Part shown: piece by piece, positions 1 to 64,000 of the stretch
How positions within the stretch are numbered: the first letter of the stretch is position 1
Layout of the letters: each line of letters starts with the position of its first letter
Assembly (NCBI GenBank): GCA_947646585.1
Contig: CANSHD010000001.1
Coordinates: 313,210-377,209, forward strand
Length of the DNA stretch: 64,000 nucleotides
DNA from: an uncultured Alphaproteobacteria bacterium
GTDB lineage: Bacteria; Pseudomonadota; Alphaproteobacteria; Rs-D84
Reading direction: 5' to 3'
Program-made: the position numbers and the translations under genes
Notes under the pieces: generated by a model
Told to the model about the DNA's origin: nothing
Databases searched by the model: none
What the model saw: the letters and a program-made list of their open reading frames with translations, nothing else

Positions 1-1069
1 GGCCGAGGATTTGGAGTGGGCGCGCACCGTCCGTCGCGCAACGCGCGCGCCGGTGCTGCTGTTGGCGAACAAATCGGAATCCGCGCGCCGCATGGCCGAC
101 GCGCATGAATTTTATAAGCTGGGCTTTGGCGCGCCGGTTTTAATTTCGGCCGAGCATAAGCGCGGCTTTGACCAGATTTACGATTTTCTGGATAAAATCG
201 CCGGTTTTGACCCGATGGCCGAAAATGACGCCACCGCGGCGCAGACCGGCGCCGACGCACGCATAAAGATTGCAATACTGGGCCAGCCGAATGTCGGCAA
301 ATCGACATTGGTTAACCGCGTTCTGGGAACGCAGCGCCAGATTGTCCGCGACGCCCCCGGCATCACGCGCGACACGGTGAAAATTCCGGCGCGCTTTTAC
401 GGCCGCGACATTGTTTTGATGGATACGGCGGGGCTGCGCCGCAAGGCGGGCGTGACGGACGACGTCGAAACACTGTCGGCGTTAAAGTCTTTGGATGCGA
501 TTGAAAAATCCGACGTTGTGATTTTGGTTGTCGACGCCACCCGCAATATAGAAAACCAGGCGCTGGGGATTGCGGCGCGCGTATTCAACGCGGGCAAGAT
601 TTTATGCGTCGCACTGAACAAATGGGATTTGGTGCCGCCGGAATTGCGCGATGAAAAACTGTTGAAATTAAAGCACCAGTTCTCCAATTCTTTCCACCAG
701 ATTATAAAGCCGATGATATTGGCAATCTCGGCGGAAAAGGGCACCGGCGTCCAGAACATGTTCAAGCGCGTGTACCAGCAGTGGGATATTTCGGACACGG
801 ACGTCCCGACCAGCCTGTTAAACCGTATCGTGGAACGCCTGGTGGAATCGCGCCAGCCGCCGATGTCGCGCCTGAAGCGCCCGATGAAAATAAAGTTCGC
901 GCGCCAGACAGGCCGTCATCCGATGAAGATAACGATAAACGTCGGCGGTGCTTCGGATATACCGGAATCTTATACGCGTTATCTGCGCCGCGGAATTGCG
1001 ACGGAACTGCACTGGGAACACTTGCCTGTTGTAATAGAATACCAAAAATCGGATAATCCATACGATTGA
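1..1069 (+). CDS. der: GTPase Der/EngA, C-terminal part (second G domain plus KH-like domain). The 5' end is cut by the window edge.
   Basis: The reading frame is open from base 2. The motif 'KIAILGQPNVGKSTLVNRVLG' is a G1 P-loop, and 'DTAGLRRK' and 'NKWDL' are G3 and G4. The C-terminal 'KIKFARQTGRHPMKITINV' resembles the Der KH domain. Confidence 0.8.
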   Translation, partial: AEDLEWARTVRRATRAPVLLLANKSESARRMADAHEFYKLGFGAPVLISAEHKRGFDQIYDFLDKIAGFDPMAENDATAAQTGADARIKIAILGQPNVGKSTLVNRVLGTQRQIVRDAPGITRDTVKIPARFYGRDIVLMDTAGLRRKAGVTDDVETLSALKSLDAIEKSDVVILVVDATRNIENQALGIAARVFNAGKILCVALNKWDLVPPELRDEKLLKLKHQFSNSFHQIIKPMILAISAEKGTGVQNMFKRVYQQWDISDTDVPTSLLNRIVERLVESRQPPMSRLKRPMKIKFARQTGRHPMKITINVGGASDIPESYTRYLRRGIATELHWEHLPVVIEYQKSDNPYD

Positions 1070-1130
1070 TAGACCTGCTATCAATCTGTGGTTGTCGTAT
1101 GCAAATTGTGCGTTTGTCCGATGGCCGTGT

Positions 1131-1168
1131 GAAAAAAAGGCGCGGGTTTGTCCCGCGCCTTTTGATTT
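1131..1168. terminator. Bidirectional rho-independent terminator between der (+) and skp (-).
   Basis: GC hairpin aggcgcggg-tttgt-cccgcgcct, flanked by A-run and T-run. Confidence 0.6.
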
Positions 1169-1181
1169 ATGCCGTGGTGGA

Positions 1182-1856
1182 TTAAAATCCCTTCGGTTTT
1201 TCCATTTTTACCGTCGATACCTTTTTGTTCAGCGCATCGATAACCTGGTCCGTGATGTCCAGATTTTCCGCGGATTCGCCCACGCGCGCAAAACGGCCGT
1301 CAATTACCATCGACAGGTTCTTTTTTGCAATCGTGCTTTCGATAATCGGGTCCAGATGATTTGCCTGAACCTCGTTCAGCGCCTTTTGAAACGCCACGTC
1401 AATGCTCTGGGCGCGTTCCGTCAAATCCTGTTGCAGTTTCGCAACGCGGTTTTGATAATCGACCACGCGACGCTGCAGCGCGTCACGCGACAGAACGTCC
1501 TGGGATTTTTCGATTTCGGCCTTTTCTTTTTCCAGCGCCTTTTGGTCGCGCGTCAGTTCGTCACGCAGCTGTGTTTCATAGGCTTCTTTTTGTTTGCGCA
1601 AATCTTTCAGCGCGTTCGCATTTGCCTGAATCGCATCCATGCGGATAACCGCAATGCGCAGGTTCGCACCGTTCGCCGCGTCGGTTGTTATCGCCTCCAT
1701 CGCGACGTCCAGATTGCTGGACTTTTTACTGTTCAGCGCCGATACGGCAAATATTCCGATAACGCCGACCGCAACAACCGCCGCGGCGACAATGCCGATT
1801 TTCTTGTAGTTTCGTGCGGCGGGATTTACCGCAGCATTAGAGGTCTTGTTTGCCAT
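1182..1856 (-). CDS. skp: OmpH/Skp-family periplasmic chaperone.
   Basis: N-terminal hydrophobic anchor or signal 'IGIVAAAVVAVGVIGIFAV'. Long coiled-coil region rich in K/E/Q, with the size and composition typical of OmpH. Confidence 0.6.
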   Translation of the reverse strand: MANKTSNAAVNPAARNYKKIGIVAAAVVAVGVIGIFAVSALNSKKSSNLDVAMEAITTDAANGANLRIAVIRMDAIQANANALKDLRKQKEAYETQLRDELTRDQKALEKEKAEIEKSQDVLSRDALQRRVVDYQNRVAKLQQDLTERAQSIDVAFQKALNEVQANHLDPIIESTIAKKNLSMVIDGRFARVGESAENLDITDQVIDALNKKVSTVKMEKPKGF

Positions 1857-1934
1857 GTTTTCCGTCCTTTGTTTTTGTTAATGTGTTCAGTATAGCAATA
1901 AAAAAATAAAAAGAAAGGCGAATTTTGGTGAAGA

Positions 1935-2612
1935 TTAGCGCGCCGGCGCAATGCGGATTTCAATCCTGCGGTTTGTTAAACGGCCGATGTCGTCCTGGGC
2001 GGCGATGGGGCGCGCCGCGCCGCGGCCGACGATGAACATGCGTGCCGTCTTTACATTTTTTCGGGCCAGAAACACCGCCGTGCGCATCGCCATGTCGCCG
2101 GACAGGGCGGCCGCCGCGTTCGCGTCGCGCATCGCATCGGTATATCCCGCGATTTCCATAAACGTTGCGTCGTATTTGTTCAAAATCTTGGCGATTGTGT
2201 TCAGTGTGTCCGCGCCGTCCGGCGATATCTCTGCCACGTCCAGTTCCATTATCGCGTCGCGTACCAGTATCACGACGACGTCCGTTCCCGCGCGCTGGAC
2301 CGATATGCCGGGCTTGCGCAGGGCGTCGTACAATGCAAATTCCAGATTTGCCATGTACCCGACCGCGGCGATATTGTCGTTTGTGGTTTTGTCGCCGTAT
2401 GTCGCGGCGGCGGGCGTCTCAACCGCGTCCCCCACCAGGCGCCCGCCCGCGCCCAAATACACCGGGCGTTTTGCGACGCGCGCGGCGTCCGTCATGTCGG
2501 ACATGCTGGCGCCGTGCAGATATGCGCGCCATTCGGCCCGCGGCGGGCTGGTATATTGCGCGCATGATGTTGTGATAACGGTTAAAAGCAGTATCGCCGC
2601 CAGTTTTTTCAT
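1935..2612 (-). CDS. OmpA-family peptidoglycan-associated lipoprotein.
   Basis: Signal peptide with lipobox 'LLLTVITTSC'. C-terminal OmpA_C-like motifs 'GYTDAMRDANAAAALSGDMAMRTAVFLARKNV…NRRIEIRI'. Confidence 0.65.
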   Translation of the reverse strand: MKKLAAILLLTVITTSCAQYTSPPRAEWRAYLHGASMSDMTDAARVAKRPVYLGAGGRLVGDAVETPAAATYGDKTTNDNIAAVGYMANLEFALYDALRKPGISVQRAGTDVVVILVRDAIMELDVAEISPDGADTLNTIAKILNKYDATFMEIAGYTDAMRDANAAAALSGDMAMRTAVFLARKNVKTARMFIVGRGAARPIAAQDDIGRLTNRRIEIRIAPAR

Positions 2613-3071
2613 TTATTCCACTATAAAGGAAATCTCGTTTGTACGCGAAGAGAAACAGCTGTCCGCGGTCGTGTCCGCCGGCATGCCGTTGACGCGAATC
2701 TCCGCGGCCCATCCCGGGGCAGTGGTGATGAAATAATCGCATTCGCCCGCCGACAGCTGCGTTAAATTTATAGAGAAAGTATTGCCGTCCGCGCCGGCCG
2801 TGACCGACCACGGCCCGCCCAGCGGCGCGCGGTCCGATTTCAGTGCGCCCGCCTTTATCAAATAATCGACCGATACGCCGGAATAATCGCCCCGCATCCC
2901 CAGCAGCAGGCGCGTATCGCGTGCCAGCGCCTCCATGTTCGCCGATGCGACCGCACGCATCTGGTTGCCGCGTATAACGTTGTACAGGGACACTGCGCTG
3001 ACCGTCATTATTGCGCCGATTGCCATTATGCCGATGATTTCAATCAAAGAGCGTCCGGATTCTTCCCGCAT
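2613..3071 (-). CDS. Type IV pilin or pseudopilin-like protein, 152 aa from the internal ATG.
   Basis: Six-residue basic leader 'MREESG', then 'RSLIEIIGIMAIGAIM' with G at -1 and E at +5, followed by a hydrophobic helix. Two C-terminal Cys (…ECDYF…DSCF…) resemble a pilin D-region disulfide. The start sits 24 nt after the dnaX stop, with no gap to the downstream lipoprotein gene. Confidence 0.55.
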   Translation of the reverse strand: MREESGRSLIEIIGIMAIGAIMTVSAVSLYNVIRGNQMRAVASANMEALARDTRLLLGMRGDYSGVSVDYLIKAGALKSDRAPLGGPWSVTAGADGNTFSINLTQLSAGECDYFITTAPGWAAEIRVNGMPADTTADSCFSSRTNEISFIVE

Positions 3072-3094
3072 GGTGTTTGTCCCCTTGTGTTTGG

Positions 3095-4654
3095 TTATTT
3101 GGAAACGCCGACTATCTGTGCGTCCGCAAACAGGTTCATCGCACTGGCGACCATCGGGTCCGCCTCCAGCTCTTCCTGTTTCTGTTCCGTTATCGTGTGG
3201 GCGTGCTGGGATTGCGCCGTGCGTTCCAGACGCCATTCATGCCCCGTTTTATCCGCCAGCCATGCCGCCAGGCGCGGTGCGAAATCCGCCTCGCCCTTGC
3301 GGTCGAAATATTTGATGCATCCGTCCGCAAAATCACAGACCTCAATATTGCTGCTGTAATATGAATAGAGCAGTATTTCGCGGGCATCCTGCAGCGCCGT
3401 CCCCAGCTGTGCGGCCGATGCAATCTGCAGCATCTTTTTTTGCGGCGCCGCATTTTGCGCGGGTGCCGTTGTGCCAGCACCGGCGGCCGGCTTTTGTGTC
3501 GGGGCTGTGTTTTGCGCCTGTTTCATCAAATCTGAAATCGGCGGAATTTCCGCGATATGCATGCATCGCACGATTAGCATGTCAAAGCACTGTTTTTGAT
3601 TCCCGGCCGCCTGCATTTCGGATACGGATGCGACCAGAACCTGCCAAATTCGCGACAGGGTGTTTAAACTGACCTTTGATATAATCTGCTGCATCTGTTC
3701 GCGCATGTCCGCGGTATATGGCGAGTTCACGCATTCCCCCGCGTGCAGCGCCGGATGCATGCGTGTGGCCCAGTGCGTCCATTCCATCATGTCGCCAAGC
3801 AGCATCGCCAAATCCGCGCCGTTTGTGTAAATCTGGTCCGCGCGTTCCAATGCGGCGGCCACGTCGCCTGACAGCAGTGTTTTCATAAAATCGACAACCA
3901 CGCCGCGGTCCGCGCGCTTTAACATGGCCAGAACCGCCGCCTCGTCAACATTGCCGCCTGTTTGTGCAATCGCCTGGTCCAGCAGAGACAACCCGTCGCG
4001 GACCGAGCCGTCGGCCGCGCGCGCCAGCAGTTCGTTTGCGGCGTCGTCCAGTGTCACGCCCTCCTGCCCCGCAATCCATGCAAAATGTTTTTTTAATGTT
4101 TCGACCGGCACGCGAACCAAATCAAAACGCTGGCAGCGGGATAGAATGGTAACGGGCACCTTGCGTATTTCGGTGGTCGCCAGAATAAAGATTACGTGTG
4201 CCGGCGGCTCCTCCAGTGTTTTCAGCAGCGCGTTAAACGCCGACGTCGACAGCATGTGGACTTCGTCGATTATATAAACCTTATACCGGCCGTTCGTCGG
4301 GCGGTATTGCGCGGCGTCCAGAATGTCGCGCATGTTGTCGACACCCGTGTGTGACGCGGCGTCGATTTCCAGAACGTCTATATGCTGGCCCGCGGCGATT
4401 GCGCGACAGTTTTCGCACACCCCGCACGGTGTCGCGGTGGCCTTGTCCCCCGACAGGCAGTTCAGCGCCTTTGCAAGAATACGCGCGGTACTGGTCTTGC
4501 CCGTTCCGCGAATGCCGGTAAATATGTATGCATGCGCAATGCGGCCCGTGTTAATTGCGGTGGTAAGTGTTTTTACCAGCACGTCCTGGCCGATTAAAGA
4601 TTGAAAATCCTGGCTGCGGTATTTGCGTGCCAAAACGGTATAGTTCGTATCCAT
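3095..4654 (-). CDS. dnaX: DNA polymerase III subunit gamma/tau.
   Basis: AAA+ clamp-loader motifs 'GIRGTGKTSTARILAKALNC' (Walker A), 'YIIDEVHMLS' (Walker B) and 'SRCQRFDL' (sensor). The start is placed at the MDTNYTV methionine. Confidence 0.9.
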   Translation of the reverse strand: MDTNYTVLARKYRSQDFQSLIGQDVLVKTLTTAINTGRIAHAYIFTGIRGTGKTSTARILAKALNCLSGDKATATPCGVCENCRAIAAGQHIDVLEIDAASHTGVDNMRDILDAAQYRPTNGRYKVYIIDEVHMLSTSAFNALLKTLEEPPAHVIFILATTEIRKVPVTILSRCQRFDLVRVPVETLKKHFAWIAGQEGVTLDDAANELLARAADGSVRDGLSLLDQAIAQTGGNVDEAAVLAMLKRADRGVVVDFMKTLLSGDVAAALERADQIYTNGADLAMLLGDMMEWTHWATRMHPALHAGECVNSPYTADMREQMQQIISKVSLNTLSRIWQVLVASVSEMQAAGNQKQCFDMLIVRCMHIAEIPPISDLMKQAQNTAPTQKPAAGAGTTAPAQNAAPQKKMLQIASAAQLGTALQDAREILLYSYYSSNIEVCDFADGCIKYFDRKGEADFAPRLAAWLADKTGHEWRLERTAQSQHAHTITEQKQEELEADPMVASAMNLFADAQIVGVSK

Positions 4655-4729
4655 GCAATTCTTCCTTTGGGAAAAAGCATAGCACGCACACGCCAAATTT
4701 CAACAATTAAAAAGAGTGAAGCGTCGTCG

Positions 4730-5026
4730 TTATTTCAGATTTGAAATAAAATCCGGGAAAGAGTTTTCCTCGTCCGCGTCTTCTTCGGTCTCTTCCGTTG
4801 CCGGGGCGGCCGCCGCCTTTTCGGACGGTGTGCGTGTGGAATCAATTTTGCCCTGTTCCGCGGCGACGATGCGGCCGTAGTGTTCGGCGGTTTGCATCAG
4901 ACGCTCGCGCTCGATTTCATCGGATGTCTGGCGCGCCTGGTCCATGTACTGTTTGCGCTTTTGACGCCATTTGTGACAACGCTGAATCATCAGTCCGACC
5001 GAGGATTGGTTTTTTTTGTTTTGCAT
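4730..5026 (-). CDS. Small basic DUF4167-like protein.
   Basis: Basic N-terminus (KWRQKRKQ) and a 'QTAEHYGRI' motif resembling DUF4167 AEHYxR. Acidic tail. Confidence 0.35.
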   Translation of the reverse strand: MQNKKNQSSVGLMIQRCHKWRQKRKQYMDQARQTSDEIERERLMQTAEHYGRIVAAEQGKIDSTRTPSEKAAAAPATEETEEDADEENSFPDFISNLK

Positions 5027-5193
5027 CTAATTTTTCTTTATTATCAGGAAATACTTTTTCTCTTCTGTGTCGCCTACGATTTTTATTTTTGCTTTCCGCA
5101 GCGACTGTCCGTGGCATAGATTAAAGCATCTGAAAACTGATTGCAATATTTTTTTTCTATTGCTATCCTGACTTTATGTAGGAGGGACGGATT

Positions 5194-6546
5194 TTGTCCA
5201 GGCAAAGCGGAAATTTTTTATTACAGGCCCTGCTGGCATTGTCTTTAATTTTTGCGTTCATTCCATTCTGGGCAGAGCGTCTGGCGGCGCGCGAAACAGA
5301 CGCCCAGATGTATTCCGCCACGCGCCAGGTTGATGTCGCGGTGACCGCCGCGCGTATATTCATCCGTGAAAATGCGTCCAATATCGGATATGACCGGACG
5401 GTTGTCGCCGGCGCCGATTTCGGTGATTTGCTGGAACCGTACGGCCTGCCACTGGGGTTTGTGCCGCGCACGGCCCTGGGCCAGGATATCAGCCTGGTTA
5501 TCAACAAGACCCCGCAGGAGGTGACGGCTTATCTTGAGCTGTCGGGCGGAAATTTGTCCGCGGTGCGTACCGCGGAATTGGCGCGCCGCATCGGGTTCTA
5601 TGCGACGCCGGTCGGTTCGGTTATAAATGTCGGCATCGCCCTGGACGAGGGGTTTTCCGACGTCGTCCGCCGCAATGAAAATAATCTGGAGGCGGGCGCC
5701 TTTTTAACCGACCTGGACATGGGCGGGTTTGTGTTTGACAATGCCGGCGCCGCGATTGCGCGAACCGGCACGTTTAATACGGCGATGACGAACACTTTGT
5801 CCGTCGCGGGAACGGAAAACGGCCGCAAGGTTCGCAACAAGATAGAGGATTTGTCCGCCACGCGCGCGGTGTTCCAAAGCAAAAGCGGCGAGGCAGCATT
5901 ATCGCTGGTTCGCGGAACATTGACCGCGGACAGTGTCGATGCGCGCACCGTCGCGCGGTTTGGCGATGCGGGGAATTTCACCGCGGACACCGCGTCCGTG
6001 TATGAGTTTTCCATGACGGCGGGCCGCACGGGATTTTCGGGCCCCGGCGCCTGGAACGTCCGCGGCAACGTCGTGTCCGACAGAATAAATTTCAGTGTGG
6101 AACGCCTGGACGTGTCGTCGTATATAAATGTCGCCCGCGGCCAGGACGTTTATATAAATGATGATTTGGAATACAGCGCGCGCAGTGGGATAGAAACCGA
6201 TACCTTAATCGCATCCAATGTCACGATGCGCGACCAGACGTCCGACGCGTTGTCGTCGGGCGGGACCGGCGCGGTTGTTGTTGACGTCCGCCCGGCGGGA
6301 ACGTCTTATCTGCCGGACGCGTATGTTAACAATGTCGACAACGCCGCGTTTGAAATTATTGCGGCCCCCGATGGCGCGGACGGCAAGACCGTCGATTGCA
6401 AGGCGGTCGTGTCACAGCTTGACGCTTCTTATAATCAGCGCAGCCTGTCGCAGTACATAATATGCCAGTATGTATACTGGCAGCGGCTGGAGATGCGAAT
6501 GAACATAATACAGTGTCTAAAGGAAGGTCGCGGTGACTGCATGTAA
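5194..6546 (+). CDS. Large prepilin-like membrane protein, first of three tandem paralogs.
   Basis: TTG start 7 nt after SD ggaggg. Leader 'MSRQSG' followed by 'NFLLQALLALSLIFAFIPFW' with G at -1 and Q at +5. About 420 aa extracytoplasmic domain. Shares '…RT…I…IG…VG' and 'L.MGG' blocks with the next two ORFs. Confidence 0.6.
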   Translation: MSRQSGNFLLQALLALSLIFAFIPFWAERLAARETDAQMYSATRQVDVAVTAARIFIRENASNIGYDRTVVAGADFGDLLEPYGLPLGFVPRTALGQDISLVINKTPQEVTAYLELSGGNLSAVRTAELARRIGFYATPVGSVINVGIALDEGFSDVVRRNENNLEAGAFLTDLDMGGFVFDNAGAAIARTGTFNTAMTNTLSVAGTENGRKVRNKIEDLSATRAVFQSKSGEAALSLVRGTLTADSVDARTVARFGDAGNFTADTASVYEFSMTAGRTGFSGPGAWNVRGNVVSDRINFSVERLDVSSYINVARGQDVYINDDLEYSARSGIETDTLIASNVTMRDQTSDALSSGGTGAVVVDVRPAGTSYLPDAYVNNVDNAAFEIIAAPDGADGKTVDCKAVVSQLDASYNQRSLSQYIICQYVYWQRLEMRMNIIQCLKEGRGDCM

Positions 6547-7750
6547 CAAAGGCGTTTTTGCAGAAGGGTCGCGTGGCGCCGGTTTGACGGAGGCCTTGCT
6601 GGCGATGGCGATTGTCGGCATCGCGGCGCCGTTTGTGTACCACCAGGTTGCGGACACCACGCGCAGTGCGGCCGACATTCGGACCGCATCGCGTATTATC
6701 GACATGCGCGGGCCGGCATTGAATTATGTCCGCATGCATGGCGACGCGTGGCCGGACACGGCCCAGATACGTTTGACGCCCGAAGATTTGGCGTTGATTG
6801 CGGACGGTGCCACCGCCGGTTTTATAGACAAGTATGCCGTGTCCGGCGCCGCTGTTACCGACATATATCTGGCATTTGATTTAGGAACGGACCGGGTGCG
6901 CACGGCGTCCATTGCGCGCAATATTGGAATAGATGCTGCGGTTGTCGGTGACGACGGAATTGCATACGGCGCATCGTGGGCCGTAACCGCGCCGGATTTT
7001 ATGCCGGGTGATTTGATATACAGAATATCGCGCGATGTCACGGGCGAGGATACGGCAAAATATTTGCATCGCGGCACGTCGGGTGAAGACGGCCTGAATG
7101 TCATGCAGCGTGATTTGAACATGGGCGGCCACAATGTTTATGACATCGGCGGCGTTGTCGCAAAATCCGCCAAGATAAACGGTGCGACCGCCATGTTCGT
7201 CGAAGCGCAAAGCGTTGCGGCCGATGCGGCGTATTTTTCGTCGGGCGCCAATATCGACGGCGGCGTGGCGTCATTGGGCGCGTTGCGCGTGACCGGCGAC
7301 GTGACGGGCTTTCGCAATATTGTGGCGACGACGCTCAACGGCGCCGGATACACCACGTCGGGTCGTGTGATTACGGACCGCGCAACGGTCACAAATTCGG
7401 TCAATGTCGCGCGCGATTTGACCCTGAAATCGGACGCCACTCGCACAATCAGCGGTTTTGACGGCATCACGGCCAGTACTGTTGCGACGCCGTTCATATC
7501 CGCAGACGAAATAATTTTTTATGATAATTTTGGATTAACTTTGTCGGGGGAGCTGTTAATGTCAACGACGGCGCCGCTGAAAATCGGTTCTTGGACATTC
7601 CCGTCGACAACGCCGCCAAAGTTTTCAAAATTGACATTGTCGCGCGCCGAATATCCGGCCGCGGTTCGAAAAACGGAATTTGCGCCGATAATGCGGCGCG
7701 GATGGATGGACGGGCTTATTGAAAATGAAACTGCGCAGAACAATTTTTAA
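6533..7750 (+). CDS. Large prepilin-like membrane protein, second paralog.
   Basis: GTG start after SD aaggaagg. The start overlaps the upstream stop. N-terminus '…SRG|AGLTEALLAMAIVGIAAPFVY' with E at +5 and an 'AIVGIAA' core resembling pseudopilin consensus. Confidence 0.6.
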   Translation: MTACNKGVFAEGSRGAGLTEALLAMAIVGIAAPFVYHQVADTTRSAADIRTASRIIDMRGPALNYVRMHGDAWPDTAQIRLTPEDLALIADGATAGFIDKYAVSGAAVTDIYLAFDLGTDRVRTASIARNIGIDAAVVGDDGIAYGASWAVTAPDFMPGDLIYRISRDVTGEDTAKYLHRGTSGEDGLNVMQRDLNMGGHNVYDIGGVVAKSAKINGATAMFVEAQSVAADAAYFSSGANIDGGVASLGALRVTGDVTGFRNIVATTLNGAGYTTSGRVITDRATVTNSVNVARDLTLKSDATRTISGFDGITASTVATPFISADEIIFYDNFGLTLSGELLMSTTAPLKIGSWTFPSTTPPKFSKLTLSRAEYPAAVRKTEFAPIMRRGWMDGLIENETAQNNF

Positions 7751-9035
7751 CGGGCCGTCCGAATGTGGTGGCATGCTGGTTGAATTGATGCTCAGCGTTG
7801 CGCTGGCCATGATTGTGATACCGTTTATTTTCAGATATCATCAGCGCGCCGTCCGGCGTGCCGAAAATATCGCCGTTTCCCGCCAGATGGAGGGGGTGCA
7901 AAGCGCACTGGAACGTTATATTATGGCGCATCGCGACGAATTGCTGGCGCCGGTTGGTAAAAATATAACACGTGTTGCACTGGCGGATTTGGTGCCGTTC
8001 GGCGTGTCCGAGGATTTGGTCGCCACCGCCGGCGACAAATATCAGCTGCGCGTGTTAAAGGCCGCCGATTTCAACAGCCGGGCGACCCTGCAGGGCGTGG
8101 TCGTATTGAATGACGGCGATATCAGTCCGCTGCGCACGCGCGAGATAGTGAACATTGCCGGCGACCGTGTCGGGTTTCTGGATTCGGGGCGCGCATACGG
8201 TGCGTTCGGCACGTGGAACAGTGCGGCGCTGGACTTGGGACTGGGCGACGGGGGCGGCATTGTGGAAACGACGCCCGCCCTGCGCGACAACGCAAAATAT
8301 TTGTGGCGCGTGCCGTCCGCGGATACGGCCGATGCGACGATGCTGTCGGCGCTGTCGCTGGGGGGGCACGATATCGCGTCGGCGTCTTTCTTTAACAGCC
8401 GCAGCGCCCGCTTTGACGAATTGCTGTCCGTGGGTGAAATCGCCGCCGGCAACATTATTTTTCAAAACAGAACATCGATTGATAAAAAGTTGAGTGCCGT
8501 TTCGTCAACCGTGTCGGGTGCACTGTCGTCGGACTCTAAAAACATGGACGTTGCGGGTAAATTTTCATTGGCCGATTTGGGAAAGTTTTCAGGCTTTACC
8601 GTGTCGGACCTGTACGTGACGAACATGACGCTGTCCGGAATCAGCGTCAGTGACACCGGCGATGTCGCGCTGCTTAAGATAAACCAGGCGCTGGACATGA
8701 CGTCGGGGCGCATCGACGCAATGTTTGTGACGGTGGGGTTTGCGGGATCCATAACGCCGCGCCTTGTCGTGCGCAATCGTATCGAAGATTCGATAAACCC
8801 GTCCTATTATTGGGACGCGTCGCACGGCGTGGCGAATTTTTCAGACGTATCCTTTGCGGAATTGTCGCGTATGGCGCCGCTGGCGCTGGCACGTGAAGGG
8901 CGTGGCACCACGGCCGCGCAAATATTCGGCGCGGTTGCGGCAAACAAGAATGCGACGGCGTCCGATTACATGAATGCGATAACGAAAATCCAGGAAGCGG
9001 TTCGTAAAAAATATCGCGCCTTGAATTTGCAATGA
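7719..9035 (+). CDS. Large prepilin-like membrane protein, third paralog.
   Basis: N-terminus 'MKMKLRRTIFNGPSECG|GMLVELMLSVALAMIVIPFIF' with E at +5 and a Pro-Phe pair ending the helix, as in paralogs 1 and 2. The start overlaps the upstream stop. Confidence 0.55.
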   Translation: MKMKLRRTIFNGPSECGGMLVELMLSVALAMIVIPFIFRYHQRAVRRAENIAVSRQMEGVQSALERYIMAHRDELLAPVGKNITRVALADLVPFGVSEDLVATAGDKYQLRVLKAADFNSRATLQGVVVLNDGDISPLRTREIVNIAGDRVGFLDSGRAYGAFGTWNSAALDLGLGDGGGIVETTPALRDNAKYLWRVPSADTADATMLSALSLGGHDIASASFFNSRSARFDELLSVGEIAAGNIIFQNRTSIDKKLSAVSSTVSGALSSDSKNMDVAGKFSLADLGKFSGFTVSDLYVTNMTLSGISVSDTGDVALLKINQALDMTSGRIDAMFVTVGFAGSITPRLVVRNRIEDSINPSYYWDASHGVANFSDVSFAELSRMAPLALAREGRGTTAAQIFGAVAANKNATASDYMNAITKIQEAVRKKYRALNLQ

Positions 9036-9056
9036 TATGTGGTATAAGGTAAAAAT

Positions 9057-9569
9057 ATGAAAACGGTTTGTGATTTTTGCAAGACGGAATACAACACCCC
9101 CGCCGGTGTGCGCGGCCGCGTGCGCTGTGCGGTGTGCGGGTACGAATGGATTATATCCCCGGCCGCGCGGCGCGGCGCATGGTTGACTTTTATTGCGGCG
9201 GCGACGGCCGCATTGGCCGCGATAGTGTTCTCGATTGCGGTAATCACCCGGCACCAGGCCCAGACCGCGGCCGCATCCCGGCCACTGGTTGCGACGGTTA
9301 CGGATATTCATTCCGTTATCGATGCGGCGGGTGTGTCCCATTTTGTGGTATCGGGCCGCGTTACGAACCAGTCGGCCGAGATATACGGCGTTCCCGATTT
9401 GATAATCGTATCGCGTGATGAAAACGGAAACGAGATTTCGCGTCAAAAGTTCATGCCGTCGGCGACATTGCTGGATTCGGGGGCCTCGGTTGAATTTTCG
9501 CATACCCTGTCGGCCGCGTCGGACGGCGTGAAAAAGATAACCCTGGAATTAAAAGACCAAACGGATTGA
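9057..9569 (+). CDS. Zinc-ribbon (MJ0042-type) membrane protein with a DUF3426-like C-terminal domain.
   Basis: 'CDFCKTEYNTPAGVRGRVRCAVCGYEW' is a C-x2-C…C-x2-C ribbon. One TM segment 'WLTFIAAATAALAAIVFSIAV' is followed by a beta-rich periplasmic domain. Confidence 0.5.
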   Translation: MKTVCDFCKTEYNTPAGVRGRVRCAVCGYEWIISPAARRGAWLTFIAAATAALAAIVFSIAVITRHQAQTAAASRPLVATVTDIHSVIDAAGVSHFVVSGRVTNQSAEIYGVPDLIIVSRDENGNEISRQKFMPSATLLDSGASVEFSHTLSAASDGVKKITLELKDQTD

Positions 9570-10042
9570 AAATGAAAAAGATAATATCCTCGTTTGTTTT
9601 GTGTGCCGCAATATGCGCCGGTGCGCACGGGGCGACGGCAACCGCGCCCGCACCGCGCATCAGCATTTTTTCCACCAGCACCGACTGGGAGGCTGTAACG
9701 GGCCTGTCGCTGCATGAATATCGCGGCAAGTTTAAATATTCCGACAACAACAAGCTGGTTGGTCGTGGTCTTGTTTTATATTATCTGGACGGTTTCCCAT
9801 GCTATGGCTTGGGCGAAGGGGTTCGCGTATGGCTGGGGGCGCGCGGTGCCCACGACGGCGAATTGCGCATTGCATGCGTCCATGCCCCGACCGAGATACG
9901 GTTTGCCTGGCGCAATGCGACCCGCGACGCGGACCAGGCCGTGACCGAGGGGATTTTAACATGTCCCGTGACCGGCGACCGTGAATTTACAATTGATTTG
10001 TCCCGCTGTACGCGCGGACCTGATTGGGATAGTTACAAATAA
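9566..10042 (+). CDS. Small secreted protein with a signal peptide and six Cys.
   Basis: Signal peptide 'MKMKKIISSFVLCAAICAGAHG'. ATGA overlap with the upstream gene. No recognisable family. Confidence 0.45.
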   Translation: MKMKKIISSFVLCAAICAGAHGATATAPAPRISIFSTSTDWEAVTGLSLHEYRGKFKYSDNNKLVGRGLVLYYLDGFPCYGLGEGVRVWLGARGAHDGELRIACVHAPTEIRFAWRNATRDADQAVTEGILTCPVTGDREFTIDLSRCTRGPDWDSYK

Positions 10043-11007
10043 TGACACAGTTGCGAGATTTTGTTGTTGATGAATCCGGCGCCGGCGTACGCCTGGACAA
10101 GTTTTTGGCAACCCAAATGCCGGAGTTTTCACGCGCCCAGATTCAGGGTTTTCCGGCATGTGTCGGCGGCCGCCCGGCCAAGGGTGCGACGCGCCTGCGC
10201 GCCGGCGACGCGGTGTCGGTTGAAATTGCGGACAATGACCGCCCCGGCGACGTGGCGGCCGACAATATATCGCGCGACTTTGATTTGGACATTTTGTTCG
10301 AAGACGACGACATCATCGTTGTGAACAAGCCGCGCGGGGTTGTAATGTACCCGTCGGCGGGAAACAAGACCGGAACACTGGTTCAGAATATTTTGGCGCA
10401 CACGCATTTGTCGGCGCTGGGCGGGACGACGCGTCCCGGCGTTGTTCACCGCCTGGACAAGGATACCAGCGGCGTCATGGTCTTTGCAAAATCAGACGCG
10501 GCGTTCCGCGGATTGGTTCGGATATTTTCGGCGCACGATTTGACACGCAAATATGTCGCGTTCGTATGGGGAATTCCGAACTGGACCGGTGCGGACATAA
10601 CGGGAAATATCGCGCGCTCGTCCCGCAACCGCCAAAAAATGAGCATGGTAAAGACCGGCGGCCGCCCGGCCCAGACGATTGTGAACGTGATGGATGTCTG
10701 GACGCGCGTCGGCGTTTCGGCGTTTCGCTGTACCTTGATGACGGGCCGCACGCACCAGATACGCGTCCACCTGTCGGCGCATGGATTCCCGGTCTTGTGC
10801 GACCCGGTCTATGGCCGCGGCTCTGCAAGACTCGGCAGTGTTCGAAACCCCGAATTGCTGGACTTTATAAAAACGCACAACGGCCAGATGCTGCATGCCG
10901 AGGTGTTGGAGTTCACGCACCCCGTGACCGGCGCCGCCATGCATTTCCGTGCGCCACTCCCGGGCGACATGAGTGAGCTGCGCTGCATACTTGACGATAC
11001 TGAATAA
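10042..11007 (+). CDS. rluD: RluA-family 23S rRNA pseudouridine synthase, RluD-like.
   Basis: Catalytic motif 'HRLDKDTSGVMVFAKSD'. N-terminal S4-like region. The length matches RluD. Confidence 0.7.
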   Translation: MTQLRDFVVDESGAGVRLDKFLATQMPEFSRAQIQGFPACVGGRPAKGATRLRAGDAVSVEIADNDRPGDVAADNISRDFDLDILFEDDDIIVVNKPRGVVMYPSAGNKTGTLVQNILAHTHLSALGGTTRPGVVHRLDKDTSGVMVFAKSDAAFRGLVRIFSAHDLTRKYVAFVWGIPNWTGADITGNIARSSRNRQKMSMVKTGGRPAQTIVNVMDVWTRVGVSAFRCTLMTGRTHQIRVHLSAHGFPVLCDPVYGRGSARLGSVRNPELLDFIKTHNGQMLHAEVLEFTHPVTGAAMHFRAPLPGDMSELRCILDDTE

Positions 11008-11088
11008 AACCGCCGCTCCGTATGATTATTTTATTTGTCTGAAATTCTTTTTATGATATAATAAAATATAAAAGATGGAGCGAGCAGA

Positions 11089-14000
11089 ATGAGTCTCTTT
11101 AAAAAATCAATTGGTTTTCTGGCTGTTTTGACGGCATTTCCGGCGTCATATGCATTGACGGCACGGCCCAGTGTCATCGGTACCGCGTCGGCGCGTATGC
11201 CCACAATGACGGCGTTGATTACAAACACCGGCACGTCCGGCACGGGGTCGACCACAACATCAACATTGCTGGCAAACGCCGAATGCATTGATGCATACAC
11301 GTCGTGTATGAAGGGTGGCGACGCCTGTGGTTCTGATTTTGAAGAGTGCACGAACAAGGTTCTGTTCCACGGCAAAATGCCTCAGTGTCTGTCCACTTTG
11401 GCTCAGTGCAGCACGGCCGGCGTGACCAGCCTGTTCGGTACCGGCACGGTAACGGCGTTGTCCACCGTCGCGACCAAGAACAGCTATGGCGAGGTGACGG
11501 ATTACACATACCCCACCGACGGCAGTGTTCTGGGCCAGTTGATTACCGGTGCGGCGATATCGAACAAATATGACACGTCCACCTGTGTAAAGCGCTATAC
11601 GTCATGCTTAAAGAAAGACAGTGTCTGCGGCAATGATTTTGAACTTTGCACAACCGACAAAGAATTTAGAAAACAGCGCGTATTCTGCGATTCCACTTTG
11701 GCCCGCTGCCAGTCTGAGGGCTTGATTGAACTGTTCGGCAGCGCCAACACATCGACCACGCCCGCCGCAGCCAGCCGCATTGGCGAAATGATTGCCGAAG
11801 GCGCGGCATTGGCGGCTGTAAACGCGGTATCCACATGCTACAAGGTTGTGGACCAGTGTATCTTGAACGCATGTGCGACGAACCCGTACAAGTGCTTTGA
11901 AAACAGCACGAACGCCACCGTAAGTTTGGTTGAGGCCATCAACACCGGCGTCGCCACGGCGGAAAACACGGCCGCATCCACAATTGCGAACGTTACATCC
12001 GGCATGGATATCGTAACGAAATCCAACGTTGCGTCTTATATCAAGAACAGCTGTCTGGACACAATCGGCTCCAACAAATACTGCTATGCCACGTTTATCG
12101 GCAACGGCCAGATGCCGACCGCGTCCCAGCTGAAAGACGAAGACAACCAGGAAGAAATCTATGACGAGGCGTATGCCGCCCGCATGAGCAGCGCCATGAA
12201 GGCCAAGATTTCCGATTTGGTCGATCAGTTTGACACCAAGGCAAAGCAAAAGTGCACCGAAACAATCAAGACATGCGTAATGCGCGTCTGCGGTTCCGGA
12301 TCCGGGGCGGCCTGCTATTCCCAGGTGTTCGGCAATCGTGACAAGTCCATCAACAACAGCGTGACATATCCGGAACTGCAGACCGGCTGTGCGGCGGTTG
12401 TCAACACGGATGCATATTGTAAGTATGCCGCGGCAAATCCGAATACAACCGGCGGTTATACATATTCTTATATAAACAACGATGCGTTCAGCATTCTGTT
12501 CCCGGAATATGAATCCGGCGGCAACGACCCGATTGGCGTTATCTCCGCGTTGAACGCGACGCTGGCCAACAGCTACAGCGACGCGGCCATCGCCACGATG
12601 AAGCGCCAGTGCCAGGCGGTCGCGACATCCTGCGTCAAATCCATGTGCGGCACGGATTACCAGAACTGCTATCGCAACCGTACGGACGTTTATTCTTCTT
12701 TGACCAACACCGGCGATTCGTCGTTTGACAAATCAATGAACAAGGTTGGCGGCGTTCTGGATTACACAATCGTTTTGGGCCTATGCCTGGATACGGTTAA
12801 ATCCGCCTCTGTCTGCGAAGAACATTTGGCGATTGAACGCAACAAGCTGAAAATTGCAAACAATTCCAAGGCCTCTGTCTGGGGCGGTGCGAACAGTTCG
12901 CGCGAAGGTTGGATTGACGCCGGCTCTGCCACGGCCGTGACAGCAACCAGCGAACAGGTTGCGGCAACCGACGAAAACGGTAACGCTTTGTGCACAAACA
13001 AAAACGGCACACAGCAGGGCGTCTGCTACAGCGCCGACTGCGAGGGTGGCTGTACCGAACCCGTATATATCTCATATACGACATATGTTGAATCACAGGC
13101 GGCGTCGACCCTGTTCAAGGATTTGATTTACGACCTTGAAAAAGAGGCTCAGGCGAAATATAACGCGAAATTAACGAAGCAGCAGAATATGTGCATGTCT
13201 TCGAACCAGGGCGGCGTTATGGGCAACCGCGACATGGGCAGCACGTTCCTGTGGGTAAAGCTGAAGTCCAGCACGGTGCCAAAGGCATACCCGGTATCGG
13301 GCCTGAAGCCGTCGCAGTTCGCGGCCAGCAACGACCTGTACGGTTCATTCTGCCGTGTCCGCATAACACTGCAGTCCGATGACAAAAAGATTCAGGACGT
13401 TATCGCCAAGGGTACCGATTGGGCCACGGCATATTTCGCGGCGGGTGATACGTTTACCTGCGGCTCCTGGATTCCGGAAAAAGCGTTGACCCAGCTGGCC
13501 GATGCGGTTGCAAAAGACGCCCGCGCGGACGAGGCCCAGGGCAACGGCAGAACCAGGGCTTGGATGGCTGTTCTGGGAACAGTCGCCGGCGGTGCATTGG
13601 TTGGTGTCGCAACCAACAAGATGCAGGACGGCGCATTCCTGGGCGGACTTTTGGGAACCACCGGCAGCAATACCGGCGACACACAGACAACTGTTGATAA
13701 CTGTGTAACGGCGGCGACATATTATACCGGCTCCAAAGACGCCAATGACCGTTCCTCGTATTTGGCGCGTGCGGTAAAGAATGCCCGTACATTGGGTGTT
13801 GACTCTACAATAATAAGCCAGTTGAACGAAGCGCATCTGGCATATTCGGATATTGCCGGCACAACCGCACCTGCCGTGACAGAAGCGGACCGCCAAGTTC
13901 AAAAGAGCGCAACGTTTATTTCACAAGGTAGCCGTGTCCCCGATGAGACCATGTCAAATACTATTAGACAAAATTTGGGGCTAGAAACATATACAAGCGT

Positions 14001-14589
14001 TTCTTTAACAGGTGTATCTTGTGAATTCAATTGCACTGCATTCACAAACGGTAGATATACAGGTCAACGTTTTGATATTTGTGGTGACAAAACAGGGCCG
14101 GGTTGGTATCAGATAACATCATTGGCCGACTGTCAGAACACCAGTGACCAAGATATACGCAATCCGCAATATACATACACTGTATATTATGAAGATGCAG
14201 ATGCGAAAAGATACAACGACACTTTGGCGACAAGTCGTAGCGAAGCGGCGAGCTATCCGTCGAAAATTGAGGAAAAGCGCCAGGCAGCTAATACTGCGAT
14301 GAACAGATTGTCCACGGCATGCCAGGAAAAAGCGCCGAACGATGATGCGAAAAAGAAAGAAGCGCAAAAGCGTTCCATCACAACGGCCGTTAGTGCGGGT
14401 GTTGGTGCGATTGCGGGCGGTGTGCTGGCGTATCAGGCGACCAAGAGCATCCAGAATTCCAAACTGGACAGCGTTGAAAAAGCCGCCTATGACGAATGGA
14501 TGAACGAAGTCGGTAATCATATCCGTTGCTTTGTCGGTGGCGACGAGGTAGGTATGTACGGCGATATCATCAGCACGTCGATGGAGTAA
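11089..14589 (+). CDS. Large secreted cysteine-rich repeat protein, 1166 aa, with a possible C-terminal membrane anchor.
   Basis: Signal peptide 'MSLFKKSIGFLAVLTAFPASYA'. Two roughly 52 aa internal repeats (CIDAYTSCMKGGDACGSDFEEC… and CVKRYTSCLKKDSVCGNDFELC…). Many C-x5-6-C-x4-5-C modules. Hydrophobic segment 'ITTAVSAGVGAIAGGVLAY' near the C-terminus. Confidence 0.7.
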   Translation: MSLFKKSIGFLAVLTAFPASYALTARPSVIGTASARMPTMTALITNTGTSGTGSTTTSTLLANAECIDAYTSCMKGGDACGSDFEECTNKVLFHGKMPQCLSTLAQCSTAGVTSLFGTGTVTALSTVATKNSYGEVTDYTYPTDGSVLGQLITGAAISNKYDTSTCVKRYTSCLKKDSVCGNDFELCTTDKEFRKQRVFCDSTLARCQSEGLIELFGSANTSTTPAAASRIGEMIAEGAALAAVNAVSTCYKVVDQCILNACATNPYKCFENSTNATVSLVEAINTGVATAENTAASTIANVTSGMDIVTKSNVASYIKNSCLDTIGSNKYCYATFIGNGQMPTASQLKDEDNQEEIYDEAYAARMSSAMKAKISDLVDQFDTKAKQKCTETIKTCVMRVCGSGSGAACYSQVFGNRDKSINNSVTYPELQTGCAAVVNTDAYCKYAAANPNTTGGYTYSYINNDAFSILFPEYESGGNDPIGVISALNATLANSYSDAAIATMKRQCQAVATSCVKSMCGTDYQNCYRNRTDVYSSLTNTGDSSFDKSMNKVGGVLDYTIVLGLCLDTVKSASVCEEHLAIERNKLKIANNSKASVWGGANSSREGWIDAGSATAVTATSEQVAATDENGNALCTNKNGTQQGVCYSADCEGGCTEPVYISYTTYVESQAASTLFKDLIYDLEKEAQAKYNAKLTKQQNMCMSSNQGGVMGNRDMGSTFLWVKLKSSTVPKAYPVSGLKPSQFAASNDLYGSFCRVRITLQSDDKKIQDVIAKGTDWATAYFAAGDTFTCGSWIPEKALTQLADAVAKDARADEAQGNGRTRAWMAVLGTVAGGALVGVATNKMQDGAFLGGLLGTTGSNTGDTQTTVDNCVTAATYYTGSKDANDRSSYLARAVKNARTLGVDSTIISQLNEAHLAYSDIAGTTAPAVTEADRQVQKSATFISQGSRVPDETMSNTIRQNLGLETYTSVSLTGVSCEFNCTAFTNGRYTGQRFDICGDKTGPGWYQITSLADCQNTSDQDIRNPQYTYTVYYEDADAKRYNDTLATSRSEAASYPSKIEEKRQAANTAMNRLSTACQEKAPNDDAKKKEAQKRSITTAVSAGVGAIAGGVLAYQATKSIQNSKLDSVEKAAYDEWMNEVGNHIRCFVGGDEVGMYGDIISTSME

Positions 14590-14604
14590 GCCACAATAAA
14601 CCAA

Positions 14605-14636
14605 AAACGCCCCATAATGGGGCGTTTTTATTTGAC
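14605..14636 (+). terminator. Rho-independent terminator after the Cys-rich gene.
   Basis: 'acgcccca-taat-ggggcgt' hairpin followed by a T-run. Confidence 0.7.
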
Positions 14637-14653
14637 CGGATTACACACCCCCC

Positions 14654-15037
14654 TGTCATTGCGAGGAGGCGCTTGCGCCGACGCGGCAATCCAGAATAAA
14701 GCGGCAACGTTCATCAATTTACTGGACCGCCACGCTTATCACCCACAAAAATTTTCAATTTTTGCGGGGCCCGATGACGCTCGCGGTGACAACGAGTCTT
14801 AATTTTGCACTTTGTACCCAGTGTCATTGCGAGCCCGCAGGGCGTGGCAATCCAGAAAGGAGGAGGTAATGTTCATTAATTAACCGGATTGCTTCGCTAA
14901 CGCTCGCAATGACAATGATTCAAGTACGACCAAGTGTCGCTCGGCCAATGGCCTGCGCGTATCCTCGTAGTTGCTCGAACAAATTCTCGCATACTCGGAT
15001 TCATTGCGGGGAGGCGTATGCCGACACGGCAATCCAG
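14654..15037. repeat. Cluster of at least three copies of a MITE/REP-like inverted-repeat element (locus 1).
   Basis: Units carrying 'TGTCATTGCGAG…GCCGACG(C/T)GGCAATCCAGAA' and inverted partners 'CTCGCAATGACA' or 'GGATTGC'. The same family recurs at 24562–24777 and 30282–30432. Confidence 0.75.
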
Positions 15038-15049
15038 ATGTAATATATG

Positions 15050-15331
15050 TTATCTTGTCACCGTACGCAGAGCCTGCATCGCAGCACTAGTGTATTTCAA
15101 TTGATTTTTGGCGTCATAATACGCGCCGTATGCGTCGATAAATGCGTTGATGGTTGCTGTGCCACCGCTGGGCCATATGGCGTATCCCGTCGCCAGTTCC
15201 ATTAACAAACATGTGCCGGCCACCGGTCGCCATTGCAGCGGCAGGTCGATGAAATTGTCATATCCGTGGCGCACCGCCACGCGACGGCATTCCGTGATAA
15301 GAGATTCCAGTACTTGGTTGCTTATTTTCAT
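15050..15331 (-). CDS. Hypothetical small protein, 93 aa, translationally coupled to rlmN.
   Basis: Its ATG overlaps the rlmN TGA in an ATGA arrangement. Coding-like codon bias. No recognised domain. Confidence 0.4.
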   Translation of the reverse strand: MKISNQVLESLITECRRVAVRHGYDNFIDLPLQWRPVAGTCLLMELATGYAIWPSGGTATINAFIDAYGAYYDAKNQLKYTSAAMQALRTVTR

Positions 15332-16437
15332 TTTTCGTTCTTTTTTGCGTTGTTCAATCGCAGCTGGCCGCATGCACTGCCGATGTCCGTGCCGCGTTCG
15401 CGACGAATGCGCGTGTGGATGCCACGGCGGATAAGTGTGTCTTGGAAACGATGAACCGCGTTGCCAGAGGGGGATGCGAAATCACGCTCGTCAACCGCGT
15501 TCCACGGTATTAAATTTACCATGCAATTTTTGCCATGCAACAGCGTTGCCAGTTTTTCCGCATGCTCTTCCGTCGCGTTGTATAATTCCGTCTCTCCGTC
15601 CGAATTTTTACGCCCCAGCAGTATGTATTCAATCATCAACTGGCGGTTGTGCAGATTTGTAAAATCATCGGCCGCGGCCAGAACCTCGCCCAGCTTGTAT
15701 TTATTGTTAATCGGCATGATTTGCCCGCGCAGTTCGTCTGTCGGCGCATGCAGCGATATCGCCAAGTTTATCGGCCGCCCCCATTCAATCAGACGGCGAA
15801 TTCCGGGCACAATTCCGCATGTGGAAACCGTAATACGGCGCCACCCGATGCCCAAATCCTTGTTAGCGCGTTCTATAAAATCAATAACGTTTTCGGTGTT
15901 CTGCAGCGGTTCGCCCGTGCCCATGATAACAATGTGAGACACATCGCCGTTATTTGCGTCACCGTTTGGCCGCACGTTTGTTTTGTCCGCCCGATTGCGG
16001 CGCAGTTCCCATTGTGCAACCAACACCTGGGCGAATATTTCGTTTGCGGTTAAATTCCGTTTCAGCCCCAGCAGCGTGCTGGCACAGAATCGGCAACCCA
16101 TGGCGCATCCAGCCTGAGAGCTCACACACACGCTGTTTCCATATGTCGTTCGCATTAAAACGCATTCAATCTGCTCGCCGTCCTGCATTTCCAATAAAAA
16201 CTTGGTTGTTTCGCCGTCGCCGGAATCCAGCCGCCGCACAATCTTGCACGGCAATGTCTGGGCCGCGTCGTCCAAATCACGCCGCAATGTTTCCGGCAGG
16301 TTCTTCATCGAGGCAAAGTCCGGCGCTCCGCGCCCCAGCCATTCACGAATTTGCGTCGCACGAAACTTAGGCAGGCCGCGCGCCGTTACAAATTCGGAGA
16401 GCTCTGCGTCTGTAAAATTGAATAAAACGGGTTTCAT
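15328..16437 (-). CDS. rlmN: Radical-SAM 23S rRNA (A2503 C2) and tRNA methyltransferase RlmN.
   Basis: 'CAMGCRFCAST' is a CxxxCxxC radical-SAM cluster. 'MGTGEPL' and the C-terminal 'GSACGQL' are typical of RlmN/Cfr. Confidence 0.85.
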   Translation of the reverse strand: MKPVLFNFTDAELSEFVTARGLPKFRATQIREWLGRGAPDFASMKNLPETLRRDLDDAAQTLPCKIVRRLDSGDGETTKFLLEMQDGEQIECVLMRTTYGNSVCVSSQAGCAMGCRFCASTLLGLKRNLTANEIFAQVLVAQWELRRNRADKTNVRPNGDANNGDVSHIVIMGTGEPLQNTENVIDFIERANKDLGIGWRRITVSTCGIVPGIRRLIEWGRPINLAISLHAPTDELRGQIMPINNKYKLGEVLAAADDFTNLHNRQLMIEYILLGRKNSDGETELYNATEEHAEKLATLLHGKNCMVNLIPWNAVDERDFASPSGNAVHRFQDTLIRRGIHTRIRRERGTDIGSACGQLRLNNAKKNEK

Positions 16438-17258
16438 AATTTGTACCTGTCGTCATTGATGACAATAACCGCCTTGCGGCGCAGCTGCTTTAACTGCTGG
16501 TCTGCGATAAACATGGCCTGCTTGAACATAGCGTTCTGTTTGATAATTTTGTCCAGGTCGCCGTATTCTTTTGTCTTTTTCGTATCGCATACCAACAGAA
16601 CGGACCCGTCGACGCGCGGCGACCATGTTAATTTTGGCAGGCCGGCCACGCGGCCACGAATGTCGGCGGACAGTTCGTACTGCAGCGCGGTGAATTTCTG
16701 GGGGGCGCCGCCTAATTTTTCCGCCATTTCCATCGCCGCGTCACAGCTTTTTGGTTTTGTTAATTTTTTTGCCTCTGTCTCGGGAATGTCTATTAAACGT
16801 ACAATCGTCATTTCAATAGGCAGGCCATGCTCGCGCGCCAGTGCCGTGCGCTCGGCCGCGATATCTTCGTCGTTTGCGGATATCGTCGGCAGTATCGTGC
16901 GCGCAACAACAATCTGCCATGCGATTTCCGCGCGCGCTGCATTCATTGCCATTTCGCGTTCTGATGCACTTAGGTCGCCCAGATTCATGCGCTTTAATTC
17001 TTTCTTTACATCATCGTCCGACGGCACGGCGTTAAAGTTCTTTGCATAGTTTAATTTTATGTTGTCGTCAATAATGCTCTGCAGGGCGACGCGGCGATTG
17101 TCTGTTGCGGTGTTGCCCTGGCGTGCCATTAACTTTACACGTGCGGTAATGTCGGTGTCTGTAATCGGCTCGCCCCCGACCGACGCGACGACCGTGGCTG
17201 CATTGGCACCTGTTACGGATGCAATCAGCATCAATACTGCACAGATTTTTTTCAACAT
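16434..17258 (-). CDS. SurA N-terminal-domain periplasmic chaperone. No PPIase domains.
   Basis: Signal peptide 'MLKKICAVLMLIASVTGANA'. Lies immediately downstream of lptD, as in lptD-surA operons. 274 aa, helical chaperone-like composition. Confidence 0.5.
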   Translation of the reverse strand: MLKKICAVLMLIASVTGANAATVVASVGGEPITDTDITARVKLMARQGNTATDNRRVALQSIIDDNIKLNYAKNFNAVPSDDDVKKELKRMNLGDLSASEREMAMNAARAEIAWQIVVARTILPTISANDEDIAAERTALAREHGLPIEMTIVRLIDIPETEAKKLTKPKSCDAAMEMAEKLGGAPQKFTALQYELSADIRGRVAGLPKLTWSPRVDGSVLLVCDTKKTKEYGDLDKIIKQNAMFKQAMFIADQQLKQLRRKAVIVINDDRYKL

Positions 17259-17294
17259 TTTTGTCCTCTCTTCTTTCCTTATTTTTTTTTGTCT

Positions 17295-19313
17295 TTAATA
17301 TTGCTGGCCGTCGACACTCATGCCGATTCTGAATTGAAACGTGGTTGTTCCGACATAGTCGTCCTTGATAGAATTATCGCGACGGTACTGCAAAGACATG
17401 TAATAGCACGGATGGGTATAGAAAACGCCGCCGGTATGACTGTGGAACGCGCGTTCGGTAAAGTTATATATTCCGTTCCATTGCAGGGCCCAACGTTGCG
17501 ACAGTTTTATTCCGGCGCCGATTGTCCCCTCGTTTATGTCATCGCCCTGGGTCTGGGCGTCGATAAAGCGCTGTGACCATATGTGGCCCAGAGATATGTA
17601 GTTGGCGCTGGTCCCGATGCGGCCTGTTGTTTCTATATGGCGCAGGGACAAATCCTCGCGGTCAACGCGAAAGCGCGACGCCATGTCGAACCACTTCATG
17701 TTGTTGTATCCGATGCGTCCGACATAGTCCGATGCGCCGTCGTGGAATCCGCTGTTGGGGTCGGTGTCCGCGCGGTCTTTGAAATCATACGTCTGGCCCA
17801 GAAATACCTCGAATGTATTTCCGCTGATGTTGTTAAACGCGGCCCAGCGAACGCCGTAATCGGCAAAAGTGCCGTTTTCCCACAGGTCCAGTCCGGCAAA
17901 GCGCTTGTCCGCGAACAGTGTCGCGTCCGATAAAAACGCCCCGGCCGAGTCGTTGTTCAGCGCAAACTGGTCGCGCGATGTGTATGCCATTGCGGTTAAA
18001 CGCGCGCGCGGTTCTATAACCTGGGACCAGGTCGCGCTGGGCCGGTACAGCGGCAGGCCCCATTCCAGATATCCGCTGGGCAGGAATCTGTTTTTTAATC
18101 CCGTAAACGTTTCGCCGGTCACCATGTCCGCATGGTCGAAATTATACACGTCGTATCGCGCGGCCAGACTGGCGGTGATTCTGTTGCCGCCCCACAGGGT
18201 CCACGGCGATGTTATGCGCGCGTCGCCTATTACGCGCTGGGACGCGGTGCCCGAACCGGATATCCCCAGTACATCCGCGCCGAATGTCATATATGTTTCC
18301 TCGTATATCGGGGCGGTCTGCCATACGCCGCGAATGTTGGGCAGTATGTCGCCCGACGGCGTTGAGTAGCGCCCGCCGCCACTGCTGCGCAGTTCCTGGA
18401 ACACATGCGCGTCGGCGACGACATATCCCGACTGGCCGAACAGTTCCAGGCGCGCGCCAGAATCCAGATACGGCTGGGAATTATAAAATCCGTATTTCTG
18501 CAGATATGTTTTGTCGGACGTGCGCTCCAGGAAAATGCTTGCGCGTGCGTATTCGCCCAGCTGAATTACATCGTCGTTGAAAATATGCCAGCGGTTTTCG
18601 CCGTCTTTGTTTCGCGTGAACGAACCGCGCGTGCGATACTGCGAGTGCTCCGCGTTCAAACGGTGTTCGGCCTTAAACAGCGGGTTTTCCTGGGTCAGGT
18701 ACGCCAGTGTAACCGTCATGTCCTGGTATTCCGACAGATAAACATAGAACGGTATGTTTATCATCGTTCCCATTTTGTTGGTCGATTCAAAGTCGGGCAT
18801 TAAAAATCCGGTCTTGTGCTTTACGCCCGGGTCCGGCATTTCAAATATCGGGAACCAGAACGCCGGCACGCCGTACACCCAGAAGACGGGATTGTAAAAG
18901 CGCAGCATTCGCGTCGCCATGTTGTGGCGCACGGTTGTGGCCGATATTGTCCATGCGTCGCCGTATGAATCGCATCCGTCGCATGCGGTAAATGTCGCGT
19001 CGCGCGCAATTGTTATGTCGCCTTCGCGCGTCACGCTTTCCGCATCGACATACACATGCTGCCCCAGCCATATTTTTATGTCGTCGCCCGCCAGGGCCGA
19101 GCCGTCTTTGGAAATATAGCTGTCGCGCAGGGTCATGCGCTGGCCCGACTGGTTTATTATTTCCGTATTGCCGGACGTCTGGATGGATTCTGATTTTATA
19201 TCGTATTCGATTTTGTCCGCGATGATTGTCTTTGGCTGGTCCAAATCAACAGACGCCGCGTTTGCCGCGCCGCATACAATGCCGGATAAAATCGTTACAT
19301 ATGCGCGTTTCAT
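17295..19313 (-). CDS. lptD: LPS-assembly outer membrane protein LptD (OstA).
   Basis: Signal peptide, OstA-like N-domain and a long beta-barrel with aromatic-rich strands. 4-nt overlap with upstream lptG. Confidence 0.8.
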   Translation of the reverse strand: MKRAYVTILSGIVCGAANAASVDLDQPKTIIADKIEYDIKSESIQTSGNTEIINQSGQRMTLRDSYISKDGSALAGDDIKIWLGQHVYVDAESVTREGDITIARDATFTACDGCDSYGDAWTISATTVRHNMATRMLRFYNPVFWVYGVPAFWFPIFEMPDPGVKHKTGFLMPDFESTNKMGTMINIPFYVYLSEYQDMTVTLAYLTQENPLFKAEHRLNAEHSQYRTRGSFTRNKDGENRWHIFNDDVIQLGEYARASIFLERTSDKTYLQKYGFYNSQPYLDSGARLELFGQSGYVVADAHVFQELRSSGGGRYSTPSGDILPNIRGVWQTAPIYEETYMTFGADVLGISGSGTASQRVIGDARITSPWTLWGGNRITASLAARYDVYNFDHADMVTGETFTGLKNRFLPSGYLEWGLPLYRPSATWSQVIEPRARLTAMAYTSRDQFALNNDSAGAFLSDATLFADKRFAGLDLWENGTFADYGVRWAAFNNISGNTFEVFLGQTYDFKDRADTDPNSGFHDGASDYVGRIGYNNMKWFDMASRFRVDREDLSLRHIETTGRIGTSANYISLGHIWSQRFIDAQTQGDDINEGTIGAGIKLSQRWALQWNGIYNFTERAFHSHTGGVFYTHPCYYMSLQYRRDNSIKDDYVGTTTFQFRIGMSVDGQQY

Positions 19314-20368
19314 TTCTTATACAGTGCAAATAAAACCCCGGCCAGCATCGCCAATATCACCGCGCCCAACGCAATAAACTGCGTTATGGACGAAACCATG
19401 TTTGATGCGGACATGAACGCCGCCATTACAACCGCCATCGCGGCGACGGCCATCGCCGGCGCAAAGCTGGCGCGGCGGCGCAACAAAGAAGACCGCAACA
19501 GTACCGCCGCGCACAGCGCCGCCAGTACCAGATTCATTATCGGTCCGTACAGTCGCGTGCACAGTTCCGACAACACCGCCTTGTGCTGTTTCGAGCTGGG
19601 GGCGTCGCGCAAATCGCGCAACAGTTCGCGCGTCGGTATGCGGCGCACGCGAAAGCTGCCGTTCATTCCCTTGTCCGCGACATTTAAGTCCATGTCGAAA
19701 TTTTCGAACGTGCCGACGGTTGTCGCACTGCCCGACGCCATCAGCGAACCGTTCGTCATAATAATCGACAGTCCGCGCAGTGTCGAAACCAGCTTGCCCT
19801 TTTCGGCAAAGATTGTTATCTGGTTGTCCTCGTCGCGCGTATCCGACAGCATTACCTGCGACAAATCGTGACCGGACACCTTGTCCACATATACGACCAG
19901 GCCGCCCGACATTTCCGTGAACGCCGCCTCTTGCAGTTTCATGTGCGCCAGACCGTACCGCAGGTTCCACTGGGTGTCGTAAAAGTTCCCCTGGGATGCG
20001 GGCACAATCCACAGGTTTAACGCAAAGTGCACCACGGTTAAAATCGCCGCCATAATCAACGCCGGCCGCGCCAGTTGCCCCGGCGACAGGGTTGACGCCG
20101 CCATAACGGTGATTTCATTGTCTGAAATCATCTTGTTGTATACCGATATCACGGCGATAAATGTGACGAACGGAATAATGATGGAAACGATAAAAGGCAC
20201 CATCAGCATGGTCAGCCCCAGAAAGTTCGTCAACTGTATCCCATAATTTAGCAGAAATTTCATCATCGACATAATCTGCACCATCCAGGCCAGTCCGGTC
20301 AGAACCAGCAGCAGCATAATGAATATCATCGCCAGCTGGCGCAAAAAATATCGGTTTATAATCTTCAT
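19310..20368 (-). CDS. lptG: LptF/LptG-family LPS export permease.
   Basis: Start 'MKIINRYFLRQ' is typical of the YjgP/YjgQ family. Six predicted TM helices with a central periplasmic domain. Sits directly upstream of lptD. Confidence 0.65.
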   Translation of the reverse strand: MKIINRYFLRQLAMIFIMLLLVLTGLAWMVQIMSMMKFLLNYGIQLTNFLGLTMLMVPFIVSIIIPFVTFIAVISVYNKMISDNEITVMAASTLSPGQLARPALIMAAILTVVHFALNLWIVPASQGNFYDTQWNLRYGLAHMKLQEAAFTEMSGGLVVYVDKVSGHDLSQVMLSDTRDEDNQITIFAEKGKLVSTLRGLSIIMTNGSLMASGSATTVGTFENFDMDLNVADKGMNGSFRVRRIPTRELLRDLRDAPSSKQHKAVLSELCTRLYGPIMNLVLAALCAAVLLRSSLLRRRASFAPAMAVAAMAVVMAAFMSASNMVSSITQFIALGAVILAMLAGVLFALYKK

Positions 20369-20532
20369 CACGCCCAGTATAAAGCGCAAAAAGAAACGCG
20401 TCAAATTTTTCTTGCGTTTTCTCGATTCGGGCTCCATAATATAAATGTTCTTAAAAGTTTTTTAAGGGCGGGGTTGAAAAACCCCGCTCTTATCATAAGA
20501 AGGCATCATAAAACAACATAAGGAGAAAACGA

Positions 20533-22071
20533 ATGTCTTTTGTTTCAATGCCGCGCCAGGATTTGCTGTTGGCTATCGACTCGTTGGCCCAGGAAAAGCT
20601 GATTGACCGCGAGATAGTCATTGAGTCGCTGGAGGCTGCGATTGCCAAGATTGCCAAGCACAAGTATGGCGAGGAGTTTAATATCGTTGCAAACATTGAC
20701 CGCAAAAACGGTGCTATTTATGTAAAGCGCCTGTTTGACGTTATTGAATCCCCGGCCGCGATGGGCGAAGATTATGATGCCGGCACCATGTTGACGGTTG
20801 CCCAGGCGAAAAAGTACGCCAAGAATCCGCAGGTCGGCGACGTTGTCGAAGACCCCCTGCCGGAGCCTGAATTCGGCCGCATGGCGTTCCAGACGGCCAA
20901 GCAGATTATGACCGCGCGCGTTCGCGACGCGGAAAAGGGCCGCCAGTATGAAGAATTCAAAGACAATATCGGCGACATTGTGTCGGGTGTTGTAAAGCGC
21001 ATTGAATTCGGCAACGTGTTCGTTGACATCAACGGCAAGGCCGAGGGATATATAAAGGGCACAGAACTGATTCCGGGCGAACGTCTGGCGGTGGGCGACC
21101 GCGTGCGCGCATTGATTATGGACGTTGCGCGTTCAAATACCGGCCCCCAGATTTTCTTAACCCGCACGCACCCGATGTTCATGGAAAAACTGTTCGTGCA
21201 GGAGGTTCCGGAAATTTACGAAGGTGTTATCAAAATCAAATCCGTTTCCCGTGCGCCGGGCTCTCACGCCAAGATTGCGGTCGAGACCCAGGACCCGTCC
21301 ATCGACGCGGTCGGCATGACGGTCGGTATCAAGGGTACCCGTATTCAGCCGGTTATTAACGAATGCCATGGCGAAAAGATTGACGTTATCCTGTATTCCG
21401 AAGACCCGGCGGTGTTCATCGTCAACGCGATGCAGCCGGCCAAGGTCGCCAAGATTATCGTTGATGAAGACACGCGCACGGCCGCCGTTGTCGTGACCGA
21501 GGACCAGCAGTCGCTGGCAATCGGTCGTCGCGGCCAGAATGTGCGCCTGGCGTCCCAGTTGACGGGATGGAACATTGACGTTATGAACGAGGCCGAAGAA
21601 CAGGAACGCCGCGCCAAGGAATTCAAGGAAAAGACGGAACTGTTTATAAAGGGTCTGGACGTTGATGAAATGATTGCGCACCTGTTGATTACCGAAGGTT
21701 TCCGCACAATCGAAGAAATCGCGTTTGTTGACATTTCCGAACTGGAATCGATTGAGGGCTTTAATGCGGAACTGGCCACGGAACTGCAGACACGTGCCAA
21801 GGCGTACCTGGACAAGATTGAACAGGATTATCTGGACGAGGGGCACAAAATCGGCATGTCGGACGATTTGCTGACGTTTGACTTTATCAAGCGCCCGATA
21901 ATCATGAAACTGGGTGAAAACGGCATTAAGTCTTTGGCGGATTTGGCGGACCTGGCGTCCGACGAATTGGTCGAGATTTTGGGCGAAGACATGATGAGCC
22001 CGCGGCTCGCCGCCCGCGTTATCATGAAGGCGCGCGAAATCGCATATGATATCCGGCAGGACGAGGAATAA
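20533..22071 (+). CDS. nusA: Transcription termination and antitermination factor NusA.
   Basis: S1 domain, KH domains ('IGRRGQNVRLASQLTGW') and C-terminal acidic HhH repeats. Followed by infB. Confidence 0.9.
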   Translation: MSFVSMPRQDLLLAIDSLAQEKLIDREIVIESLEAAIAKIAKHKYGEEFNIVANIDRKNGAIYVKRLFDVIESPAAMGEDYDAGTMLTVAQAKKYAKNPQVGDVVEDPLPEPEFGRMAFQTAKQIMTARVRDAEKGRQYEEFKDNIGDIVSGVVKRIEFGNVFVDINGKAEGYIKGTELIPGERLAVGDRVRALIMDVARSNTGPQIFLTRTHPMFMEKLFVQEVPEIYEGVIKIKSVSRAPGSHAKIAVETQDPSIDAVGMTVGIKGTRIQPVINECHGEKIDVILYSEDPAVFIVNAMQPAKVAKIIVDEDTRTAAVVVTEDQQSLAIGRRGQNVRLASQLTGWNIDVMNEAEEQERRAKEFKEKTELFIKGLDVDEMIAHLLITEGFRTIEEIAFVDISELESIEGFNAELATELQTRAKAYLDKIEQDYLDEGHKIGMSDDLLTFDFIKRPIIMKLGENGIKSLADLADLASDELVEILGEDMMSPRLAARVIMKAREIAYDIRQDEE

Positions 22072-22132
22072 AACAATATAAAAACAAACGCGGGCGCGTT
22101 CCGCCACGACAACAAAACGAGGATAAGTTTAT

Positions 22133-24517
22133 ATGGCAACATTAACACTTGGAAAATCTGTGACAATAGATCAGGTCGCAAGCAAAAAGGGCGATGCCGT
22201 TTTTGTAGAGCGCCGTCGTCGGGTCGTGGCGCCGGGCACGCGTGAGCTGCGTGAAGAGCCGAACAAACCCGCGCCCGCCCGCAATGCGGCCGATGAGAAA
22301 CTGCGCGCGGTTTTAGAGGCCGCCCGCGCCCGCGAGGAAGAGCGTCGTGCCCGCGAGGCCACCGAGGCCGCGGCGGCCGCTGCCCGCGCCGCCGAGATAG
22401 AGCGTGAAACGCGCGAGTACGAGCAGGTAAAGGAACAGCTGGCCGCGCGTGAAAACGCCATCGCGGAGGTAGAGGAGAAACCGGCCCCCGAAAAACCAAA
22501 GGCCGCCGCCCCGCAAAAGACGTTTTCAAGTCCCACCCCGCGCCAAAATCGCGGCGGCGATGACGAGGATACGCGTCCCGGCAACCGTAATTCGCACAGC
22601 AAATCCAAAGATTTCAAAAAGGGCGGCAAGATTTCATTGCATGACATTGTCATGGGCGATGACGACGATGAAATCGCACTGCGCGGTGCAAACCGCCGTC
22701 GTTCCGAGGCATCGCTGAAACGTTTCCGTGAAAAGGCGCGCGCCATGTTCACCGCCCCGCAAAAGGTTTCGCACGAGGTTGTGTTGGGCGACACCATCAC
22801 GGTCAAAGATTTGGCGGCGGCGATGGCGGAAAAGGTCGGCAACGTTGTTAAAAAGTTAATGGAAATGGGCATGATGGCGTCCCAGAACCAGTCCATTGAC
22901 GCCGACACCGCGGAATTGGTTGCGGCCGAATTCGGCGCGACGGTAAAGCGTGTTGACGTAAAGCCGTACGCCGAAATTCTGGAACGCGAACCGAACCCGG
23001 AAAATTTGACGCCGCGCGCACCCGTTGTGACGGTTGTGGGCCACGTTGACCATGGCAAGACGTCGCTGCTGGACGCATTTCGCAATGCGAACGTCGCCGC
23101 GCGCGAGGCCGGCGGCATAACCCAGCACGTGTCCGCGTACGAGGTTCAGTCCAAATCCGGTCCGATGATAACGTTTTTGGATACGCCAGGTCACGAAACA
23201 TTTACGGCCATGCGTGCCCGTGGCGCCCAGATGGCGGATATCGTCGTGCTGGTTGTGGCGGCCAATGATTCCATCATGCCCCAGACGATTGAGGCGATTA
23301 ACCACATTCGCGCGGCCAAGGTTCCGTTCATTGTCGCAATCAACAAAATTGATTTGCCGGAGGCGAACCCGACCCGCGTCAAGACGGACCTGTTACAGCA
23401 AGAGGTTCAGGTCGAGGAAATGGGCGGCGATGTTCAGTGTGTTGAAATATCCGCAACCAAGAAAATCGGTCTGGACAAATTGGAAGACGCCATTTTGTTG
23501 CAGGCGGAAATGATGGATTTAAAGGCGGACGCCGACATGCCGGCCGTGGCGTATGTGGTAGAGGCGAAAATGGAAAAGGGCCTGGGCTCTGTCGCAACGG
23601 TTTTGATGCGCCAGGGTACGCTGAAAATCGGCGACGTGTTTGTGGTCGGCGAAACATTCGGCCGCGTGCGTGGTTTAATTAACTCGGCCGGGGCGCGTGT
23701 AAAGTCTGTCAAACCGGGCCAGCCGGTCGTGGTATTGGGCCTGGATGCGGTTCCGAACGCGGGTGACGAACTGCGCGTTATGGAAACCGATGCCCAGGCG
23801 CGCGAGGTCGCGGCCTATCGCATCCAAAAGGCCAAGGACAAGGCGAACGCGATTAAGCGCTCGTCATTGGAGGAATTGTTCGCCAAACGTGACGAGAACA
23901 AGAAATTGACATTGCCGGTTATCCTGCGCGCCGACGTTCAGGGGTCCGTTGAGGCTATTTCCGACATGTTAAAGGAAATCAATACGGACAAGGCGGCGGT
24001 TGAGCTGATGTCGGCCGGCGTCGGCCAGATTACAGAGGGCGACATCCGTCTGGCCACGGCGTCCGGCGCGGTTATCATCGCGTTTAACGTTCGCGCCGAT
24101 GCGGCGGTTCGCGACATGGCGCGTGCGGGCAACGTCGATATCCGCTATCACAGTGTTGTGTACCGCATCACGGACGAGATAAAGGAAATCCTGTCGGGTA
24201 AACTGGCACCGGAAAAGCGTGAAAACTTTATCGGATACGCCGATGTTATCGCACTGTTCACGGTGGGCAAGGGCACGCGCGTGGCCGGTTGCCGCATGTC
24301 AGAGGGCGTGATAAAGAAAGATGCGTTCGTGCGCCTGCTGCGCAACAATGTCGTTATCTATGACGGCAAGATTGGCGAGTTGCGTCGTGAAAAGAACGAG
24401 GTCAAGGAAGTGTCCGGCGGCGTAGAATTCGGTATGTCGTTTGACAAGTACAATGACTTGAAAGAGGGCGACCGCGTCGAATGTTACGAGGTCGAAGAGG
24501 TTCGCGCCCAGCTGTAA
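22133..24517 (+). CDS. infB: Translation initiation factor IF-2.
   Basis: Ala/Glu/Arg-rich N-terminus. G-domain '[12 protein letters not shown]', 'DTPGHE', 'NKID'. C-terminal beta-barrel domains. Confidence 0.9.
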
Positions 24518-24529
24518 GCGTTAAAAACA

Positions 24530-24566
24530 AAAAGCAAAACGCCCCGTCCGGGGCGTTTTTTCTGGA
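24530..24566 (+). terminator. Rho-independent terminator after infB.
   Basis: 'aacgccccgtccggggcgtt' followed by a T-run. Confidence 0.7.
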
Positions 24567-24777
24567 TTGCCACGGTCATTTCACTCCCTCGCAATGACAA
24601 TCGTTCCGGGGCCACTGTCATTGCGAGGAGGCGCTTGCGCCGACGTGGCAATCCAGAAATAAAGCGGCAAAGTTCATCATTTACTGGACCGTCACGCATA
24701 CGCTCGCGGTGACAATGTGCTTAAGCGCGACATTATGCACCTTTGTCATTGCGAGCCCGCAGGGCGCGGCAATCCAG
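24562..24777. repeat. MITE/REP-like element cluster (locus 2).
   Basis: Begins with the inverted terminus 'CTGGATTGCCACG'. Contains 'TGTCATTGCGAGGAGGCGCTTGCGCCGACGTGGCAATCCAGAA' and the 'GTCATTGCGAGCCCGCAGGGCGCGGCAATCCAG' variant. Confidence 0.75.
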
Positions 24778-24811
24778 TAAATATTTGCTTTTCTCAAGTT
24801 TTCTGATATAA

Positions 24812-24973
24812 TTCACAACGCATCGGGTGATACCCGGTGTGAGGTGTAGAAACCTCCTAAAAGGAAAAACTCCACGATTGGTTGGAGGCCCGTGATATAT
24901 CCAAATAAGCGGGACTATCTTTTAGTAGTTTCTAACCTCCAACCGCCCTTCATCACGGCGGTGTTTTTATTTT
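24812..24973 (+). ncRNA. Candidate structured leader or small RNA ending in an intrinsic terminator, upstream of the XRE regulator gene.
   Basis: Nested hairpins cggg/cccg, gaggt/acctc, and a 9-bp long-range stem ggttggagg…cctccaacc. Terminator 'accgcc-cttcatcac-ggcggt' plus T8 sits 20 nt before the XRE SD. Confidence 0.3.
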
Positions 24974-24994
24974 TAAAAACCATTGGAGGAAAAA

Positions 24995-25279
24995 ATGAAA
25001 TCAGAAAAACCGGATGAAATGGCCCTGCGTCTTGGCTCTGCATTACGACATGCGCGGATTGCATGCCGCATGGACCTGAACGAGGCGGCCACGCTGTTGC
25101 GTATAACACCCAAAGAGCTGGGGTATTACGAGCGCGGCGTATCAAAAATGCCAACAGATATAATAGAACGTATGGTGTTGTTGGGCTATAAAATGATAAG
25201 GATGCGTGTTCTGGAAAATACGTATCGTCGGTATCGAAACATATTTCGTAGATTATCCGCAATAGAGCGAGATAAATAA
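24995..25279 (+). CDS. XRE-family helix-turn-helix transcriptional regulator.
   Basis: HTH 'LNEAATLLRITPKELGYYERG'. SD ggagg 6 nt before the ATG. Confidence 0.6.
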   Translation: MKSEKPDEMALRLGSALRHARIACRMDLNEAATLLRITPKELGYYERGVSKMPTDIIERMVLLGYKMIRMRVLENTYRRYRNIFRRLSAIERDK

Positions 25280-25310
25280 TAAAAAATCCCGCCAAACGGC
25301 GGGGATTTTT

Positions 25311-25754
25311 TTATTCGGCTTTGTCTTTGATGTCCATCATGGCGCTAAACGTTGCCTCGGCCACTTTTTTGCCGGCAACCATCGCGATGCCGTGGAATTT
25401 AAACATGCGCATTTTTGACTGAATCAATTCAACGTGCAATTCCAACGTGTCGCCCGGGTGCACCATGTGCGAGAATTTGATTTTCTCCATAGTGGTAAAG
25501 TACCCCAGCGCGTTCCCGTCCGTTAAGCCCAATTTATTCAACGCAATAAAGCACGCTGTCTGGGCCAGTGCCTCTATCTGCAGCACACCCGGCATAATCG
25601 GCTTGCCCGGGAAGTGGCCCGCGCACCAGAATTCATCGTCGCGCACATATTTGATGCCGACGCCGCTGTTTTCGTTGTATTCGCGTATCTCATCGACCAG
25701 GCGCATATGGCCGCGATGAGGAATTACCTTTTCTATTTCCTTTGCACCCAACAT
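25311..25754 (-). CDS. fabZ: 3-hydroxyacyl-ACP dehydratase FabZ.
   Basis: 'IPHRGHMRLVDEI' and 'FWCAGHFPGKPIMPGVLQIEALAQ' are hot-dog fold catalytic His/Glu motifs. Confidence 0.9.
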   Translation of the reverse strand: MLGAKEIEKVIPHRGHMRLVDEIREYNENSGVGIKYVRDDEFWCAGHFPGKPIMPGVLQIEALAQTACFIALNKLGLTDGNALGYFTTMEKIKFSHMVHPGDTLELHVELIQSKMRMFKFHGIAMVAGKKVAEATFSAMMDIKDKAE

Positions 25755-25774
25755 TGATGCCTCTCCTTTTCTTT

Positions 25775-26827
25775 TTATTTTGTGGTTTTTGCCATGCGGC
25801 GCAAAATGGCGTAATGCCGCATGAACTCGGTCCCCGGCCCGGCAGGATAACCCATATACCGCTGTCCGTCCGGAATATTGCGGAATACGCCGGACTGTGC
25901 ACCAACCTCTGCATCATTTCCGATATGTACCCCATTTGCAATTCCAACATGCCCGCCCAGCAGCGCACGGTCACCGATAACCGTGCCACCGGCGATTCCA
26001 ACACCCGATGCCAAAAAGCATTCCGCGCCGATAACGACACCGTGCGCAATCTGGCACAGGTTGTCAATTTTTGTCCCATCGCCCACGCGCGTATCCGTCA
26101 TCGCGCCGCGGTCGATGCATGTGTTCGCGCCGACCGACACGCGGTCGCCCAAAACAACGCGGCCCGTGTGCGGGATAAATACGTTGTGCCCGTCCTGGCG
26201 GGTGTAACCAAATCCGTCTTTGCCGATGACGGCGCCGGCGTTGATTACGCAATCCGCGCCGATTGTGGCGTTTTCAATATGTGCGCCCGTCTGCACGATT
26301 GTGCCGCGCCCGATTGTGACGTTCGGCCCGATATATGCGCCGGGATATATTTTTACGTCCGGCTCTATCACCGCGCCGCGTTCGATTGTGACGAACTGGG
26401 CCACATAAACGGTTTTCTTTTTGCGAAAGAACACCGTTCGGTCGATAACCGCGCGCCGGTCAATGCCATAGCGGGGCTTTTCCTTATAAATCTCGCCCAG
26501 GATTTTTACAATGTTTCCGCGCGGACTGTCCGTTATCAACAGGGTCGCGCCCTGTGGTGCATGTTTCGCCTGTTCGGGTTGGACCAAAATAACGGACGCA
26601 CGGGTGTTTTCCAGCACCTCTATCGGCAGGATTTTAAACGCCGCGCTGTTTTGCTCGGTCGAATAAAACGCCAGCTGGCCCGGCTTTGCATCGGCAATCG
26701 GCGCCACGCCGCAGACCGGCGTCGCGGCGTCCCCGCGCAGTTCCAATCCAAATTTTTCGGCGATTTCGCCGGCGGTCGTTTGCGTGGCCTGACCGCGGCC
26801 GACTAAAGACATAATTATTCTAAACAT
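25775..26827 (-). CDS. lpxD: UDP-3-O-(3-hydroxyacyl)glucosamine N-acyltransferase LpxD.
   Basis: Extensive left-handed beta-helix hexapeptide repeats (IGxxxxIGxxVxI…). N-terminal 'ELRGD' region. Start is placed at MFRIIMSL, and the MSLVG alternative is equally possible. Confidence 0.8.
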
Positions 26828-26876
26828 GCGGTGATTATAGCCGCAAAAAAAGAAAATAAAAGAAAATTCGTGCGCG

Positions 26877-27239
26877 TTACCGTTTGCGGGAATTTTGCGC
26901 GATAATGCTGGACACCTGGGCCAGTGACATTGCCGACATGCGCTCAACCGTGCGCAGGCAGCCATCGGTGGCCGAAATCTCTATCAGTCCTTCGAACATT
27001 TGGGGAATGTCACGCTCCATGCGGGCCATGTGCCGCTGCTGGGCGATGGTGACGGCGTGCATCTGGGATACGGTGTTGCATGCCGCCTCGTGCAGAATGC
27101 GAACCGCGCTGAACCGGCGGTTAATCACGCCGATTTTTTCACAGTACTGGTCCAATGCGCGACAAAACGACAGGTACAGCATGCTGGACGCATTTGCCGT
27201 ATCTGTTTTATCCAAAATTTTCGGTGCCGTTTTTTTCAT
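26877..27239 (-). CDS. Hypothetical protein, 120 aa.
   Basis: GC3-rich codon usage on the minus strand. The plus-strand shadow ORF is Arg/Ser/Cys-rich. No domain recognised. Confidence 0.35.
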
Positions 27240-27346
27240 CAGACCCCGAAAATATCACAGCCGCGCCGTTTGTCAACCCGTTTGTTGGAAAATTTAACTT
27301 TTCCGATACGTTTTTTTATGGTAAAATTTAACGAAAGCGAGAGAAA

Positions 27347-29260
27347 ATGAAATCTTTTACACACATTTTGTTGGTGGCGCTGATGCTGGGGCCGTGTGGC
27401 GCCGCGTTTGCCGCCGCGCCTTTGTCTGGTACGTTGGGCAGTAATTTAACCGCCTATAATCCGAACGGCGGGGTAATGAACAATAATGAGTGGAATTCCA
27501 TGATGAACAGCCGCAGTGGGTCCGGCACGGCCGCCACGGCGGATTTTGGAAATTGTAATTCTGTAATTCTGCGGTGCGCGTCGCCAAAGTGCGCGAACGG
27601 CGGATGCACATCGATTGAGGTTGCGACACCGATTGTTGCAGGCTGCGTTGCGTCAAACGCCGCATGTAAACAGTATGGCGATGAATTGACCCAGTATATC
27701 GCGGCCCAGCTGGTCGCAAATTCAACGGCGAAAACAAACGCACAGATGGCGGCGGCGCAAAATGCCGCGGCCGAACAAAGCGCCATGCAAATGCAACAGA
27801 TGCAGGCCCAGATGCAGCAGATGCAGGCGGATATGGCCGCACAAAATGCACAGCAGATAGCGCAGCTGCAGTCGGCACTGGAAGAACAGCAGCGCGCGAC
27901 CGAGGCTGCCCGGGCCGAAGCGGCCGCCGCCGCCACCGCGGCGTCAAACGCCGCGCAGTCGTCCGCCACAATGGGTGCAACGGTTTCCGCGGACGCATCT
28001 GCAGCCACCACCACGGCATCGTCCGGTGCAACACCAACAACGGTTATGGAGGGGTTGTCCGAGGCGCAGCGTATCGCCGCCAATGCCGGCGTATCCGCCG
28101 ATATATTGGCCCGCGAACAGGTCGCCGGCCAGATTATGACATCGCTGGAACGGGCCCAGGTCAATTTGAACAAGGCCAAGGCGGCAATGCAGAACGCATT
28201 TTCCTATGCCGGGTGCACAACGTCGGGCGACAATTGTGTCGGGCCAAAGCGCGTGTCTGTTTTCCGCCAAAAGGCGATGGAGTTTTTCGAACCGTATGAC
28301 GCGGTTCTGGACGAATTGTATGACGCACTGGTTACGGCCCAGTCCGTCGGTGTCGATATTACCGATATATATATGATGCTCAACGGCAGCTGTAATGTCT
28401 GGGGCGAGTATCTGTGTAATGGCGGTACGGTGTTGGATGATTCAGGCGCCAGAAATACCGAAAAAGTTTGTAAAACGACGACCGATGCAAATGGCAAGGA
28501 AACCACAACATGTGAATCGGTCACGAAAAGTTCCACGCAGTCCGGCGGGAACATGGTTTGGGCCAAATATGATGAAAACAACTGCCCGATTAACGGCGGA
28601 CAATCGAAAAAGTATGGTTGGTCGCGCGGTTTAAACAGGGAATGTTATCGAGACACAACAATCCCGCCCGAAGATTCAACGGCCTGTACCCTTAACCGTA
28701 CATTGACCGATATGGAAGACGTTCAGCGTAATTTCCTGTTTGCCGAAGCGGGCGATATAGACGAACACGTTCGTATCGGGTGCGCGTCGTCTGCGCTGGA
28801 AAACAGCAAGTTCTTCCGCAACCGCAAAAAGGGCTCCAGCATTGATATTGAGACACTGGAACGCATCGTTTCCCAGGATGCGCCGGCAATGTTCGGTTCC
28901 AACCGATTTGGCGCCTCAAGCGACCCAGCGATTGATGGTCCGAAATACTGTGCGGTCAACGCCACCAGCTATATGGATTTGCAAAAGGCGGCGGCGTTGA
29001 AAAAACTGCCCGCGCGCGTCTGTGTCAGCGACAAGTCGCTGGCCGCGAACCTGTCGGCGAACGGATTGCTGTCCATGTCCGATATTGATGCGATGATAAA
29101 GGCCGGCGGAACCAATACCGGCTCCGGCGTGACGGGTAATAAGGATCCGCAATATTCGGACAAGGAAACTTGCAATAAATGGCAGGGCGAATGGAAAGAT
29201 AGTGCATGCAAATGCGACGGCAAAAAACAATGGTGGAACGGTGTTTGTGTTTTCAGATAA
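27347..29260 (+). CDS. Secreted cysteine-rich protein with a Gln/Met/Ala-rich low-complexity coiled region.
   Basis: Signal peptide 'MKSFTHILLVALMLGPCGAAFA'. 'CNSVILRCASPKCANGGC' module. 'QMQQMQAQMQQMQADMAAQNAQQIAQLQ' tract. Many Cys in the C-terminal half. Confidence 0.65.
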   Translation: MKSFTHILLVALMLGPCGAAFAAAPLSGTLGSNLTAYNPNGGVMNNNEWNSMMNSRSGSGTAATADFGNCNSVILRCASPKCANGGCTSIEVATPIVAGCVASNAACKQYGDELTQYIAAQLVANSTAKTNAQMAAAQNAAAEQSAMQMQQMQAQMQQMQADMAAQNAQQIAQLQSALEEQQRATEAARAEAAAAATAASNAAQSSATMGATVSADASAATTTASSGATPTTVMEGLSEAQRIAANAGVSADILAREQVAGQIMTSLERAQVNLNKAKAAMQNAFSYAGCTTSGDNCVGPKRVSVFRQKAMEFFEPYDAVLDELYDALVTAQSVGVDITDIYMMLNGSCNVWGEYLCNGGTVLDDSGARNTEKVCKTTTDANGKETTTCESVTKSSTQSGGNMVWAKYDENNCPINGGQSKKYGWSRGLNRECYRDTTIPPEDSTACTLNRTLTDMEDVQRNFLFAEAGDIDEHVRIGCASSALENSKFFRNRKKGSSIDIETLERIVSQDAPAMFGSNRFGASSDPAIDGPKYCAVNATSYMDLQKAAALKKLPARVCVSDKSLAANLSANGLLSMSDIDAMIKAGGTNTGSGVTGNKDPQYSDKETCNKWQGEWKDSACKCDGKKQWWNGVCVFR

Positions 29261-30098
29261 ATCAGAAACGGGGATAAGAAAATTACGCATCGCGCGCATT
29301 TTGACGGCGTCGCTGGTCTGTGCCGTGCTGGCCGGCCCGGCGATGGCTGACGACGGCTGCGAGGACGAATCCAACGACCGTATCGCACCGGAACTGGCAT
29401 TGTGCAGTGTGCACGCGTATAATATCGGCATATCCTCAAACCCGGCCGGCGCGGACAAGCAACTGATGAAGGAAATCGTCGCGCTGAAAACCACCGTTAT
29501 CACCCAGCAGATGAACAAACAGTACGAGTATATGGAGGCCATGATTCGCCGCTTTAGAACGCAGTTGGAAAAAGCGGTTTTGACGACCAAGCTTCAGGCG
29601 GCCGGCGCTACGCCGTCATCCACGGACGGTTCTTCCTCGTCCGGCGGGGGGGGCTATGGCGGCTCCGCGGGGGGCAGTGGTGGCGGACGCAGCAACAACG
29701 GCCTTGCCAATGCCGAAGACTGTATGAACTCATATACGAGTTATTCGGATGTGTATCAGTGCCTGTTGCGCAATGTCGCAAAAATATCGTCCGCGGTGAC
29801 GTCGGGCGATTTGGGCGTGGCGCGCCGCCAGCTGGCCGCCGATTTGACAACGTTGGGCAGTTATAACCGCTTGACCATAAGCTGTGGCCAGAATCAACAG
29901 AATTGCAGCGTGAACGTGCCGTGTCAGAACGCATTGTCGGAAAAAGATGCCAACGGTAAAAACACGACTTGCGCAACCGCCAAAAGCAGTGGCGGCCGCC
30001 GTGACGATATAGCCGCGTGTATCGGCCAGATGCGTGCATGTATTGTTGCGAATAACGAGGCTTTGTCGAATAATTCGAACCAGCAGTCGCGCCCGTAA
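29202..30098 (+). CDS. Secreted cysteine-rich protein with a Gly/Ser linker. Start codon uncertain.
   Basis: Signal peptide 'LRIARILTASLVCAVLAGPAMA'. 'SSSGGGGYGGSAGGSGGG' linker. 'CMNSYTSYSDVYQC' module related to the other Cys-rich paralogs. The GTG start overlaps the upstream gene end. Confidence 0.5.
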   Translation: MHANATAKNNGGTVFVFSDKSETGIRKLRIARILTASLVCAVLAGPAMADDGCEDESNDRIAPELALCSVHAYNIGISSNPAGADKQLMKEIVALKTTVITQQMNKQYEYMEAMIRRFRTQLEKAVLTTKLQAAGATPSSTDGSSSSGGGGYGGSAGGSGGGRSNNGLANAEDCMNSYTSYSDVYQCLLRNVAKISSAVTSGDLGVARRQLAADLTTLGSYNRLTISCGQNQQNCSVNVPCQNALSEKDANGKNTTCATAKSSGGRRDDIAACIGQMRACIVANNEALSNNSNQQSRP

Positions 30099-30150
30099 AA
30101 ATTTCTGGACAAGCGGGAAAAAATACTTTAATATAAGCCCCGCACGGTTT

Positions 30151-30227
30151 CGGATGTTTAGCTCAGTTGATTAGAGCATCTCGTTTACACCGAGAGGGTC
30201 GGGGGTTTGAGTCCCTCAACATCCACC
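30151..30227 (+). tRNA. tRNA-Val (anticodon TAC).
   Basis: Cloverleaf: acceptor GGATGTT/AACATCC, anticodon stem TCTCG/CGAGA with loop TTTACAC, T-loop TTTGAGT, 3' CCA encoded. Confidence 0.9.
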
Positions 30228-30281
30228 AAGAACATAACGCTCATTCCGGGCGTTTTTTATTTGACCTGATTATGGTTCCGT

Positions 30282-30432
30282 TGTCATTGCGAGGGAACGG
30301 AGTGACCGCGGCAATCCAGAATAAAGCGGAATAGTTCATTATTTATTGGATTGCTTCGCTACGCTCGCAATGACAATGAGGCTAGCCCTGTTGTCATTGC
30401 GAGGAGGCGCCTGCGCCGACGTGGCAATCCAA
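30282..30432. repeat. MITE/REP-like element cluster (locus 3).
   Basis: 'TTGTCATTGCGAGGGAACGGAGTGACCGCGGCAATCCAGAATAAAGCGGAATAGTTCAT…GGATTGCTTCGCTACGCTCGCAATGACAATGA' plus a second unit 'TTGTCATTGCGAGGAGGCGCCTGCGCCGACGTGGCAATCCA'. Confidence 0.75.
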
Positions 30433-30515
30433 AATCATTTTTGATAATTTTTCCCTTTGATTTTCATTCGTATTGTATATAGTTGTGCGGCTTTAACAAA
30501 AAATGGACATGGAAA

Positions 30516-30779
30516 ATGAAAGAAAAGACAAAACAGGATATCAAGGAATGGTTTCAAATGTTGGGCTTGGCTGCGGCCGGCGGGATAGTCGTGTTTCACG
30601 TGAACTCCTTTTTTAAACCGTCCGCCCCCGACAAGGATGCCGCCCCGCACGGCATAGAGCGTATTATTGAAAAGGCCGACACCATCGTTCCGCGCGACAG
30701 CATAACGGCAATGAACCGTATGCGCGCCGCCAGGGAAGTGTTTTTTGACGGTATGAGCCGCAATCTGCCGACGCGTTAA
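30516..30779 (+). CDS. Small hypothetical membrane protein.
   Basis: One TM segment 'LGLAAAGGIVVFHV'. Start taken at the internal ATG (MKEKTKQD). Confidence 0.3.
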   Translation: MKEKTKQDIKEWFQMLGLAAAGGIVVFHVNSFFKPSAPDKDAAPHGIERIIEKADTIVPRDSITAMNRMRAAREVFFDGMSRNLPTR

Positions 30780-30854
30780 TGCGACAAAATAAGATTTGGT
30801 TTTTATAAAAAATATTGTAAAATATTTTTCGTGTTAAGAGTTTAAGGAGAAAAC

Positions 30855-31502
30855 ATGAAAAAAATTGCTATTTTTGTCGCGGCGACGGCTGTTCTGGCCG
30901 GGTGCACGACTGTGAACCCCTACACGGGCCAGTCCCAGACGTCCAAGGCCGTATGGGGCACCGCAATCGGTACCGCGGCGGGTGCGGCGACAGGTGCGCT
31001 GGTATCGAAAAATCACGGTGCGGGCGCGATTGTGGGCGGCCTGGCCGGTGCGGCTGTTGGTGGCGGCGTCGGATATTATCTGGACGTTCAAGAGGCGGAA
31101 CTGCGTCAAGAGTTGGCATCGACCGGTGTCGGCGTTGAACGCACCGACGACAGCATTCGCTTGATTATGCCGGGCAATATCACGTTTAAGACCGATTCTT
31201 CGGATATCAACGCCAATTTCTATGCGACGTTGAACTCCGTGGCCAAGGTTTTAAAGAAATACAGCAATTCGACGGTAATGGTTTCCGGTTACACCGACAG
31301 CACGGGCGGCATGGAATACAACCAGAATCTGTCGCGCAATCGTGCGGCGGCGGTTGCCGCATACCTGCAGGGCCAGGGTGTCGCCGCCAACCGGTTTGAA
31401 ATTTTGGGCATGGGCCCGTCAAACCCGATTGCGTCGAACGACACGGTCGCGGGCCGCGCCCAGAACCGTCGCGTGGAAATCAAGATTATTCCGAACAAAT
31501 AA
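30855..31502 (+). CDS. OmpA-family lipoprotein with a glycine-zipper N-terminal region.
   Basis: Lipobox 'VLAGC'. Gly-zipper 'GTAIGTAAGAATGALV…GGLAGAAVGGGVG'. OmpA_C motifs 'VSGYTDSTGG…NQNLSRNRAAAVAAYL…NRRVEIKI'. Confidence 0.75.
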   Translation: MKKIAIFVAATAVLAGCTTVNPYTGQSQTSKAVWGTAIGTAAGAATGALVSKNHGAGAIVGGLAGAAVGGGVGYYLDVQEAELRQELASTGVGVERTDDSIRLIMPGNITFKTDSSDINANFYATLNSVAKVLKKYSNSTVMVSGYTDSTGGMEYNQNLSRNRAAAVAAYLQGQGVAANRFEILGMGPSNPIASNDTVAGRAQNRRVEIKIIPNK

Positions 31503-31519
31503 TCTTTGCGCTTGCAAAA

Positions 31520-31550
31520 AAACAGCCGCCGTATGGCGGTTGTTTTTTAC
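31520..31550. terminator. Bidirectional terminator between the convergent OmpA-like gene and the PLD gene.
   Basis: 'cagccgcc-gtat-ggcggttg' flanked by an A-run and a T-run. Confidence 0.6.
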
Positions 31551-32557
31551 CCCTGATAAAATCCCCACAAATATTTGAACTGATTCGTGAACTCTTTGTT
31601 TTGCTCCGGAAAGAACATACAGTTTTCCGCATTGGACTGTGTCGCGGACGAGGTCCAGTTGTACGAGCCCGTTTCCACATCCCGTTGGTCGAATATCGCG
31701 AATTTATGATGCATTATCTTGTGCTGTTTGTTCAGCACAACCGGAATACCGCCGTCGCGTATGCGCCCGATTAGCGATGCGCGCCCGGCTGCTTGCAATT
31801 TGTCACTGATTACGCGAACGCGCACGCCGCGGCGGTGCGCGGCCAGCAGGCTGTCCACTATTCGGTCGTTTGTAATCGAATATACGGCCACGTCGATTGC
31901 GCGCGATGCCGCGTTTATACCGGCGATAATGTTGTTTTCACAATCGGGTCCCGGGGTAAAATATACCCGCGCCCAAGACTTTTCCGGAATCGCCGGCACG
32001 GGCAGTGCGGCGGAATCAATTTCATAATCGTCTGTTTGCGTATCGCGGGCCGACCACAGGCGCCGCCACCATGACGGCTTTTTATCATCCGCCCGCGTCA
32101 TGCCAAGCACGGAATACAATTCCTGTTCGGACGGACTGTCTTTTTGTATTATCAACAGCAGCAACCTGTCGTCGGCCCCCTTTGCCATTACCAGTATGTC
32201 GCCGGGAACGCCGGAATGCATGACGCTGTTACGGGCGTATTTCAATTCCCCCTTGCCGCGGCCGTTATACGATGGCGGGTAAAAATAATAGTATCTGGCA
32301 AATCCGTCCTCTTCCAGTTTGTCGCCGCCCAAATACACGTAATCCGTAACATAGTCTTTCTTTTCACGACCCAGAATTTCTTCCAGCTCTTTTGTTGCCT
32401 GAATTGTTTTTGCGCCGCTGATTGGCGAATCGCGTCGAACAAATGTCTTAATCGCTATCTGTTGAAATTCCGGCAGCTCTGACAGCTCAAATGCAATGCA
32501 GCACGGTTGAGTTACCAATATAAACAGGAAACCGAATAATAAACCAAATAAACGCAT
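31547..32557 (-). CDS. Secreted phospholipase D / Nuc-like single-HKD domain protein.
   Basis: Signal peptide 'MRLFGLLFGFLFILVTQPCCIAF'. C-terminal 'HHKFAIFD…GSYNWT' fits the HxK(x4)D(x6)GSxN HKD motif. Only one HKD copy, as in Nuc endonucleases. Confidence 0.6.
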   Translation of the reverse strand: MRLFGLLFGFLFILVTQPCCIAFELSELPEFQQIAIKTFVRRDSPISGAKTIQATKELEEILGREKKDYVTDYVYLGGDKLEEDGFARYYYFYPPSYNGRGKGELKYARNSVMHSGVPGDILVMAKGADDRLLLLIIQKDSPSEQELYSVLGMTRADDKKPSWWRRLWSARDTQTDDYEIDSAALPVPAIPEKSWARVYFTPGPDCENNIIAGINAASRAIDVAVYSITNDRIVDSLLAAHRRGVRVRVISDKLQAAGRASLIGRIRDGGIPVVLNKQHKIMHHKFAIFDQRDVETGSYNWTSSATQSNAENCMFFPEQNKEFTNQFKYLWGFYQG

Positions 32558-32608
32558 ATACAGCCCTTTGGGGTATTATTTCTTATATGGATAACTTGTT
32601 CAACAATA

Positions 32609-33448
32609 TTATGCCGCGAATTTAAGGAAGCGGTCGTCGTTTGCAATAACGGCATATCGATTGCGAATAAATATGCGGCGATATAAAGGCCGGCCGTTTA
32701 GTATCACGCCTGTTTTTGTCGGTGTAAAATCTTTGTCCATCCCCAGTACTTCAAATTTATCGGAATCGTAATCCAGCAAAAAAGTAACGGGCACCCCCAT
32801 TATCCCCGTATAGTCCGTCGGAATTTCTTTTATTTTGTTAACATTTATCGCATCGGCGTTGTCGTATTTTGGATAATGTGCCGCATGCCCGTAATATTGA
32901 CTGTGCGGAGCGCGGGCATCCCTTTTGCGATTTGTCGTCAGATTTGTGAACCAGCATATGTTGCCAAACTTTTTTAAGCGCCCGTCGGGCTGGATAAAGG
33001 CTCTTGGGTACGTGCACCCGGTGCGCACCTTGTTGGCGCGTATCAAAGAAAATGTCTGTTCATATGCGACGGCGTTCATGTTTCCGATAATCAAAAAATG
33101 CTTATCGTGCGCGGCCAGCAGGCCCATAAACTCCCGAAACAAGGAAAAAGGCGGATTTGTGACAATGACGTCCGCCCGTTTCAGCAATTCAACCGATGCC
33201 GCACTGCGAAAGTCATCCCCACCCAGGCCACCGCTGAAACACACATCACGTATTTGGCCGGCGGCCTTTAATTCCGTAAAGTATTTCACAAACGCACTGT
33301 CCGCGGTGTCACAGTTGCAATAAATGGTCTTATTAAAAAAATGCGACAGGTAATTGTCGCATTCTTTCCGTACATCCTCGTAACGCGTATAAAATTCGTC
33401 GTTTTTGACCGCGCGGGCACGGTGCAGGTTTGCGCTTTTTGATGACAT
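32609..33448 (-). CDS. N6-adenine DNA methyltransferase of the EcoRI-methylase family.
   Basis: 'KNDEFYTRYEDV', 'IYCNCD', 'IVTNPPFSLFREF' (NPPF motif IV), 'FLIIGNMNAVAYEQTF', 'WFTNL', 'YPKYDNADAINVNKIKEIP' and 'GIMGVPVTFL' recall M.EcoRI blocks. SD ggagagagg precedes the ATG. Confidence 0.65.
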   Translation of the reverse strand: MSSKSANLHRARAVKNDEFYTRYEDVRKECDNYLSHFFNKTIYCNCDTADSAFVKYFTELKAAGQIRDVCFSGGLGGDDFRSAASVELLKRADVIVTNPPFSLFREFMGLLAAHDKHFLIIGNMNAVAYEQTFSLIRANKVRTGCTYPRAFIQPDGRLKKFGNICWFTNLTTNRKRDARAPHSQYYGHAAHYPKYDNADAINVNKIKEIPTDYTGIMGVPVTFLLDYDSDKFEVLGMDKDFTPTKTGVILNGRPLYRRIFIRNRYAVIANDDRFLKFAA

Positions 33449-33600
33449 GGTGCCTCTCTCCTGTTTTAATAAAAAAAGCCCCGCAAATGCGGGGGAAATA
33501 AAAAAACGGACAGATTTCTCTGTCCGCACATATGAATACTATATCAAAAATCGCCCCAAAAAGCAATATAAAACGCCCCGTTCGGGGCGTTTAGGCATTT

Positions 33601-34947
33601 TTACGGGCACTGGGCCAGCTGATTTAACACATTTTGTACGTCTGTGTTAATGGATACTGTTATCTCGCGCTGCAGGCCGTCTATATATGTATAGTCGAAT
33701 TTGGACGCGGCAAATTCCGGCGCGGCCGCATATGCGTCGCGGAACGGGGCCAGCATCGCCGTAAACCACTGGCGCCCGCGGCACAGACATCCGTTTCGAA
33801 CGTCCGCCGCAACGGCCGCGGTGGCGGTGTTGGGATATTTTGCGTCAAATTCAGCGTCCGTCATCATCAGACAGCGGTTGCCCAAACCGTAAAAGTTCGC
33901 GTCATCGGCCAGGAATTTGTAAACCAAGCCGTCGGATGCGCCGGCTTTCTTTAAAGAATACGCCATTCCGTCGGTACAGCACGCCTGGGCGCTGCGCATC
34001 AGCATCTTGTATCTGTCCAGCAGCGGCGCCGCCGTCGGGTCGGTTGCGGTAATGTTTTTGTTGCATTTCGCCTTTACGATAAACGCATCCAGCAATTCCG
34101 GGCGCAATTTATTGCTTCGCGGGGCGACCGTTTCGCGAACCATGGGCTTGCGCCGCCATATTTCGCATTCCGTTTCAGAATCAAACGGGCATCCGTCGCC
34201 ACCAAAGGCAATCGCGATTACGTTCGTCATGTCCTGGGCCACGTATTCGGGTTTTGGCGCCGGCATGTTCATGTTGTTCACGACCAGCGTGTCCGTCCAC
34301 AGGTTCTCGGCCGGCTTTTGCGGGGCCAATAATTCTTCAACACGCGCGCGCGTTGTGGCCGCGTCGGCCATGTTTTGATTATACAGCTCTATCACATCCA
34401 CCGATTCGGATGTCACCGCCGGTACTGTGCCGTATTGGGCAAAGACCGATTCGGCCGGGCTGTCAATCTCGCGCAGGTAAATTTCCGGCGCCGGTTCCAG
34501 ATACCAGTCGCTGAAATCCTTTTTCTTGTAATTTACAATCGAATCGTCCCAAATCGGCACGCCGTCGCGCCAATCGACCGTTTTGTCGTATCCGCGGGCC
34601 TTGTAATTGCCGTTTGTTCCGTCATACAAGGCGGGGCGGGTGTCTTCCGGCACCGGCTTTATGCTTAATGTCTTTATATTGCGCATCGGCACCGCGCCCG
34701 CATATATATATTGCGGTCGGGCCGCGTATGCCGGCACCGCCGGTACGGTGTTCATAACCGGGGCCGCAGGCTGGACGGCCGTAACGGTCGTCGTTTCCTC
34801 TATCACGCCCAGAACCGTCGGCTCCGCCGTGGCCGGTGCAATATCACAACCGGCGCCGACACATTCCGAGCCGTGCGCCATCGTCACCGGACACATCAGC
34901 GCCAGGGACGTCAAAATAACAAGTCTTCCTTTCATAATACGAATCAT
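33601..34947 (-). CDS. Secreted cysteine-rich hypothetical protein.
   Basis: Signal peptide 'MIRIMKGRLVILTSLALMCPVTMA'. More than 12 Cys, including 'CTDGMAYS', 'CLCRGRQW' and a C-terminal 'AQCP'. Confidence 0.5.
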   Translation of the reverse strand: MIRIMKGRLVILTSLALMCPVTMAHGSECVGAGCDIAPATAEPTVLGVIEETTTVTAVQPAAPVMNTVPAVPAYAARPQYIYAGAVPMRNIKTLSIKPVPEDTRPALYDGTNGNYKARGYDKTVDWRDGVPIWDDSIVNYKKKDFSDWYLEPAPEIYLREIDSPAESVFAQYGTVPAVTSESVDVIELYNQNMADAATTRARVEELLAPQKPAENLWTDTLVVNNMNMPAPKPEYVAQDMTNVIAIAFGGDGCPFDSETECEIWRRKPMVRETVAPRSNKLRPELLDAFIVKAKCNKNITATDPTAAPLLDRYKMLMRSAQACCTDGMAYSLKKAGASDGLVYKFLADDANFYGLGNRCLMMTDAEFDAKYPNTATAAVAADVRNGCLCRGRQWFTAMLAPFRDAYAAAPEFAASKFDYTYIDGLQREITVSINTDVQNVLNQLAQCP

Positions 34948-35206
34948 ATCACAAAAACAGGCCTTTTTAAAACATAAAAATGCCAAAAATACGAATCGAA
35001 TGACCGAATCATGCATATTTTTGACGTTCGGGCCCCGCCTCAGAATCGGTTTTTACCCCGAATCCGAATCAATTTTCGCGAAAAAAGCCCCCGGCCAAAA
35101 AATTTTTCAAAAAAAATCATCAGGTAAAAAATCCCGGATTTCCGGCGATTTTTCCTAAAAGATGGGCCTGCCCAAAATTTTTTTGAAATTATTTTTGAAA
35201 TTGCGC

Positions 35207-35235
35207 TTGACTTTTCCCAACTTTGACCGCATACT
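35207..35235 (+). promoter_or_regulatory. Putative sigma-70 rRNA promoter: -35 TTGACT, 17-nt spacer, -10 CATACT, with an upstream AT-rich UP-like element.
   Basis: 'TTGACTtttcccaactttgaccgCATACT' lies about 320 nt upstream of the 16S 5' end, preceded by 'aaaatttttttgaaattatttttgaaatt'. Confidence 0.5.
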
Positions 35236-35553
35236 GTGCGGGCTCTCAAGTTGAGATGAAACGAAAAAAGAAATCTCAACCTCTAGGAAATTCGGCGGTT
35301 CGCAGGTAATTCTGAGGGAATCGCAACATTGTGAATAAAAGCAGCTCATCAAAAATTCAAGAAGGGATGTGCAGACAGTTGAATTTGGAAATATCCAAAC
35401 TTTGACTAAGTCAAATGTGCATATCCTAGACAGGTAGTAGGTTTACATATTAAACCTCGTTAAAAACTTGTCTTGCGAATAAATATATGTAAAGACGAAC
35501 TGATATTATGTCAGTGTTGTTTATGCACAGGACTTAAACCACAAGTTTTTTAG

Positions 35554-37054
<1,501 letters not shown>

Positions 37055-37138
37055 ATAGAGAATACCGTTTCCACGAAAACGGTCAAATCCAAAGCGACTG
37101 TCTGAACATCTCTTTTTGAAAATGGGTATAATTCTGCT

Positions 37139-37215
37139 GGGTCAGTAGTTCAGTTGGTTAGAATGCCGCTCTGATACAGCGGAGGTCGAAGATTCGAGTT
37201 CTTCCTGACCCACCA
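37139..37215 (+). tRNA. tRNA-Ile (anticodon GAT) in the 16S-23S spacer.
   Basis: Acceptor GGGTCAG/CTGACCC. Anticodon stem CCGCT/AGCGG, loop CTGATAC. T-loop TTCGAGT. CCA encoded. Confidence 0.9.
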
Positions 37216-37521
37216 CTTAAATTGATGAGGTTGGAATCAAAAACAAATACTTGTTTTTGATTCCAGATGTTCTGATGAATATCTTCGGAATCTGCTTTTA
37301 TTAGCAATCATTGTAAATCGGTTTTTAATGTCGTAAATCAAACTTTATGGAAACATGACTTTTGATTTATTGAACATCGTAATCTCAAAAATCTTTCTAA
37401 ATAGAGTAATCACGAAAGTGATAATTCAATTAGAGAAGCAAGAATCAACTTAAATGCTTAAAAAACTCATTAAGTTCTTTTGATTGTGTTTGAAGACTTT
37501 CTCTTCAAGCATAAGATAAAA

Positions 37522-40258
<2,737 letters not shown>

Positions 40259-40354
40259 TTTTTATCTTATCGTTTGACTTATGTCAGACGATTGCTTGAA
40301 GAGAACGTTGACATTGATTCTTGAATCATGTATTATGATGTTCGCTGGATTTAT

Positions 40355-40470
40355 TCTGGTGATTATTGAGCGGGAGCCACCCTCTGTTCCATTCCGAACC
40401 AGACAGGGAAACCCCGTATCGCCGATGGTACTTTGGCTTAAGCCACGGAAGAGTAGGTCGTCGCCAGAGT
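40355..40470 (+). rRNA. rrf: 5S ribosomal RNA.
   Basis: '…CCATTCCGAACCAGACAGG…CGCCGATGGTACTTTGGCTTAAGCCACGGAAGAGTAGGTCGTCGCCAGA'. Terminal helix TCTGGTGA/TCGCCAGA. Confidence 0.85.
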
Positions 40471-40504
40471 AAATCCAGTTTCCGATATTAAAAACCGATT
40501 CCAC

Positions 40505-40532
40505 CGCCCATTGGGCGGTTTTTTGTTTTAGG
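40505..40532 (+). terminator. rrn operon terminator.
   Basis: 'accgccc-attg-ggcggt' followed by T6. Confidence 0.75.
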
Positions 40533-40562
40533 ATTTTCAAAATTTATGATATAATGTAAATC

Positions 40563-41122
40563 ATGGTAAAAAGTCTTTATATTATCGCGGGTCCAAATGG
40601 TTCTGGTAAAACCACATTGGCAAAAGAGCTGGTAAAGGAAGATAATATTGCATTCTTAAACGCAGATGAAATAGCAAAGAAAAAAGGAGATGCAATCGGC
40701 ATTGCTGCCGGTCGTTTGCTATTGGATAAGCTAGATTCTTTATTGGAGGAAGGTAAATCTATTATTTGGGAATCTACGGTTTCAGGTAATTTTCATACAA
40801 AAATCATAGAACGTGCGAAAAAGTCAAAATATGAAATAGTATTTATATCTTTTTAGATTCTGTTGAGCAAAATATTATGCGTATAGAACAGCGGGTCGCA
40901 TTGGGTGGGCATACCGTTCCTGAATGTGATGTGCGTCGCAGATATAATCGCAGTTTAAATAACTTTAAAGATATCATTCCAAATGTTTCTCATTGGGAAC
41001 TGTATTATAATGGTGGCAATAATTATATTTTAATAGCTCGTGGCAAGGGAGATTTTATTGACATTATTAATGAACAAGTCTATCATAATTTTGTAAAAAG
41101 GCTAAAAAATGACAAAAAGTGA
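40563..41122 (+). pseudogene. Zeta-toxin / AAA-family P-loop ATPase gene disrupted by a 1-nt frameshift in a T5 homopolymer at 40850–40854.
   Basis: ORF1 'MVKSLYIIAGPNGSGKTTLAKEL…KYEIVFISF*'. With one extra T the frame continues as 'FLDSVEQNIMRIEQRVALGGHTVPECDVRRRYNRSLNNF…', which is the typical family C-terminus. The region is AT-rich. Confidence 0.65.
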
Positions 41123-41252
41123 TTATGAATTATCTGCAAAAATATCACGTTTGGCTAATCGCGGCGCATACAAGGCGCGTGAAAAAGCGCGCCGAGCGGG
41201 CGTGCCTGTTGCATATGCGTTTGATGGAAAAATATTTGAGGTTTGTCTGTAA
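41109..41252 (+). CDS. Small ORF of 47 aa, overlapping the ATPase 3' end and followed by a strong terminator. Possible cognate partner of the ATPase.
   Basis: 'MTKSDYELSAKISRLANRGAYKAREKARRAGVPVAYAFDGKIFEVCL'. Ends directly at the hairpin 'acgcccaatgggcgg' followed by T6. Confidence 0.35.
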   Translation: MTKSDYELSAKISRLANRGAYKAREKARRAGVPVAYAFDGKIFEVCL

Positions 41253-41286
41253 TAAAAAAACGCCCAATGGGCGGTTTTTTAATTTG
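41253..41286 (+). terminator. Rho-independent terminator.
   Basis: 'aaaaaaacgcccaatgggcggttttttaattt'. Confidence 0.75.
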
Positions 41287-41305
41287 TCGCGTGGAGTGAT
41301 TGATA

Positions 41306-41541
41306 TGTTAAAACAGATATTAAATTTCGAAAATGGTTTCGGTGATGTTGTCATATTGAAAGAGACCGCTGGCTTTACCGTTAAATATTCGCTTAAGAAA
41401 TGCCCGGGCGTATATCATTGCCGTGTAAATAATACGGTGGATTATGACAAGGCCGTAAAGCACTTTAACCGCTATCGTGGCATATTAAAGCGTCGCGAGA
41501 CCATCAGCCGCACGCGGGGGAAACAATCGTGCCGGATATAA
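41306..41541 (+). CDS. Hypothetical small protein, 78 aa.
   Basis: ATG-initiated ORF 'MLKQILNFENGFGDVVILKETAGFTVKYSLKKCPGVYHCRVNN…' in an AT-rich context. Confidence 0.3.
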
Positions 41542-41768
41542 TCACAAACGTAGATATGCTGTACACCACCCCCATGGGAACGATGCGGATACGTCGTAAT
41601 CTTGGTATAGATGTCGACAACGTGGTTGAATATTGCCGTGCGCGCATACTGTCGCCGGAATCCGCAATAGAACGCCGTGGTAAAAATTGGTATATATTGT
41701 TGCCGGATTGCACGATTACGGTTAATGCGTCGTCTTGCACAATCATTACGGCGCACAAAGTCCGTTGA
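41529..41768 (+). CDS. DUF3781-like small protein.
   Basis: '…LYTTPMGTMRIRRNLGIDVDNVVEYC…RRGKNWYILLPDCTITVNASSCTIITAHK' resembles the DUF3781 signature (GKNWY…ITVNAxSYTIITAH). Confidence 0.45.
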   Translation: MPDIITNVDMLYTTPMGTMRIRRNLGIDVDNVVEYCRARILSPESAIERRGKNWYILLPDCTITVNASSCTIITAHKVR

Positions 41769-41847
41769 CCAATTATTTTATTGCAATCTATGTAATCTGT
41801 AATACACTTTGGGGCCAGAGAGGGAATGCAACAAAAGGTAAGTTGTT

Positions 41848-42258
41848 ATGAAAAAGATATTCCTTGTCTCTGTTATTTCCATTTTTTGTGCGGGCGTCGC
41901 GTTGGCGTCGGATATGCTGCCGGCGGGCGGTTATTATGAAACCGAAAGCGCCGATTGCGACATGAATGCAATGCGTGCCGAATTGGACCGTGCCACGGCC
42001 GCGCGTCGTGCGGTGATTACGGTTGTGCGCTGTGCGCCGCGTGCGACGGACCGTGATATGGCCCGGGACGCGTCCTATGACGCGGAATATGCGGCGTTTG
42101 ATGATGGTTGCACCGATTGCGCCGCCCCGATAGAGCGCGTGATAGACCGCCGCGTATATGTGGAGGAAACGGTTCAGCAGTATCGTCCGGTTCTGCACTA
42201 TGTTCCGGCCGGAACATATTCGCGCACACGCCAAATATGCAACGAATGCGATATGTAA
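41848..42258 (+). CDS. Small secreted Cys-containing hypothetical protein.
   Basis: Signal peptide 'MKKIFLVSVISIFCAGVALA'. Six Cys including a C-terminal 'CNECDM'. Confidence 0.45.
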   Translation: MKKIFLVSVISIFCAGVALASDMLPAGGYYETESADCDMNAMRAELDRATAARRAVITVVRCAPRATDRDMARDASYDAEYAAFDDGCTDCAAPIERVIDRRVYVEETVQQYRPVLHYVPAGTYSRTRQICNECDM

Positions 42259-42392
42259 AAAGTCTTGCCAAACCGGCGCAAAAGCGATAAACTTTGTATA
42301 TAAACATATGCCTAATAAAAACCACCGATAAAAGCGGTGGTTTTTAATTTATAAAAAATATTGGTTTTCTGCATTTTTTTATTCTCTCCGGT

Positions 42393-42938
42393 GTGCCTAA
42401 GGAAAACGGTCCTTTTTTTGCAGCGCTGTTTTGCGCATGTTCCGCCAACGCGGGGACAGTATGTGCCGATTGTTACAAGTGTGTTTCCGGAACCGCTGAC
42501 AATTGTTATAAATGTGAATATGATAAAAACTATTGTATGGGTATCGATGAACCGATTGTAGAATGCGCGGGAAATGCAAAGTGGGACAGCACACAACGCA
42601 AATGTGTCTGTCCCAATACTATTGCGGCGATTTGTAGTAATCCGTGGGGGTTTTTCGATAGTTCCGACAATGTGTGTGATTGTGCCCAGGTGGCGTGTAT
42701 ATCAGGAAAATATCCCGTGTCGGCCAATACATGCAAAGATTGCCCGTTGCCGGATTTCACATTGTCGTCCTGTAGCATTCAAAGCAGCGTTGATTATGCG
42801 ACGGATATGGAAATGAAAGTCGGCGGATACAACGGCTGTTATATCCCCGGGGGCTGTGTGGCAACAGACGATACCGGTACGTTCGAACTGATTGCGGACT
42901 GCAAGTACAGCACGGCGCTGGAAGTTGAGTTTAATTAA
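42393..42938 (+). CDS. Small cysteine-rich hypothetical protein of about 180 aa with 22 Cys. Start uncertain (GTG).
   Basis: 'CADCYKCVSGTADNCYKCEYDKNYC…CVCPNTIAAICSNPWGFFDSSDNVCDCAQVACISGKYPVSANTCKDCPLPDF…'. Confidence 0.4.
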   Translation: MPKENGPFFAALFCACSANAGTVCADCYKCVSGTADNCYKCEYDKNYCMGIDEPIVECAGNAKWDSTQRKCVCPNTIAAICSNPWGFFDSSDNVCDCAQVACISGKYPVSANTCKDCPLPDFTLSSCSIQSSVDYATDMEMKVGGYNGCYIPGGCVATDDTGTFELIADCKYSTALEVEFN

Positions 42939-43444
42939 ATCTGAACGCCCATAAAGTATTTTGCGGCGACGCCGATTATAAAAGAGGCCGTGGCCACACC
43001 GGCACATATCAGCAGCATTTCCGCAAAGCGTTTCATAAACGGCCGGTGTGATACGCGCCCGATGGCACAGTTAAATCCGAATATTATCAGCACCGCAATT
43101 AAACCCATCATGCCCAGTGCCCAAAATCTGTCGGGGATTACGGCAAACGGGAACAGCAGGGCCGCACTGGTCCCGACATACATAATTCCGGTGTACAGCG
43201 CCGCGTTCAGCGCCCGCGGGTTTTCGTCCGCACGCTGGGCCTGGTAATTGGCGGCGGCCATGGACATGCTGGCCGCGACGGCGGCGATTGCACCCGTCAT
43301 TATGATTATCTTTCTATCCGCGATTGCAAACGTCAGGCCCGCGATAATTCCGCTTAATTCCACCAGCGCGTCATGCATCCCCAGCACCAGCGCCCCCGTG
43401 TATTCAAAATGCTTTTTGGTCTTCATATCCATTGATTTTATCAT
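42935..43444 (-). CDS. VIT1/CCC1-family membrane protein (putative Fe/Mn transporter domain).
   Basis: 'LGMHDALVELSGIIAGLTFA…AASMSMAAANYQAQ' fits the VIT 'LGxNDGLV…SMAxGEY' pattern. Five TM segments. Confidence 0.5.
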   Translation of the reverse strand: MIKSMDMKTKKHFEYTGALVLGMHDALVELSGIIAGLTFAIADRKIIIMTGAIAAVAASMSMAAANYQAQRADENPRALNAALYTGIMYVGTSAALLFPFAVIPDRFWALGMMGLIAVLIIFGFNCAIGRVSHRPFMKRFAEMLLICAGVATASFIIGVAAKYFMGVQI

Positions 43445-43502
43445 GCCGCGTTTTTACATGCCCCAAGATTGATATCCTGGCCGATTATGTTATGATTACA
43501 TT

Positions 43503-44039
43503 ATGCGTATGACAAGAAAAGATTTTATCGGCGACCCGATGACGGTGGCGCGGCGATTGGTCGGCGCGTATCTGTGCCGCCGTATGGCGGACGGCACGGT
43601 TGTACGCGCGCGCATATCGGAACTGGAACTCTACACCCAGGCCGAGCGCGGATGCCACGCCTATAACGGATGCACCGCGCGAAATGATGCGATGTTTCTG
43701 CCGGGTGGTCACGCGTATGTATATTTGTGCTATGGCCTGCATAATATGTTGAATATCGTCGTGGGTGATGCCGACTATGCGGCGGCCGTCTTAATTCGTG
43801 CGTTGGAAATGCCCGGATGTGCGGGACCGGGTCGATTAACAAAAACGCTGGGGATTACGCGCGCTGATAACAAGATGGATTTATGTGCGCCGGATTGCGC
43901 CATGTGGTTGGAGGCGCGTGCGGCTTGTCCGAAAATCGTCTGCGGGCCGCGCATCGGGATAGATTATGCCGGGCCGGACACGGCGTTGCCGTGGCGCATG
44001 GGTCTGGCGGACAGTCCGCATCTCAGCCGGCCCTTTTAA
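43503..44039 (+). CDS. mpg: DNA-3-methyladenine glycosylase (AAG/Mpg family).
   Basis: 'LVGAYLCRR…RISELELYTQAERGCHAYNGCTARNDAMFLPGGHAYVYLCYGLHNMLNIV' carries the conserved 'E…Y…D.A.H…G.T.RN…G..YVY..YG'. Confidence 0.75.
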   Translation: MRMTRKDFIGDPMTVARRLVGAYLCRRMADGTVVRARISELELYTQAERGCHAYNGCTARNDAMFLPGGHAYVYLCYGLHNMLNIVVGDADYAAAVLIRALEMPGCAGPGRLTKTLGITRADNKMDLCAPDCAMWLEARAACPKIVCGPRIGIDYAGPDTALPWRMGLADSPHLSRPF

Positions 44040-44608
44040 TTGATTTCAACCGCACCCTGTCGGGCGACGGTTATTTTGTCGCCGTCCAATATTGCAACTG
44101 TGCTGGGGCGGCCGCCCATTTTTTCATATGCGTTGTCTATAACGATTATGTCGGGAAACGTCGCGCGAATTTCATCGGCCGTTTTCAGCGGTTCCATCCC
44201 AGATATGTTTGCCGACGATGTCGCCAGACAGTGTCCGTCGATAACGGCGCACAAATCCTGGAACGGTTTGTATGCCGGCACGCGCACACCGCCGAATACG
44301 AATGTGTCCGCACCCGCCACCGGCACCCCCAGGGTTAATGCCCCCGGCCAGTACCGCGCCGCCAATTCAAACGCCGCCGCCGGATATCCGTTCATATACG
44401 GCCTGATATGCGTCAAACTGTCCGACATGATAATCAGATGCTTTTCATGCGGGCGACGTTTTATCTCGAACAGTGCGTCCGCCCCGCGCCGCGTCGGCAG
44501 CGCGCCCAGGCCCCACACCGTGTCCGTCGGGAATGCGATAACGCCGCCCGCCTTTAAATGCGCGTTCAGTCGCTTGATAAAATCCAAATCGTTCAAATCT
44601 GTGTTCAT
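44036..44608 (-). CDS. tsaC: L-threonylcarbamoyladenylate synthase (YrdC/TsaC family).
   Basis: 'GGVIAFPTDTVWGLGA' signature, with 'IKRRP' and 'LIIMS' blocks. 4-nt overlap with mpg on the opposite strand. Confidence 0.75.
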   Translation of the reverse strand: MNTDLNDLDFIKRLNAHLKAGGVIAFPTDTVWGLGALPTRRGADALFEIKRRPHEKHLIIMSDSLTHIRPYMNGYPAAAFELAARYWPGALTLGVPVAGADTFVFGGVRVPAYKPFQDLCAVIDGHCLATSSANISGMEPLKTADEIRATFPDIIVIDNAYEKMGGRPSTVAILDGDKITVARQGAVEIN

Positions 44609-44612
44609 GTGA

Positions 44613-45170
44613 TTAAAAGCTGTAACTTGCGGCCAGACCCGTAAAATTAAACCCGCGGTTTATTTCCGTGAAATCACCGTTAGAAAAATGCAATGTGAAA
44701 AATTCTGCGCGCCAGTTGTCGGATATGTTTTTCCCGATAAAGAACTTTTCCCCGAATACCAGGCGGCTGGAAACATATCTGTCGTGTGAGTCGCGCATAT
44801 ACGGCCCGATGCCGCCGCCGATATAAAATCCGCGCCACGATATCGGCGCCACGTCCCATGATATCCCGACGCCCAGAAATGACAGGCCGCGCGACGAATT
44901 GTATCCGAAATTCTGAACGACATTGAAATTCTGGCGCGCCGGCAGACGGAACAGTGTCATCGGCTGGCTGTACTGGGCCATTATCATGGTCTGGGGCATG
45001 ATGTCCCATTCAAACGGATTGACCAGCTTAAACAGGCTGCCCGGACCGGTGCCCTGGCCGACGTACATTGTAACGGAATTCTGGTGCGATGCGCCGAACA
45101 TCGGGTTCGTGCCGGCATTTGCCGCCACTGGAATCGCACAGGCGATAAACATGCATGTAATTTTCTTCAT
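44613..45170 (-). CDS. Outer-membrane beta-barrel, PagL-like lipid A deacylase family candidate.
   Basis: Signal peptide 'MKKITCMFIACAIPVAANA'. Alternating amphipathic strands. 'HFSNGDF' matches the PagL His-x-Ser-Asn catalytic motif. C-terminal '…ASYSF' with a terminal Phe. Confidence 0.45.
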   Translation of the reverse strand: MKKITCMFIACAIPVAANAGTNPMFGASHQNSVTMYVGQGTGPGSLFKLVNPFEWDIMPQTMIMAQYSQPMTLFRLPARQNFNVVQNFGYNSSRGLSFLGVGISWDVAPISWRGFYIGGGIGPYMRDSHDRYVSSRLVFGEKFFIGKNISDNWRAEFFTLHFSNGDFTEINRGFNFTGLAASYSF

Positions 45171-45379
45171 ATCCCGATTATACAACATTGCAATCAATGT
45201 ATCAAATAAAGTTGACATTATAAGGATTTTTTCCTTTTTACAGTGTCGCGCACGCGGGTTTTCTTATTTACAGAGCTGTCTGAAAATGTTATAATTGCTA
45301 CAAACAGACGAGGAGGCGCGGTCTCCTACGTCCTGAAAACAGTAGGTTTCCGGGCTTTCCCGGATACAGGGAGTTATTT

Positions 45380-47464
45380 ATGAAAAACCGTAATTTCGGG
45401 GATATTTTCAAAAACGTGGTCGGCACAATGTTCTTGCTGGCCGGCGCCGGGTTTGTTTGTTCGACCCTGTTGTCGATGCGCGCCGTGTTCGCAGATCCGA
45501 TTGCACCGACGGCGGGCGTCGCCACAGGCCAGGTATCGTCGCAGCGCGGTGCAACCGCGCGCACGTCCGGCCGCACCGCGACGTCGCGTACAAATGCGGC
45601 CACGGTTGCCCGCACAACATCGGCCCCGGCCGCCGCACGCAGTGTGACCGGCCGTCCGGTTGTTGCGTCGCGCACCACCGCCGCCACGCCGGCCGCAACC
45701 ACGCAATCACGCAGTGTGACGTCCCGTACAACCGCGTCGGGCCGTAATACCGTTTCGCGTACCGGAAACGCGTCGCGCAGTGTTGTCGCCCGCACCGCCA
45801 CAAACAGCAATGCCCGCATCTCTTTGACCGGCAGCGCCATCCGCGGCAGCAAGGCCAACACCACGTCGACCGCATACACATATCTGACCAGCAAGCTTTA
45901 CACCGGCAACTATTCGAATATTATCGACCCGACCACGGGGCTGATTTCTGCCGATGCATACAACAACTGCCTGGAATCATATTACACATGCATGGACGAA
46001 ATCTGCACGGCGCGTAACGCGGCACAGCGCAGATGCGCCTGCGCCGGCCGTGTAAAGGCGTTTGCTGAGGCGGAAACGGCGCTGGAATCCGCGAACGAGG
46101 AATTGATTAAAGTATCGGGCGAACTGGCGCTGCTGATTGCGACCAAGGGCAAGGATGTTAGTCAGGCATTCCAGTTGACCGATGCGGAAAAGGTTATGAA
46201 CTGTGTTTCATGGCGCGAAACAAGTAAAAACGGCACGGCCGATGAGACCGAATTCGGCGACTGGTGCGCGGCGCACGGAATTTATGACAGTTCCTGCAGC
46301 AACAAAAGCGCTCCGTCATATTGTAAGCCGTCCGGCAACACGTTTGACTTTGATATCGCGGATTTGGACGGCACGGGCAGTGATATTTTGGCCTCGCTTC
46401 AGTCCTGGGCGAATGCAAAGGAACAGACCCTGACAATCGTTGCAAACGACAATGACAATCTGTTCAATTCCGCATTGAACCTGTCGGGCGTTGTAGATGG
46501 CCTGACCGGTATCACGGGTTCTTTGGCGTCCAGTGACGATTTAAAGGATTCTTTGGCCGAAACATGGGGCTATGAATTGTTCGAATATGCGCACAACAAC
46601 GTCTGCAACCGCGTTTTGGACTCCTGCTTTAACGGTATTTACGAGGCGTGCGGCACACCGCCGTCCACAGGGCGCAAGTGCAGTAACGGCGCCGCCCAGT
46701 GTCCGTATAACTATAACAGCATGGTATCCGTTTCGAACACCGGTACATATGAATTGAACTTTGTCACCGGCAACAGCGGCTATACGTCTTCGAATTCCGC
46801 AACATGCTTTGGATACACGTCGTCTTCCGGCGACCCGTACTCCAACCTGCGCGGCCCGGTTGCCGATGCGCGCCGCAGTATTCTGCAGAAATATGCGCTG
46901 GATGCGAACGCCGATTGCGACGCATACGGCGAACAGCTGCGTACGACCGCACAGAATATCGGCTATCAGAAGGTCGCCGCACAACAGGCATTGCAGAAAA
47001 AGCGTCTGGAATTCGCTCAGGAAGAGGTTGCCACGATTGCCTCCGAATATCGCAGCGCAATCAGCAACTTCAACGAATGCTTGGCGGAACTGTATGACTG
47101 CTATACGACCCAGGAAACATCCAACAAGTCCTGGAGCACCAGCCGCATAAAGACATACTGCAGCCAGGTGTCGAATGCGCCGCATTGCTATGAACAGATG
47201 ATTTGCAGCAGCCCGAACAGCACACTGCAGGCGGTTATCGACAAAGACGACGATGCGACCAAGGCTTGTACGAATACGACCGAGTACAAGACGAACACCT
47301 GTCGCAATATCATAACGATTGCCGAAATCTTGAACGACTCGTACGCCAGTGGCGCGGTCGAGGGCTCGGCGGTTCAATTGCGCGAGGCCTGTCTGCAAAA
47401 GAACGGTATCGACGGCGTGCGTGATTGGAAAAAGTCCACCACGGACGAAAATGAGGGCTGGTAA
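45380..47464 (+). CDS. Secreted cysteine-rich protein with an N-terminal Ser/Thr/Arg degenerate tandem-repeat tract.
   Basis: Signal peptide '…MFLLAGAGFVCSTLLSMRAVFA'. Repeats 'ARTSGRTATSRTNAATVARTTSAPAAARSVTGRPVVASRTTAAT…SRSVVARTATN'. 'CLESYYTCMDEICTARNAAQRRCACAGR' module shared with the 11089 paralog. Confidence 0.7.
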   Translation: MKNRNFGDIFKNVVGTMFLLAGAGFVCSTLLSMRAVFADPIAPTAGVATGQVSSQRGATARTSGRTATSRTNAATVARTTSAPAAARSVTGRPVVASRTTAATPAATTQSRSVTSRTTASGRNTVSRTGNASRSVVARTATNSNARISLTGSAIRGSKANTTSTAYTYLTSKLYTGNYSNIIDPTTGLISADAYNNCLESYYTCMDEICTARNAAQRRCACAGRVKAFAEAETALESANEELIKVSGELALLIATKGKDVSQAFQLTDAEKVMNCVSWRETSKNGTADETEFGDWCAAHGIYDSSCSNKSAPSYCKPSGNTFDFDIADLDGTGSDILASLQSWANAKEQTLTIVANDNDNLFNSALNLSGVVDGLTGITGSLASSDDLKDSLAETWGYELFEYAHNNVCNRVLDSCFNGIYEACGTPPSTGRKCSNGAAQCPYNYNSMVSVSNTGTYELNFVTGNSGYTSSNSATCFGYTSSSGDPYSNLRGPVADARRSILQKYALDANADCDAYGEQLRTTAQNIGYQKVAAQQALQKKRLEFAQEEVATIASEYRSAISNFNECLAELYDCYTTQETSNKSWSTSRIKTYCSQVSNAPHCYEQMICSSPNSTLQAVIDKDDDATKACTNTTEYKTNTCRNIITIAEILNDSYASGAVEGSAVQLREACLQKNGIDGVRDWKKSTTDENEGW

Positions 47465-47482
47465 ACCCGACCGAATAATCAT

Positions 47483-47518
47483 GAAAATAAAAAATCCCCC
47501 AATGTGGGGATTTTTTAT
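47483..47518 (+). terminator. Rho-independent terminator.
   Basis: 'aaatcccccaatgtgggggatttttt'. Confidence 0.75.
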
Positions 47519-47651
47519 AGCGAAAAATGTATGTCTTGCATAAAATTTTGTGCAAAACGCTTGACTTGGGCGCAAATTAGGGTAATATTTGCATAAACTT
47601 TTAGGCGTACGCATATGCGTATAAACAAAAATAACAAAAAAGAGAAAGAAT

Positions 47652-47951
47652 ATGAGCGATTTTGCAATCTTTCAGACCGGTGGCAAACAGTACCGTGTAA
47701 AAGCGGGCGACATTATCAAGGTTGAAAAACTGAATGCCGAAGGCAAGGTGGAGTTTGACCAGGTGTTGATGTCCGGTGATAAAATCGGTGCGCCGTTTAT
47801 TGACGGGGCAAAGGTTGTTGCCGAAGTTGTTGAACAGAAACGCGCGGATAAAATTTTGGTGTTCAAGAAAAAGCGTCGTCAGAACTATCGTCGCACGGCG
47901 GGACATCGTCAGTTTATCACGGTTTTGAAAATCACAGAAATCAAAGGCTAA
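47652..47951 (+). CDS. rplU: 50S ribosomal protein L21.
   Basis: '[13 protein letters not shown]…[21 protein letters not shown]'. Confidence 0.9.
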
Positions 47952-47983
47952 TTTCTGCATAAGAAATTAAAGGAGCTAAAACT

Positions 47984-48250
47984 ATGGCACATAAGAAAGC
48001 AGGTTCGGCATCTTCGAACGGACGCGATTCAGCGGGACGTCGTTTGGGCGTTAAAAAAGGCGGCGGCAGCCGTGTTATCCCGGGCAACATCATTATTCGT
48101 CAGCGCGGCACGGCCGTACATCCGGGCAAGAATGTCGGCATGGGCAAAGACCACACGCTGTTTGCGAAAATTGCCGGTATCGTGACATTCAAAAAGGGCA
48201 ACGGCGACCGCAAGACGGTACACGTTGTTCCGGAAGAAGAAGCGAAATAA
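47984..48250 (+). CDS. rpmA: 50S ribosomal protein L27.
   Basis: '[28 protein letters not shown]…IIRQRGT…HPG'. Confidence 0.9.
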
Positions 48251-48261
48251 CGCAAAACACA

Positions 48262-48295
48262 ATCCCGCCAATCGGCGGGATTTGTTATTTATATC
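48262..48295 (+). terminator. Rho-independent terminator after rpmA.
   Basis: 'aatcccgccaatcggcgggatttgttattt'. Confidence 0.7.
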
Positions 48296-48354
48296 ATTTA
48301 ATGCGTATAACAGAACTTGCAAACGGGAAATATTTATCTTAAAATTTCCGCATC

Positions 48355-50415
48355 ATGAAATTCAAAAAATTCTTACGCATTCTGTTAAACATAATATTCT
48401 GGTGCTTTACCGCGGCGGTTGCGGCGTTGGCGGCGCTGGTGCTGATATACGGGCATGATTTGCCGGACTATAAAAAGCTGGCGACATACGCGCCGCCGGT
48501 TGCAACGCGTTTGTATGCATCCGATGGCTCTTTGTTGATAGAGTATGCCGAAGAGCGGCGCGTGTTTATCGATTATGCCGATCTGCCGCCCCAGTTGGTG
48601 AACGCCTTTATCGCGGCCGAAGACCAGAACTTTTGGACACACCCCGGCATCGACATGCAGGGCATAATCCGCGCGGTTGCAAACAATACTCTGGGCGCTC
48701 TTGGGTTCCATGCGAATTTTTCGGGTGCATCCACCATCACACAGCAGGTTGCCAAGAATTTCTTTTTAACGTCGGAACGCACACTTTCGCGCAAGATAAA
48801 AGAGGCGATACTGGCGCTGCGGCTGGAACGTACTTTTTCCAAGCAGCACATAATGACGCTGTACCTGAATCAGATATTTTTGGGTGCGCGTGCATATGGC
48901 GTGGGTTCGGCGGCGCTGATGTATTTTAACAAGCCGGTCGCGGAATTGTCATTGGCCGAATGCGCGTTTTTGGCGTCACTGCCAAAGGCGCCGAATAATC
49001 GCGACCGTGCGGTTGAGCGCCGCAATTATGTTCTGCGCCGTATGGTGGAAGAGGGATTTGTTACCAAAGACCAGGCGGCCGCGGCCGCGGCCGAAGAGCT
49101 GAATATCAACAGCGGCTTTACCGCCCAGATGGAACCGGAGTTCCAGTATTTCGCCGAAGATGTCCGCCGCCAGCTGCTGGGGACAATCGGCCGCGAGCAG
49201 CTGTATAACGAGGGACTATATATCAAAACAACAATCGTCCCCGAATATCAGCGCGCAGCGTCGGCGGCGTTGAACAAGGCGCTGGATACATATAACAACG
49301 GCCGCGGCGGCAAGGAAAAGCTGCAGGGGGCGATTATCGTCATGAACCCGCACACGGGCCGCGTTCTGGCCATGGCCGGTGGGCGCAGCTTTGCGGAAAG
49401 CTCTTTCAACCGCGCAACCCAGGCATACCGCCAGGTGGGCTCTACCATAAAGCCGTTCGTGTATCTGGCGGCGCTGGAACGCGGCATGTCGCCTGAGGCA
49501 TTATTGCTGGACGCGCCGATTGTCGGGGTCCGTGAAAACAACATGATTTGGAAGCCGGAAAATTATGACAAGAAATTTTTGGGCGACGTGCCGTTGCGTC
49601 TGGCGCTGGAAACATCGCGCAACGTGCCGGCTGTGCGCCTGGTCGAGCAAATCGGTGTTCGTGACGCCATCGACGCCGCCCAGCGTTTCGGCGTATATCC
49701 GGCCGATATGAAGAATATGAACCTGTCTTTGGCGTTGGGGTCGGGCGAAACGACATTGGCGCGTCTGGTCACGGGGTATGCGGCGTTTATAAACGGCGGC
49801 CGCGCAATAGAGCCAAAGTTTGTCGATTATATAGAGGACAGATACGGTCGCCTGGTCGGGGGCTCCGCGCCGGAAATGGTGGAATGGTCCGAAGATTTAT
49901 TGCCGCCGGCCCCGGGCGATGCCGGTGACGCATTGTCCGACCCGCAGAGCCTGTATCAGATAGTCTCCATCCTGCAGGGTGCGGTGGAACGTGGCACGGG
50001 CAAGCAAGCGCGTGTTGCCGGCCATACCATCGCGGGCAAGACCGGAACGACCAACGATGTAAAGGATGTCTGGTTTGTCGGATTTTCCAAAAATTTGATT
50101 ACGGGCGTTTATTTGGGCTATGACACGCCGCGTCCTTTGGGCAAGGGCGCCGGCAGCCATATGGCCGCCCTGGCATTTGCGGACTTTATGACGGTGGCGT
50201 TGGCGCCGGAAAAGAATCAGCCGTTTGCGGTTCCAAATGGCCTAACGTTTATGCGTGTCAACCGGCGCAGCGGTGCGGCCGCGGCGGCCGACCCCGACGG
50301 CGTGATTATAACCGAGGCGTTCAAGCCCGGCCAGCGTCCCAACCCCGCACCGCGCCGCGCCACGTCCGATGCGACCGCGCCGGCCGCATCGGCGGTTGTC
50401 GGTGGCGTATTTTAA
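48355..50415 (+). CDS. Class A penicillin-binding protein, bifunctional glycosyltransferase/transpeptidase (PBP1A family).
   Basis: N-terminal TM anchor. GT51 motifs 'AAEDQNFWTHPGID', 'GASTITQQVAKN', 'RKIKEAILALRLE'. TP motifs 'GSTIKPFVY' (SxxK) and 'KTGTTND' (KTG). Confidence 0.8.
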   Translation: MKFKKFLRILLNIIFWCFTAAVAALAALVLIYGHDLPDYKKLATYAPPVATRLYASDGSLLIEYAEERRVFIDYADLPPQLVNAFIAAEDQNFWTHPGIDMQGIIRAVANNTLGALGFHANFSGASTITQQVAKNFFLTSERTLSRKIKEAILALRLERTFSKQHIMTLYLNQIFLGARAYGVGSAALMYFNKPVAELSLAECAFLASLPKAPNNRDRAVERRNYVLRRMVEEGFVTKDQAAAAAAEELNINSGFTAQMEPEFQYFAEDVRRQLLGTIGREQLYNEGLYIKTTIVPEYQRAASAALNKALDTYNNGRGGKEKLQGAIIVMNPHTGRVLAMAGGRSFAESSFNRATQAYRQVGSTIKPFVYLAALERGMSPEALLLDAPIVGVRENNMIWKPENYDKKFLGDVPLRLALETSRNVPAVRLVEQIGVRDAIDAAQRFGVYPADMKNMNLSLALGSGETTLARLVTGYAAFINGGRAIEPKFVDYIEDRYGRLVGGSAPEMVEWSEDLLPPAPGDAGDALSDPQSLYQIVSILQGAVERGTGKQARVAGHTIAGKTGTTNDVKDVWFVGFSKNLITGVYLGYDTPRPLGKGAGSHMAALAFADFMTVALAPEKNQPFAVPNGLTFMRVNRRSGAAAAADPDGVIITEAFKPGQRPNPAPRRATSDATAPAASAVVGGVF

Positions 50416-50469
50416 TTTCGAATCGCTTTTCTTTGTGGTATAATTGCCCCCGTACGGGGGCGATTTGAT

Positions 50470-50775
50470 ATGAAAAAAGTATTTTTATTTTCTGTTATTT
50501 GTGCGTCGTTGGCCGCCTGTGACGGCGAAAAAAAATCCGACGTTATTGTTCAGCAGTGCGGTGATTATACCGTTGAAATAACATTGGATGAAACTGGCGA
50601 CAAAATAAACGCTGTTCTTAACGGTGATGCGGTTGAATTGACAAATGTCGTCGCGGCGTCCGGGGCGAAATTTGACGGTGTTTTAAACGATACGGCTGTA
50701 ACGCTGTGGAACAAGGGCGAAATGTGGACGATGATTTTAGATGACGACATGATTGTTGAATGCGTCGCTAAATAA
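50470..50775 (+). CDS. mliC: MliC-family lipoprotein (membrane-bound lysozyme inhibitor of C-type lysozyme).
   Basis: Lipobox 'SLAAC'. 'QQCGDYTVEITLDETGD…AVELTNVVAASGAKFDG…LWNKGEMW…IVEC' fits the MliC pattern of two Cys, S-A-S-G-A-K/R-Y/F and LWxKG. Confidence 0.55.
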   Translation: MKKVFLFSVICASLAACDGEKKSDVIVQQCGDYTVEITLDETGDKINAVLNGDAVELTNVVAASGAKFDGVLNDTAVTLWNKGEMWTMILDDDMIVECVAK

Positions 50776-50830
50776 GATTTATTTTCCTTAAATTGTATGA
50801 TAAAATGGTCGGCATAAGAAGGAGATTTTT

Positions 50831-51919
50831 ATGCTGACCGATTTTTTTCTGTCCCGTGGTGTGTCTTTTTTTGCCAGTGGCTGGACGCAGTTTGCCGCCG
50901 CGTTCGGATTGGCTTTTCTGATAATGTTCCTGTTTGGACGGCCGTTTGTGGCGGCCATGCGCGCCTGGCAGAAAAAGGGTCAGCCGATAAGTGAAAACGT
51001 TCCCGAATCCCATCGCAAGAAAGCGGGCACGCCGACAATGGGCGGCCTGCTGGTGCTGATTGCGATATTGGCGGCGTCATTGCTGTTTATGCCATTGCAT
51101 AGCGGTGTTGCATGGATTGCGCTGGCCTCTCTTGTCATGTTTGGCGCAATCGGTTTTGCGGATGATTATAAAAAGGTCGCCAGCCAGTCGAAAAAGGCCT
51201 CGAACGGTCTGTCACCGGCAATGCGCCTGGGGCTGGAGGGGCTGTGCGTCATCGTTTTGGCGTATTTGATTAACCGCACGATGCCGCCTTATATTCCGGC
51301 GTATTCGTTGGCGATTGGCGCGGGGATTATATTGCCGCTGGGGCTGCTGTACTATGTGTTTGCGTATTTTGTAATATGCGGTTCGGCCAATGCAACGAAT
51401 ATTACGGACGGCCTGGACGGAATGCTGGCGAAACTGTATATGCCGGTGCTGGTCGTGCTGGTTGTGGCGCTTTATGGTGCGACGCGCATCGGATTTATGG
51501 ATACGGTTATGTTTTTGCCGTCCGCGTCCGGGCTGTATGCGGTTCTGGGTGCGGCGTTTGGTGCGGTGCTGGGGTTCTTGTGGTATAATGCAAAGCCCGC
51601 CTCCATATTCATGGGCGATGTCGGGTCGTTGGCACTGGGCGGATTTATGGGTACAGTTGCGATGCTGTTGAAATCGGAAATCATTATGGGGGTCGCCGCT
51701 GGAATGATGGTTTTGATTTTGCTGTCGTCGTTTATCCAGACAATGTTCTTTAAAATCACGCGCCGTGCCACGGGAACAGGTCGCCGTATCTTTCTGCGCG
51801 CGCCGCTGCATCATCATTTTGAAGAACTTGGCTGGTCCGAAACCAAGATTGTGGAGCGTTTCTTTATCATCTCCATACTGTTTTCGGGACTGGCGCTGGT
51901 GCTGTTGAAATTTGCATAA
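50831..51919 (+). CDS. mraY: Phospho-N-acetylmuramoyl-pentapeptide transferase MraY.
   Basis: 'KKAGTPTMGGLLVLIA', 'NATNITDGLDGM', 'GDVGSLALGG' and 'GFADDYKK' motifs. Ten TM segments. Confidence 0.9.
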   Translation: MLTDFFLSRGVSFFASGWTQFAAAFGLAFLIMFLFGRPFVAAMRAWQKKGQPISENVPESHRKKAGTPTMGGLLVLIAILAASLLFMPLHSGVAWIALASLVMFGAIGFADDYKKVASQSKKASNGLSPAMRLGLEGLCVIVLAYLINRTMPPYIPAYSLAIGAGIILPLGLLYYVFAYFVICGSANATNITDGLDGMLAKLYMPVLVVLVVALYGATRIGFMDTVMFLPSASGLYAVLGAAFGAVLGFLWYNAKPASIFMGDVGSLALGGFMGTVAMLLKSEIIMGVAAGMMVLILLSSFIQTMFFKITRRATGTGRRIFLRAPLHHHFEELGWSETKIVERFFIISILFSGLALVLLKFA

Positions 51920-51922
51920 GGA

Positions 51923-53077
51923 ATGCGGGCGCCCGGAATGTTCAAGCGAAGCGAAGAAAGCAAGTTAACCAGTTGGTATTTTGAGATTGATCGCCGCCTG
52001 CTTGGGTGCGTGCTGTTGCTGGTGTTTATCGGGATGCTGTTTGTTGTCTCGGCCGGTTCTGTGTCGGCCGAGCGTATCGGCCAGCCGTGGCATTATTTCA
52101 TGCTTAAAATGATGCCTTTCTATGTCATAGGCCTGGTTACGTTGTTCGCAGCCAGCATGCTTGATAAGAAATGGGTGCTGCGTATCAGTGTGCTAAATGT
52201 TGCGGCGGGGCTTGCGCTGTTGCCGTTGACGGTCGTGATGCCCCACGTGATTAAGGGGTCAAAGCGTTTCGTGTCTTTGATGGGCTTTAACGTTATGCCA
52301 GCTGATATTATGAAGCCCGGATTCATTATTCTGACCGCGTGGTTTTTGGCGCGCATGTCCGAAAAGTTTGGCGCGGGCATGTTCACAAACCGCGATGCAT
52401 GGCGTCCCGCCTGGCTAAGCTGGTGGACATATCTGGCGATATTTGTGCCGTCGTTGCTTATTATCTTTGCGCACCCGGACGTGGGAACCGCGATGCTATA
52501 TCTGGCCGTGCTGGGGGTGATGCTGTTTATTGCGGGCCTGCCATGGAAGCTGTTCGCGGGGGTTATCGCGCTTATCCCGCTGGGGATAACGGCCGCGTTC
52601 TTTACGATGGGCCACGTTCATCGTCGTATCATGACGCTGATTACCGGTGACGGTGACAATTATCAGGTGACCCAGTCGGTCCAGTCGATTCAGCACGGCG
52701 GCCTGTTGGGCAGTGGCGACGACGCGTTTGTAAAGCAGTCTTTGCCCGATGCGCACACGGACTTTATCTTTGCGGCCATCGCCGAAGACGTGGGCGCCAT
52801 AATCGCGTGCGGCCTGCTGTGTCTGTTGCTGTATGTTTTGAAAAGATTGACCACCGATGCGATTGATGCGCGCGATCCGTTCGTGTTCTATGCGACCGGT
52901 GGCGCGGCGGCGTTGTTCGGCACCCAGGTTTGTATCAATTTAATGACCACACTGCATTTGTTCGCGCCAAAGGGAATGACTCTGCCGTTTATTTCATACG
53001 GCGGCAGCTCGTTTGTTGCGTTCTGCCTGCTGTTCGGAATGATTCTGGCGGTTGTGCGCGAAGACAAATGGAAATAA
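51923..53077 (+). CDS. ftsW: SEDS-family peptidoglycan glycosyltransferase FtsW.
   Basis: Polytopic membrane protein. 'HTDFIFAAIAED' and 'LPFISYGGSS' SEDS signatures. Starts 4 nt after the mraY stop. Confidence 0.8.
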   Translation: MRAPGMFKRSEESKLTSWYFEIDRRLLGCVLLLVFIGMLFVVSAGSVSAERIGQPWHYFMLKMMPFYVIGLVTLFAASMLDKKWVLRISVLNVAAGLALLPLTVVMPHVIKGSKRFVSLMGFNVMPADIMKPGFIILTAWFLARMSEKFGAGMFTNRDAWRPAWLSWWTYLAIFVPSLLIIFAHPDVGTAMLYLAVLGVMLFIAGLPWKLFAGVIALIPLGITAAFFTMGHVHRRIMTLITGDGDNYQVTQSVQSIQHGGLLGSGDDAFVKQSLPDAHTDFIFAAIAEDVGAIIACGLLCLLLYVLKRLTTDAIDARDPFVFYATGGAAALFGTQVCINLMTTLHLFAPKGMTLPFISYGGSSFVAFCLLFGMILAVVREDKWK

Positions 53078-53092
53078 TACGGGGGAAGAAAT

Positions 53093-54139
53093 ATGAAAAT
53101 ATGGATTGCGACAGGCGGTACCGGCGGACACGTGTTCCCGGCGTTAAGTGTGGCGGAGGCATTGGCCGCCGCGGGGCATCGGATAACAATTTCATGTGAC
53201 GGGCGCGTTCGCGAAATGGTCGCGCGCGGGGCGCCCGCCGGCGCGCGCCGCGTTCACATATGGGCATCTGGTGTCGGTGCAAAAAGCAGACTGCGCCAAA
53301 TGTATGCGCTGGGCAAGATTGGCGTGTCCGCGTCGGCGCTGGCGTTGCGGTTCATGTTTTCGCGCCCCGACCGTGTCGTTGCATTCGGCGGATATGCGTC
53401 CGTTCCGGCGGTGTTTGCCGCGCATCTGTGGCGCGTGCCGACATACCTGCATGAACAGAACGCCGCAATCGGCCGCGCGAACAAGTTCGCCATGCGCTGG
53501 GTCAAGACACTGATGACCAGTTTCCCGCACGTTGCCGGAATCCCCGCTGGCACGTCTGCGCGCGTGATATACACCGGCCTGCCGGTGCGCCGTGAATTTT
53601 TGGATGCGTCGAATTCTCCGTTGACTCACGGGGGACGGATTCTGGTGACGGGCGGCTCGCTGGGGGCGCAGATTTTGGATGATGTCGTTCCCGGTGCGAT
53701 TGCCGCGATGAAGAACAAGAAAATATTCGTCACGCACCAGACGCGTCCGGAAAATGTCGCGCGCCTGCAAAAATTTTACGCGGACAATAAAATCCGTGCC
53801 AACGTTTTGTCGTTTGTTCACGATATGGCGGCGCGCATAATTGATGCGGACCTAATCATCGGTCGCAGCGGCGCCAGCACAGTTGTCGAATTGCAGACGG
53901 TCGGCCGTCCGGCGATATTGGTCCCGCTTGGCATAAACCCGGACCAGGCGGCAAACGCCGCGGCGTTTGCGAAAAACGGCGGCGGATTCGCCGTGGAGCA
54001 GTCAAAGTTCACCGCGCGCTGGTTGACGGCGACATTGAACGAGCTGTTTGACAATCCGTCGCGCCTGGATAAAATGGCCGCCAAGGCATTTGTACCCAAC
54101 GACGCTGTCGATAATATTGTCGCCGCGATATTAAAATAA
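53093..54139 (+). CDS. murG: UDP-GlcNAc:undecaprenyl-PP-MurNAc-pentapeptide GlcNAc transferase MurG.
   Basis: 'IWIATGGTGGHVFPALSVAEAL', 'GGYASVPAVFAA', 'GRSGASTVVELQTVGRPAILVP'. Confidence 0.85.
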   Translation: MKIWIATGGTGGHVFPALSVAEALAAAGHRITISCDGRVREMVARGAPAGARRVHIWASGVGAKSRLRQMYALGKIGVSASALALRFMFSRPDRVVAFGGYASVPAVFAAHLWRVPTYLHEQNAAIGRANKFAMRWVKTLMTSFPHVAGIPAGTSARVIYTGLPVRREFLDASNSPLTHGGRILVTGGSLGAQILDDVVPGAIAAMKNKKIFVTHQTRPENVARLQKFYADNKIRANVLSFVHDMAARIIDADLIIGRSGASTVVELQTVGRPAILVPLGINPDQAANAAAFAKNGGGFAVEQSKFTARWLTATLNELFDNPSRLDKMAAKAFVPNDAVDNIVAAILK

Positions 54140-54209
54140 TATCAAACGCATTTTTCTGCTTGCTTGCGATTCGTCATTTGTTCTATGATGCAATTGGAAG
54201 GAAAGGAAT

Positions 54210-55547
54210 ATGCGGCGAATTACAGTTTCTGTTTTGTCGATTTTCATTGCATTGCCGGCATTGGGGGGATCGCGTCTGCCTGTTGTTAACATTGGGGCGG
54301 CGGGGGTTTCCGCACGTGCCGCATTCGGCGAGGATGTAACCCTTAAAACGGCCAAGGTGACCGCCGCACGGTCGGAAAATACGCCGGCCGTCACGGTTGC
54401 GCCCGCACCGAAAAAGACGGTTGTCGCACGCAATGCAAAAAAAGCGGCCCCTGTGAAACAGGCGGCGGCGCCGTCGGTTGATAGCGGCCAGAAAATTGCC
54501 GCGGCTGATGTCTTGGTTCCGCACCGCCCCAGTTCCGATTTGTGGGCAAAAACGGATAGCCCGCTGCGCATGCCGACAAAAGATGAGATTTCTGTCGTGC
54601 GCGCCGATTATGATTTGCCCGAAGAAAGTTTGGATGCCGCGCCGCGCCGCGCCATGATTGCCAGTGCGGATACGTCCGCGCCGCGTACGGGCGCCCTGGA
54701 CGCAGAGATAGAGCGTCTGGTTGAACTGCAGCGTCGTGCGGATGCGTCGGTCGAGGCGCCAAAGGTTGCGTCGCGCGCCGCGTCGTCGTCGCGTGTTATT
54801 GCGGCGCCCATTGCGGATGAGGTTCCGGAAAAGACCGCAGCCGTTAAATCACGCCCGGCCAAATCGCCGGTTGTCGCGGACGATGCGGACACGCGTGTTG
54901 CAACGCGCCGCATGGTTGTCCCGATGCAGGACGACGTGATTGTTCGTGCGGTTGAAAAGACCGCATCGCCACGCATTGCGGCGGTGCGCGACGACATGAC
55001 GTCTTTGTCGCCGTCCGAACTGCGCAAGGCGTTCCGTAAAACCTATTTGTCGGAAAACAAGCATTTATCCACATATCAGATTGACGACCGTTTTGATGTC
55101 GCCAGCGACATGACATCATCGATAGAAGGGTTTACCGCAAAGCGCGATTTGTCAGAGGCCGGCGGTGTTCGCCCGTTGGAAATCAAGATAAAGTTCCGCG
55201 GCGATGATTCGGCCCTGTCGCGTGACAATTATAATTTGTTGACGGAGTATGCCGGCATCGTGGTCAGCAATCCAAAGCGCGCGATTCAGGTATCCATCCC
55301 CCAGCGTGCCACAACAAACATGACCGACCGCAAACTGGCGGCGCGCCGTCTGGCGATTGTGGAACAGGTCCTGCGTGATACCGGCGTGTCTGAGCAGCGT
55401 ATCATGCCCGTATTGTCGCAGCGTGACGAGGAGGGATTTGTTCTGCGCATTATCTCCAGCGACCAGTACGAAACATTAAGCAAGCAAAAGCGCGATATGT
55501 TCGGTGACACTATCAACAAGAAAACATACACCAGCATGTCTTGGTAA
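54210..55547 (+). CDS. Secreted Ala/Pro/Val-rich hypothetical protein with a possible C-terminal OmpA-like fold.
   Basis: Signal peptide 'MRRITVSVLSIFIALPALGGS'. Low-complexity central region. C-terminal 'NMTDRKLAARRLAIVEQVLRDTGVSEQRI' weakly resembles OmpA_C. Confidence 0.35.
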   Translation: MRRITVSVLSIFIALPALGGSRLPVVNIGAAGVSARAAFGEDVTLKTAKVTAARSENTPAVTVAPAPKKTVVARNAKKAAPVKQAAAPSVDSGQKIAAADVLVPHRPSSDLWAKTDSPLRMPTKDEISVVRADYDLPEESLDAAPRRAMIASADTSAPRTGALDAEIERLVELQRRADASVEAPKVASRAASSSRVIAAPIADEVPEKTAAVKSRPAKSPVVADDADTRVATRRMVVPMQDDVIVRAVEKTASPRIAAVRDDMTSLSPSELRKAFRKTYLSENKHLSTYQIDDRFDVASDMTSSIEGFTAKRDLSEAGGVRPLEIKIKFRGDDSALSRDNYNLLTEYAGIVVSNPKRAIQVSIPQRATTNMTDRKLAARRLAIVEQVLRDTGVSEQRIMPVLSQRDEEGFVLRIISSDQYETLSKQKRDMFGDTINKKTYTSMSW

Positions 55548-56269
55548 TCATGATTGCCCGCGGCATAGAAAAGATTATTGAGTTTTTATTCCCTCCGGCG
55601 TGTCCTGTATGTGGCGCGCCGGTGTCTTTACACGGTGAACTGTGCGCCGATTGTTTCGGATGTTTTGAATGGATAGATTCGCCAAAGTGTTCGCGTTGCG
55701 GTTATCCGATGGTGTTTGCGCCCAATGGTGCGGCCGTTTGTCCGGCGTGCGCGCGTGATGAGTTCGGTCTGGAATGGCTGCGCAGTGCGTGCCGCTATGA
55801 CGAAATGTCGCGCAGTGTGATGCTGTCGTTTAAACACGGGGGACGGATAAAGTATGCGCGTTTTATGGCGCGTGCAATGATATGGGCGCTGCGCGACGTG
55901 CCGGCGGATTGTGATATTGTAATGCCGGTTCCGTTGGCGCGTCCGCGTTTGATTCACAGAACGTACAACCAGGCGACGCTGCTGGCGCGGCCCATTGCGC
56001 ATGCGATGAACGTACCGCTGGACGTTGACAGTGTCCGTCGCCGTCATCGCCCCGACATGGGTCACATGACCCCGCGCCAGCGAAAAGAAAACATACGCGG
56101 CGTGTTCACGGTTGCGCGTCCGGACCGCGTACGGGGACGTAAAATATTGCTGGTTGACGATGTGTATACGAGTGGCGCTACATTGTCGGAACTGCGCCGC
56201 GTATTGCTGCGCGCCGGGGCGAAATCCGTATGCGGGGTCACGTTCTGCCGCGTTGTCCGCACGGTATAG
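55541..56269 (+). CDS. comF: ComF-family protein (double zinc ribbon plus phosphoribosyltransferase domain).
   Basis: 'CPVCGAPV…CADCFGCF…CSRCGYPM…CPAC' Cys clusters. PRTase motif 'ILLVDDVYTSGATL'. Confidence 0.7.
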   Translation: MVIMIARGIEKIIEFLFPPACPVCGAPVSLHGELCADCFGCFEWIDSPKCSRCGYPMVFAPNGAAVCPACARDEFGLEWLRSACRYDEMSRSVMLSFKHGGRIKYARFMARAMIWALRDVPADCDIVMPVPLARPRLIHRTYNQATLLARPIAHAMNVPLDVDSVRRRHRPDMGHMTPRQRKENIRGVFTVARPDRVRGRKILLVDDVYTSGATLSELRRVLLRAGAKSVCGVTFCRVVRTV

Positions 56270-56334
56270 TCGCCGCTTGAATTTTGAATTTATTCTGATA
56301 CGATTAAAAAGTTTAATTTTTACAGGGGAATGAT

Positions 56335-56856
56335 ATGAAAAAAGTGTTTATGCTGGCGGTCGCGCTGATGTGCGTGGTTCGCGGCGGTAATGCGGCGGCG
56401 TTAACGGGCCTATACCAGACGATTGATGACAAGACGAACCTGCCGAAATCGGTTGTCGCATTGTATGAATACGCCGACGGCGACGATACGGAATTGGCGG
56501 GGCGCATTGTCGCATTATACGGCGCCGACGGCAAAATATCCGAGACCATTGCGAATCCGGTTCGGGTTGCGGATAAAATAAAGGGTGCGCCGAAATTCGT
56601 CGGCCTGGACATAATATGGGACATGGAATGGGACGCGGATGACAACCGTTACGAAGACGGCAAGATTATGGACCCAACATCGGGCAAGGTTTATTCATCC
56701 GTCATCTGGTCTGATGCGCCGGGCGCATTGAACGTGCGCGGAAAAATCGGCCCGATTGGCCGCACCCAGAAATGGCGCGCGTTATCCGCATCGGACACGC
56801 CGGCCGCACTGAAAGATATTGATACGTCGAAATGGACACCGAATACAGGGAAATAA
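56335..56856 (+). CDS. DUF2147-like periplasmic protein.
   Basis: Signal peptide. 'GKIMDPTSGKVYSSVIW…LNVRGKIGPIGRTQKWRAL' resembles the DUF2147 'ILDPxxGKxY…LxVRGYxG…GRtQxW' block. Confidence 0.45.
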   Translation: MKKVFMLAVALMCVVRGGNAAALTGLYQTIDDKTNLPKSVVALYEYADGDDTELAGRIVALYGADGKISETIANPVRVADKIKGAPKFVGLDIIWDMEWDADDNRYEDGKIMDPTSGKVYSSVIWSDAPGALNVRGKIGPIGRTQKWRALSASDTPAALKDIDTSKWTPNTGK

Positions 56857-56859
56857 GAA

Positions 56860-59265
56860 ATGAACATAGAACTCGGAAAAAACATTAACGCGCGCGAAAT
56901 TGAAACCCGGATACAGGCGTTCTGGGATTCAAACGCATTTTGGGAAAATGACGTAAAATCGGACAAACCCGCATTTTGCATAATGATGCCGCCGCCGAAC
57001 GTGACGGGCAATCTGCACATGGGGCACGCATTGGACAATGTTTTGACCGATATCGTATGCCGGTACAAGCGCATGGCGGGTTACGACGTATTGTGGCAGC
57101 CGGGAACGGACCATGCCTCCATCGCGATGCAGTTGATGGTGGAACGCGATTTATCAAAGCGCGGAATAAATCCCCGCAGCTTAACCAAACCGGAATTGCT
57201 GGACGCGGCATGGGCCTACAAGGCGGACAAGGGCGGCCAGATTGTGGGCCAGCTGCATACGCTGGGCACGACGCCGGCATGGTCGCGCCAGCGTTTCACG
57301 ATGGACGAGGGTCTGTCGCGCGCGGTTATCAAAATGTTTGTTAAAATGTACCGCGAAGGACTGATATACAAGGCGCGCCGCCTGGTCAACTGGTGCCCGA
57401 AACAGCAGACCTCCATCTCTGACCTGGAGGTTGATGTTCGTGATGAAAAAGGCAAGTTTTATTACTTTAAGTATCCTTTAAAGGACGGCGGATTTATAGA
57501 GATTGCAACCACGCGTCCCGAAACCTTGTTCGGCGACCAGGCGATTGCCATTCATCCGGAAAACGAGAAATTGAAACACTTGATTGGCAAAACGGCGATT
57601 ATCCCGCTGACCGATATCGAGATTCCGGTTATCGCCGACGTTCACGCTGACCCGGAAAAGGGTACCGGTGCGGTGAAAATCACGCCCGCCCACGACAAGG
57701 ACGACTGGGAGGTGGGGCTGCGCCATAATTTGACGCCGGTATGTGTTTTAACAGGCGACGCAAAGATGCTGGATATGCCGCAAGTGCCGGAAAAGTATCG
57801 CGGCATGGACCGCTTTACGGCGCGCGCGGAAATTATCAAGGATATCGAAGCGGCGGGCCTGTTGATAAAAATTGACGACAAGATTATCCCGACGCCATAT
57901 TCGGAACGCGGAAACGTCGTTGTCGAATACATGGTCCGCGACGAATGGTTTGTTGATGCGAAAAAATTGGCCGCGCCCGCGATAAAGGCGGTGGAGGAGG
58001 GCAAGATTAAATTCATGCCAGAACACCGTTACAATCTGTTCATGTCGTGGATGAAAGACATTCATGAATGGTCCATCTCGCGCCAGTTGTGGTGGGGTCA
58101 CCAGATTCCGGCCTGGTATGACGAAGAGGGCAATATCTATGTCGCCGAAAGCGAGGAAGAGGCTGTGGCCCAGTCCGGCGGCAAGAAATTGACGCGCGAC
58201 ACGTCGTGCCTGGATACATGGTTCTCGTCCGGCATGTGGCCGTTCTCGACGTTGGGATGGCCGGAAAAGACGCCGGAATTGGAAAAATATTATCCGACGG
58301 ATTTATTGTACACCGGCCCGGACATCATATTCTTCTGGGTTGCGCGTATGGTAATGCTGGGGATATATATCATGGGTGACGTTCCGTTCAGAACGGTTAA
58401 TCTGCATGGTCTGGTCCGTGATAGCAAAGGCCAGAAAATGTCCAAGACCAAGGGCAACGGTACGGACCCGCTGGACACGGTTGAAAAGTTCGGTGCGGAC
58501 GCGCTGCGCTATTGGATTGCGACGGCCCCGATTGGCACCGATATTCGTTACAGCGATGACGAGGTAAAGCGCGGCAGCAAATTGCTGACCAAACTCTGGA
58601 ACGCGTCGAAATATGTTCTGATGAATTTGACGGATTTCGAACCCGCGACCGCAACGCCGGTTCCGGTTGCCGAGCGCTTTATCGAAGACCGCTGGGTCTT
58701 GCATGAATTAAACAAGGCCATTGCGGATACGCGCCGTCATCTGGACAAATATGACAATTATAATTCCCGCGCGGCGATTGACACGTTCTTTTACGACGTG
58801 TTCTGCGACCAGTATTTGGAATATATCAAAGACCGTTTCTGGTCGCCGGAAAATTACGGCCCGGCGTCAAAGCTGTCGGCCCAGTGGACGTTGTTTGAGG
58901 TGTTGCGTGCCGTCATCGGCCTGTATGCACCGTTTATTCCGTTTATAACCGAAGAACTGTGGCAGAAAATATATCGCCCGACCGAGGGGGGTGATACCCT
59001 GCATTTGACCGCGTATCCGACGGTGGACGCCGCGCGTGATACGGACGTGTCAAAAATGCAAATCGCCCAGGATATTATCAAGGCCGTTCGCGCCCTGCGT
59101 ACCGAGCGCAAGGTCGGCAACGGTGCCAAGCTGGAACGCTTGACAATTCCGGCCGCGACGCCGTCCGAATTGTTCGGTGTGATAAAGTCCGGCGCGCGCG
59201 CGATAGAGGTTGCTGCAATCGGCGACGGGGTCGATTTTGTTGTCGCCCAGAATGTACAGGGGTAA
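56860..59265 (+). CDS. valS: Valine--tRNA ligase, short form of 801 aa lacking the C-terminal coiled-coil.
   Basis: 'PPPNVTGNLHMGHA' (HIGH region, ValRS-type PPNVTG). 'KMSKTKGN' (KMSKS). Editing-domain and anticodon-binding blocks. Confidence 0.85.
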   Translation: MNIELGKNINAREIETRIQAFWDSNAFWENDVKSDKPAFCIMMPPPNVTGNLHMGHALDNVLTDIVCRYKRMAGYDVLWQPGTDHASIAMQLMVERDLSKRGINPRSLTKPELLDAAWAYKADKGGQIVGQLHTLGTTPAWSRQRFTMDEGLSRAVIKMFVKMYREGLIYKARRLVNWCPKQQTSISDLEVDVRDEKGKFYYFKYPLKDGGFIEIATTRPETLFGDQAIAIHPENEKLKHLIGKTAIIPLTDIEIPVIADVHADPEKGTGAVKITPAHDKDDWEVGLRHNLTPVCVLTGDAKMLDMPQVPEKYRGMDRFTARAEIIKDIEAAGLLIKIDDKIIPTPYSERGNVVVEYMVRDEWFVDAKKLAAPAIKAVEEGKIKFMPEHRYNLFMSWMKDIHEWSISRQLWWGHQIPAWYDEEGNIYVAESEEEAVAQSGGKKLTRDTSCLDTWFSSGMWPFSTLGWPEKTPELEKYYPTDLLYTGPDIIFFWVARMVMLGIYIMGDVPFRTVNLHGLVRDSKGQKMSKTKGNGTDPLDTVEKFGADALRYWIATAPIGTDIRYSDDEVKRGSKLLTKLWNASKYVLMNLTDFEPATATPVPVAERFIEDRWVLHELNKAIADTRRHLDKYDNYNSRAAIDTFFYDVFCDQYLEYIKDRFWSPENYGPASKLSAQWTLFEVLRAVIGLYAPFIPFITEELWQKIYRPTEGGDTLHLTAYPTVDAARDTDVSKMQIAQDIIKAVRALRTERKVGNGAKLERLTIPAATPSELFGVIKSGARAIEVAAIGDGVDFVVAQNVQG

Positions 59266-59269
59266 TCCG

Positions 59270-60001
59270 ATGGAACAGAAACTGGTTGAAAAGCGCATCC
59301 TGCAGGCATATCAGTGCGACCGTTACGGCAACGTGCGGCCATTGATTTTAATGAACGAGCTGCAGGGTTGCGCCGACAAACATGCCGAGATTTTAGGCTG
59401 TGGCCGCACATATCTGCTGGAAAATAATCTGGCGTGGGTTGTGACGCATTATCTGGTGGATATTATAGAGCTCCCGCGCGAGAACGAGGAATTGACATTC
59501 ACCACATGGCCGTCATGCCAGGACGCCCTGCGTGCCGCGCGTGATTTTGAGGTTCGTGGCGCCGACGGCCGCTTAATGGTTCGCGCCACGTCCCAGTGGA
59601 TATTGATTGACATGGCGCGCCGACGGCCGCTGCGCCTGGAAGAGCATTTGCCCGAATGGCCGATATGCACGTCGCGCGCGTGGGACCGCACGTTCGAAAA
59701 GTTTGCGGATTTCGCCCCGCGCAAGACGCATGTCATGAAATGTCGCTTTGACGATATCGACGTGAACCAGCATATAAACAACGCGGTCTATGCCGTTTGG
59801 GCGACGGAAAGCGTCGGGTATGTTTATCGAAACCAGCATACGCTGCGCCGTATCGAATTGAATTTCAAAAAAGAAATCAAACCCGACACGCCTGAGGTGT
59901 TTGTTGACGTTATTATCGAAGGCGACGTGTCGTATCATAAAATCCGCACGGGCGATGTCGAGCACGCGTCGGTTATCTGCACCTGGACGCCGAATGAATA
60001 A
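59270..60001 (+). CDS. Acyl-ACP thioesterase family protein (FatA/FatB-like, tandem hot-dog).
   Basis: 'RYGNVRPLILMNELQGCADKHAEILGCGRTYLLENNLAWVVTHY…TTWP…ATSQWILIDMARRRPLRL…NQHINNAVY'. Starts 4 nt after the valS stop. Confidence 0.55.
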   Translation: MEQKLVEKRILQAYQCDRYGNVRPLILMNELQGCADKHAEILGCGRTYLLENNLAWVVTHYLVDIIELPRENEELTFTTWPSCQDALRAARDFEVRGADGRLMVRATSQWILIDMARRRPLRLEEHLPEWPICTSRAWDRTFEKFADFAPRKTHVMKCRFDDIDVNQHINNAVYAVWATESVGYVYRNQHTLRRIELNFKKEIKPDTPEVFVDVIIEGDVSYHKIRTGDVEHASVICTWTPNE

Positions 60002-60030
60002 AAAAATTCGGAATGGATTTATGGAATAAA

Positions 60031-60064
60031 AAAATCGCCCGACCGGGCGATTTTTTAGTTTGCC
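60031..60064 (+). terminator. Rho-independent terminator.
   Basis: 'aaatcgcccgaccgggcgatttttt'. Confidence 0.75.
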
Positions 60065-60368
60065 GCCGAAACGGCCAAACGTTTGCGGCCTGCGGCGCGG
60101 CGGCTGTTCAATACAGCGCGGCCACCCTTTGTCGCCATTCTTGCGCGGAAACCATGCGTGCGTATGCGACGGGTTTTCGACGGTTGATAAGTACGTTTTG
60201 TTGCCATAACTAAATCCTTTTGCGTGCGTATTTAACCACAGGTTTTTACAAAATGCAACCATTTATTTAGATTTTATCAGCCCCAGCTTTTTAAACCCTT
60301 CCAGCATCAGATAATATGCGAACAGGGCGGCAAACAGGCGCCAGAATGGTAAAAACATGGCCGTATCC

Positions 60369-60554
60369 TTATTTTTGTTTTGATTTTGTGCGCTCTATCG
60401 CCATCTTGGTCGCTTTTTGGATGTCGATTATGCGGTTTATCATCCACAGGGATGTAATCAGGTTCGTGCGCAATCCCTTGCAGTTGCGGTATTGAATCAA
60501 CATGTGGCGAAATTCTTCGCGGATTTCCAGTAATGCATTGTCCAACTGTGTCAT
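60369..60554 (-). CDS. Hypothetical small protein, 61 aa.
   Basis: ORF 'MTQLDNALLEIREEFRHMLIQYRN…', followed on the same strand after 11 nt by a 31-aa hydrophobic mini-ORF (60262–60357, MFLPFWRLFAALFAYYLMLEGFKKLGLIKSK). Confidence 0.25.
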   Translation of the reverse strand: MTQLDNALLEIREEFRHMLIQYRNCKGLRTNLITSLWMINRIIDIQKATKMAIERTKSKQK

Positions 60555-60691
60555 GATTGAATCCTTTGTTATAGTTATATATAATATATCACAAACGATG
60601 AATTTGTCAACTTTAAATTTTGGGTTTATGTCTTGACCGAAAGCCTAAATTTTTGCTATTGTTTGCATGTAAAATAAGGGGAAAAGTAAGT

Positions 60692-63415
60692 ATGTCTGAA
60701 ATTATAAACGAAAGCACCGAGATTAAGGTTCCACAGTCTTCTTTGGAACATGAAATGCGGACCAGCTTTCTGGATTATGCGATGTCGGTTATCGTTGACC
60801 GCGCGCTGCCGGATGTTCGCGACGGGTGCAAGCCTGTACACCGCAGAATTCTGTATGTTATGAACGATGTTGCCCCGGCGACCAAGCCGACGGTGAAATC
60901 TGCGCGTATCGTCGGTGACGTTATGGGTAAATATCACCCCCATGGTGACAGCTCTATTTACGAGGCGATGGCCCGCATGGCCCAGGATTTTTCCATGGGT
61001 GAAATGCTGGTCCAGGGCCAGGGTAACTTTGGCTCGCGCGACGGCGACAAACCCGCCGCCATGCGTTATACTGAGGCACGCCTGTCGAAACTGGGCGCGT
61101 CATTGATGGACGACATGGAAAAAGACACGGTTGACTGGATGCCGAACTTTGACGGCTCGTTACAGGAACCGGTCGTATTGCCCACGAAATTCCCGAACTT
61201 TTTGATTAACGGCGGCAGTGGTATCGCCGTCGGTATGGCGACAAACGTTCCGACCTATAATTTGGGCGAGGTTTGCAACGGTATCTTGGCGATTCTGGAC
61301 AACCGTGAAATTTCCGATGATGAACTGTTCGGCATCATACCCGGACCCGATTTCCCCACGGGTGCCGTTATCATGGGACGCGCCGGCGCGTACAAGGCGC
61401 ACACCACGGGCCGCGGTTCCATTATCGTTCGTGCAAAGACGCATATGGAGGAATTTCGCGACCACCAGGCCATCATCGTGGACGAGATTCCGTACCAGGT
61501 CAACAAAGCCCAGATGATTATCAAAATCGCGGAGTTGATAAAGGACAAGCGTATCGAGGGTATTTCCGAAATCCGCGATGAATCGTCAAAAGAGGGTCTG
61601 CGCATCGTTATTGAATTAAAGCGCGACGCGATTGCCGACGTTGTTTTGAACCATTTGTTCCAGTACACGGAAATGCAGACGAATTTCCCTGTGAACATGA
61701 TGGCGCTGAACCGCGGCCGTCCGATGCTGTTCAATATCCGCGGCGTTCTGGATGCCTTTATCGAATTCCGTGGCGAGGTTATACGCCGCCGCACAATATT
61801 TGATTTGAACAAGGCGCGCGCCCGTGCACACACTTTGCTGGGGCTGTCCGTGGCGGTCGGAAATTTGGACGAGGTTATAGAGTTAATCAAATCATCCCCG
61901 AATCCGGAGGCTGCACGCACCGCGTTGGTGTCGCGCGGCTGGCGTGCGTCGGATATCGAAACGTATATTCAGTTGATTGACGATCCGAACACCGAATATG
62001 AAAACGGCATGTTCCACATGTCCGAAGACCAGGCGCGCGCAATTTTGGAATTGCAGCTGCATCGTTTGACCGGACTGGAACGCGACAAGATTCACGAAGA
62101 TTTGGTCGAACTTGGCGCCCAGATAAAAGACCTGTTGGAAATATTGGGCAGTGCCGCGCGCATCATGCAGATTATCCGCGATGAAACGACAATGGTTCGC
62201 GACAACTGGGCGTCGCCCCGTCGCACCGAAATATCGGACGCGGAAATCGACATTGATATCGAGGATTTGATTGCCCGCGAAGACATGGTTATAACCGTGA
62301 CGAACACGGGGTATATAAAGCGTGTTGCGCTGGATACATACCGTGCGCAAAAGCGCGGCGGCAAGGGCCGCAACGCCATGGCGACAAAAGAGGACGACTA
62401 TGTCGTTCAGGTGTTTGTCGCGAACACGCACACGCCGTTGCTGTTCTTCAGCTCCAAGGGTATCTGCTATAAATTAAAAACATACAAACTGCCAGAGGCG
62501 GCGGCCGCGGCCAAGGGACGTCCGCTGGTCAATCTGTTGCCGTTGCAGCCGGGTGAAACGATTACGGCGATACTGCCGGTGTCCGACGAAGATGTCGAAC
62601 GCGTTCGCGCATCCGGCAAGGAACATTTCTTGATGTTCGCAACCGCATCGGGTACCGTGCGCCGCAACCGCATGTCCGATTTTGATTCCATCCGTGCGAA
62701 CGGCAAGATTGCAATGAAACTGGACGAAGGCGACAGTTTAATATCCGTTCTGCCGTGCAGTGAAGACCAGGATGTGTTCTTATCCACATACCGCGGCCGC
62801 TGCATCCGGTTCCCGGTGCCTGAAATCCGTATCTTTGCGGGCCGCAATTCGACGGGTGTGCGCGGAATGACGCTGGCCTCCGACGACCGCATTATCGGCA
62901 TGGCGATGCTGGCGCGGGGCGAATCGGATGCCGCCGTTCGCGCCGCATACATAAAGCAGTCGCGTGCCGCACGTCGCGCCGCCACCGGAATAGAGGAAGA
63001 GGCCGACGCCGAAGAAGAGGCGACGACACTGGTAATCGATGATGCCAAGATGCAGGAAATGGCCGCCGCGGAAGAATTTATTTTGACCATATCCGAAAAC
63101 GGCTTTGGAAAACGCACCAGCAGCTATGAATACCGCACGACGCATCGCGGTGGAAACGGTTTTGCAAACATCAAACTGGGCGGGAAAAACACCGCGGTTG
63201 CAGGCTCGTTCCCGGTTGCCGACGACCATGACATAATCATGGTGACAAACGGCGGTAAAATCATCCGCACACCGGTGCGTGACGTTCGCATTGCGGGTCG
63301 CGCGACGGCGGGTGTAACATTGCTGCGCACGGCGGAAAATGAAAAGGTGGTATCTGCCATCTCCATCGAAAAAGATGACAGCGCCGAAGAAGCCGTGATG
63401 GAAACTGACGAATAA
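60692..63415 (+). CDS. gyrA: DNA gyrase subunit A.
   Basis: '[25 protein letters not shown]', active-site region 'HPHGD', QRDR-like '[14 protein letters not shown]'. C-terminal beta-pinwheel repeats and acidic tail. SD aaggggaaaag. Confidence 0.9.
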
Positions 63416-63426
63416 GCGGGGCCGGC

Positions 63427-63801
63427 ATGGATAACAATGAGTATTTTGCATCAATAAACGAGGTGTCAAAACGCCTGTCTGTGCCGGCGCATACCCTGCG
63501 CTATTGGGAAAAGCAGTTTCCGGTAATAATCCGTCCGACAACTGGTTCCGGCGGCCGGCGTTATTACCGCGCGGAAACGGTTCAGCGGTTGGAGGCAATC
63601 AAAGATTTGCTGTATAACCGCGGCATGACGATTGCCGGCGTTAAAAAAATGATTCGTGACGGCGCGTTGACTGACACGGCGGCGACATCTGTTGCGGCGC
63701 CCGCCGCGCCCCAGGCGGGGCCGGCCGGAATTTCATCCGCCGATGTCGATGTGGTTCTGTCGCTGTTGCAGACCGCGCGCGATATACTGGATGACAAATA
63801 A
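63427..63801 (+). CDS. MerR-family transcriptional regulator.
   Basis: HTH 'INEVSKRLSVPAHTLRYWEKQF'. Small size, with an Ala/Pro linker and a C-terminal helix. Confidence 0.55.
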   Translation: MDNNEYFASINEVSKRLSVPAHTLRYWEKQFPVIIRPTTGSGGRRYYRAETVQRLEAIKDLLYNRGMTIAGVKKMIRDGALTDTAATSVAAPAAPQAGPAGISSADVDVVLSLLQTARDILDDK

Positions 63802-63832
63802 AAACGCCCCGTCAGGGCGTTTTTTATTTCTG
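63801..63832. terminator. Bidirectional rho-independent terminator.
   Basis: 'aaaaacgccccgtcagggcgttttttatttc' serves the MerR gene (+) and a convergent minus-strand gene. Confidence 0.7.
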
Positions 63833-64000
63833 GCGCATACGTGCGGCCAGTTCGTTACGTTGCATGCGCAGTGTGTTGCGTTTTTCGGTCAATGAATCAA
63901 TGCGGTGTTTGATTTGCGGTGCAAAATGGGCGTATATGCGTAGGTATATGCTGTCGTTGATTGCACACAGACGTTCAAATTCCTTTATCTCGGCTGCGTT
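63824..64000 (-). CDS. 3' end of a minus-strand gene, partial. The upstream portion lies beyond the window.
   Basis: Open frame reading '…ERLCAINDSIYLRIYAHFAPQIKHRIDSLTEKRNTLRMQRNELAARMRQK*' ends at the terminator. Identity unknown. Confidence 0.3.
   Translation of the reverse strand, partial: NAAEIKEFERLCAINDSIYLRIYAHFAPQIKHRIDSLTEKRNTLRMQRNELAARMRQK

Follow-up and report, generated by a model that had tools for sequence, protein, structure and literature searches.

Three tandem prepilin-like proteins of a gut alphaproteobacterium are divergent homologues of the pilus protein PilV

The gut alphaproteobacterium Candidatus Enterousia (order Rs-D84, genome <1 Mb) carries three large, consecutive chromosomal genes whose products have prepilin-like N-termini. 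This raises the question of what these proteins are and which machine, if any, they might serve. We addressed it in the 64-kb stretch of DNA that contains them, hereafter the window. The three reading frames were recovered exactly as in the original prediction, with lengths of 450, 405 and 438 aa and overlapping ends. ORF1 (5194..6546, + strand) has a TTG start and the leader MSRQSG, ORF2 (6533..7750, +) has a GTG start and a leader of 15 residues, and ORF3 (7719..9035, +) has a TTG start and an in-frame ATG at 7725; we annotate all three as PilV-like large minor pilins. ORF1 and ORF2 overlap by 14 nt and ORF2 and ORF3 by 32 nt, and the Shine-Dalgarno-like sequences are AGGAGG upstream of ORF1 and AAGGAAGG upstream of ORF2. 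Downstream follow ORF4 (9057..9569, +), which encodes a ZitP-like bitopic protein of 170 aa, and ORF5 (9566..10042, +), which encodes a secreted Cys-containing protein of 158 aa with a Sec-type signal peptide. ORF5 is translationally coupled to ORF4 (4 nt overlap) and to rluD (1 nt overlap), an RluA-family 23S rRNA pseudouridine synthase gene (10042..11007, +; TIGR00005, E-value of 5e-70). The last gene of the co-directional string, rluD is a housekeeping gene that probably stands functionally outside the module.

The N-termini read MSRQSG/NFLLQ..IPF in ORF1, ..SRG/AGLTE..APF in ORF2 and ..ECG/GMLVE..IPF in ORF3, where the slash marks the predicted cleavage after Gly6, Gly15 and Gly17, respectively. 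ORF1 has Pro-Phe at +18/+19, and Pro also occupies +18 in ORF2 and ORF3. The class III prepilin signal proposed for these proteins was borne out by their orthologues, including the residue at +5, which is Gln in ORF1 and Glu in the other two. Gly-1, Gln+5 and Pro+18 are each found in 78/78 ORF1 orthologues, and Gly-1, Glu+5 and Pro+18 in 81/81 ORF3 orthologues. Among the 81 ORF2 orthologues, Gly-1 and Pro+18 are invariant and Glu+5 is kept in 80. Judging from these alignments, the features of the signal are under strict purifying selection. We also scanned all six-frame ORFs of at least 80 aa in the window with a loose regular expression (G-x4-[EQ], then 10 or more hydrophobic residues). Only ORF1, ORF2, ORF3 and a small ORF at 2613-3071 on the opposite strand matched, so the motif is not background.

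The product of this fourth match, a small pilin of the PilS type (type IVb; 2613..3071, -), is 152 aa long and has the leader MREESG. Cleavage is predicted after Gly6, leaving 146 mature residues with Glu at +5, and both residues are invariant among the orthologues (Gly 76/76, Glu 76/76). The window protein matches Pfam PilS with an E-value of 0.007; PilS was matched by 20 of 38 orthologues (best 6e-5) and N_methyl by 10 of 38. Using hhalign, the family aligned to a Pfam-annotated PilS-domain protein (E-value of 3e-9) and to a plasmid PilS (5e-4). The small pilin is the likely filament subunit and a candidate for the major one. The start codon of an OmpA-family peptidoglycan-binding lipoprotein (1935..2612, -; OmpA E-value of 2e-10, YiaD-type OmpA lipoprotein 4e-26) directly follows its stop codon, so the two are probably co-translated. 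A possible role of this lipoprotein is that of a cell-wall anchor of the apparatus. The pair occupies 1935-3071(-), 2 kb upstream of ORF1, and the small pilin is present in 75 of 80 loci with the lipoprotein gene adjoining. Neither protein featured in the original prediction.

ORF1-3 form one paralogous set, as had been proposed from shared sequence blocks. BLASTP aligned ORF2 to ORF3 with an E-value of 2e-9 and ORF1 to ORF3 with 0.003. Profile-profile comparisons (hhalign) reached 8e-14, with 1.5e-7 for ORF1-ORF3 and 1e-5 for ORF1-ORF2, over the first ~180-270 residues; the blocks ..RT..IA..IG.. and L.MGG(H) fall within these alignments. The sequences thus indicate a paralogy that is real and old. 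The C-terminal ~130-190 residues differ among the three proteins and are conserved inside each family, to the same degree as the N-domains. In ORF1, they include four conserved Cys in the last 50 residues. Structure prediction gave a pilin fold for the ORF2 N-domain (~17-170), followed by a β-strand-rich region with weak β-helix matches. For the C-terminal halves, the pLDDT reached just 55-70, which does not establish an adhesin fold.

To which family do these proteins belong? No curated pilin or PilV model in Pfam or NCBIfam picks up ORF1-3 themselves, a result that taken alone would speak against a prepilin assignment but is overturned by family profiles and orthologues. We aligned profiles of 79-81 members to five annotated plasmid PilV proteins using hhalign. 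The ORF3 profile matched with an E-value of 7e-13 (probability 97.8%, residues 26-227 versus PilV 22-225), the ORF2 profile with 3e-9 (96.1%) and the ORF1 profile with 2.5e-5 (75%). The best PDB sequence matches of ORF3 are pilin N-termini, and 3 of 81 ORF3 orthologues match Pfam Shufflon_N directly (best E-value of 5.8e-6). A tblastn search of 7.3 Gb of plasmid DNA with ORF3 and ORF2 returned 11 weak matches, all annotated as pilV, including four out of four for ORF3.

In a search of 1.84 billion proteins, the ORF2 profile retrieved only 170. We scanned 26 of the remote members; five match Shufflon_N (best 6.9e-30) and four match N_methyl. One of the remote members (P0246) is encoded in a canonical pil operon (secretin, PilO, ATPases, T2SSF, PilS, PilM, PilV) beside a T4SS; this bona fide PilV matches orthologues of ORF3, ORF1 and ORF2, with an E-value of 2e-4 for the ORF1 orthologue in locus L048. 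Another (P0229), which NCBI names PilV, comes third in a tandem array on a chromosome; the first gene of this array is cut by the contig end. At the sequence level, ORF1-3 are thus very divergent homologues of PilV (Shufflon_N, PF04917), with ~200-280 N-terminal residues homologous to the PilV constant region. This replaces the suggestion of a new family of surface proteins, while the other suggestion, that they form a minor-pilin module for a type IV pilus-like machine with its genes at another site, gains support from the invariant signal and the PilV homology.

The locus is strongly conserved. ORF1-5 and rluD are present in 80 of 80 loci from distinct species, and the ordered ORF1-3 triplet recurs in distant low-GC lineages, always amid housekeeping genes. 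In one of these (L093), an rluD-like pseudouridine synthase gene is also linked to genes for a Zn-ribbon protein and a protein of ~200 aa. As originally noted for the window, no assembly machinery accompanies these genes: a prepilin peptidase, assembly ATPase, platform protein and secretin were absent from the 64 kb, from the 80 Enterousia loci and from six chromosomal loci of other lineages (L081, L087-L090 and L092), while L093-L095 were judged from precomputed Pfam tables only. We found no Rci recombinase and no sfx-like repeats of a shufflon at the locus.

ORF4 combines a cytoplasmic CxxC-x15-CxxC zinc ribbon, one transmembrane helix and a periplasmic DUF3426/FxLYD-like domain. The zinc-ribbon/DUF3426 assignment made earlier holds for the orthologues, of which 39/40 match Zn_ribbon_4 (best 7e-7) and 24/40 match DUF3426 (best 2.7e-6) at E ≤ 0.01, whereas the window protein remains below the Pfam thresholds (Zn_ribbon_4 0.007, DUF3426 0.03, FxLYD 5e-4). 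Its architecture equals that of the likewise alphaproteobacterial ZitP of Caulobacter crescentus, with an N-terminal cytoplasmic CxxC...CxxC zinc ribbon, one transmembrane helix and a periplasmic DUF3426, and on this basis ORF4 is ZitP-like. Pilus biogenesis in C. crescentus requires ZitP via its DUF3426 domain (PMC5182063). ZitP is larger (311 aa versus 170 aa), serves the Tad/Cpa pilus and binds PopZ. The likeness to ZitP had previously gone unrecognised. ORF5 matched no family; its conserved blocks are STDWE and YLDGFPCYG.

With a probability of roughly 0.6, we propose that ORF1-3 are three ancient, chromosomally fixed PilV paralogues of the tip-adhesin kind known from type IVb (IncI/R64-type 'thin') pili. 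They and the small pilin would be substrates of a prepilin peptidase encoded elsewhere, with cleavage after Gly. Produced in fixed proportion from one translationally coupled operon, ORF1-3 would form a priming or tip complex, below which the PilS-like pilin would polymerise. Lack of Glu5 in a minor pilin marks it as the first subunit of a filament, and assembly still proceeds with TcpB-E5Q (PMC5207764). Since ORF1 is the sole member without Glu5, it may be the first, distal subunit; we purely infer this order and the stoichiometry of the complex. The C-terminal domains of PilV serve as adhesins in the selection of partner cells (PMC9045228). The three differing C-terminal domains could likewise be hard-wired adhesins, so that three genes would do what a shufflon achieves by DNA inversion. 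Dependence on other cells is predicted for Rs-D84 bacteria (PMC12306168), and the adhesins might let this metabolically dependent bacterium hold on to partner cells or to surfaces of the host. The role of the ZitP-like ORF4 may lie in positioning or assembling those parts of the machine that sit in the envelope. The conserved C-termini count against the adhesin reading, as adhesins that chase variable receptors would be expected to differ.

Alternatively, ORF1-3 may be orphan pilin-like anchors whose assembly machine was lost or never present in these reduced genomes. They would then be bitopic inner-membrane proteins with large periplasmic domains and an N-terminal helix that stays uncleaved or is merely cleaved, and might serve, along with the OmpA-like lipoprotein and the ZitP-like protein, as scaffolds of the envelope. 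The absence of machinery from every sequence fetched from these chromosomal lineages is consistent with this, as are conserved rather than variable C-termini and a setting amid housekeeping genes, not a pil operon, in each chromosomal lineage examined. In the sole published survey of Rs-D84 genomes, type IV pili are reported for another lineage alone (PMC12306168), which is an argument from silence. However, the DNA inspected for machinery amounts to ~7% of one genome and the same region in other species. The invariance of Gly-1 and of a charged or polar +5 residue in a membrane helix, across four families and ~80 species, is difficult to account for unless a peptidase acts on the proteins and they pack into a filament, and the retained PilS-type pilin has no obvious role outside a filament. 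We therefore consider orphan anchors unlikely.

A periplasmic pseudopilus, of a type II secretion-like system or an endopilus, appears improbable too. Instead of an adhesive surface pilus, ORF1-3 would prime a short, piston-like filament exporting cargo such as the several large, secreted Cys-rich proteins encoded nearby. Like GspK, one minor pilin lacks Glu5, and Foldseek matched a chain of the XcpGHIJK pseudopilus model with a probability of 0.93 but an E-value of 0.16. Protein secretion is also known from type IVb pili such as TCP (PMC5207764). Against this, ORF1-3 show no similarity to GspH/I/J/K models, their homology points specifically to PilV, the small pilin is of the PilS and not the GspG type, and the window contains no gsp genes. 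We see very little room for Tad/Flp-type pseudopilins (TadE/TadF/TadG-like) of a Cpa/Tad pilus, although this is the usual alphaproteobacterial pilus and the one on which ZitP, whose architecture ORF4 has, acts. None of the four proteins or their orthologues match TadE/Flp models. TadE/Flp N-termini have Pro near +10, compared to +18 in ORF1-3, and Flp pilins measure 50-80 aa, compared to the 146 mature residues of the PilS-like small pilin.

We also compared the locus with known systems. Streptococcus sanguinis PilB and PilC similarly have a functional C-terminal module grafted onto a pilin module, and it makes the filament adhesive (PMC8179133). Their sequences are unrelated and belong to a Gram-positive type IVa-like system, and no vWA or lectin module was recognised in ORF1-3. 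The GspK-GspI-GspJ tip complex of type II secretion and type IVa minor-pilin sets are likewise co-encoded and translationally coupled, with exactly one member without Glu5 as the proposed first subunit. They lack sequence similarity to ORF1-3, which are all large and mutually paralogous; moreover, the Glu5-less ORF1 is encoded first, not last, and has a polar Gln rather than a hydrophobic residue. TcpB and CofB are described as large minor pilins that carry an additional domain at the C-terminus (PMC5207764). These type IVb proteins initiate assembly at the tip of Vibrio cholerae TCP and ETEC CFA/III, respectively, and have no detectable sequence similarity to ORF1-3. Each of these systems has a single minor pilin, and CofB and TcpB form homotrimers. 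The present locus encodes three distinct paralogues, so any trimer of them would be a heterotrimer.

The nearest relatives are the PilV proteins of IncI1/IncI2 plasmids (R64, TP114) and PAPI-1-type conjugative elements. Both groups have a prepilin-type N-terminus, a homologous N-terminal region including YL(W/Y/H)R and M..LxMGG blocks, a variable C-terminal region after it and a PilS-type small pilin partner. The fetched plasmid PilV proteins measure 423-544 aa, compared to 405-450 aa for ORF1-3; given this and the large TcpB and CofB, the description of ORF1-3 as giant, two to three times the pilin norm, is valid against major pilins only. Here there is no shufflon; instead, three separate genes have fixed C-termini. 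ORF1-3 are chromosomal, amid housekeeping genes rather than in a pilL-pilV operon or beside its ATPases, secretin and peptidase (compare loci L082 and L091), and are so divergent that Pfam and NCBIfam PilV models fail to reach the window proteins. Their leaders are short (6-17 residues), and they keep Glu5 or Gln5, which is absent from four of the five fetched plasmid PilV proteins. The locus is a variant of a known pilus system and not a new type of machine.

The locus consists of chromosomal, triplicated, shufflon-less and extremely divergent homologues of the pilus protein PilV, accompanied by a putative PilS-type pilin and a ZitP-like protein. ORF1 (5194-6546, 450 aa), ORF2 (6533-7750, 405 aa), ORF3 (7719-9035, 438 aa), ORF4 (9057-9569, 170 aa), ORF5 (9566-10042, 158 aa) and rluD (10042-11007) were all recovered at the coordinates originally predicted. 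Along this string, genes overlap by 14, 32, 4 and 1 nt, with a gap of 21 nt between ORF3 and ORF4, and good ribosome-binding sites precede ORF1 and ORF2; translational coupling is among the established features of the locus. In GC content and GC skew the locus does not differ from the DNA around it, so there is no sign of recent acquisition. A scan of genome collections returned 80 orthologous loci from 80 species-level genomes, one of them a closed chromosome of 958,618 bp, labelled as Candidatus Enterousia, uncultured Alphaproteobacteria or 'Rickettsiales'. The order from ORF1 to rluD is kept in all 80, including ORF5, which encodes a conserved, secreted, Cys-containing protein with no assigned function. 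A divergently placed block running from a DUF4167 gene through dnaX and a small pilin gene to an OmpA-family lipoprotein gene is kept in 75. In a collection of 5.8 billion proteins ORF2 has 930 relatives, all from uncultured Alphaproteobacteria, all unnamed or called 'hypothetical protein' and none with a Pfam domain.

The class III (prepilin) signals proposed from the sequence held up across orthologues, where Gly-1, Glu or Gln at +5 and Pro+18 are conserved. The N-termini read MSRQSG/NFLLQALLALSLIFAFIPF in ORF1, ..GSRG/AGLTEALLAMAIVGIAAPF in ORF2 and ..SECG/GMLVELMLSVALAMIVIPF in ORF3 (the slash follows Gly-1). When every six-frame ORF of at least 80 aa in the 64 kb was scanned for a permissive motif, G-x4-[EQ] with 10 or more hydrophobic residues, only four matched, namely ORF1-3 and a small ORF at 2613-3071 (-) with the N-terminus MREESG/RSLIEIIGIMAIGAIM. 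The original inventory of pilins was thus right about ORF1-3 and overlooked the small pilin. Gly-1 is invariant in the orthologues of ORF1 (78/78), ORF2 (81/81), ORF3 (81/81) and the small pilin (76/76); it is preceded by Arg, Ser or Gln, and the leader is short and positively charged. Glu occupies +5, within a hydrophobic helix of ~20 residues, in 80/81 ORF2, 81/81 ORF3 and 76/76 small-pilin orthologues. ORF1 alone departs from this, with Gln in 78/78, and Pro+18 is invariant in the three ORF1-3 families. As overall pairwise identity within families is only about 55-65%, these invariant positions must be under strong selection. Minor-pilin sets are known in which one member has lost Glu5 (PMC5207764). 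At +1 these proteins carry an atypical Asn, Ala or Gly. The suggested check against models of prepilin N-termini gave no match for ORF1-3 in Pfam or NCBIfam (N_methyl PF07963 and TIGR02532, E<=1), and none of the 64 members of an alignment of ORF2 and its relatives matched N-terminal methylation models at E<=0.01. N_methyl did match 10/38 small-pilin orthologues and 4/26 remote family members.

That ORF1-3 are paralogues, as originally claimed, was corroborated by BLASTP for ORF2 and ORF3 (E=2e-9, 29% identity over 259 alignment columns), with ORF1 linked weakly, and by profile-profile matches for all three pairs. With profiles of 79-81 orthologues each, these gave E=8e-14 for ORF2-ORF3, E=1.5e-7 for ORF1-ORF3 and E=1e-5 for ORF1-ORF2. 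The alignments span roughly the first 180-280 residues, and the last ~130-190 residues are paralogue-specific. Curated Pfam and NCBIfam models matched neither ORF1-3 nor the 64 members of the ORF2 alignment. Because these direct scans gave nothing, we relied on profile-profile and transitive searches.

An exhaustive search of 1.84 billion representatives with the ORF2 profile matched 170 proteins, and nearly all full-length matches share a G-x4-E...P+18 N-terminus. One remote match, P0229, carries the NCBI name 'shufflon system ... pilus tip adhesin PilV' and passes the Pfam model Shufflon_N (PF04917), which is matched by 5/26 remote members (best 6.9e-30). Another, P0246 (N-terminus G/FTLLE), belongs to a textbook type IVb pil operon that has a T4SS next to it. 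When the family profiles were compared by hhalign with five annotated PilV proteins from plasmids, ORF3 aligned at E=7e-13 (probability 97.8%, residues 26-227 to PilV 22-225), ORF2 at E=3e-9 (251 columns) and ORF1 at E=2.5e-5. The alignment takes in the YLWR/YLYR and M..LNMGG.DI blocks, the latter being the L-x-M-G-G-H block that had been read as shared among the paralogues. At E<=0.05, Shufflon_N itself is matched by 3/81 ORF3 orthologues (best 5.8e-6). In 7.3 Gb of plasmid DNA, tblastn (E<=1) produced four matches for ORF3 and seven for ORF2, all 11 on annotated pilV genes; each is weak (E 0.005-0.7), two of the alignments span 93% of ORF2, and the unanimity of the 11 is not chance. In the reverse direction, a bona fide PilV as query matches orthologues of ORF3, ORF1 and ORF2. 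Where curated models fail on the window proteins, several independent routes identify ORF1-3 as homologues of PilV, which is a minor pilin and tip adhesin of type IVb pili; the similarity lies in its N-terminal constant region. The suggestion of a possible new family thus gives way to one of divergent PilV homologues, and the claim of unprecedented size found no support.

Structure prediction added less. The first AF2 model of ORF2, from 26 close orthologues, was poor (pLDDT 55), which made its Foldseek search meaningless. A better model, from the family alignment of 64 sequences with 50%-identity representatives, raised pLDDT to 74. For residues 20-170 (~90) it shows an N-terminal helix of 39 residues together with a second helix and a beta-sheet; the stretch 200-260 (~80) is rich in beta-strands, and the remainder lies at 55-69. 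Foldseek found nothing significant in the PDB with this model, and PDB sequence searches with family profiles yielded marginal matches to pilin N-termini only.

Pfam PilS (PF08805) matches the small pilin at E=0.007 (16.8 bits, under the 22-bit cut-off) and 20/38 of its orthologues at E<=0.01 (best 6e-5), and hhalign gives E=3e-9 against a Pfam-annotated PilS-domain protein from another lineage and E=5e-4 against plasmid PilS. The small ORF is therefore a candidate PilS-type pilin; its stop codon abuts the start of the OmpA-family lipoprotein gene. In ORF4, a CxxC-x15-CxxC motif and a TM helix are visible. The original zinc-ribbon/DUF3426 assignment is carried by its orthologues, 39/40 of which match Zn_ribbon_4 and 24/40 DUF3426, whereas the window protein itself stays sub-threshold. 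ORF4 has the architecture of ZitP: an MJ0042-type zinc ribbon, a TM helix and a periplasmic DUF3426. ZitP is conserved in alphaproteobacteria, and in Caulobacter it is needed for pilus biogenesis via its periplasmic DUF3426 (PMC5182063). The PilV homology and the conserved class III signals support the earlier interpretation of a minor-pilin module.

As first noted, no prepilin peptidase, assembly ATPase or secretin was found in the window by Pfam or tblastn. Our search (Pfam scans, tblastn and precomputed Pfam tables) covered the window, the 80 orthologous loci and the chromosomal loci retrieved from other lineages, and in these it detected no peptidase, ATPase, platform or secretin. Using the full pil and T4SS protein sets of two canonical pil operons (L082, L091) as tblastn queries against the window, L001-L081 and L087-L090 again revealed no machinery, and matched only the pilins themselves and an unrelated outer-membrane protein. 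These results, together with the published silence on pili in Rs-D84, itself weak negative evidence, are what one would expect if ORF1-3 were orphan anchors, pilin-like proteins without a pilus machine. That Gly-1 and Glu5 are invariant in four families is an indirect argument for the existence of the machinery, and we consider orphan anchors unlikely. A pseudopilus or secretion module seems slightly less probable again: no Pfam or NCBIfam model of GspH/I/J/K matched ORF1-3, and one remote family member alone touches GspG/GspH models, weakly. Both readings keep some weight because the evidence for machinery is indirect. Assignments of ORF1-3 to TadE/G or GspK were rejected for want of a model match; the TadE-like domain (PF07811/PF13400) was absent from the window proteins, orthologues and relatives scanned.

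For what goes beyond homology, signals, partners and coupling, we draw on established pilus biology. Charge pairing between Glu5 and the N-terminus drives subunit docking in pili, a subunit without Glu5 is the first in the filament, and TcpB-E5Q still allows assembly (PMC5207764). The C-termini of PilV are adhesins that choose partner cells (PMC9045228). At our locus, a peptidase encoded elsewhere would cleave ORF1-3 and the small pilin after the Gly; ORF1, with its Gln5, would cap the tip with ORF2 and ORF3 below it, and this complex would act as the primer from which the small pilin polymerises. Each of the three C-terminal domains would contribute a constitutive binding specificity of its own, and ORF4 might assist envelope assembly or localisation. 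In a bolder reading, to which we give roughly a one in five chance, the paralogues form an obligate heterotrimeric tip, Gln5 subunit first, as a genetically hard-wired substitute for the shufflon; it would serve an alphaproteobacterium that cannot do without partner cells as its cell-to-cell attachment organ, possibly with a T4SS. In a more radical form, the genomes may be without any canonical T4P machine and the conserved prepilin features serviced otherwise.

Rs-D84 bacteria, Candidatus Enterousia among them, occur widely in the guts of animals and humans, and we know of no attachment or exchange apparatus described for Rs-D84 bacteria. Enterousia (order Rs-D84) has, like other Rs-D84, genomes below 1 Mb without glycolysis or respiration and has been proposed to depend obligately on other cells as a symbiont or parasite; it misses most biosynthesis, as they do, and is thought to live off other cells, and the same paper reports type IV pili for a different lineage only (PMC12306168). 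Since the organism has to rely on other cells, the obvious use of such a pilus would be attachment. The locus, which encodes a candidate PilS-type pilin and three PilV-type adhesin-pilins, is a concrete attachment candidate for Enterousia, present in 80/80 species-level genomes. Its pilin genes have so far been annotated as hypothetical proteins only, and are invisible to current annotation.

In canonical systems, PilV pili accompany conjugative T4SSs. A gene for a VirD4/TraG-type T4SS coupling protein (L056:3122-5368 (+) in one Enterousia locus; Pfam T4SS-DNA_transf, E=1e-53) is not in the window; virD4 lies directly upstream of the skp/OmpA-lipoprotein/small-pilin block, at an equivalent position, in 27/80 Enterousia loci. 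A second case of PilV-like genes near a T4SS comes from another lineage (L095:759-7524), where virB9 (CagX) and virB10 (TrbI) lie no more than 1.8 kb beyond an ORF1-type homologue (P0239, Gln+5) and a second gene, of 412 aa. Upstream of skp, 24/80 loci encode a membrane-anchored TPR-repeat protein (L066:3012-4091 (+)); some pilus systems use TPR proteins as pilotins. In the pil operon of the conjugative element L091, a 218-aa gene that immediately follows pilV (L091:11522-12178 (+)) was considered as the prepilin peptidase PilU and rejected, as it encodes a small beta-barrel outer-membrane protein. About a dozen Enterousia loci have homologues of it (E down to 3e-17) in a flank, in most cases the right-hand one (e.g. 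L026:19736-20245), sometimes in two copies.

Several other features of the window deserve mention. The ORF at 11089-14589 (+) lies directly after rluD, a position kept in 74/80 loci; its product, a secreted protein of 1,166 aa, is rich in Cys and matches nothing in Pfam or NCBIfam. Further Cys-rich ORFs without a family match lie at 27347-29260 and 29202-30098, both secreted, and at 42393-42938, with no clear signal peptide. The ORF at 55541-56269 (+) encodes a ComF-like protein with a double zinc ribbon and a phosphoribosyltransferase domain. In competent bacteria this family has been linked to the uptake of DNA, and the gene is possibly relevant if DNA enters by way of the pilus. A gene for an EcoRI-like adenine-specific DNA methyltransferase (32609-33529 (-), E=1e-70) neighbours a PLD-like nuclease-family gene (31547-32557), which suggests a possible restriction-modification pair. 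A complete rRNA operon at 35553-40469 (+) (16S, tRNA at 37139-37212, 23S, 5S) accounts for a stretch without long ORFs.

PilV-like genes also lie among housekeeping genes in other chromosomal lineages (L081, L087, L089, L092, L093), as they do in the window. L089 (30% GC) has genes of 494, 493 and 484 aa in the order ORF1/ORF2/ORF3, the first typed ambiguously (38 bits to ORF1 vs 41 to ORF3). In L092, a cut gene is followed by an ORF2-type and an ORF3-type gene, the last named PilV by NCBI. L093 carries genes of 464, 435 and 469 aa and, 5 kb later, genes for a Zn-ribbon protein, a ~200-aa protein and an rluD-like pseudouridine synthase. These comparisons show the ordered triplet to be old. Other lineages have single versions of 900-1,240 aa, one of which has a gene with a PilS domain in its neighbourhood. 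Several proteins 830-1,240 aa long (P0230, P0235, P0240, P0253 and others, such as L081:10001-13441) share the prepilin-type N-terminus and PilV-like N-domain, and look like a separate giant branch of the PilV-like family. Towards the C-terminus they also share a region (..YQVNPAYTSVMHDIKL(T/S)TRGGARLSDILPDFINKGIYV..PQCPPGY..) that is strongly conserved and matches nothing in Pfam.

These findings extend the PilV family to ancient, chromosomally fixed, ordered triplets in several lineages, and connect a ZitP-like protein with pilins that are not of the Tad type. Profile models made from our alignments would allow the whole family to be annotated, which the ORF2 profile puts at 170 representatives among 1.84 billion proteins. 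PilV is known as a plasmid-borne, shufflon-diversified conjugation adhesin. At the Enterousia locus, positions 2000-11100 contain only weak, chance-level repeats and the window holds no recombinase; a shufflon was rejected for lack of meaningful inverted repeats. The gene order and C-termini of ORF1-3 are fixed in 80/80 loci, and their C-terminal parts are as conserved as the N-domains. The canonical setting of PilV, a pil operon with secretin, PilO/P, ATPase, platform, PilS and peptidase genes on a conjugative element, of the kind seen in L082 and L091, is not that of Enterousia, which in place of a shufflon has three fixed genes.

Follow-up and report, generated by a model that had tools for sequence, protein, structure and literature searches.

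The 64,000-nucleotide stretch of DNA analyzed here (the window) encodes seven cysteine-rich proteins, A–G (Table 1). All are single-copy and fall into at least six separate orthologous groups, with no demonstrable paralogy among them. We tentatively interpret them as at least six distinct proteins (A–F, with G doubtful) that are restricted to this lineage, exported through Sec, and function together, and that may form a surface or envelope apparatus. Homologues of the A–F set are confined to uncultured gut Alphaproteobacteria with reduced genomes (Rs-D84 or Ca. Enterousia-like), their sources being named either as uncultured Alphaproteobacteria or as Ca. Enterousia.

Table 1. Positions in the window of the seven proteins, their main segments and the upstream operon
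Feature	Position	Strand	Remarks
Context operon	5194–10042	+	always upstream of RluD and A
Protein A	11089–14589	+	1166 aa, 44 Cys
Tandem 6-Cys module pair of A, with linker	11278–11742	+	residues 64–118 and 164–218
Three repeated Cys units of A	11836–12816	+	residues 250–332, 389–444 and 508–576
Glycine-zipper-like hydrophobic segment 1 of A	13555–13614	+	residues 823–842; Kyte-Doolittle 1.65
Hypervariable cassette of A	13639–14385	+	residues ~851–1099, between conserved C872 and C1078
Glycine-zipper-like hydrophobic segment 2 of A	14374–14433	+	residues 1096–1115; Kyte-Doolittle 1.57
Protein C	27347–29260	+	637 aa, 23 Cys
Hypervariable cassette of C	28430–28654	+	residues ~362–436
Protein D	29202–30098	+	≤298 aa; mature part probably from near 29355
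Protein E	33601–35016	-	likely start 34947 or 34935; 11 Cys in mature part
Protein F	41848–42258	+	136 aa; putative signal peptide, two C-x2-C pairs
Protein G	42393–42938	+	181 aa, 21 Cys; CxC/CxxC-rich
Protein B	45380–47464	+	694 aa, 25 Cys
Variable patch of B	46220–46369	+	residues 281–330

Relationships among the seven proteins

The initial annotation had described these genes as one lineage-specific expansion built around a shared C-x3-Y-T-S-C-(M/L)-x3-C module. All seven reading frames are present at the positions it gave, and their products are indeed lineage-specific, probably exported proteins with disulfide-type cysteine richness, but the notion of a single expanded family does not hold, as no paralogy is demonstrable within the window. 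The frames are real genes with conserved cysteines: A, B, and C have many homologues (at least 871, with only 263 clusters among 1.84 billion representatives, at least 1205 and at least 1241, respectively), and D, E, and F are found again in the related loci fetched. G, by contrast, has a weak claim to membership; no homologue of it was found in 90 related loci, and it belongs to a 14-member cluster at 90% identity that is restricted to close relatives. As already suspected, none of the seven contains a characterized domain: A–G gave no sequence match in Pfam, NCBIfam or PDB and no significant fold match either, with nothing at E < 0.6 in Foldseek. C, D, and F diverge faster than neighboring housekeeping genes; in locus L004, identity is 63% for C and 60% for D, compared with 94% for NusA and 85% for LptD.

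The strings from which the common module had been derived do occur in A (residues 66–80 and 166–180), B (197–209), C (70–87), and D (174–187), and the low-complexity tracts reported alongside them are present as well (S/T/R in B, Q/M in C, G/S in D). However, all-versus-all BLASTP yielded no pair at E < 1, and an HMM built from 124 A-module sequences matched only A, in two copies, among the window ORFs at E ≤ 10. Among the window proteins, the YTSC module occurs only in A, as a tandem repeat. The YTS of D was rejected as a further copy, since it is not conserved in D orthologues and therefore represents a chance resemblance. Comparison of the family profiles by hhalign gave P ≥ 0.01 and a probability of at most 3.6% for every cross-family pair, and jackhmmer started from B recruited no A, C, D, or E.

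The sole link between families is indirect and runs through B2 paralogues, which are found in other genomes, are absent from this window, and contain the A module in the form of a related half-module. On this basis A and B (together with B2), perhaps along with C, may have diverged from one ancestral cysteine-stapled helical repeat, so that the set would in part be an ancient paralogous family, a history we consider rather unlikely. Beyond A orthologues, the A-module HMM finds only B2, where the matching site is invariably the same (E 6e-5 to 8e-3 among 11,085 ORFs), jackhmmer converges on A plus B2, and tblastn aligns B2 with A residues 82–187 (11332–11649) over ~105–114 residues at E 3e-4, while B2 is itself homologous to B (hhalign E 1.2e-11). 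Moreover, C-x6-C-x4-7-C units occur in A (seven overlapping matches, five units), B (two), and C (one), and the top-scoring pairs of modules from different families have P-values of 4e-4 to 8e-4. These P-values, however, become ~0.01–0.03 once corrected for 36 comparisons, and composition alone makes short cysteine-rich motifs align easily. Whole-profile hhalign probabilities for A versus B, A versus C, and B versus C all stay below 4%, iteration never recruits B, C, or D, and D, E, F, and G give no signal at all.

Cysteine patterns, domain layout and strain-variable segments

Cysteine accounts for 3.2–11.6% of residues in A–G, compared with 0.3–1.1% in the LptD, SurA-like, OmpA-family, PagL, and PBP1a proteins encoded in the same window. 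Judged by hydropathy and sequence, all seven proteins start with a hydrophobic segment and have an AxA-like site, with uncertain starts for D and G; in D, a GTG overlapping the 3' end of C precedes the beginning of the signal-like segment by ~25 codons. For most cysteines, conservation among orthologues reaches or approaches 100%, including 38 in A that are at least 97% conserved and 16 in C that are invariant. The C-x6-C spacing exceeds its shuffled expectation in A (13 versus 1.65), B (4 versus 0.87), C (3 versus 0.75), and D (2 versus 0.40), but not in E, F, or G, and the cysteines concerned are located in helices predicted by AF2. The C-x2-C motif is absent from A–E, which argues against metal clusters. 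In five of six mature proteins the number of cysteines is even (A 44, B 24, C 22, D 10, F 6); the odd number in E (11) counts against full disulfide pairing.

Conserved cysteines at i/i+7, mostly on predicted helices, would most likely form disulfide staples, by which chains of helical bundles could become rigid, protease-resistant scaffolds. A similar principle is found in the Helicobacter Hcp proteins, whose Sel1-like repeats are likewise secreted and helical, with paired cysteines stapling adjacent helices. The proteins described here, however, have no Sel1 match in Pfam, show C-x6-C(-x4-6-C) spacing and not the Sel1-like repeat pattern, and are much bigger, including as they do cassettes and glycine zippers. 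The A module also resembles the CHCH-type twin-CxnC arrangement in placing cysteines at fixed i/i+n positions on two antiparallel helices (C66/C73 and C100/C107, a putative pairing), and C-x9-C pairs recur in units 3–5 of A, but there is no homology, the compartment is different, and the A units contain extra cysteines. The generic fold match to four-helix-bundle rods of the talin, vinculin, alpha-catenin, and FAT type (8–15% identity) concerns proteins that are cytoplasmic, eukaryotic, and devoid of disulfides.

Protein A begins with a putative signal peptide and an S/T-rich stretch, followed by two tandem six-cysteine modules, three helical units, and a region of mixed beta/helix structure. 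The hypervariable cassette comes next, with glycine zipper 1 before it and glycine zipper 2 after it, and the protein ends in a conserved tail. The modules follow the pattern C-x6-C-x6-C-G-x-D-F-x2-C-x12-C-x6-C, which includes the C-x3-YTSC motif, and match each other with an hhalign E of 6e-19 (3e-12 within the whole protein); distant A homologues keep a single copy. Each helical unit combines C-x6-C-x4-C-x6/7-C with a following C-x9-C on predicted helices, a pattern kept in distant homologues, although similarity among the three units is only suggestive (profile P 0.01–0.06). The AF2 model of A is of modest quality (pLDDT 62), with a helical N-terminal half, and that of B is poor (51).

The C-terminal hydrophobic segment previously noticed in this largest protein corresponds to zipper 2 (consensus G-A-x-V-G-x-x-A-G-G); distant homologues give a weak match to the glycine-zipper protein C19orf12. 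Zipper 1 (W-M-T-x-L-G-x-L-G-G-G-x-G-G, low pLDDT) is another such Gly/Ala-rich segment. Both recall the GxxxG-rich hydrophobic segments of SlyB/Pcp and the Rickettsia 17-kDa antigen (PF05433, PF13488). Unlike these lipoproteins, A has neither a lipobox nor a match to PF05433 or PF13488, and its zippers are not adjacent but ~250 residues apart. A bona fide glycine-zipper member is encoded elsewhere in the window, namely an OmpA-family protein at 30855–31502.

In B, the putative signal peptide is followed by a disordered S/T/R-rich tract (45497–45934), a C-x6-C-x4-C-x9-C-x-C module (45968–46042), the variable patch, and a helical cysteine core. The C-terminus of its B2 paralogues in related genomes carries Listeria-Bacteroides surface repeats (Flg_new, PF09479; E 1e-20; score 74 bits, cut-off 27). 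B of the window lacks these repeats, which are accessory and not part of the family core. C comprises a putative signal peptide, a six-cysteine module (residues 70–107; 27554–27667), a Q/M-rich coiled region (27719–27916), a conserved core, and a cysteine-rich tail, and the C-terminal half of E is very conserved.

Segments of A, B, and C vary between strains, and the cassette borders are sharp even between near-identical ones. Compared with A, P0004 is 62% identical in the cassette and 98–100% in the flanks, and P0007 39% and 96–100%; compared with C, P0390 is 21% identical in the cassette, with indels, and 98–100% in the flanks. Across the A family, the majority frequency falls to 0.09–0.25 in the cassette, compared with ~0.8–0.9 over most of the scaffold, and AF2 models the cassette with a pLDDT of ~85–90. 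Neisserial pilin and Opa, like other antigenically variable adhesins, similarly have hypervariable segments with sharp borders that are set in a conserved scaffold and differ between near-identical strains, but there is no homology, and no silent cassette copies, repeats, recombination or diversity-generating element were seen in the window. Since the A cassette is flanked by two glycine-zipper segments and two conserved cysteines, we suggest that it might constitute a membrane-anchored, disulfide-closed display loop.

Gene linkage and the pilin-like operon

Across genomes, the order of the set genes is shuffled, yet adjacencies recur. D always lies directly downstream of C, as in eight genome loci fetched with C and also in L046. 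C and D are fused into one ORF in nine further loci and in P0450, P0451, and P0455, as confirmed with a D-only HMM. E directly follows A in L009 and L010 and adjoins D in L008, where the order is pilin-like operon, RluD, A, C, D, E; in L009 the operon is followed by A and E. F is conserved in 22 loci, where it precedes the B region, and the order F...PagL, B, C+D fusion, B2 is found in L075 and L085–L089. Reduced genomes often retain their gene order, so adjacency by itself carries little weight, and the evidence from fusion is limited to C and D.

The operon encodes three proteins of 405–450 aa whose N-termini are of the pilin type, together with a zinc-ribbon/TM protein and a small six-cysteine secreted protein. 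The initial annotation had named cargo of this pilin-like system as one plausible role of the set. By inspection, the G-xxxxE/Q motif of the pilin-like genes (5194–9035), with putative cleavage after G, is conserved in orthologues. The proteins match no pilin model in Pfam or NCBIfam, and the window contains no gene for a secretin, ATPase, platform protein or prepilin peptidase.

A proposed disulfide-stapled apparatus and its alternatives

The reading we favor, reasoning from sequence, is that of a disulfide-stapled envelope or surface apparatus displaying variable domains. We infer disulfide formation, surface location, complex formation, and attachment for A–F, which probably come together in a single structure of the envelope or cell surface, and among the roles considered a surface or adhesin-type one has the best support.

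A functional parallel is offered by the chlamydial OmcB (~60 kDa) and OmcA (~9 kDa), Sec-exported envelope proteins of a likewise reduced-genome, host-dependent Gram-negative, with cysteine contents of several per cent in the large and more than 10% in the small protein and a presumed role in disulfide stabilization. By analogy, the set could be a structural lattice in the periplasm or outer membrane, cross-linked by disulfides, whose role would be to stiffen the envelope and not to adhere or display, an explanation we regard as improbable. The similar cysteine content (~3.6% in the large proteins, 11.6% in the small G), the putative Sec leaders, the highly conserved scaffolds, and a reduced-genome, probably partner-dependent host would all fit such a lattice. 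However, the peptidoglycan and LPS machinery in the window is intact (PBP1a, MraY, FtsW, MurG, LptD, LpxD), and the hypervariable cassettes together with the Flg_new repeats of B2 point to exposure and not burial. In addition, Pfam scans of A–G listed no chlamydial family (OmcB/OmcA) at E ≤ 1 and no other curated family above threshold, there is no sequence match to OmcB or OmcA, and A is predicted to be mainly alpha-helical, not beta-rich, the model of B being too poor to judge its fold.

Still less probable is that the proteins are released effectors or toxins acting on a partner or host, for instance by insertion of the A zippers into a target membrane after export through what could be a T2SS-like pseudopilin system or a Ptl-like T4SS: the two zippers flanked by long helices, the pilin-like operon always upstream of A, a VirD4/TraG-type coupling protein near the cluster in L009, and faint, non-significant resemblances in structure or sequence to ClyA, MakB, XaxA, and colicin Ia are outweighed by the noise level of these resemblances (E 0.9–7), a scaffold conservation of 65–70% across deep divergence that is unusual for effectors, the lack of an evident immunity-like gene, and a window without secretin or ATPase.

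The favored apparatus would have to be reconciled with the physiology of the lineage. Rs-D84 bacteria are described as strictly fermentative and without respiratory chains (PMC12306168), which puts the oxidant for a DsbA/DsbB-type pathway in question and counts against disulfides; no Dsb gene lies within the window. Nor is any established kind of outer-membrane anchor, whether beta-barrel or lipobox, seen in the set, and the window lacks genes for secretion machinery. At the same time, Rs-D84 genomes, which are smaller than 1 Mb and lack biosynthesis and respiration, encode many hypothetical membrane proteins, and their bearers are proposed to be partner-dependent (PMC12306168). In such bacteria, stapled scaffolds would carry the short strain-variable domains of A, C, and B, and the assembled structure may be used for contact with a host or partner cell, or may confront pressure from phages or immunity.

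Composition and conservation of seven cysteine-rich proteins

Seven cysteine-rich orphan ORFs, here termed A–G, were found in the window at the positions reported by the initial annotation, together with the cysteine strings quoted from them (see table). Each of the seven proteins has an N-terminal hydrophobic leader with an AxA-like site behind it, and their cysteine content (3.2–11.6%) compares with 0.3–1.1% in the recognizable envelope proteins of the same window. A has two additional Gly/Ala-rich hydrophobic segments, at residues 823–842 and 1096–1115. The absence of any characterized domain family was borne out: none of the seven matched Pfam, NCBIfam or PDB sequences (0/7), and the distant A homologues and the family profiles likewise gave no match. 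The EGF-like look of the C tail, of G and of the tails of B2 (paralogues of B in other genomes) comes from pattern matching by eye only, and Pfam yielded no EGF match. A metal-cluster role of the cysteines was ruled out for A–E, because CxxC is absent from these proteins, and is possible for F and G.

Features of the window discussed in the text, in order of position
Feature	Position	Strand	Cys (%)	Remarks
Two excluded ORFs	1092–1895; 1951–2736			first with 12 Cys
Pilin-like operon	5194–10042	+		three 405–450 aa proteins, zinc-ribbon/TM protein, 158-aa secreted 6-Cys protein
Two proteins of the pilin-like trio	6533–7750; 7719–9035			paralogues (BLASTP E 4e-8)
A	11089–14589	+	3.8
A cassette	13639–14385			sharp borders; 40–80% different where flanks are 96–100% identical
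C	27347–29260	+	3.6
C cassette	28430–28654			as for A cassette
D	29202–30098	+	3.7
D start region	29202–29360			GTG overlaps last 59 nt of C
Island	31547–33529	-		between OmpA-family gene and E
E	33601–35016	-	3.2
rRNA operon	35553–40469			16S–23S spacer with tRNA-Ile(GAT) only; tRNA-Ala not detected
Low-GC stretch	40470–41847			~1.4 kb, 39% GC, 3' of 5S rRNA
Basic ORF	41119–41541			140 aa, within low-GC stretch; matches no family
F	41848–42258	+	5.1
G	42393–42938	+	11.6	21 Cys
B	45380–47464	+	3.6
Stretch downstream of B	47465–48354			no remnant of B2 or C+D
MliC-like lysozyme-inhibitor gene	50470–50775	+		between PBP1a and MraY
Conserved exported protein	54210–55547	+		445 aa, after MurG; 0 Cys, no Pfam match; 78% identical in related locus L013

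A–F are real, conserved genes. Homologues number at least 871 for A, 1205 for B and 1241 for C; D, E and F are found repeatedly among the 90 fetched related loci (L-numbered below), and family alignments keep nearly all cysteines at 97–100%. An exhaustive search of 1.84 billion representatives with the A profile returned only 263 proteins at E≤1e-3, and the matches listed are A-like proteins, full-length or fragmentary. All homologues of the studied proteins come from uncultured 'Alphaproteobacteria bacterium' gut MAGs, with one locus named Candidatus Enterousia. G differs: none of the 90 related loci contains a homologue of it, its cluster at 90% identity has 14 members, and it occurs in very close relatives only. 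The gene, which lies behind an AT-rich stretch and a hairpin resembling an intrinsic terminator, may be young, evolving fast or in decay; a 697-kb contig that encodes the A, B and F proteins of the window carries, from the G cluster in the collection, only a 41-aa product. It is uncertain whether D starts where annotated. The GTG is the sole in-frame canonical start before its signal-peptide-like segment, which lies ~25 codons further on, beside ATA/TTG and a GGGG stretch. Two further ORFs near the start of the window were judged spurious and excluded because they have no Pfam match, almost nothing in the 90 related loci and odd-looking sequences; this was a judgement call.

Relationships among the families

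The initial annotation had interpreted these proteins as one expanded family sharing a C-x3-Y-T-S-C-(M/L)-x3-C module. Their description as secreted, disulfide-rich, uncharacterized and lineage-specific stands, but the expanded family with a common module does not. All-versus-all BLASTP of A–G gave no pair below E=1, profile comparison of the family alignments assigned each cross-family pair a probability of 0.1–3.6%, and jackhmmer started from B converged on B-type proteins alone. A single paralogous family is thus ruled out for the window proteins. The C-x3-YTSC motif is part of a ~55-residue six-cysteine module (C-x6-C-x6-C-G-x-D-F-x2-C-x12-C-x6-C) that is tandemly duplicated in A (copy versus copy, hhalign E 6e-19), and, searched against all frames of the window, an HMM of this module matched nothing outside A with a cutoff as loose as E≤10. 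Orthologues of D have CLNSTGGSKDALQC, CNNE-LLPTDVMTC and the like in place of its string CMNSYTSYSDVYQC, so the likeness of D to the YTSC module is due to chance.

The real expansion concerns the B2 paralogues in other genomes, not this window, where tblastn detected no B2. In many related genomes, a B2 gene lies just downstream of B; the homology of B2 to B covers the first 200 residues of B (hhalign E 1.2e-11). The middle part of B2 matches the A module at the same site every time (A-module HMM, E 6e-5 to 8e-3), tblastn aligns B2 to A residues 82–187, and jackhmmer on the A module converges on A plus B2. These alignments make an indirect link between families, running from A through B2 to B. 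At their C-termini, B2-type proteins carry Cys-rich repeats that vary, among them genuine Listeria-Bacteroides surface repeats (Flg_new, E 1e-20). Among ORFs 3' of B (L015, L016, L017, L033 and others), B2 length ranges from 640 aa to >2000 aa, with highly variable C-terminal extensions of Flg_new repeats and CxC-x2-GY-type repeats that appear EGF-like by eye; L033 has three B-type genes in succession.

Besides the indirect A–B2 link, a spacing rule alone is common to the families: C-x6-C is in strong excess in A (13 observed versus 1.65 expected), in moderate excess in B, C and D, and shows no excess in E, F and G. Module-level profile comparison between families gave a best P of ~4e-4, which after 36 tests is suggestive of similarity, not proof. 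It is plausible, if tentative, that the cysteine units of A, B/B2 and C share an ancient common origin, which would be compatible with our main reading given below.

Gene linkage and strain-variable cassettes

The window stems from a Gram-negative chromosome and carries housekeeping and envelope genes (EngA, DnaX, RluD, RlmN, a SurA-like protein, LptD, LptF/G, NusA, IF-2, FabZ, LpxD, VIT1, MPG, Sua5, PagL, PBP1a, MraY, FtsW, MurG, LeuS and GyrA). Blocks of such genes spread A–F out, yet all six lie within 36 kb. The insertion/deletion island beside E consists of an EcoRI-type adenine methyltransferase and a gene resembling PLD-family nucleases: L004 has both, L001 has the methyltransferase alone, and L002 and L003 lack both.

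Related loci show tighter arrangements. In L008, three pilin-like genes are followed by the Zn-ribbon/TM protein, a small secreted protein, RluD, A, C, D and, on the opposite strand, E; L009 and L010 have the same pilin-like operon, then A, then E. As in the window, the operon is whole and upstream of RluD and A in these three loci; in L056, pilin-like genes lie beside DnaX in a fetched stretch that does not include A. At the N-terminus, the three pilin-like proteins share a conserved G|xxxxE/Q motif like that of type IV (pseudo)pilins and then a hydrophobic helix, Pfam pilin models did not match them, and the zinc-ribbon/TM protein shows weak DUF3426 similarity. L009 also encodes, at 1–795, a type IV secretion coupling protein of the VirD4/TraG type, with the pilin-like operon and A cluster following ~3 kb downstream. 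In L075 and L085–L089, the order is F ... PagL, B, fused C+D, B2. A D-only profile detected the fusion in nine locus ORFs and three single homologous proteins (P0450, P0451 and P0455), and the fused forms lack the signal-like segment of D, which is what a true fusion should show.

The AF2 model of A (pLDDT 62) has a mostly helical N-terminal half with C-x6-C pairs on predicted helices; Foldseek fold searches found nothing. Distant A homologues keep the 'ARPSV..SRMP' motif just past the leader, one N-terminal module and three C-x6-C-x4-C-x6/7-C...C-x9-C units. Variability is the most informative trait: family-wide majority frequency in A is ~0.7–0.9 across residues 1–840 and 1081–1166, except for a short variable stretch near 281–320 (0.53) and the block 1081–1120 (0.51), and falls to 0.09–0.25, with many indels, at 841–1080. 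Compared with the window's A, the homologue P0004 is 98–100% identical in the flanks and ~62% at 917–1089, and P0007 is 96–100% and 39% (851–1099), respectively. Similarly, P0390 matches C at 98–100% in the flanks and 21% in the cassette (~362–436), and B has a variable patch at 281–330. The A and C cassettes follow a mosaic or recombination-like pattern; the window shows neither donor copies nor a diversity-generating element. The A cassette lies between two glycine-zipper segments and between the conserved C872 and C1078, and each allele has its own even set of cysteines, which argues that it is extracytoplasmic.

A candidate contact structure of Rs-D84 bacteria

In the best-supported picture, the A–G region encodes distinct envelope or surface proteins whose disulfide-stapled helical scaffolds display strain-variable domains. 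From export, cysteine conservation, linkage and variability, we infer proteins that are disulfide-bonded, surface-exposed, complex-forming and adhesive, and the set probably cooperates as a structure through which a partner-dependent bacterium makes contact or attaches. Proteins of this kind might instead build a chlamydia-like structural lattice, which we consider unlikely. A more specific proposal, itself quite unlikely, is that A–F are the components of an attachment or display organelle, not described before, in gut Alphaproteobacteria that depend obligately on partners. Here, two alpha-helical glycine zippers, not a beta-barrel, would anchor A in the outer membrane and present its disulfide-closed, strain-variable cassette at the cell surface; an ~800-residue rod of disulfide-stapled helical bundles would cross the periplasm and dock there with B/B2, C–D, E and F, and assembly would rely on the neighbouring pseudopilin-like trio. 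That the proteins are released effectors or pore-formers seems very improbable.

Returning to the envelope or surface set, disulfide-rich variable surface proteins of host-dependent bacteria are a familiar kind; the families themselves are uncharacterized, with no detectable relatives among known ones. Members of the order Rs-D84 (genus Enterousia) have genomes of <1 Mb, lack respiration and biosynthetic pathways, probably depend on partners and encode many uncharacterized membrane proteins; such bacteria are common in animal and human guts and are thought to live off other cells (PMC12306168). The literature searched on Rs-D84 and Enterousia nowhere mentions the A–G proteins. The seven ORFs total ~9 kb of the window, and A–F, the six families found beyond close relatives, amount to six or more new protein families and bring a recurring helical staple, C-x6-C, all open to curation and structural testing; they are also usable as strain markers. 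Since they are retained across the related genomes sampled, with conserved scaffolds and strain-variable cassettes, A–F are to date the most concrete candidates for the machinery with which Rs-D84/Enterousia-type bacteria make contact or attach.

Follow-up and report, generated by a model that had tools for sequence, protein, structure and literature searches.

Three intergenic loci in the 64-kb stretch of alphaproteobacterial DNA analysed here (the window) carry clusters of a short, polarised hairpin repeat. We consider it probable that these loci are clusters of CGTC-tagged REP or Ssn-related hairpins, belonging to an ATTGC/GCAAT subfamily and serving as single-stranded DNA (ssDNA) sites for an Ssn-type nuclease. 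The original prediction had called the family novel. The repeat is not novel in kind, because its anatomy matches that of the CGTC-tagged REPs (PMC3733652) and of the Ssn-related hairpins (PMC11893778). What is mildly new concerns the subclass with a GAG loop, which includes ATTGCGAG: it is very widespread, is borne by phages, tracks one clade of GIY-YIG nucleases and escapes the published SRM pattern.

The 12-mer TGTCATTGCGAG was present in nine exact copies in the window compared with 0.36 expected, and none of 100 shuffled sequences reached nine. There were seven exact copies of GGCAATCCAG, every one of them within the three loci. A fuzzy scan of both strands resolved 12 hairpin units in three clusters, which contained five, four and three units, respectively (Table 1). 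The exact-copy counts and the fuzzy scan agreed with the coordinates and the core motif given in the original prediction. Two or three tandem or nested copies had been claimed for each locus; the repeats are real, but neither their number nor their arrangement was as described. The orientation of the units strictly alternated (+-+-+ at locus 1, -+-+ at locus 2 and +-+ at locus 3), and four pairs formed head-to-head dimers whose tags face outward (U1/U2, U3/U4, U7/U8 and U10/U11). The two halves of a dimer were joined by a homologous A/T-rich linker of about 27 nt, AATAAAGCGGnAAnGTTCATnAnTTTA. The linker of U3/U4 also keeps a mini-ORF of the form AGGAGG-N5-ATG...TAA. All three clusters lay behind intrinsic terminators, as had been noticed before, and the distance from the terminator to the start of the cluster was 0-24 nt.

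Table 1. Terminators, hairpin units and linkers at the three loci (positions in the window).
Feature	Position	Strand	Basis
Bidirectional intrinsic terminator between the 1166-aa ORF (+) and the rlmN operon (-), 24 nt before cluster 1	14602-14630	.	terminator scan, sequence
U1, type A, inner part GAGGCGCTTGCGCCGACG	14654-14694	+	
U1/U2 linker AATAAAGCGGCAACGTTCATCAATTTA	14695-14721	.	
U2, compensatory stem variant ACCGC/GCGGT	14722-14791	-	
42-nt hairpin nested in the loop of U2	14736-14777	-	
U3, type B, inner part CCCGCAGGGCG, C-GCA-G triloop	14822-14855	+	
U4, type C, inner part CGTTAGCGAAG, head-to-head partner of U3	14884-14914	-	
U5, decayed (ATTC tag, GGG for GAG)	14999-15037	+	
Intrinsic terminator of infB, T-tract adjoining U6	24536-24561	+	
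U6, type D	24562-24599	-	
U7, type A; same-species short-read assemblies break here	24616-24656	+	
U8, ACCGC-stem variant, head-to-head partner of U7	24685-24714	-	
U9, type B	24744-24777	+	
Intrinsic terminator following tRNA-Val	30236-30259	+	
U10, type D	30282-30319	+	
U11, type C, minimal-type inner part CGTAGCGAAG, head-to-head partner of U10	30346-30375	-	
U12, type A, tail CCAA	30392-30432	+	
Linkers homologous to the U1/U2 linker	14856-14883, 24657-24684, 30320-30345		

The layout of a unit is TGTC-ATTGC-GAG-(variable GC-rich stem-loop)-CG(W)(R)-GCAAT-CCAG. In fold predictions, which had been proposed as a check, all 12 units formed hairpins in which a variable inner stem-loop sits on an outer stem of 5 bp, and the description of the element as a REP/BIME-like interspersed hairpin repeat was borne out. 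The outer stem was ATTGC/GCAAT in ten units, while ACCGC/GCGGT replaced it in U2 and U8, which is a compensatory double change. Above this stem lies a purine-rich asymmetric internal loop, in which GA stands opposite GAA, GTG or GCG. The inner stem-loop is GC-rich and free to vary, from 6 to >50 nt, and its cap is usually a C-GNA-G triloop; GNA triloops are exceptionally stable in DNA. The unpaired 5' tag was TGTC in 11 of the 12 units and had decayed to ATTC in U5. The unpaired 3' tail was CCAG in nine units, CCAA in two (U11 and U12) and CCGG in one. Ten units started the stem with A-T at positions 1-2, and U2 and U8 had AC...GT. The unpaired tag, (T/C)GTC, and the tail, C-C-A(G), confer polarity on the unit. 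No Rfam family was found for the units at gathering or permissive thresholds, with only terminator-like noise returned, and a full-text literature search with the consensus sequences retrieved only unrelated primers.

This anatomy was compared with that of the CGTC-tagged REP superfamily. Di Nocera et al. (2013; PMC3733652) describe short stem-loops with an unpaired terminal CGTC (variants TGTC and CCTC), stems that start with complementary A-T at positions 1-2, and unpaired tails that mostly fit CCA. According to the same survey, TGTC substitutes for the CGTC tag in many copies, head-to-head dimers predominate, and the repeats are intergenic and lie downstream of ORFs. It also states that no CGTC REP flanks any tyrosine transposase gene, that these REPs are commonest in Alphaproteobacteria, and that Neisseria dRS3 and Rickettsia RPE-4/6 are included. 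The window units share with them the tag, the AT stem start, the CCA(G) tail, the head-to-head dimers, the intergenic position behind genes and the lack of a transposase partner. The differences lie in the stem, the clustering and the range. The survey gives stems of 8-9 bp with loops of 4-5 nt, whereas in the window units 5 perfect bp are followed by an internal loop (GA/GWR), above which the inner stem-loop stands. CGTC REPs are said to be rarely grouped in clusters (PMC3733652), in contrast to 12 of 12 clustered units in the window, and five phyla are reported there, compared with >15 phyla and phages for the units here. The source of the window belongs to the Alphaproteobacteria, the class in which CGTC REPs predominate, and this was counted for the CGTC-REP reading.

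The same hairpin was encountered in a species covered by that survey. Novosphingobium aromaticivorans, one of the CGTC species of the survey (PMC3733652), carries a head-to-head dimer CGTCATTGCGAG...GCAATCCAG that represents the same ATTGCGAG hairpin with the canonical CGTC tag. On its plasmid pNL2, the arrangement CGTCATTGCGAG...CAAGCAATCCAG, 17 nt, CTGGATTGC...CTCGCAATGACG lies between two co-directional genes. Neisseria dRS3 and Rickettsia RPE-4 and RPE-6 resemble the window units in the tag, in a stem that starts with AT and in the CCA tail, and dRS3 also forms large intergenic clusters, as in the window. On the other hand, the dRS3 stem is ATTCCC...GGGAAT, unlike that of the window, the stems of dRS3, RPE-4 and RPE-6 are perfect, and all three are restricted to particular lineages.

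A comparison across strains for presence or absence had been proposed, and polymorphism was found at both sites compared, the infB locus and locus 1, in relatives taken from the same 90%-identity protein clusters. The infB locus was identical in same-species contigs. The short-read assemblies of the same species broke within or beside the clusters, as expected because the units are a multi-copy repeat. In three relatives (L335, L336 (GCA_948535845.1) and L337) the infB site was empty and the T-tract of the terminator ran straight into the downstream promoter, and in the window the four-unit block of 216 nt (24562-24777) sits exactly at this empty-site junction, without a target-site duplication. 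A further relative (L334) had one (+) unit and other DNA at this site. At locus 1, the intergenic length in five genomes was 221, 298, 319, 319 and 461 nt. The U1/U2 dimer was common to all five. The window shared U3 with L338 and L339, from which U4 and U5 were missing, and L339 had one additional unit. U5 was intact in L341 and L342 and decayed in the window, and the 42-nt hairpin nested in U2 was found in the window, L341 and L342 and was missing from L338 and L339. Unit arrays thus turn over between close relatives.

These comparisons bear on two explanations at the level of the transcript. According to the first, the clusters are conserved 3'-UTR structures of particular genes and not an interspersed repeat, a scenario that the original prediction had named as its own refutation. 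Each cluster does stand behind the terminator of one specific gene, but in the window alone the same units stand behind three genes that are unrelated, elsewhere they follow hundreds of other unrelated genes, and this explanation is effectively excluded because the orthologous sites of relatives are empty or differently filled. According to the second, which we consider unlikely, the units work mainly as RNA, as 3'-UTR hairpins that stabilise mRNA ends or back termination, and the link to a nuclease is incidental. In its favour, the clusters all lie in intergenic, gene-distal DNA, RNA parameters also predict folded hairpins, and cluster 1 lies between the stop of the rlmN operon (15050, -) and the sole minus-strand terminator (14630-14602), so that it would be transcribed as a 3' UTR. 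However, clusters 2 and 3 lie beyond the terminators of their upstream genes, both orientations of the unit are present, and the fold energies of individual window units were no better than those of shuffled sequences (z-scores of -0.2 to -1.7). Moreover, a whole cluster that three relatives lack behind infB fits poorly with such a role, and SsnA, the characterised Ssn nuclease, does not bind RNA (PMC11893778). A secondary effect at the RNA level may nevertheless occur, as at cluster 1.

The breadth of the family was then assessed with the pattern TGTCATTGCGAG-N(6-36)-GCAATCC, which was searched in IMG/VR and in a collection of one genome per species (596 Gb). At least 120 loci matched in each collection; roughly 130 chance matches are expected over the whole 596 Gb. 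The inner part ended in CGAA, CGTG or CGCG in 134 of the 144 genome units listed, although these letters are not specified by the pattern and are expected by chance in about 1%; the genome matches are therefore true family members. The family consensus is TGTCATTGCGAG-(stem-loop)-CG(AA/TG/CG)GCAATCC with the minimal form TGTCATTGCGAGCGAAGCGAAGCAATCC, and triloops make up most of the terminal loops (C-GAA-G, C-AAA-G, C-GCA-G and C-GTA-G). Together with blastn, this search extended the repeat well beyond the three sites of the window.

Among those listed, the genome matches came from >15 phyla. Alpha-, Beta-, Gamma-, Delta- and Epsilonproteobacteria all had units, with Bradyrhizobium, Novosphingobium, Micavibrio, Rickettsiales, Neisseriaceae and Helicobacter rodentium among the carriers. 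Further carriers were Chloroflexota, Bacteroidota, Firmicutes, Patescibacteria, Cyanobacteria including Gastranaerophilales, Planctomycetota, Spirochaetes, Gemmatimonadota, Nitrospirota, Ignavibacteriales, Zixibacteria and Opitutaceae. By blastn, the unit was found on plasmids of cultured Methylosinus, Methylocystis, Novosphingobium, Halomonas, Legionella, Trichormus, Calothrix and Tolypothrix, as well as in uncultured phages from human faeces. Single units stood alone in most genomes examined. When the unit subtypes and linkers specific to the window were sought in all fetched loci, only L127 shared the head of the linker.

The neighbours of the units were unrelated housekeeping genes or phage structural genes, and clustering of the neighbour genes of 240 phage and bacterial loci revealed no shared gene and no recurring transposase family. 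The absence of a shared neighbour is to be expected if a single nuclease gene serves many hairpins. These data weigh on the suggestion of the original prediction that the element is MITE-like or may mark an IS-derived mobilisation system, which was not supported. A conventional MITE, which would derive by deletion from an IS with a DDE transposase and would have terminal inverted repeats and duplicated target sites, is regarded as very improbable. The head-to-head dimers do form inverted-repeat units of about 94 nt (e.g., 30282-30375), and the mini-ORF in the U3/U4 linker might be what is left of an internal gene. But the filled infB site differs from the empty one without a target-site duplication, units alone and not in pairs are the rule in most genomes, and no IS with matching ends was present in the 240 loci. 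Each arm is, moreover, a self-contained, self-folding hairpin with a polarity tag, and the gene that does associate with these hairpins encodes a GIY-YIG nuclease.

The comparison with classical REPs is closer. E. coli REP/BIME and Pseudomonas REPIN elements are likewise tagged imperfect hairpins that form inverted dimers and alternating mosaics behind genes, and the REPIN-RAYT system likewise consists of a single-copy gene for an enzyme acting on ssDNA hairpins that is flanked by its own repeats. The window units could accordingly be read as REP/REPIN elements of the classical kind, which a RAYT (an IS200/IS605-type Y1 HUH transposase) mobilises as in the E. coli BIMEs and the Pseudomonas REPINs, and their conserved unpaired 5' tetranucleotide, their inverted dimers with a short spacer, their alternating clusters behind genes and the frequency of DNA-type GNA triloops all agree with this. 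REP and REPIN elements, however, combine the tag GTAG with an HUH Y1 transposase, whereas Ssn-type hairpins combine (T/C)GTC with a GIY-YIG protein, and the window units had the tag TGTC and no Y1 gene nearby. In addition, CGTC REPs flank no tyrosine transposase gene according to the 2013 survey (PMC3733652), neither a Y1 nor any other transposase family recurred beside the units in the 240 loci, and the associated gene was that of a GIY-YIG nuclease. Mobilisation by a RAYT is therefore a distinctly unlikely reading, and the assignment to Ssn-related hairpins is preferred.

The link to a nuclease came from genome loci that had been picked solely for carrying a unit. A GIY-YIG protein was encoded in 3 of these 120 loci, and in two of them (L244 and L161) the gene had ATTGCGAG units on both sides. 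A database search with the L244 protein returned 7,973 homologues, and those among the matches listed were about 95 aa long, contained PF01541 only and were mostly on very short contigs. In an alignment of the clade (A2), Y5, Y16 and E64 were invariant, which parallels the residues Y6, Y17 and E64 mutated in SsnA; the clade was set beside SsnA by the reported residue positions. The only solved relative was a UPF0213 protein (1ZG2) at E = 6e-7, and the clade is accordingly distinct from that family. No NCBIfam model was found for the clade.

Eighty metagenomic loci encoding the clade were fetched with the alignment A2. A tagged hairpin lay within 300 nt of the nuclease gene in 67 of the 80 loci and on both sides of it in 44, and the density of tagged hairpins was 4.7/kb near the gene compared with 0.34/kb further away, representing a 14-fold enrichment. 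The commonest stem types near the gene were ATTCT (84) and ATTGC (45), and ATTCC, ATGCT, ACCCT, ATCCT and ATCCC were also present. All of them kept the frame TGTC-stem-GAG-(inner)-CG(AA/TG)-stem-C(C/T). At the stem positions left free in the selection, 22 of 31 hairpins were fully Watson-Crick paired, compared with 3.9 after shuffling, and these positions covered nine stem sequences; the stem thus covaries. Hairpins of the ATTGC type accompanied 15 of the 15 nucleases nearest to the L244 type and 8 of the 65 others (p = 7e-11). This match fits co-evolving pairs of nuclease and hairpin, or simply shared ancestry. The negative control consisted of 27 distantly related GIY-YIG genes from phage contigs, and essentially no tagged hairpins flanked them; the sole nearby hairpin (L357) looks like chance.

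No GIY-YIG gene was found in the 64-kb window by a motif scan or by a six-frame search with the A2 HMM. The small ORFs beside the clusters (15050-15373 on the minus strand, and 24983-25279 and 30483-30779 on the plus strand) were considered as divergent GIY-YIG genes and were rejected as unrelated. On the preferred reading, the source alphaproteobacterium would encode a cognate Ssn.

The biochemistry of such a nuclease is known from Neisseria. Chenal et al. (2025) identified NTS (CGTCATTCCCGCGMAVGCGGGAATCYRG), an extended dRS3 repeat, as the binding site of SsnA, a single-domain GIY-YIG nuclease of 94 aa (cd10448) (PMC11893778). SsnA binds and cuts only ssDNA, and only the tagged strand, a few nt upstream of the motif, and it has no RNA binding; the 3 nt upstream of the palindrome weigh most in cleavage and the C just after it weighs most in binding (PMC11893778). 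The catalytic mutants are Y6A, Y17A and E64A. Of the ssnA genes, 71% are flanked by their own motifs, a homologue is encoded in 81% of the genomes rich in motifs, and the Ssn system modulates natural transformation in N. meningitidis (PMC11893778). The frame of NTS, CGTC-ATTCCCGCG...CGCGGGAAT-CYRG, is that of the window units, in which the head HGTCWY and the tail RNCYNB are retained, and the determinants reported for SsnA, the 3 nt 5' of the palindrome and the C directly after it, are kept.

The published SRM pattern, HGTCWYN(0-2)YYVSBRHN(0-5)WNVSBRGN(0-2)RNCYNB, is a search tool and not a functional definition, and it matched 0 of the 12 window units: their head and tail fit, while the stem TGCGAG fails YYVSBRH. 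Around the nuclease clade it matched 1 of 312 hairpins. That one hairpin flanks L278, so the clade is tied to the published motif. Because 0 of 12 units and 1 of 312 hairpins fit the pattern, equating the GAG-loop subclass with the experimentally tested NTS is an extrapolation.

The following mechanism is proposed on this basis. The tagged strand, when present as ssDNA, would fold into a two-tier hairpin. A stand-alone Ssn-type GIY-YIG nuclease of about 95 aa would, by analogy with SsnA, bind this strand and nick it a few nt 5' of (T/C)GTC, and its gene would typically be located between two such hairpins. Units would build up in trans where the intergenic DNA immediately behind terminators is permissive, giving head-to-head dimers and alternating clusters, and would be gained and lost between close relatives. 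The same analogy suggests that an Ssn acts on ATTGC-type units, and such a nuclease may also drive their spread. The activity demonstrated for Ssn is cutting and not transposition, and the authors of the Ssn paper put forward an IS-like hairpin-ssnA-hairpin unit only as a hypothesis (PMC11893778). We tentatively suggest a further possibility, to which we give less than even weight: the two-tier GAG-loop hairpins (TGTC-stem-GAG-(inner)-CG(AA/TG/CG)-stem-C, with ATTGCGAG as one stem type) might form a distinct, perhaps the largest, specificity class of Ssn that is invisible to the SRM pattern, extends over >15 phyla and many phages and has stem types that co-vary with the lineage of the nuclease. 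Gene-less head-to-head dimers such as those of the window might then have arisen as non-autonomous forms of a mobile hairpin-ssn-hairpin unit.

The repeat of the window is now classified, and an Ssn-type ssDNA nuclease is its candidate partner. Two gaps in the published accounts are suggested by these data: nearly all hairpins in the neighbourhood of a large GIY-YIG clade escape the SRM pattern, and the family reaches Firmicutes, Chloroflexota, Patescibacteria, Cyanobacteria and phages. For annotation, the hairpins yield recurrent spurious ORFs, e.g., '...SLRAKRSNP...' and '...DCFASLAMT'. The results may also be of use to those who mine Ssn nucleases for ssDNA tools. If the GAG-loop hairpins do constitute an Ssn class of their own, a GIY-YIG nuclease would drive a REP-like transposition system parallel to RAYT/REPIN.

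The linkers that join the head-to-head dimers were compared across the window. The U3/U4 linker, which reads AAAGGAGGAGGTAATGTTCATTAATTAA, carries a strong Shine-Dalgarno sequence followed by ATG, three further codons and TAA (MFIN*), and the remaining three dimer linkers (U1/U2, U7/U8 and U10/U11) are decayed forms of this sequence. We speculate that the U3/U4 linker could be the leftover start and stop of a gene from a hairpin-gene-hairpin ancestor. The same linker head was found in a gut alphaproteobacterial MAG (L127, positions 1-360), where a module of ~156 bp is repeated in tandem. Each module consists of a plus-strand unit, a linker opening with AGAATAAA, identical to the head of the window linkers, a minus-strand unit, and a unit whose ATTAC/GTAAT stem represents another compensatory variant.

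The sequence between the terminator and the first plus-strand unit, about 22 nt, was alike at independent sites, namely 14631-14653 and 30260-30281 of the window and 5430-5455 of L334, a relative at the infB locus. These segments, which read ATTTGACCGGATTAC..., ATTTGACCTGATTAT... and GGACCATATTAC..., are similar to the tail CTGGATTGC of a unit in minus orientation. They may represent a partner unit that has been truncated, or the mobile segment may extend upstream beyond the tag and include them. The loop of U2 contains a perfect hairpin of 42 nt with the core CCCCGCAAAAATT-GAA-AATTTTTGTGGG, of which there is one copy across the window. Among the relatives at the first locus, L341 and L342 share this hairpin with the window, and L338 and L339 lack it; the difference reflects either a second tiny insertion or a polymorphic deletion.

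Features of the window and their coordinates
Feature	Position	Remark
1166-aa ORF	11089-14589	"Cys-rich gene" of the original prediction
Perfect hairpin, 42 nt	14736-14777	nested in the loop of U2
U3/U4 linker	14856-14883	
rRNA operon	35553-40469	16S-23S spacer with tRNA-Ile only

The 1166-aa ORF had no match in Pfam, and its orthologues in the relatives are 1078-1191 aa long. No tRNA-Ala was called in the 16S-23S spacer of the rRNA operon. A spacer with tRNA-Ile alone is unusual among Alphaproteobacteria.

The region that separates the infB cluster from the HTH gene (24780-24975) holds a promoter-like site, TTTGCT-N17-GATATAAT, which is followed by a conserved structured stretch of ~170 nt closed by a terminator-like hairpin (CACCGCC...GGCGGTG TTTTT). 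In the infB-locus comparison, this stretch was also kept in relatives without repeats. The search against Rfam gave a match to sRNA-Xcc1 below threshold (33.6 bits, gathering score 53, E = 2e-4), and the stretch could encode an sRNA or serve as a leader. Position 24961 of the window is also the end point of three independent assemblies, and at 5940-6000 of L334 a further ATTGCGAG unit (TGTCATTGCGAGCCCCGGCGGGGCGCGGCAATCTCGG) takes the place of the terminator-like hairpin that closes the sRNA-like region in the other genomes.

The head-to-tail arrangement of CGTC REPs in bacteria has been published as negligible. In contrast, the IMG/VR phage contigs L019, L112, L026 and L061 carried up to 15 units each, all on a single strand (15:0, 12:0, 7:0 and 7:0, respectively) and often in head-to-tail arrays with a periodicity of ~41 nt. 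The nuclease was seldom encoded on phage contigs, with five close homologues, one of them flanked by hairpins. Around the GIY-YIG clade in the metagenome loci L254-L333, the published degenerate SRM pattern fitted only 1 of 312 tagged hairpins, and surveys based on this pattern would therefore under-count the hairpin family.

Follow-up and report, generated by a model that had tools for sequence, protein, structure and literature searches.

As judged from a comparison of sequence neighbourhoods, the EcoRI-family methylase gene in the window (the whole stretch of 64,000 nucleotides analysed here) was shown to be one half of a conserved two-gene unit with the neighbouring nuclease gene, and not an orphan. 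We consider it fairly probable that the two genes form a module resembling a restriction-modification (RM) system split across compartments, in which a cytoplasmic methylase marks self DNA and an exported nuclease cuts unmarked DNA. The features of the module are listed in Table 1.

Table 1. Positions of the methylase, the partner nuclease and their putative regulatory elements in the window.
Feature	Position	Strand	Evidence
EcoRI-family N6-adenine DNA methyltransferase gene, 279 aa, modification half of the module	32609..33448	(-)	PF13651, M.EcoRI match, dN/dS
Codons of the catalytic NPPF motif (residues 98-101)	33146..33157	(-)	Invariant in 36 relatives; aligns with M.EcoRI NPPF
C-terminal extension ANDDRFLKFAA, resembling a tmRNA (SsrA) degradation tag	32612..32644	(-)	Pattern recurs in some relatives
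Ribosome-binding site (RBS) AGGAG, 10-14 nt upstream of the methylase ATG	33458..33462	(-)	Read from the sequence
Leader hairpin 2, CCCCGC-ATTT-GCGGGG followed by a T-run, terminator-like	33479..33494	(-)	Folding; recurs in relatives
Leader hairpin 1, GCGGACAGA-GAAA-TCTGTCCGT followed by a T-run, terminator-like	33506..33527	(-)	Folding; position conserved at the same loci
Promoter-like extended -10 element TGATATAGT, upstream of both hairpins	33538..33546	(-)	TGnTATAAT nearly invariant across module loci
Partner gene, two-domain nuclease (predicted to be exported), 336 aa, 51 nt downstream of the methylase	31547..32557	(-)	PF13091, methylase-adjacency census, dN/dS 0.10
Signal peptide MRLFGLLFGFLFILVTQPCCIA, predicted cleavage before FEL	32489..32557	(-)	Same N-terminal build in 37 aligned members
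N-domain (residues 24-155), B3-like DNA-binding pseudobarrel, presumed target recognition	32093..32488	(-)	AF2 model and fold matches, EcoRII-C fusions, swapping with the methylase
Nuc-type PLD nuclease domain (residues 195-336)	31550..31975	(-)	Foldseek match to Nuc 1byr, conserved residues
HxKx4D motif HHKFAIFD in the PLD domain	31688-31711	(-)	
Terminator-like hairpin and T-run directly past the nuclease stop codon, likely operon end	31526..31539	(-)	

Methylase gene and its expression signals

The methylase gene begins with ATG and has the same boundaries as in an earlier interpretation made from the letters of the DNA (the sequence-only reading). A GTG at position 33529 could lengthen the open reading frame, but the additional stretch is occupied by the two terminator-like hairpins and the AGGAG RBS, and in all public orthologues a protein of 279 aa is called. 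The proposal that the gene encodes an EcoRI-family N6-adenine methyltransferase was borne out by a strong match to the Pfam model EcoRI_methylase (PF13651; E 9.3e-71, 239 bits at a cutoff of 26.4), the comparison suggested in the sequence-only reading, and by 37% end-to-end identity to authentic M.EcoRI in BLASTP (E 3e-66). The gene adjoining annotated R.EcoRI on E. coli plasmid pU90-3 (L006) served as the M.EcoRI reference. The PADLOC model MTase_II was matched with E 1.7e-72; no NCBIfam model for the methylase was found, and a PDB sequence search with the methylase returned no relative. The sequence blocks that had been quoted as typical of M.EcoRI (NDEFYT, YCNCD, VTNPPFSLFREF, FLIIGN, WFTNL, YPKYDNADAINV and MGVP.TF) were all present, most of them invariant in 36 relatives, with NDEFYT, DFR, CNCD (residues 44-47) and NPPF unchanged throughout this set. 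NDEFYT, YCNCD and NPPF are conserved in the same order in the EcoRI system. Unlike M.EcoRI, the methylase described here is devoid of two insertions (about 45 aa and about 15 aa) and ends in an SsrA-like tail. Taken at the level of sequence, these data confirm the gene as an intact EcoRI-family N6-adenine DNA methyltransferase.

Most module loci contain a TTGAT-type -35 element about 17 nt upstream of the extended -10 element. The two leader hairpins, which rest on per-sequence folding, recur in position with stems of differing sequence in L008, L011, L012, L097, L098, L100, L177 and L181. RNAalifold analysis of the MAFFT-aligned leaders yielded no more than 4 pairs, as the stems, being of different sequence, had been misaligned. 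A tail pattern of the type (A)NDNxxLTxxAA ends the proteins P0002, P0004, P0042, P0057, P0060-63 and P0065-66 as well as the L093 methylase and is absent from most other relatives; the ssrA tag of Caulobacter is AANDNFAEEFAVAA (PMC1233412, PMC9393093). ARAGORN detected no tmRNA in the window or in any of the relative loci. The tail may act as a degron and, together with the two-terminator leader, suggests that the levels of methylase and nuclease are kept tightly controlled.

Domain structure and predicted export of the partner nuclease

The neighbouring gene encodes a protein with a Sec signal peptide followed by a 130-aa B3-like N-domain and a Nuc-type PLD domain (Pfam PF13091, PLDc_2; E 4e-27). 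Foldseek placed the PLD domain closest to Nuc (1byr; E 2e-12, TM 0.78 on the target), with further matches to Zucchini and NucT (6ehi). Residues H283 and K285 and the GSxN/N.E motif are invariant among 37 aligned family members, as are C206 and C313, and D290 is nearly so (at least 90%). Only weak matches, to DrmC-type PLD proteins, were obtained for the nuclease with PADLOC. Since a fold search with the whole nuclease gave matches to the PLD domain only, the N-domain was modelled alone (AF2; pLDDT 92.5). The best 18 PDB matches of this model were all B3-type domains, including BfiI (2c1l, 3zi5), LlaJI.R1 (6c5d) and plant ARF/LEC2, at modest scores (E 2e-3 to 0.1, TM about 0.45-0.5). No Pfam match to the N-domain was found at E values up to 10, EcoRII-N itself included. 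Sequence divergence is much faster in the N-domain than in the PLD domain. The N-domain is rare, with only 32 clusters (50% identity) in a set of 1.84 billion representative proteins; its sequence relatives also occupy the N-terminal position in fusions to EcoRII-C (P0282, P0288 and P0289).

According to the structural model, the nuclease appears to combine both domain types of the restriction enzyme BfiI. BfiI and NgoAVII have been described as proteins that combine PLD and B3-like parts (PMC3973309, PMC4267654), and BfiI and the R-proteins of NgoAVII and CglI share with the nuclease a Nuc-like PLD domain, a B3-like pseudobarrel and a gene located beside that of their methyltransferase. They differ from it in that they have neither a signal peptide at the N-terminus nor the Cys pair associated with export, whereas the module described here is devoid of a helicase or ATPase partner; relative to BfiI, moreover, the domain order is reversed, with the recognition domain first. 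Nuc (pKM101/Salmonella) and NucT (H. pylori) provide the best catalytic-domain matches and likewise have a single HKD motif and a signal peptide, but they are single-domain, non-specific enzymes without a recognition domain or a linked methyltransferase. The nuclease departs from this type by its extra 130-aa B3-like domain and its obligatory methylase neighbour. Such "hypothetical PLD proteins" probably belong to a small and so far unrecognised nuclease family whose members cut specific sequences, need no metal ions and have recognition domains that can be swapped.

The N-termini of the 37 aligned family members vary in sequence, yet each has a basic n-region followed by a hydrophobic core, with a small residue in position -1; P0205 has an LTGC lipobox. 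The Cys pair is found in 49 of 49 signal-bearing PLD homologues and is absent from about 24 cytoplasmic homologues. When fused to EcoRII-C, in proteins that are cytoplasmic and have a PD-(D/E)XK catalytic domain, the N-domain has no signal or hydrophobic N-terminus, whereas a hydrophobic N-terminus is kept in its fusions to SNase. The signal peptide or lipobox, the Cys pair that covaries with the signal and the SNase-fused versions point to export of the nuclease, and action in the cytoplasm is not predicted for it. Given its restriction-enzyme build and its export signal, the nuclease therefore probably destroys unmarked DNA outside the cytoplasm.

Linkage of methylase and nuclease and exchange of cassettes

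The B3-PLD nuclease gene was adjacent to the methylase gene in every readable relative of the pair, including those with differing flanks. Both genes have the same order in the sister species (75% and 80% identity), and the pair is kept in L097-L103 and L180 as well as, between unrelated flanking genes, in L011, L012 and L013; L179 has the two genes in convergent orientation, which represents a second gene order. Across a wider range, N-domain proteins directly adjoin a DNA methyltransferase in 15 of the 16 lineages that could be read, and these methyltransferases belong to three unrelated families (EcoRI-like, N6_N4 and C5). Homologous nucleases are found next to an N6_N4 methylase in L091 and L178 and next to a C5 methylase in L095 and L177, and in L181 the gene for an N-domain-SNase fusion comes after that of a C5 methylase. 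The exception (L182) is an SNase-type relative without a directly adjacent methylase, with a C5 methylase located 2.6 kb away. P0229 is a natural methylase-PLD fusion.

The nucleases P0186 and P0189 are 87% identical in their PLD domains but only 20% in their N-domains, and their methylase partners come from different families. Loci L095 and L180 have their flanks and the DNA of the PLD domain in common, whereas the methylase gene and the block coding for the N-domain are non-homologous. These comparisons show that the methylase gene and the stretch coding for the N-domain were exchanged as a single cassette at one locus of the chromosome. Comparison with the sister-species orthologues yielded dN/dS values of 0.18 for the methylase and 0.10 for the nuclease. 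Both genes are under purifying selection, and the module is therefore not a remnant of an RM system, as the sequence-only reading had suggested it might be.

The same reading had described the neighbours of the methylase correctly as a PLD protein and a Cys-rich protein, each with a signal peptide. The upstream gene, which codes for the Cys-rich protein (471 aa), was weighed as a possible third member of the module and dismissed; its synteny extends to the sister species only. The reported absence of an EcoRI-like (PD-(D/E)XK) endonuclease nearby also held: tblastn with authentic R.EcoRI identified no homologue in the window or in L001-L013, although it does match a neighbour gene in 10 more distant EcoRI-family loci. 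The module thus differs from the EcoRI system, to whose methyltransferase family it belongs, in the type of its partner. A Pfam scan of 36 further open reading frames of the window revealed no additional methyltransferase or restriction gene.

Proposed mechanism and alternative explanations

An active cytoplasmic methylase would mark a short motif on the cell's own DNA. Sec would carry the nuclease to the periplasm or beyond, where a disulfide would stabilise it. The N-domain would bind this motif in its unmethylated state, and the PLD domain, which has a single HKD motif and would work as a dimer, would cut the DNA, so that unmarked foreign DNA outside the cytoplasm would be degraded and marked kin DNA spared. 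Methylation would, on this account, block rather than attract the nuclease. A Sec-exported, disulfide-dependent nuclease would pose no threat to the chromosome, and the linked methylase is therefore explained only if extracellular self or kin DNA comes within reach of the nuclease, an assumption on which the split-compartment model depends. The module could act, for example, on DNA pulled in by natural transformation or on extracellular DNA; of the competence machinery, only a ComF-like gene was seen in the window. In a more far-reaching form, to which we give somewhat less than an even chance, the RM system would be split across the cell envelope, with a Sec-exported, disulfide-stabilised B3-PLD nuclease (B3-SNase in some relatives) destroying DNA that lacks the barcode and thereby limiting transformation, or the use or persistence of extracellular DNA, to kin DNA; the cassettes of methylase and recognition domain, exchanged as units among close relatives, would then serve as strain-level barcodes.

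The sequence-only reading saw in the methylase a possible orphan with a regulatory function in N6-adenine methylation, or else what is left of an EcoRI-type system that was lost; the PLD nuclease would then be an unrelated secreted enzyme. This we regard as highly improbable, even though no R.EcoRI homologue was found in the window, the methylase gene occupies a core chromosomal site beside the rRNA operon and is syntenic in the sister species, and an SsrA-like tail could suit a regulated methylase. The census of gene contexts largely refutes it: methyltransferase adjacency extends over 15 of the 16 lineages, three families, two gene orders and differing flanks, methylase and PLD are fused in one natural protein, the methylase is replaced jointly with the N-domain, and both genes are under purifying selection. 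The PLD neighbour is a conserved partner and, with its BfiI-type domains, effectively the nearby restriction gene that would have spoken against an orphan; methylases of this kind should not be annotated as such. Tight methylase linkage and cassette swapping, typical of RM systems, and the two BfiI domain types would equally suit a conventional cytoplasmic type II (BfiI-like) RM system in which the hydrophobic N-terminus of the nuclease is no export signal, and the short palindrome GATC is strongly depleted in many of these genomes. This depletion, however, is independent of cassette type, and a cytoplasmic enzyme is unlikely in view of the signal-peptide-shaped but sequence-variable N-terminus of every member, the one lipobox, the restriction of the invariant Cys pair to signal-bearing PLD homologues, and an N-domain that lacks a hydrophobic N-terminus on cytoplasmic EcoRII-C and has one on SNase, a classic secreted nuclease.

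Export could also serve mainly nucleotide scavenging, remodelling of biofilm DNA or escape from DNA traps, with the methylase conferring nothing but self-immunity, to shield the chromosome from nuclease that had folded prior to export or had leaked back into the cell. Secreted DNases usually come with an immunity partner. Nuc and NucT, the nearest structural relatives, are exported but are not restriction nucleases, and gut metagenomes commonly contain short PLD nucleases that have a signal peptide but no N-domain. Most of these short Nuc-like versions, however, have no methylase neighbour, and export alone therefore needs no methylase. Immunity based on methylation would require sequence-specific cutting, so that the explanation merges with the split-compartment model, and, to judge from the distribution of the Cys pair, a disulfide-dependent Sec substrate should be inactive in the cytoplasm; we give such a function a small but appreciable probability. 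To our knowledge, no nuclease is linked to CtsM-dependent discrimination of DNA in the transformation of C. jejuni. In that species, DNA must carry the CtsM methylation mark to be taken up, and the choice falls at the first step of uptake, which is extracytoplasmic (PMC8468864); this is a precedent for the split-compartment model as well. By analogy, the N-domain might read the methylated motif, and only self-marked DNA would be bound or processed for uptake by a methylation-dependent exported nuclease or receptor, which would account for the need to export it, away from the methylated chromosome. However, the characterised B3-like domains of BfiI and EcoRII bind unmodified sites (PMC3973309 and general knowledge), proteins known to read modified bases do so with other folds (SRA, EVE and YTH), none of which is among the N-domain matches, and one fold would need to read m6A, m4C/m6A and m5C in different cassettes; this possibility appears very slight.

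Restriction-modification is understood as a cytoplasmic defence, and the searchable literature yielded no account of a restriction enzyme that is exported and linked to a methyltransferase. If the nuclease is indeed exported, a widespread module would place the discrimination between self and non-self DNA outside the cytoplasm. This would bear on the handling of extracellular and transforming DNA by uncultured gut Alphaproteobacteria and Melainabacteria, and on how methylation marks are read in DNA uptake, as in C. jejuni.

The GAATTC-like methylation motif predicted in the sequence-only reading found no support, given the level of identity to M.EcoRI (only 37%), the two missing insertions and the frequency of GAATTC in the window (20 observed and 27 expected sites). 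GAATTC is not depleted and therefore gives no pointer to the recognition site. Palindrome statistics detected no notable depletion of AATT and related words and yielded no candidate recognition site for the module. GATC was depleted tenfold, and its depletion was seen in loci of all cassette types.

Identity and setting of the methylase gene

The methylase gene starts with ATG and runs through 279 codons without interruption. Its product matched the Pfam model PF13651 (EcoRI_methylase; E 9.3e-71) and the PADLOC type II methyltransferase model (E 1.7e-72). As a reference, M.EcoRI was taken from the E. coli plasmid pU90-3 (L006), on which R.EcoRI and M.EcoRI are annotated as adjacent genes; the two methylases were 37% identical over their full length (E 3e-66), with insertions of ~45 and ~15 residues in M.EcoRI missing from the window protein. 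The motifs NDEFYT, CNCD, DFR and NPPFSLF were invariant in an alignment of 36 relatives. These matches bear out the assignment to the EcoRI family made in the sequence-only reading, and all similarity blocks quoted there were found in the protein. Comparison with the orthologue in a sister species (75% identical) gave a dN/dS of 0.18, similar to neighbouring housekeeping genes. Given the intact ORF, the family matches, the retained motifs and this ratio, the gene is real, intact and under selection. Taken alone, the methylase is unremarkable within a known family, and an identical protein is already held in public databases.

The window represents core chromosome of an uncultured alphaproteobacterium from the gut, with Candidatus Enterousia as a close relative (NusA 92% and IF2 84% identical to one Ca. 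Enterousia MAG). The genes recognised encode Der, DnaX, RlmN, LptD, LptF/G, NusA, IF2, LpxD, an MPG glycosylase, PBP1, MraY, FtsW, MurG, a ComF-like protein and GyrA, in addition to an rRNA operon. A homologue of R.EcoRI was absent from the window, in agreement with the earlier remark that no EcoRI-like endonuclease lies nearby, and neither a second methyltransferase nor a recognisable restriction gene was found there. Three large signal-peptide proteins with high contents of Cys, Ala and Gln, without matches in Pfam or NCBIfam, were kept in the sister species and stood outside the methylase-nuclease module in other lineages. Directly past the 5S rRNA gene, a stretch with a GC content of 0.42-0.43 (0.53 in the whole window) contained short ORFs only, with no Pfam matches.

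Features of the window around the methylase gene and related elements
Feature	Position	Strand	Remark
Cys/Ala/Gln-rich signal-peptide protein	27347-29260	+	
Cys/Ala/Gln-rich signal-peptide protein	29202-30098	+	
Terminator-like hairpin		-	after nuclease gene
Nuclease, 336 aa	31547-32557	-	C-terminal PLD domain (PF13091); starts 51 nt past methylase
Methylase	32609-33448	-	
Methylase C-terminal end ANDDRFLKFAA	32612-32644	-	
Terminator-like leader hairpins with T-runs (two)	33506-33527, 33479-33494	-	followed by ribosome-binding site
Promoter-like element TGATATAGT	33538-33546	-	upstream of leader hairpins
Cys/Ala/Gln-rich signal-peptide protein, 471 aa	33601-35016	-	first in minus-strand order, then methylase
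rRNA operon	35553-40469		
Low-GC stretch	40500-42400		
ComF-like protein	55541-56269	+	double zinc ribbon and phosphoribosyltransferase domain
GATC sites	8746, 12223, 12299, 22169, 29144, 45494, 48580, 51989, 52874, 54268, 61982		12 more within 35567-39358

A nuclease linked to the methylase across lineages

The central result is that the neighbouring PLD protein is a conserved partner of the methylase. The sister species keeps the pair inside 20 kb of conserved synteny. The pair was also present in three further loci in which no other flanking gene matched the window: L011 (methylase 59%, nuclease 51% identical), L012 from Ca. Enterousia (51% and 48%) and L013 (48% and 41%), the latter two with the gene order of the window and a gap of 16-17 nt. 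Searches with the PLD protein returned a compact family of 320-370 aa from gut Alphaproteobacteria and Melainabacteria (P0227, Ca. Gastranaerophilus), and at every locus with readable context a DNA methyltransferase gene was directly adjacent. It was of the EcoRI-like type in L093/L094, L097-L103 and L180 as well as, in convergent orientation, in L179, of the N6_N4 type (PF01555) in L091/L092 and L178, and of the C5 type (PF00145) in L095/L096 and L177. One genome (GCA_031550975.1) holds two modules of an N6_N4 methylase and a B3-PLD nuclease (L091, L178). An integrase and a KAP NTPase adjoin the former, and an additional small SNase gene lies directly downstream of the latter.

When distinct lineages with readable context were counted for both the PLD and the staphylococcal-nuclease (SNase) versions of proteins carrying the N-domain, the presumed target-recognition part of the nuclease, an adjacent methyltransferase was found in 15 of 16. 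The sole exception, an SNase-type protein (P0272, L182), has an OLD-type gene as its neighbour, and a C5 methylase lies at a distance of 2.6 kb. In a metagenomic protein of 420 aa (P0229; cluster of 64 member sequences), an EcoRI-like methylase (residues 1-245) is naturally joined in frame to a PLD domain, with neither signal peptide nor N-domain; decay of a module could account for it, or it could be a single-chain variant located in the cytoplasm. In contrast, most short Nuc-like PLD proteins with a single domain in metagenomes had no methylase neighbour. In L109 (216-1827), a short lipoprotein-type PLD nuclease without N-domain follows an N6_N4 methylase after 11 nt, and the linkage may therefore extend to some single-domain exported PLD nucleases.

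Architecture, presumed specificity module and probable export of the nuclease

Members of the nuclease family are labelled only "hypothetical" or "phospholipase D" in databases. In an alignment of 37 members, all 37 started with a segment shaped like a Sec signal (1-3 basic residues, hydrophobic core of 12-18 residues), with Ala or Gly at -1 followed by a conserved F-E/D and an otherwise variable sequence; one subgroup (P0205) has an LTGC lipobox. This segment is followed by the N-domain of ~130 residues, a linker with SxWxRLW and the PLD domain, in which H283, K285, the GSxNWT...N.E motif and two cysteines (C206 and C313) are invariant and D290 nearly so (at least 90%). In an AlphaFold model of the nuclease (pLDDT 82), the C-terminal domain matched Nuc of Salmonella (1byr, E 2e-12), Zucchini and H. 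pylori NucT. The N-domain, which has no Pfam model, was modelled separately (pLDDT 92.5), and its top 18 PDB matches were all B3-type DNA-binding pseudobarrels, including the B3 domains of plant ARF, LEC2 and VRN1, the N-terminal domain of LlaJI.R1 and BfiI (2c1l, probability 1.0; 3zi5, the recognition domain on DNA). Scores for the B3 fold were modest (E 2e-3 to 0.1), but the matches agreed with one another. Since BfiI and the R-proteins of NgoAVII and CglI combine a PLD nuclease with a B3-like recognition domain (PMC3973309, PMC4267654), the window nuclease shares both domain types with a known class of restriction enzymes, whereas their order is reversed.

Searched with phmmer against 1.84 billion representative proteins, the N-domain yielded only 32 clusters. 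Besides PLD proteins, these included fusions in which a signal peptide and the N-domain precede an SNase domain (P0263, P0269, P0272), of which P0269 directly follows a C5 methylase (L181), and fusions to an EcoRII-C catalytic domain without signal peptide (P0282, P0288, P0289). The N-domain has thus moved between nuclease chassis of the exported and the cytoplasmic kind. Within the PLD family it diverged far faster than the catalytic domain; between P0186 (C5 partner) and P0189 (EcoRI-like partner), the PLD domains are 87% and the N-domains 20% identical. L095 and L180 represent one chromosomal locus in related genomes, with 88% identity in the upstream 120 nt and 74-75% in the downstream genes. 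Between L095:5022-6597 and L180:121-1730, the methylase gene (C5 vs EcoRI-like) and the signal/N-domain part are non-homologous, and similarity returns on reaching the PLD domain, which is conserved together with the leader. This pattern indicates that methylase and recognition domain were replaced jointly as one cassette, as would be expected if both recognise one DNA motif; the N-domain thus appears to behave as a specificity module matched to the methylase.

Export of the nuclease is suggested by four observations. A signal-like N-terminus was universal in PLD and SNase fusions of the N-domain, whereas it was missing where the N-domain joins the cytoplasmic EcoRII-C domain. In a set of 80 metagenomic PLD homologues, all 49 that carry a signal had both cysteines and ~24 without one lacked them, a pattern that would fit a periplasmic disulfide. 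Finally, SNase, which takes the place of the PLD domain in some fusions, is a secreted nuclease of the classic kind. LptD, LpxD and an OmpA-like lipoprotein show that the organism possesses an outer membrane, and the minimal prediction is therefore a periplasmic localisation.

Proposed action and control of expression

Taken together, the module is best read from sequence as a putative restriction-modification system with an exported BfiI-type nuclease, for which no published description was found; full-text literature searches found nothing relevant on exported, periplasmic or secreted restriction enzymes with a linked methyltransferase. In the cytoplasm, the methylase would mark self DNA at a motif, and the nuclease, presumably dimeric as other single-HKD enzymes are and probably independent of metal ions, would bind the unmethylated motif and then cut; the opposite, methylation-dependent polarity is an alternative. 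Cutting would take place in the periplasm or outside, where the DNA encountered would be transforming or extracellular DNA, and the likely effect would be that foreign DNA is degraded and kin DNA left intact. A precedent exists in C. jejuni, in which the methyl mark set by CtsM is read at the extracytoplasmic step of DNA uptake (PMC8468864), but uptake there depends on the mark and a nuclease is not known. The ComF-like gene is a weak hint of DNA-uptake machinery in the organism of the window.

A GAATTC-like target, as proposed in the sequence-only reading, received no support from the 37% identity to M.EcoRI or from site counts (20 GAATTC observed vs 27 expected), and palindrome statistics gave no candidate recognition site. 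GATC was depleted about tenfold in the whole window (23 observed vs 228 expected, z -13.6), with 12 of the 23 sites inside the rRNA operon. Related alphaproteobacterial loci and L091 showed the same depletion irrespective of the type of methylase cassette, and its cause is therefore probably separate from the module.

The C-terminal tail of the methylase resembles tmRNA tags, among them that of Caulobacter, AANDNFAEEFAVAA (PMC1233412, PMC9393093), and has the look of a tmRNA/SsrA-type degradation tag encoded in the gene itself, which suggests ClpXP-dependent turnover. A set of relatives shares the ending (A)NDNxxLTxxAA; most others end ~12 residues sooner. A near-consensus promoter, of the form TTGAT-N17-TGnTATAAT in most loci, precedes the methylase gene. 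Promoter and tandem-hairpin leader recur, with differing stem sequences, in L008, L011, L012, L097, L098 and L100 and also at C5-type cassettes (L177, L181), so that the leader belongs to the module. The U-run after the second hairpin is able to pair with the ribosome-binding site; attenuation and damping of expression are possible roles of the leader.
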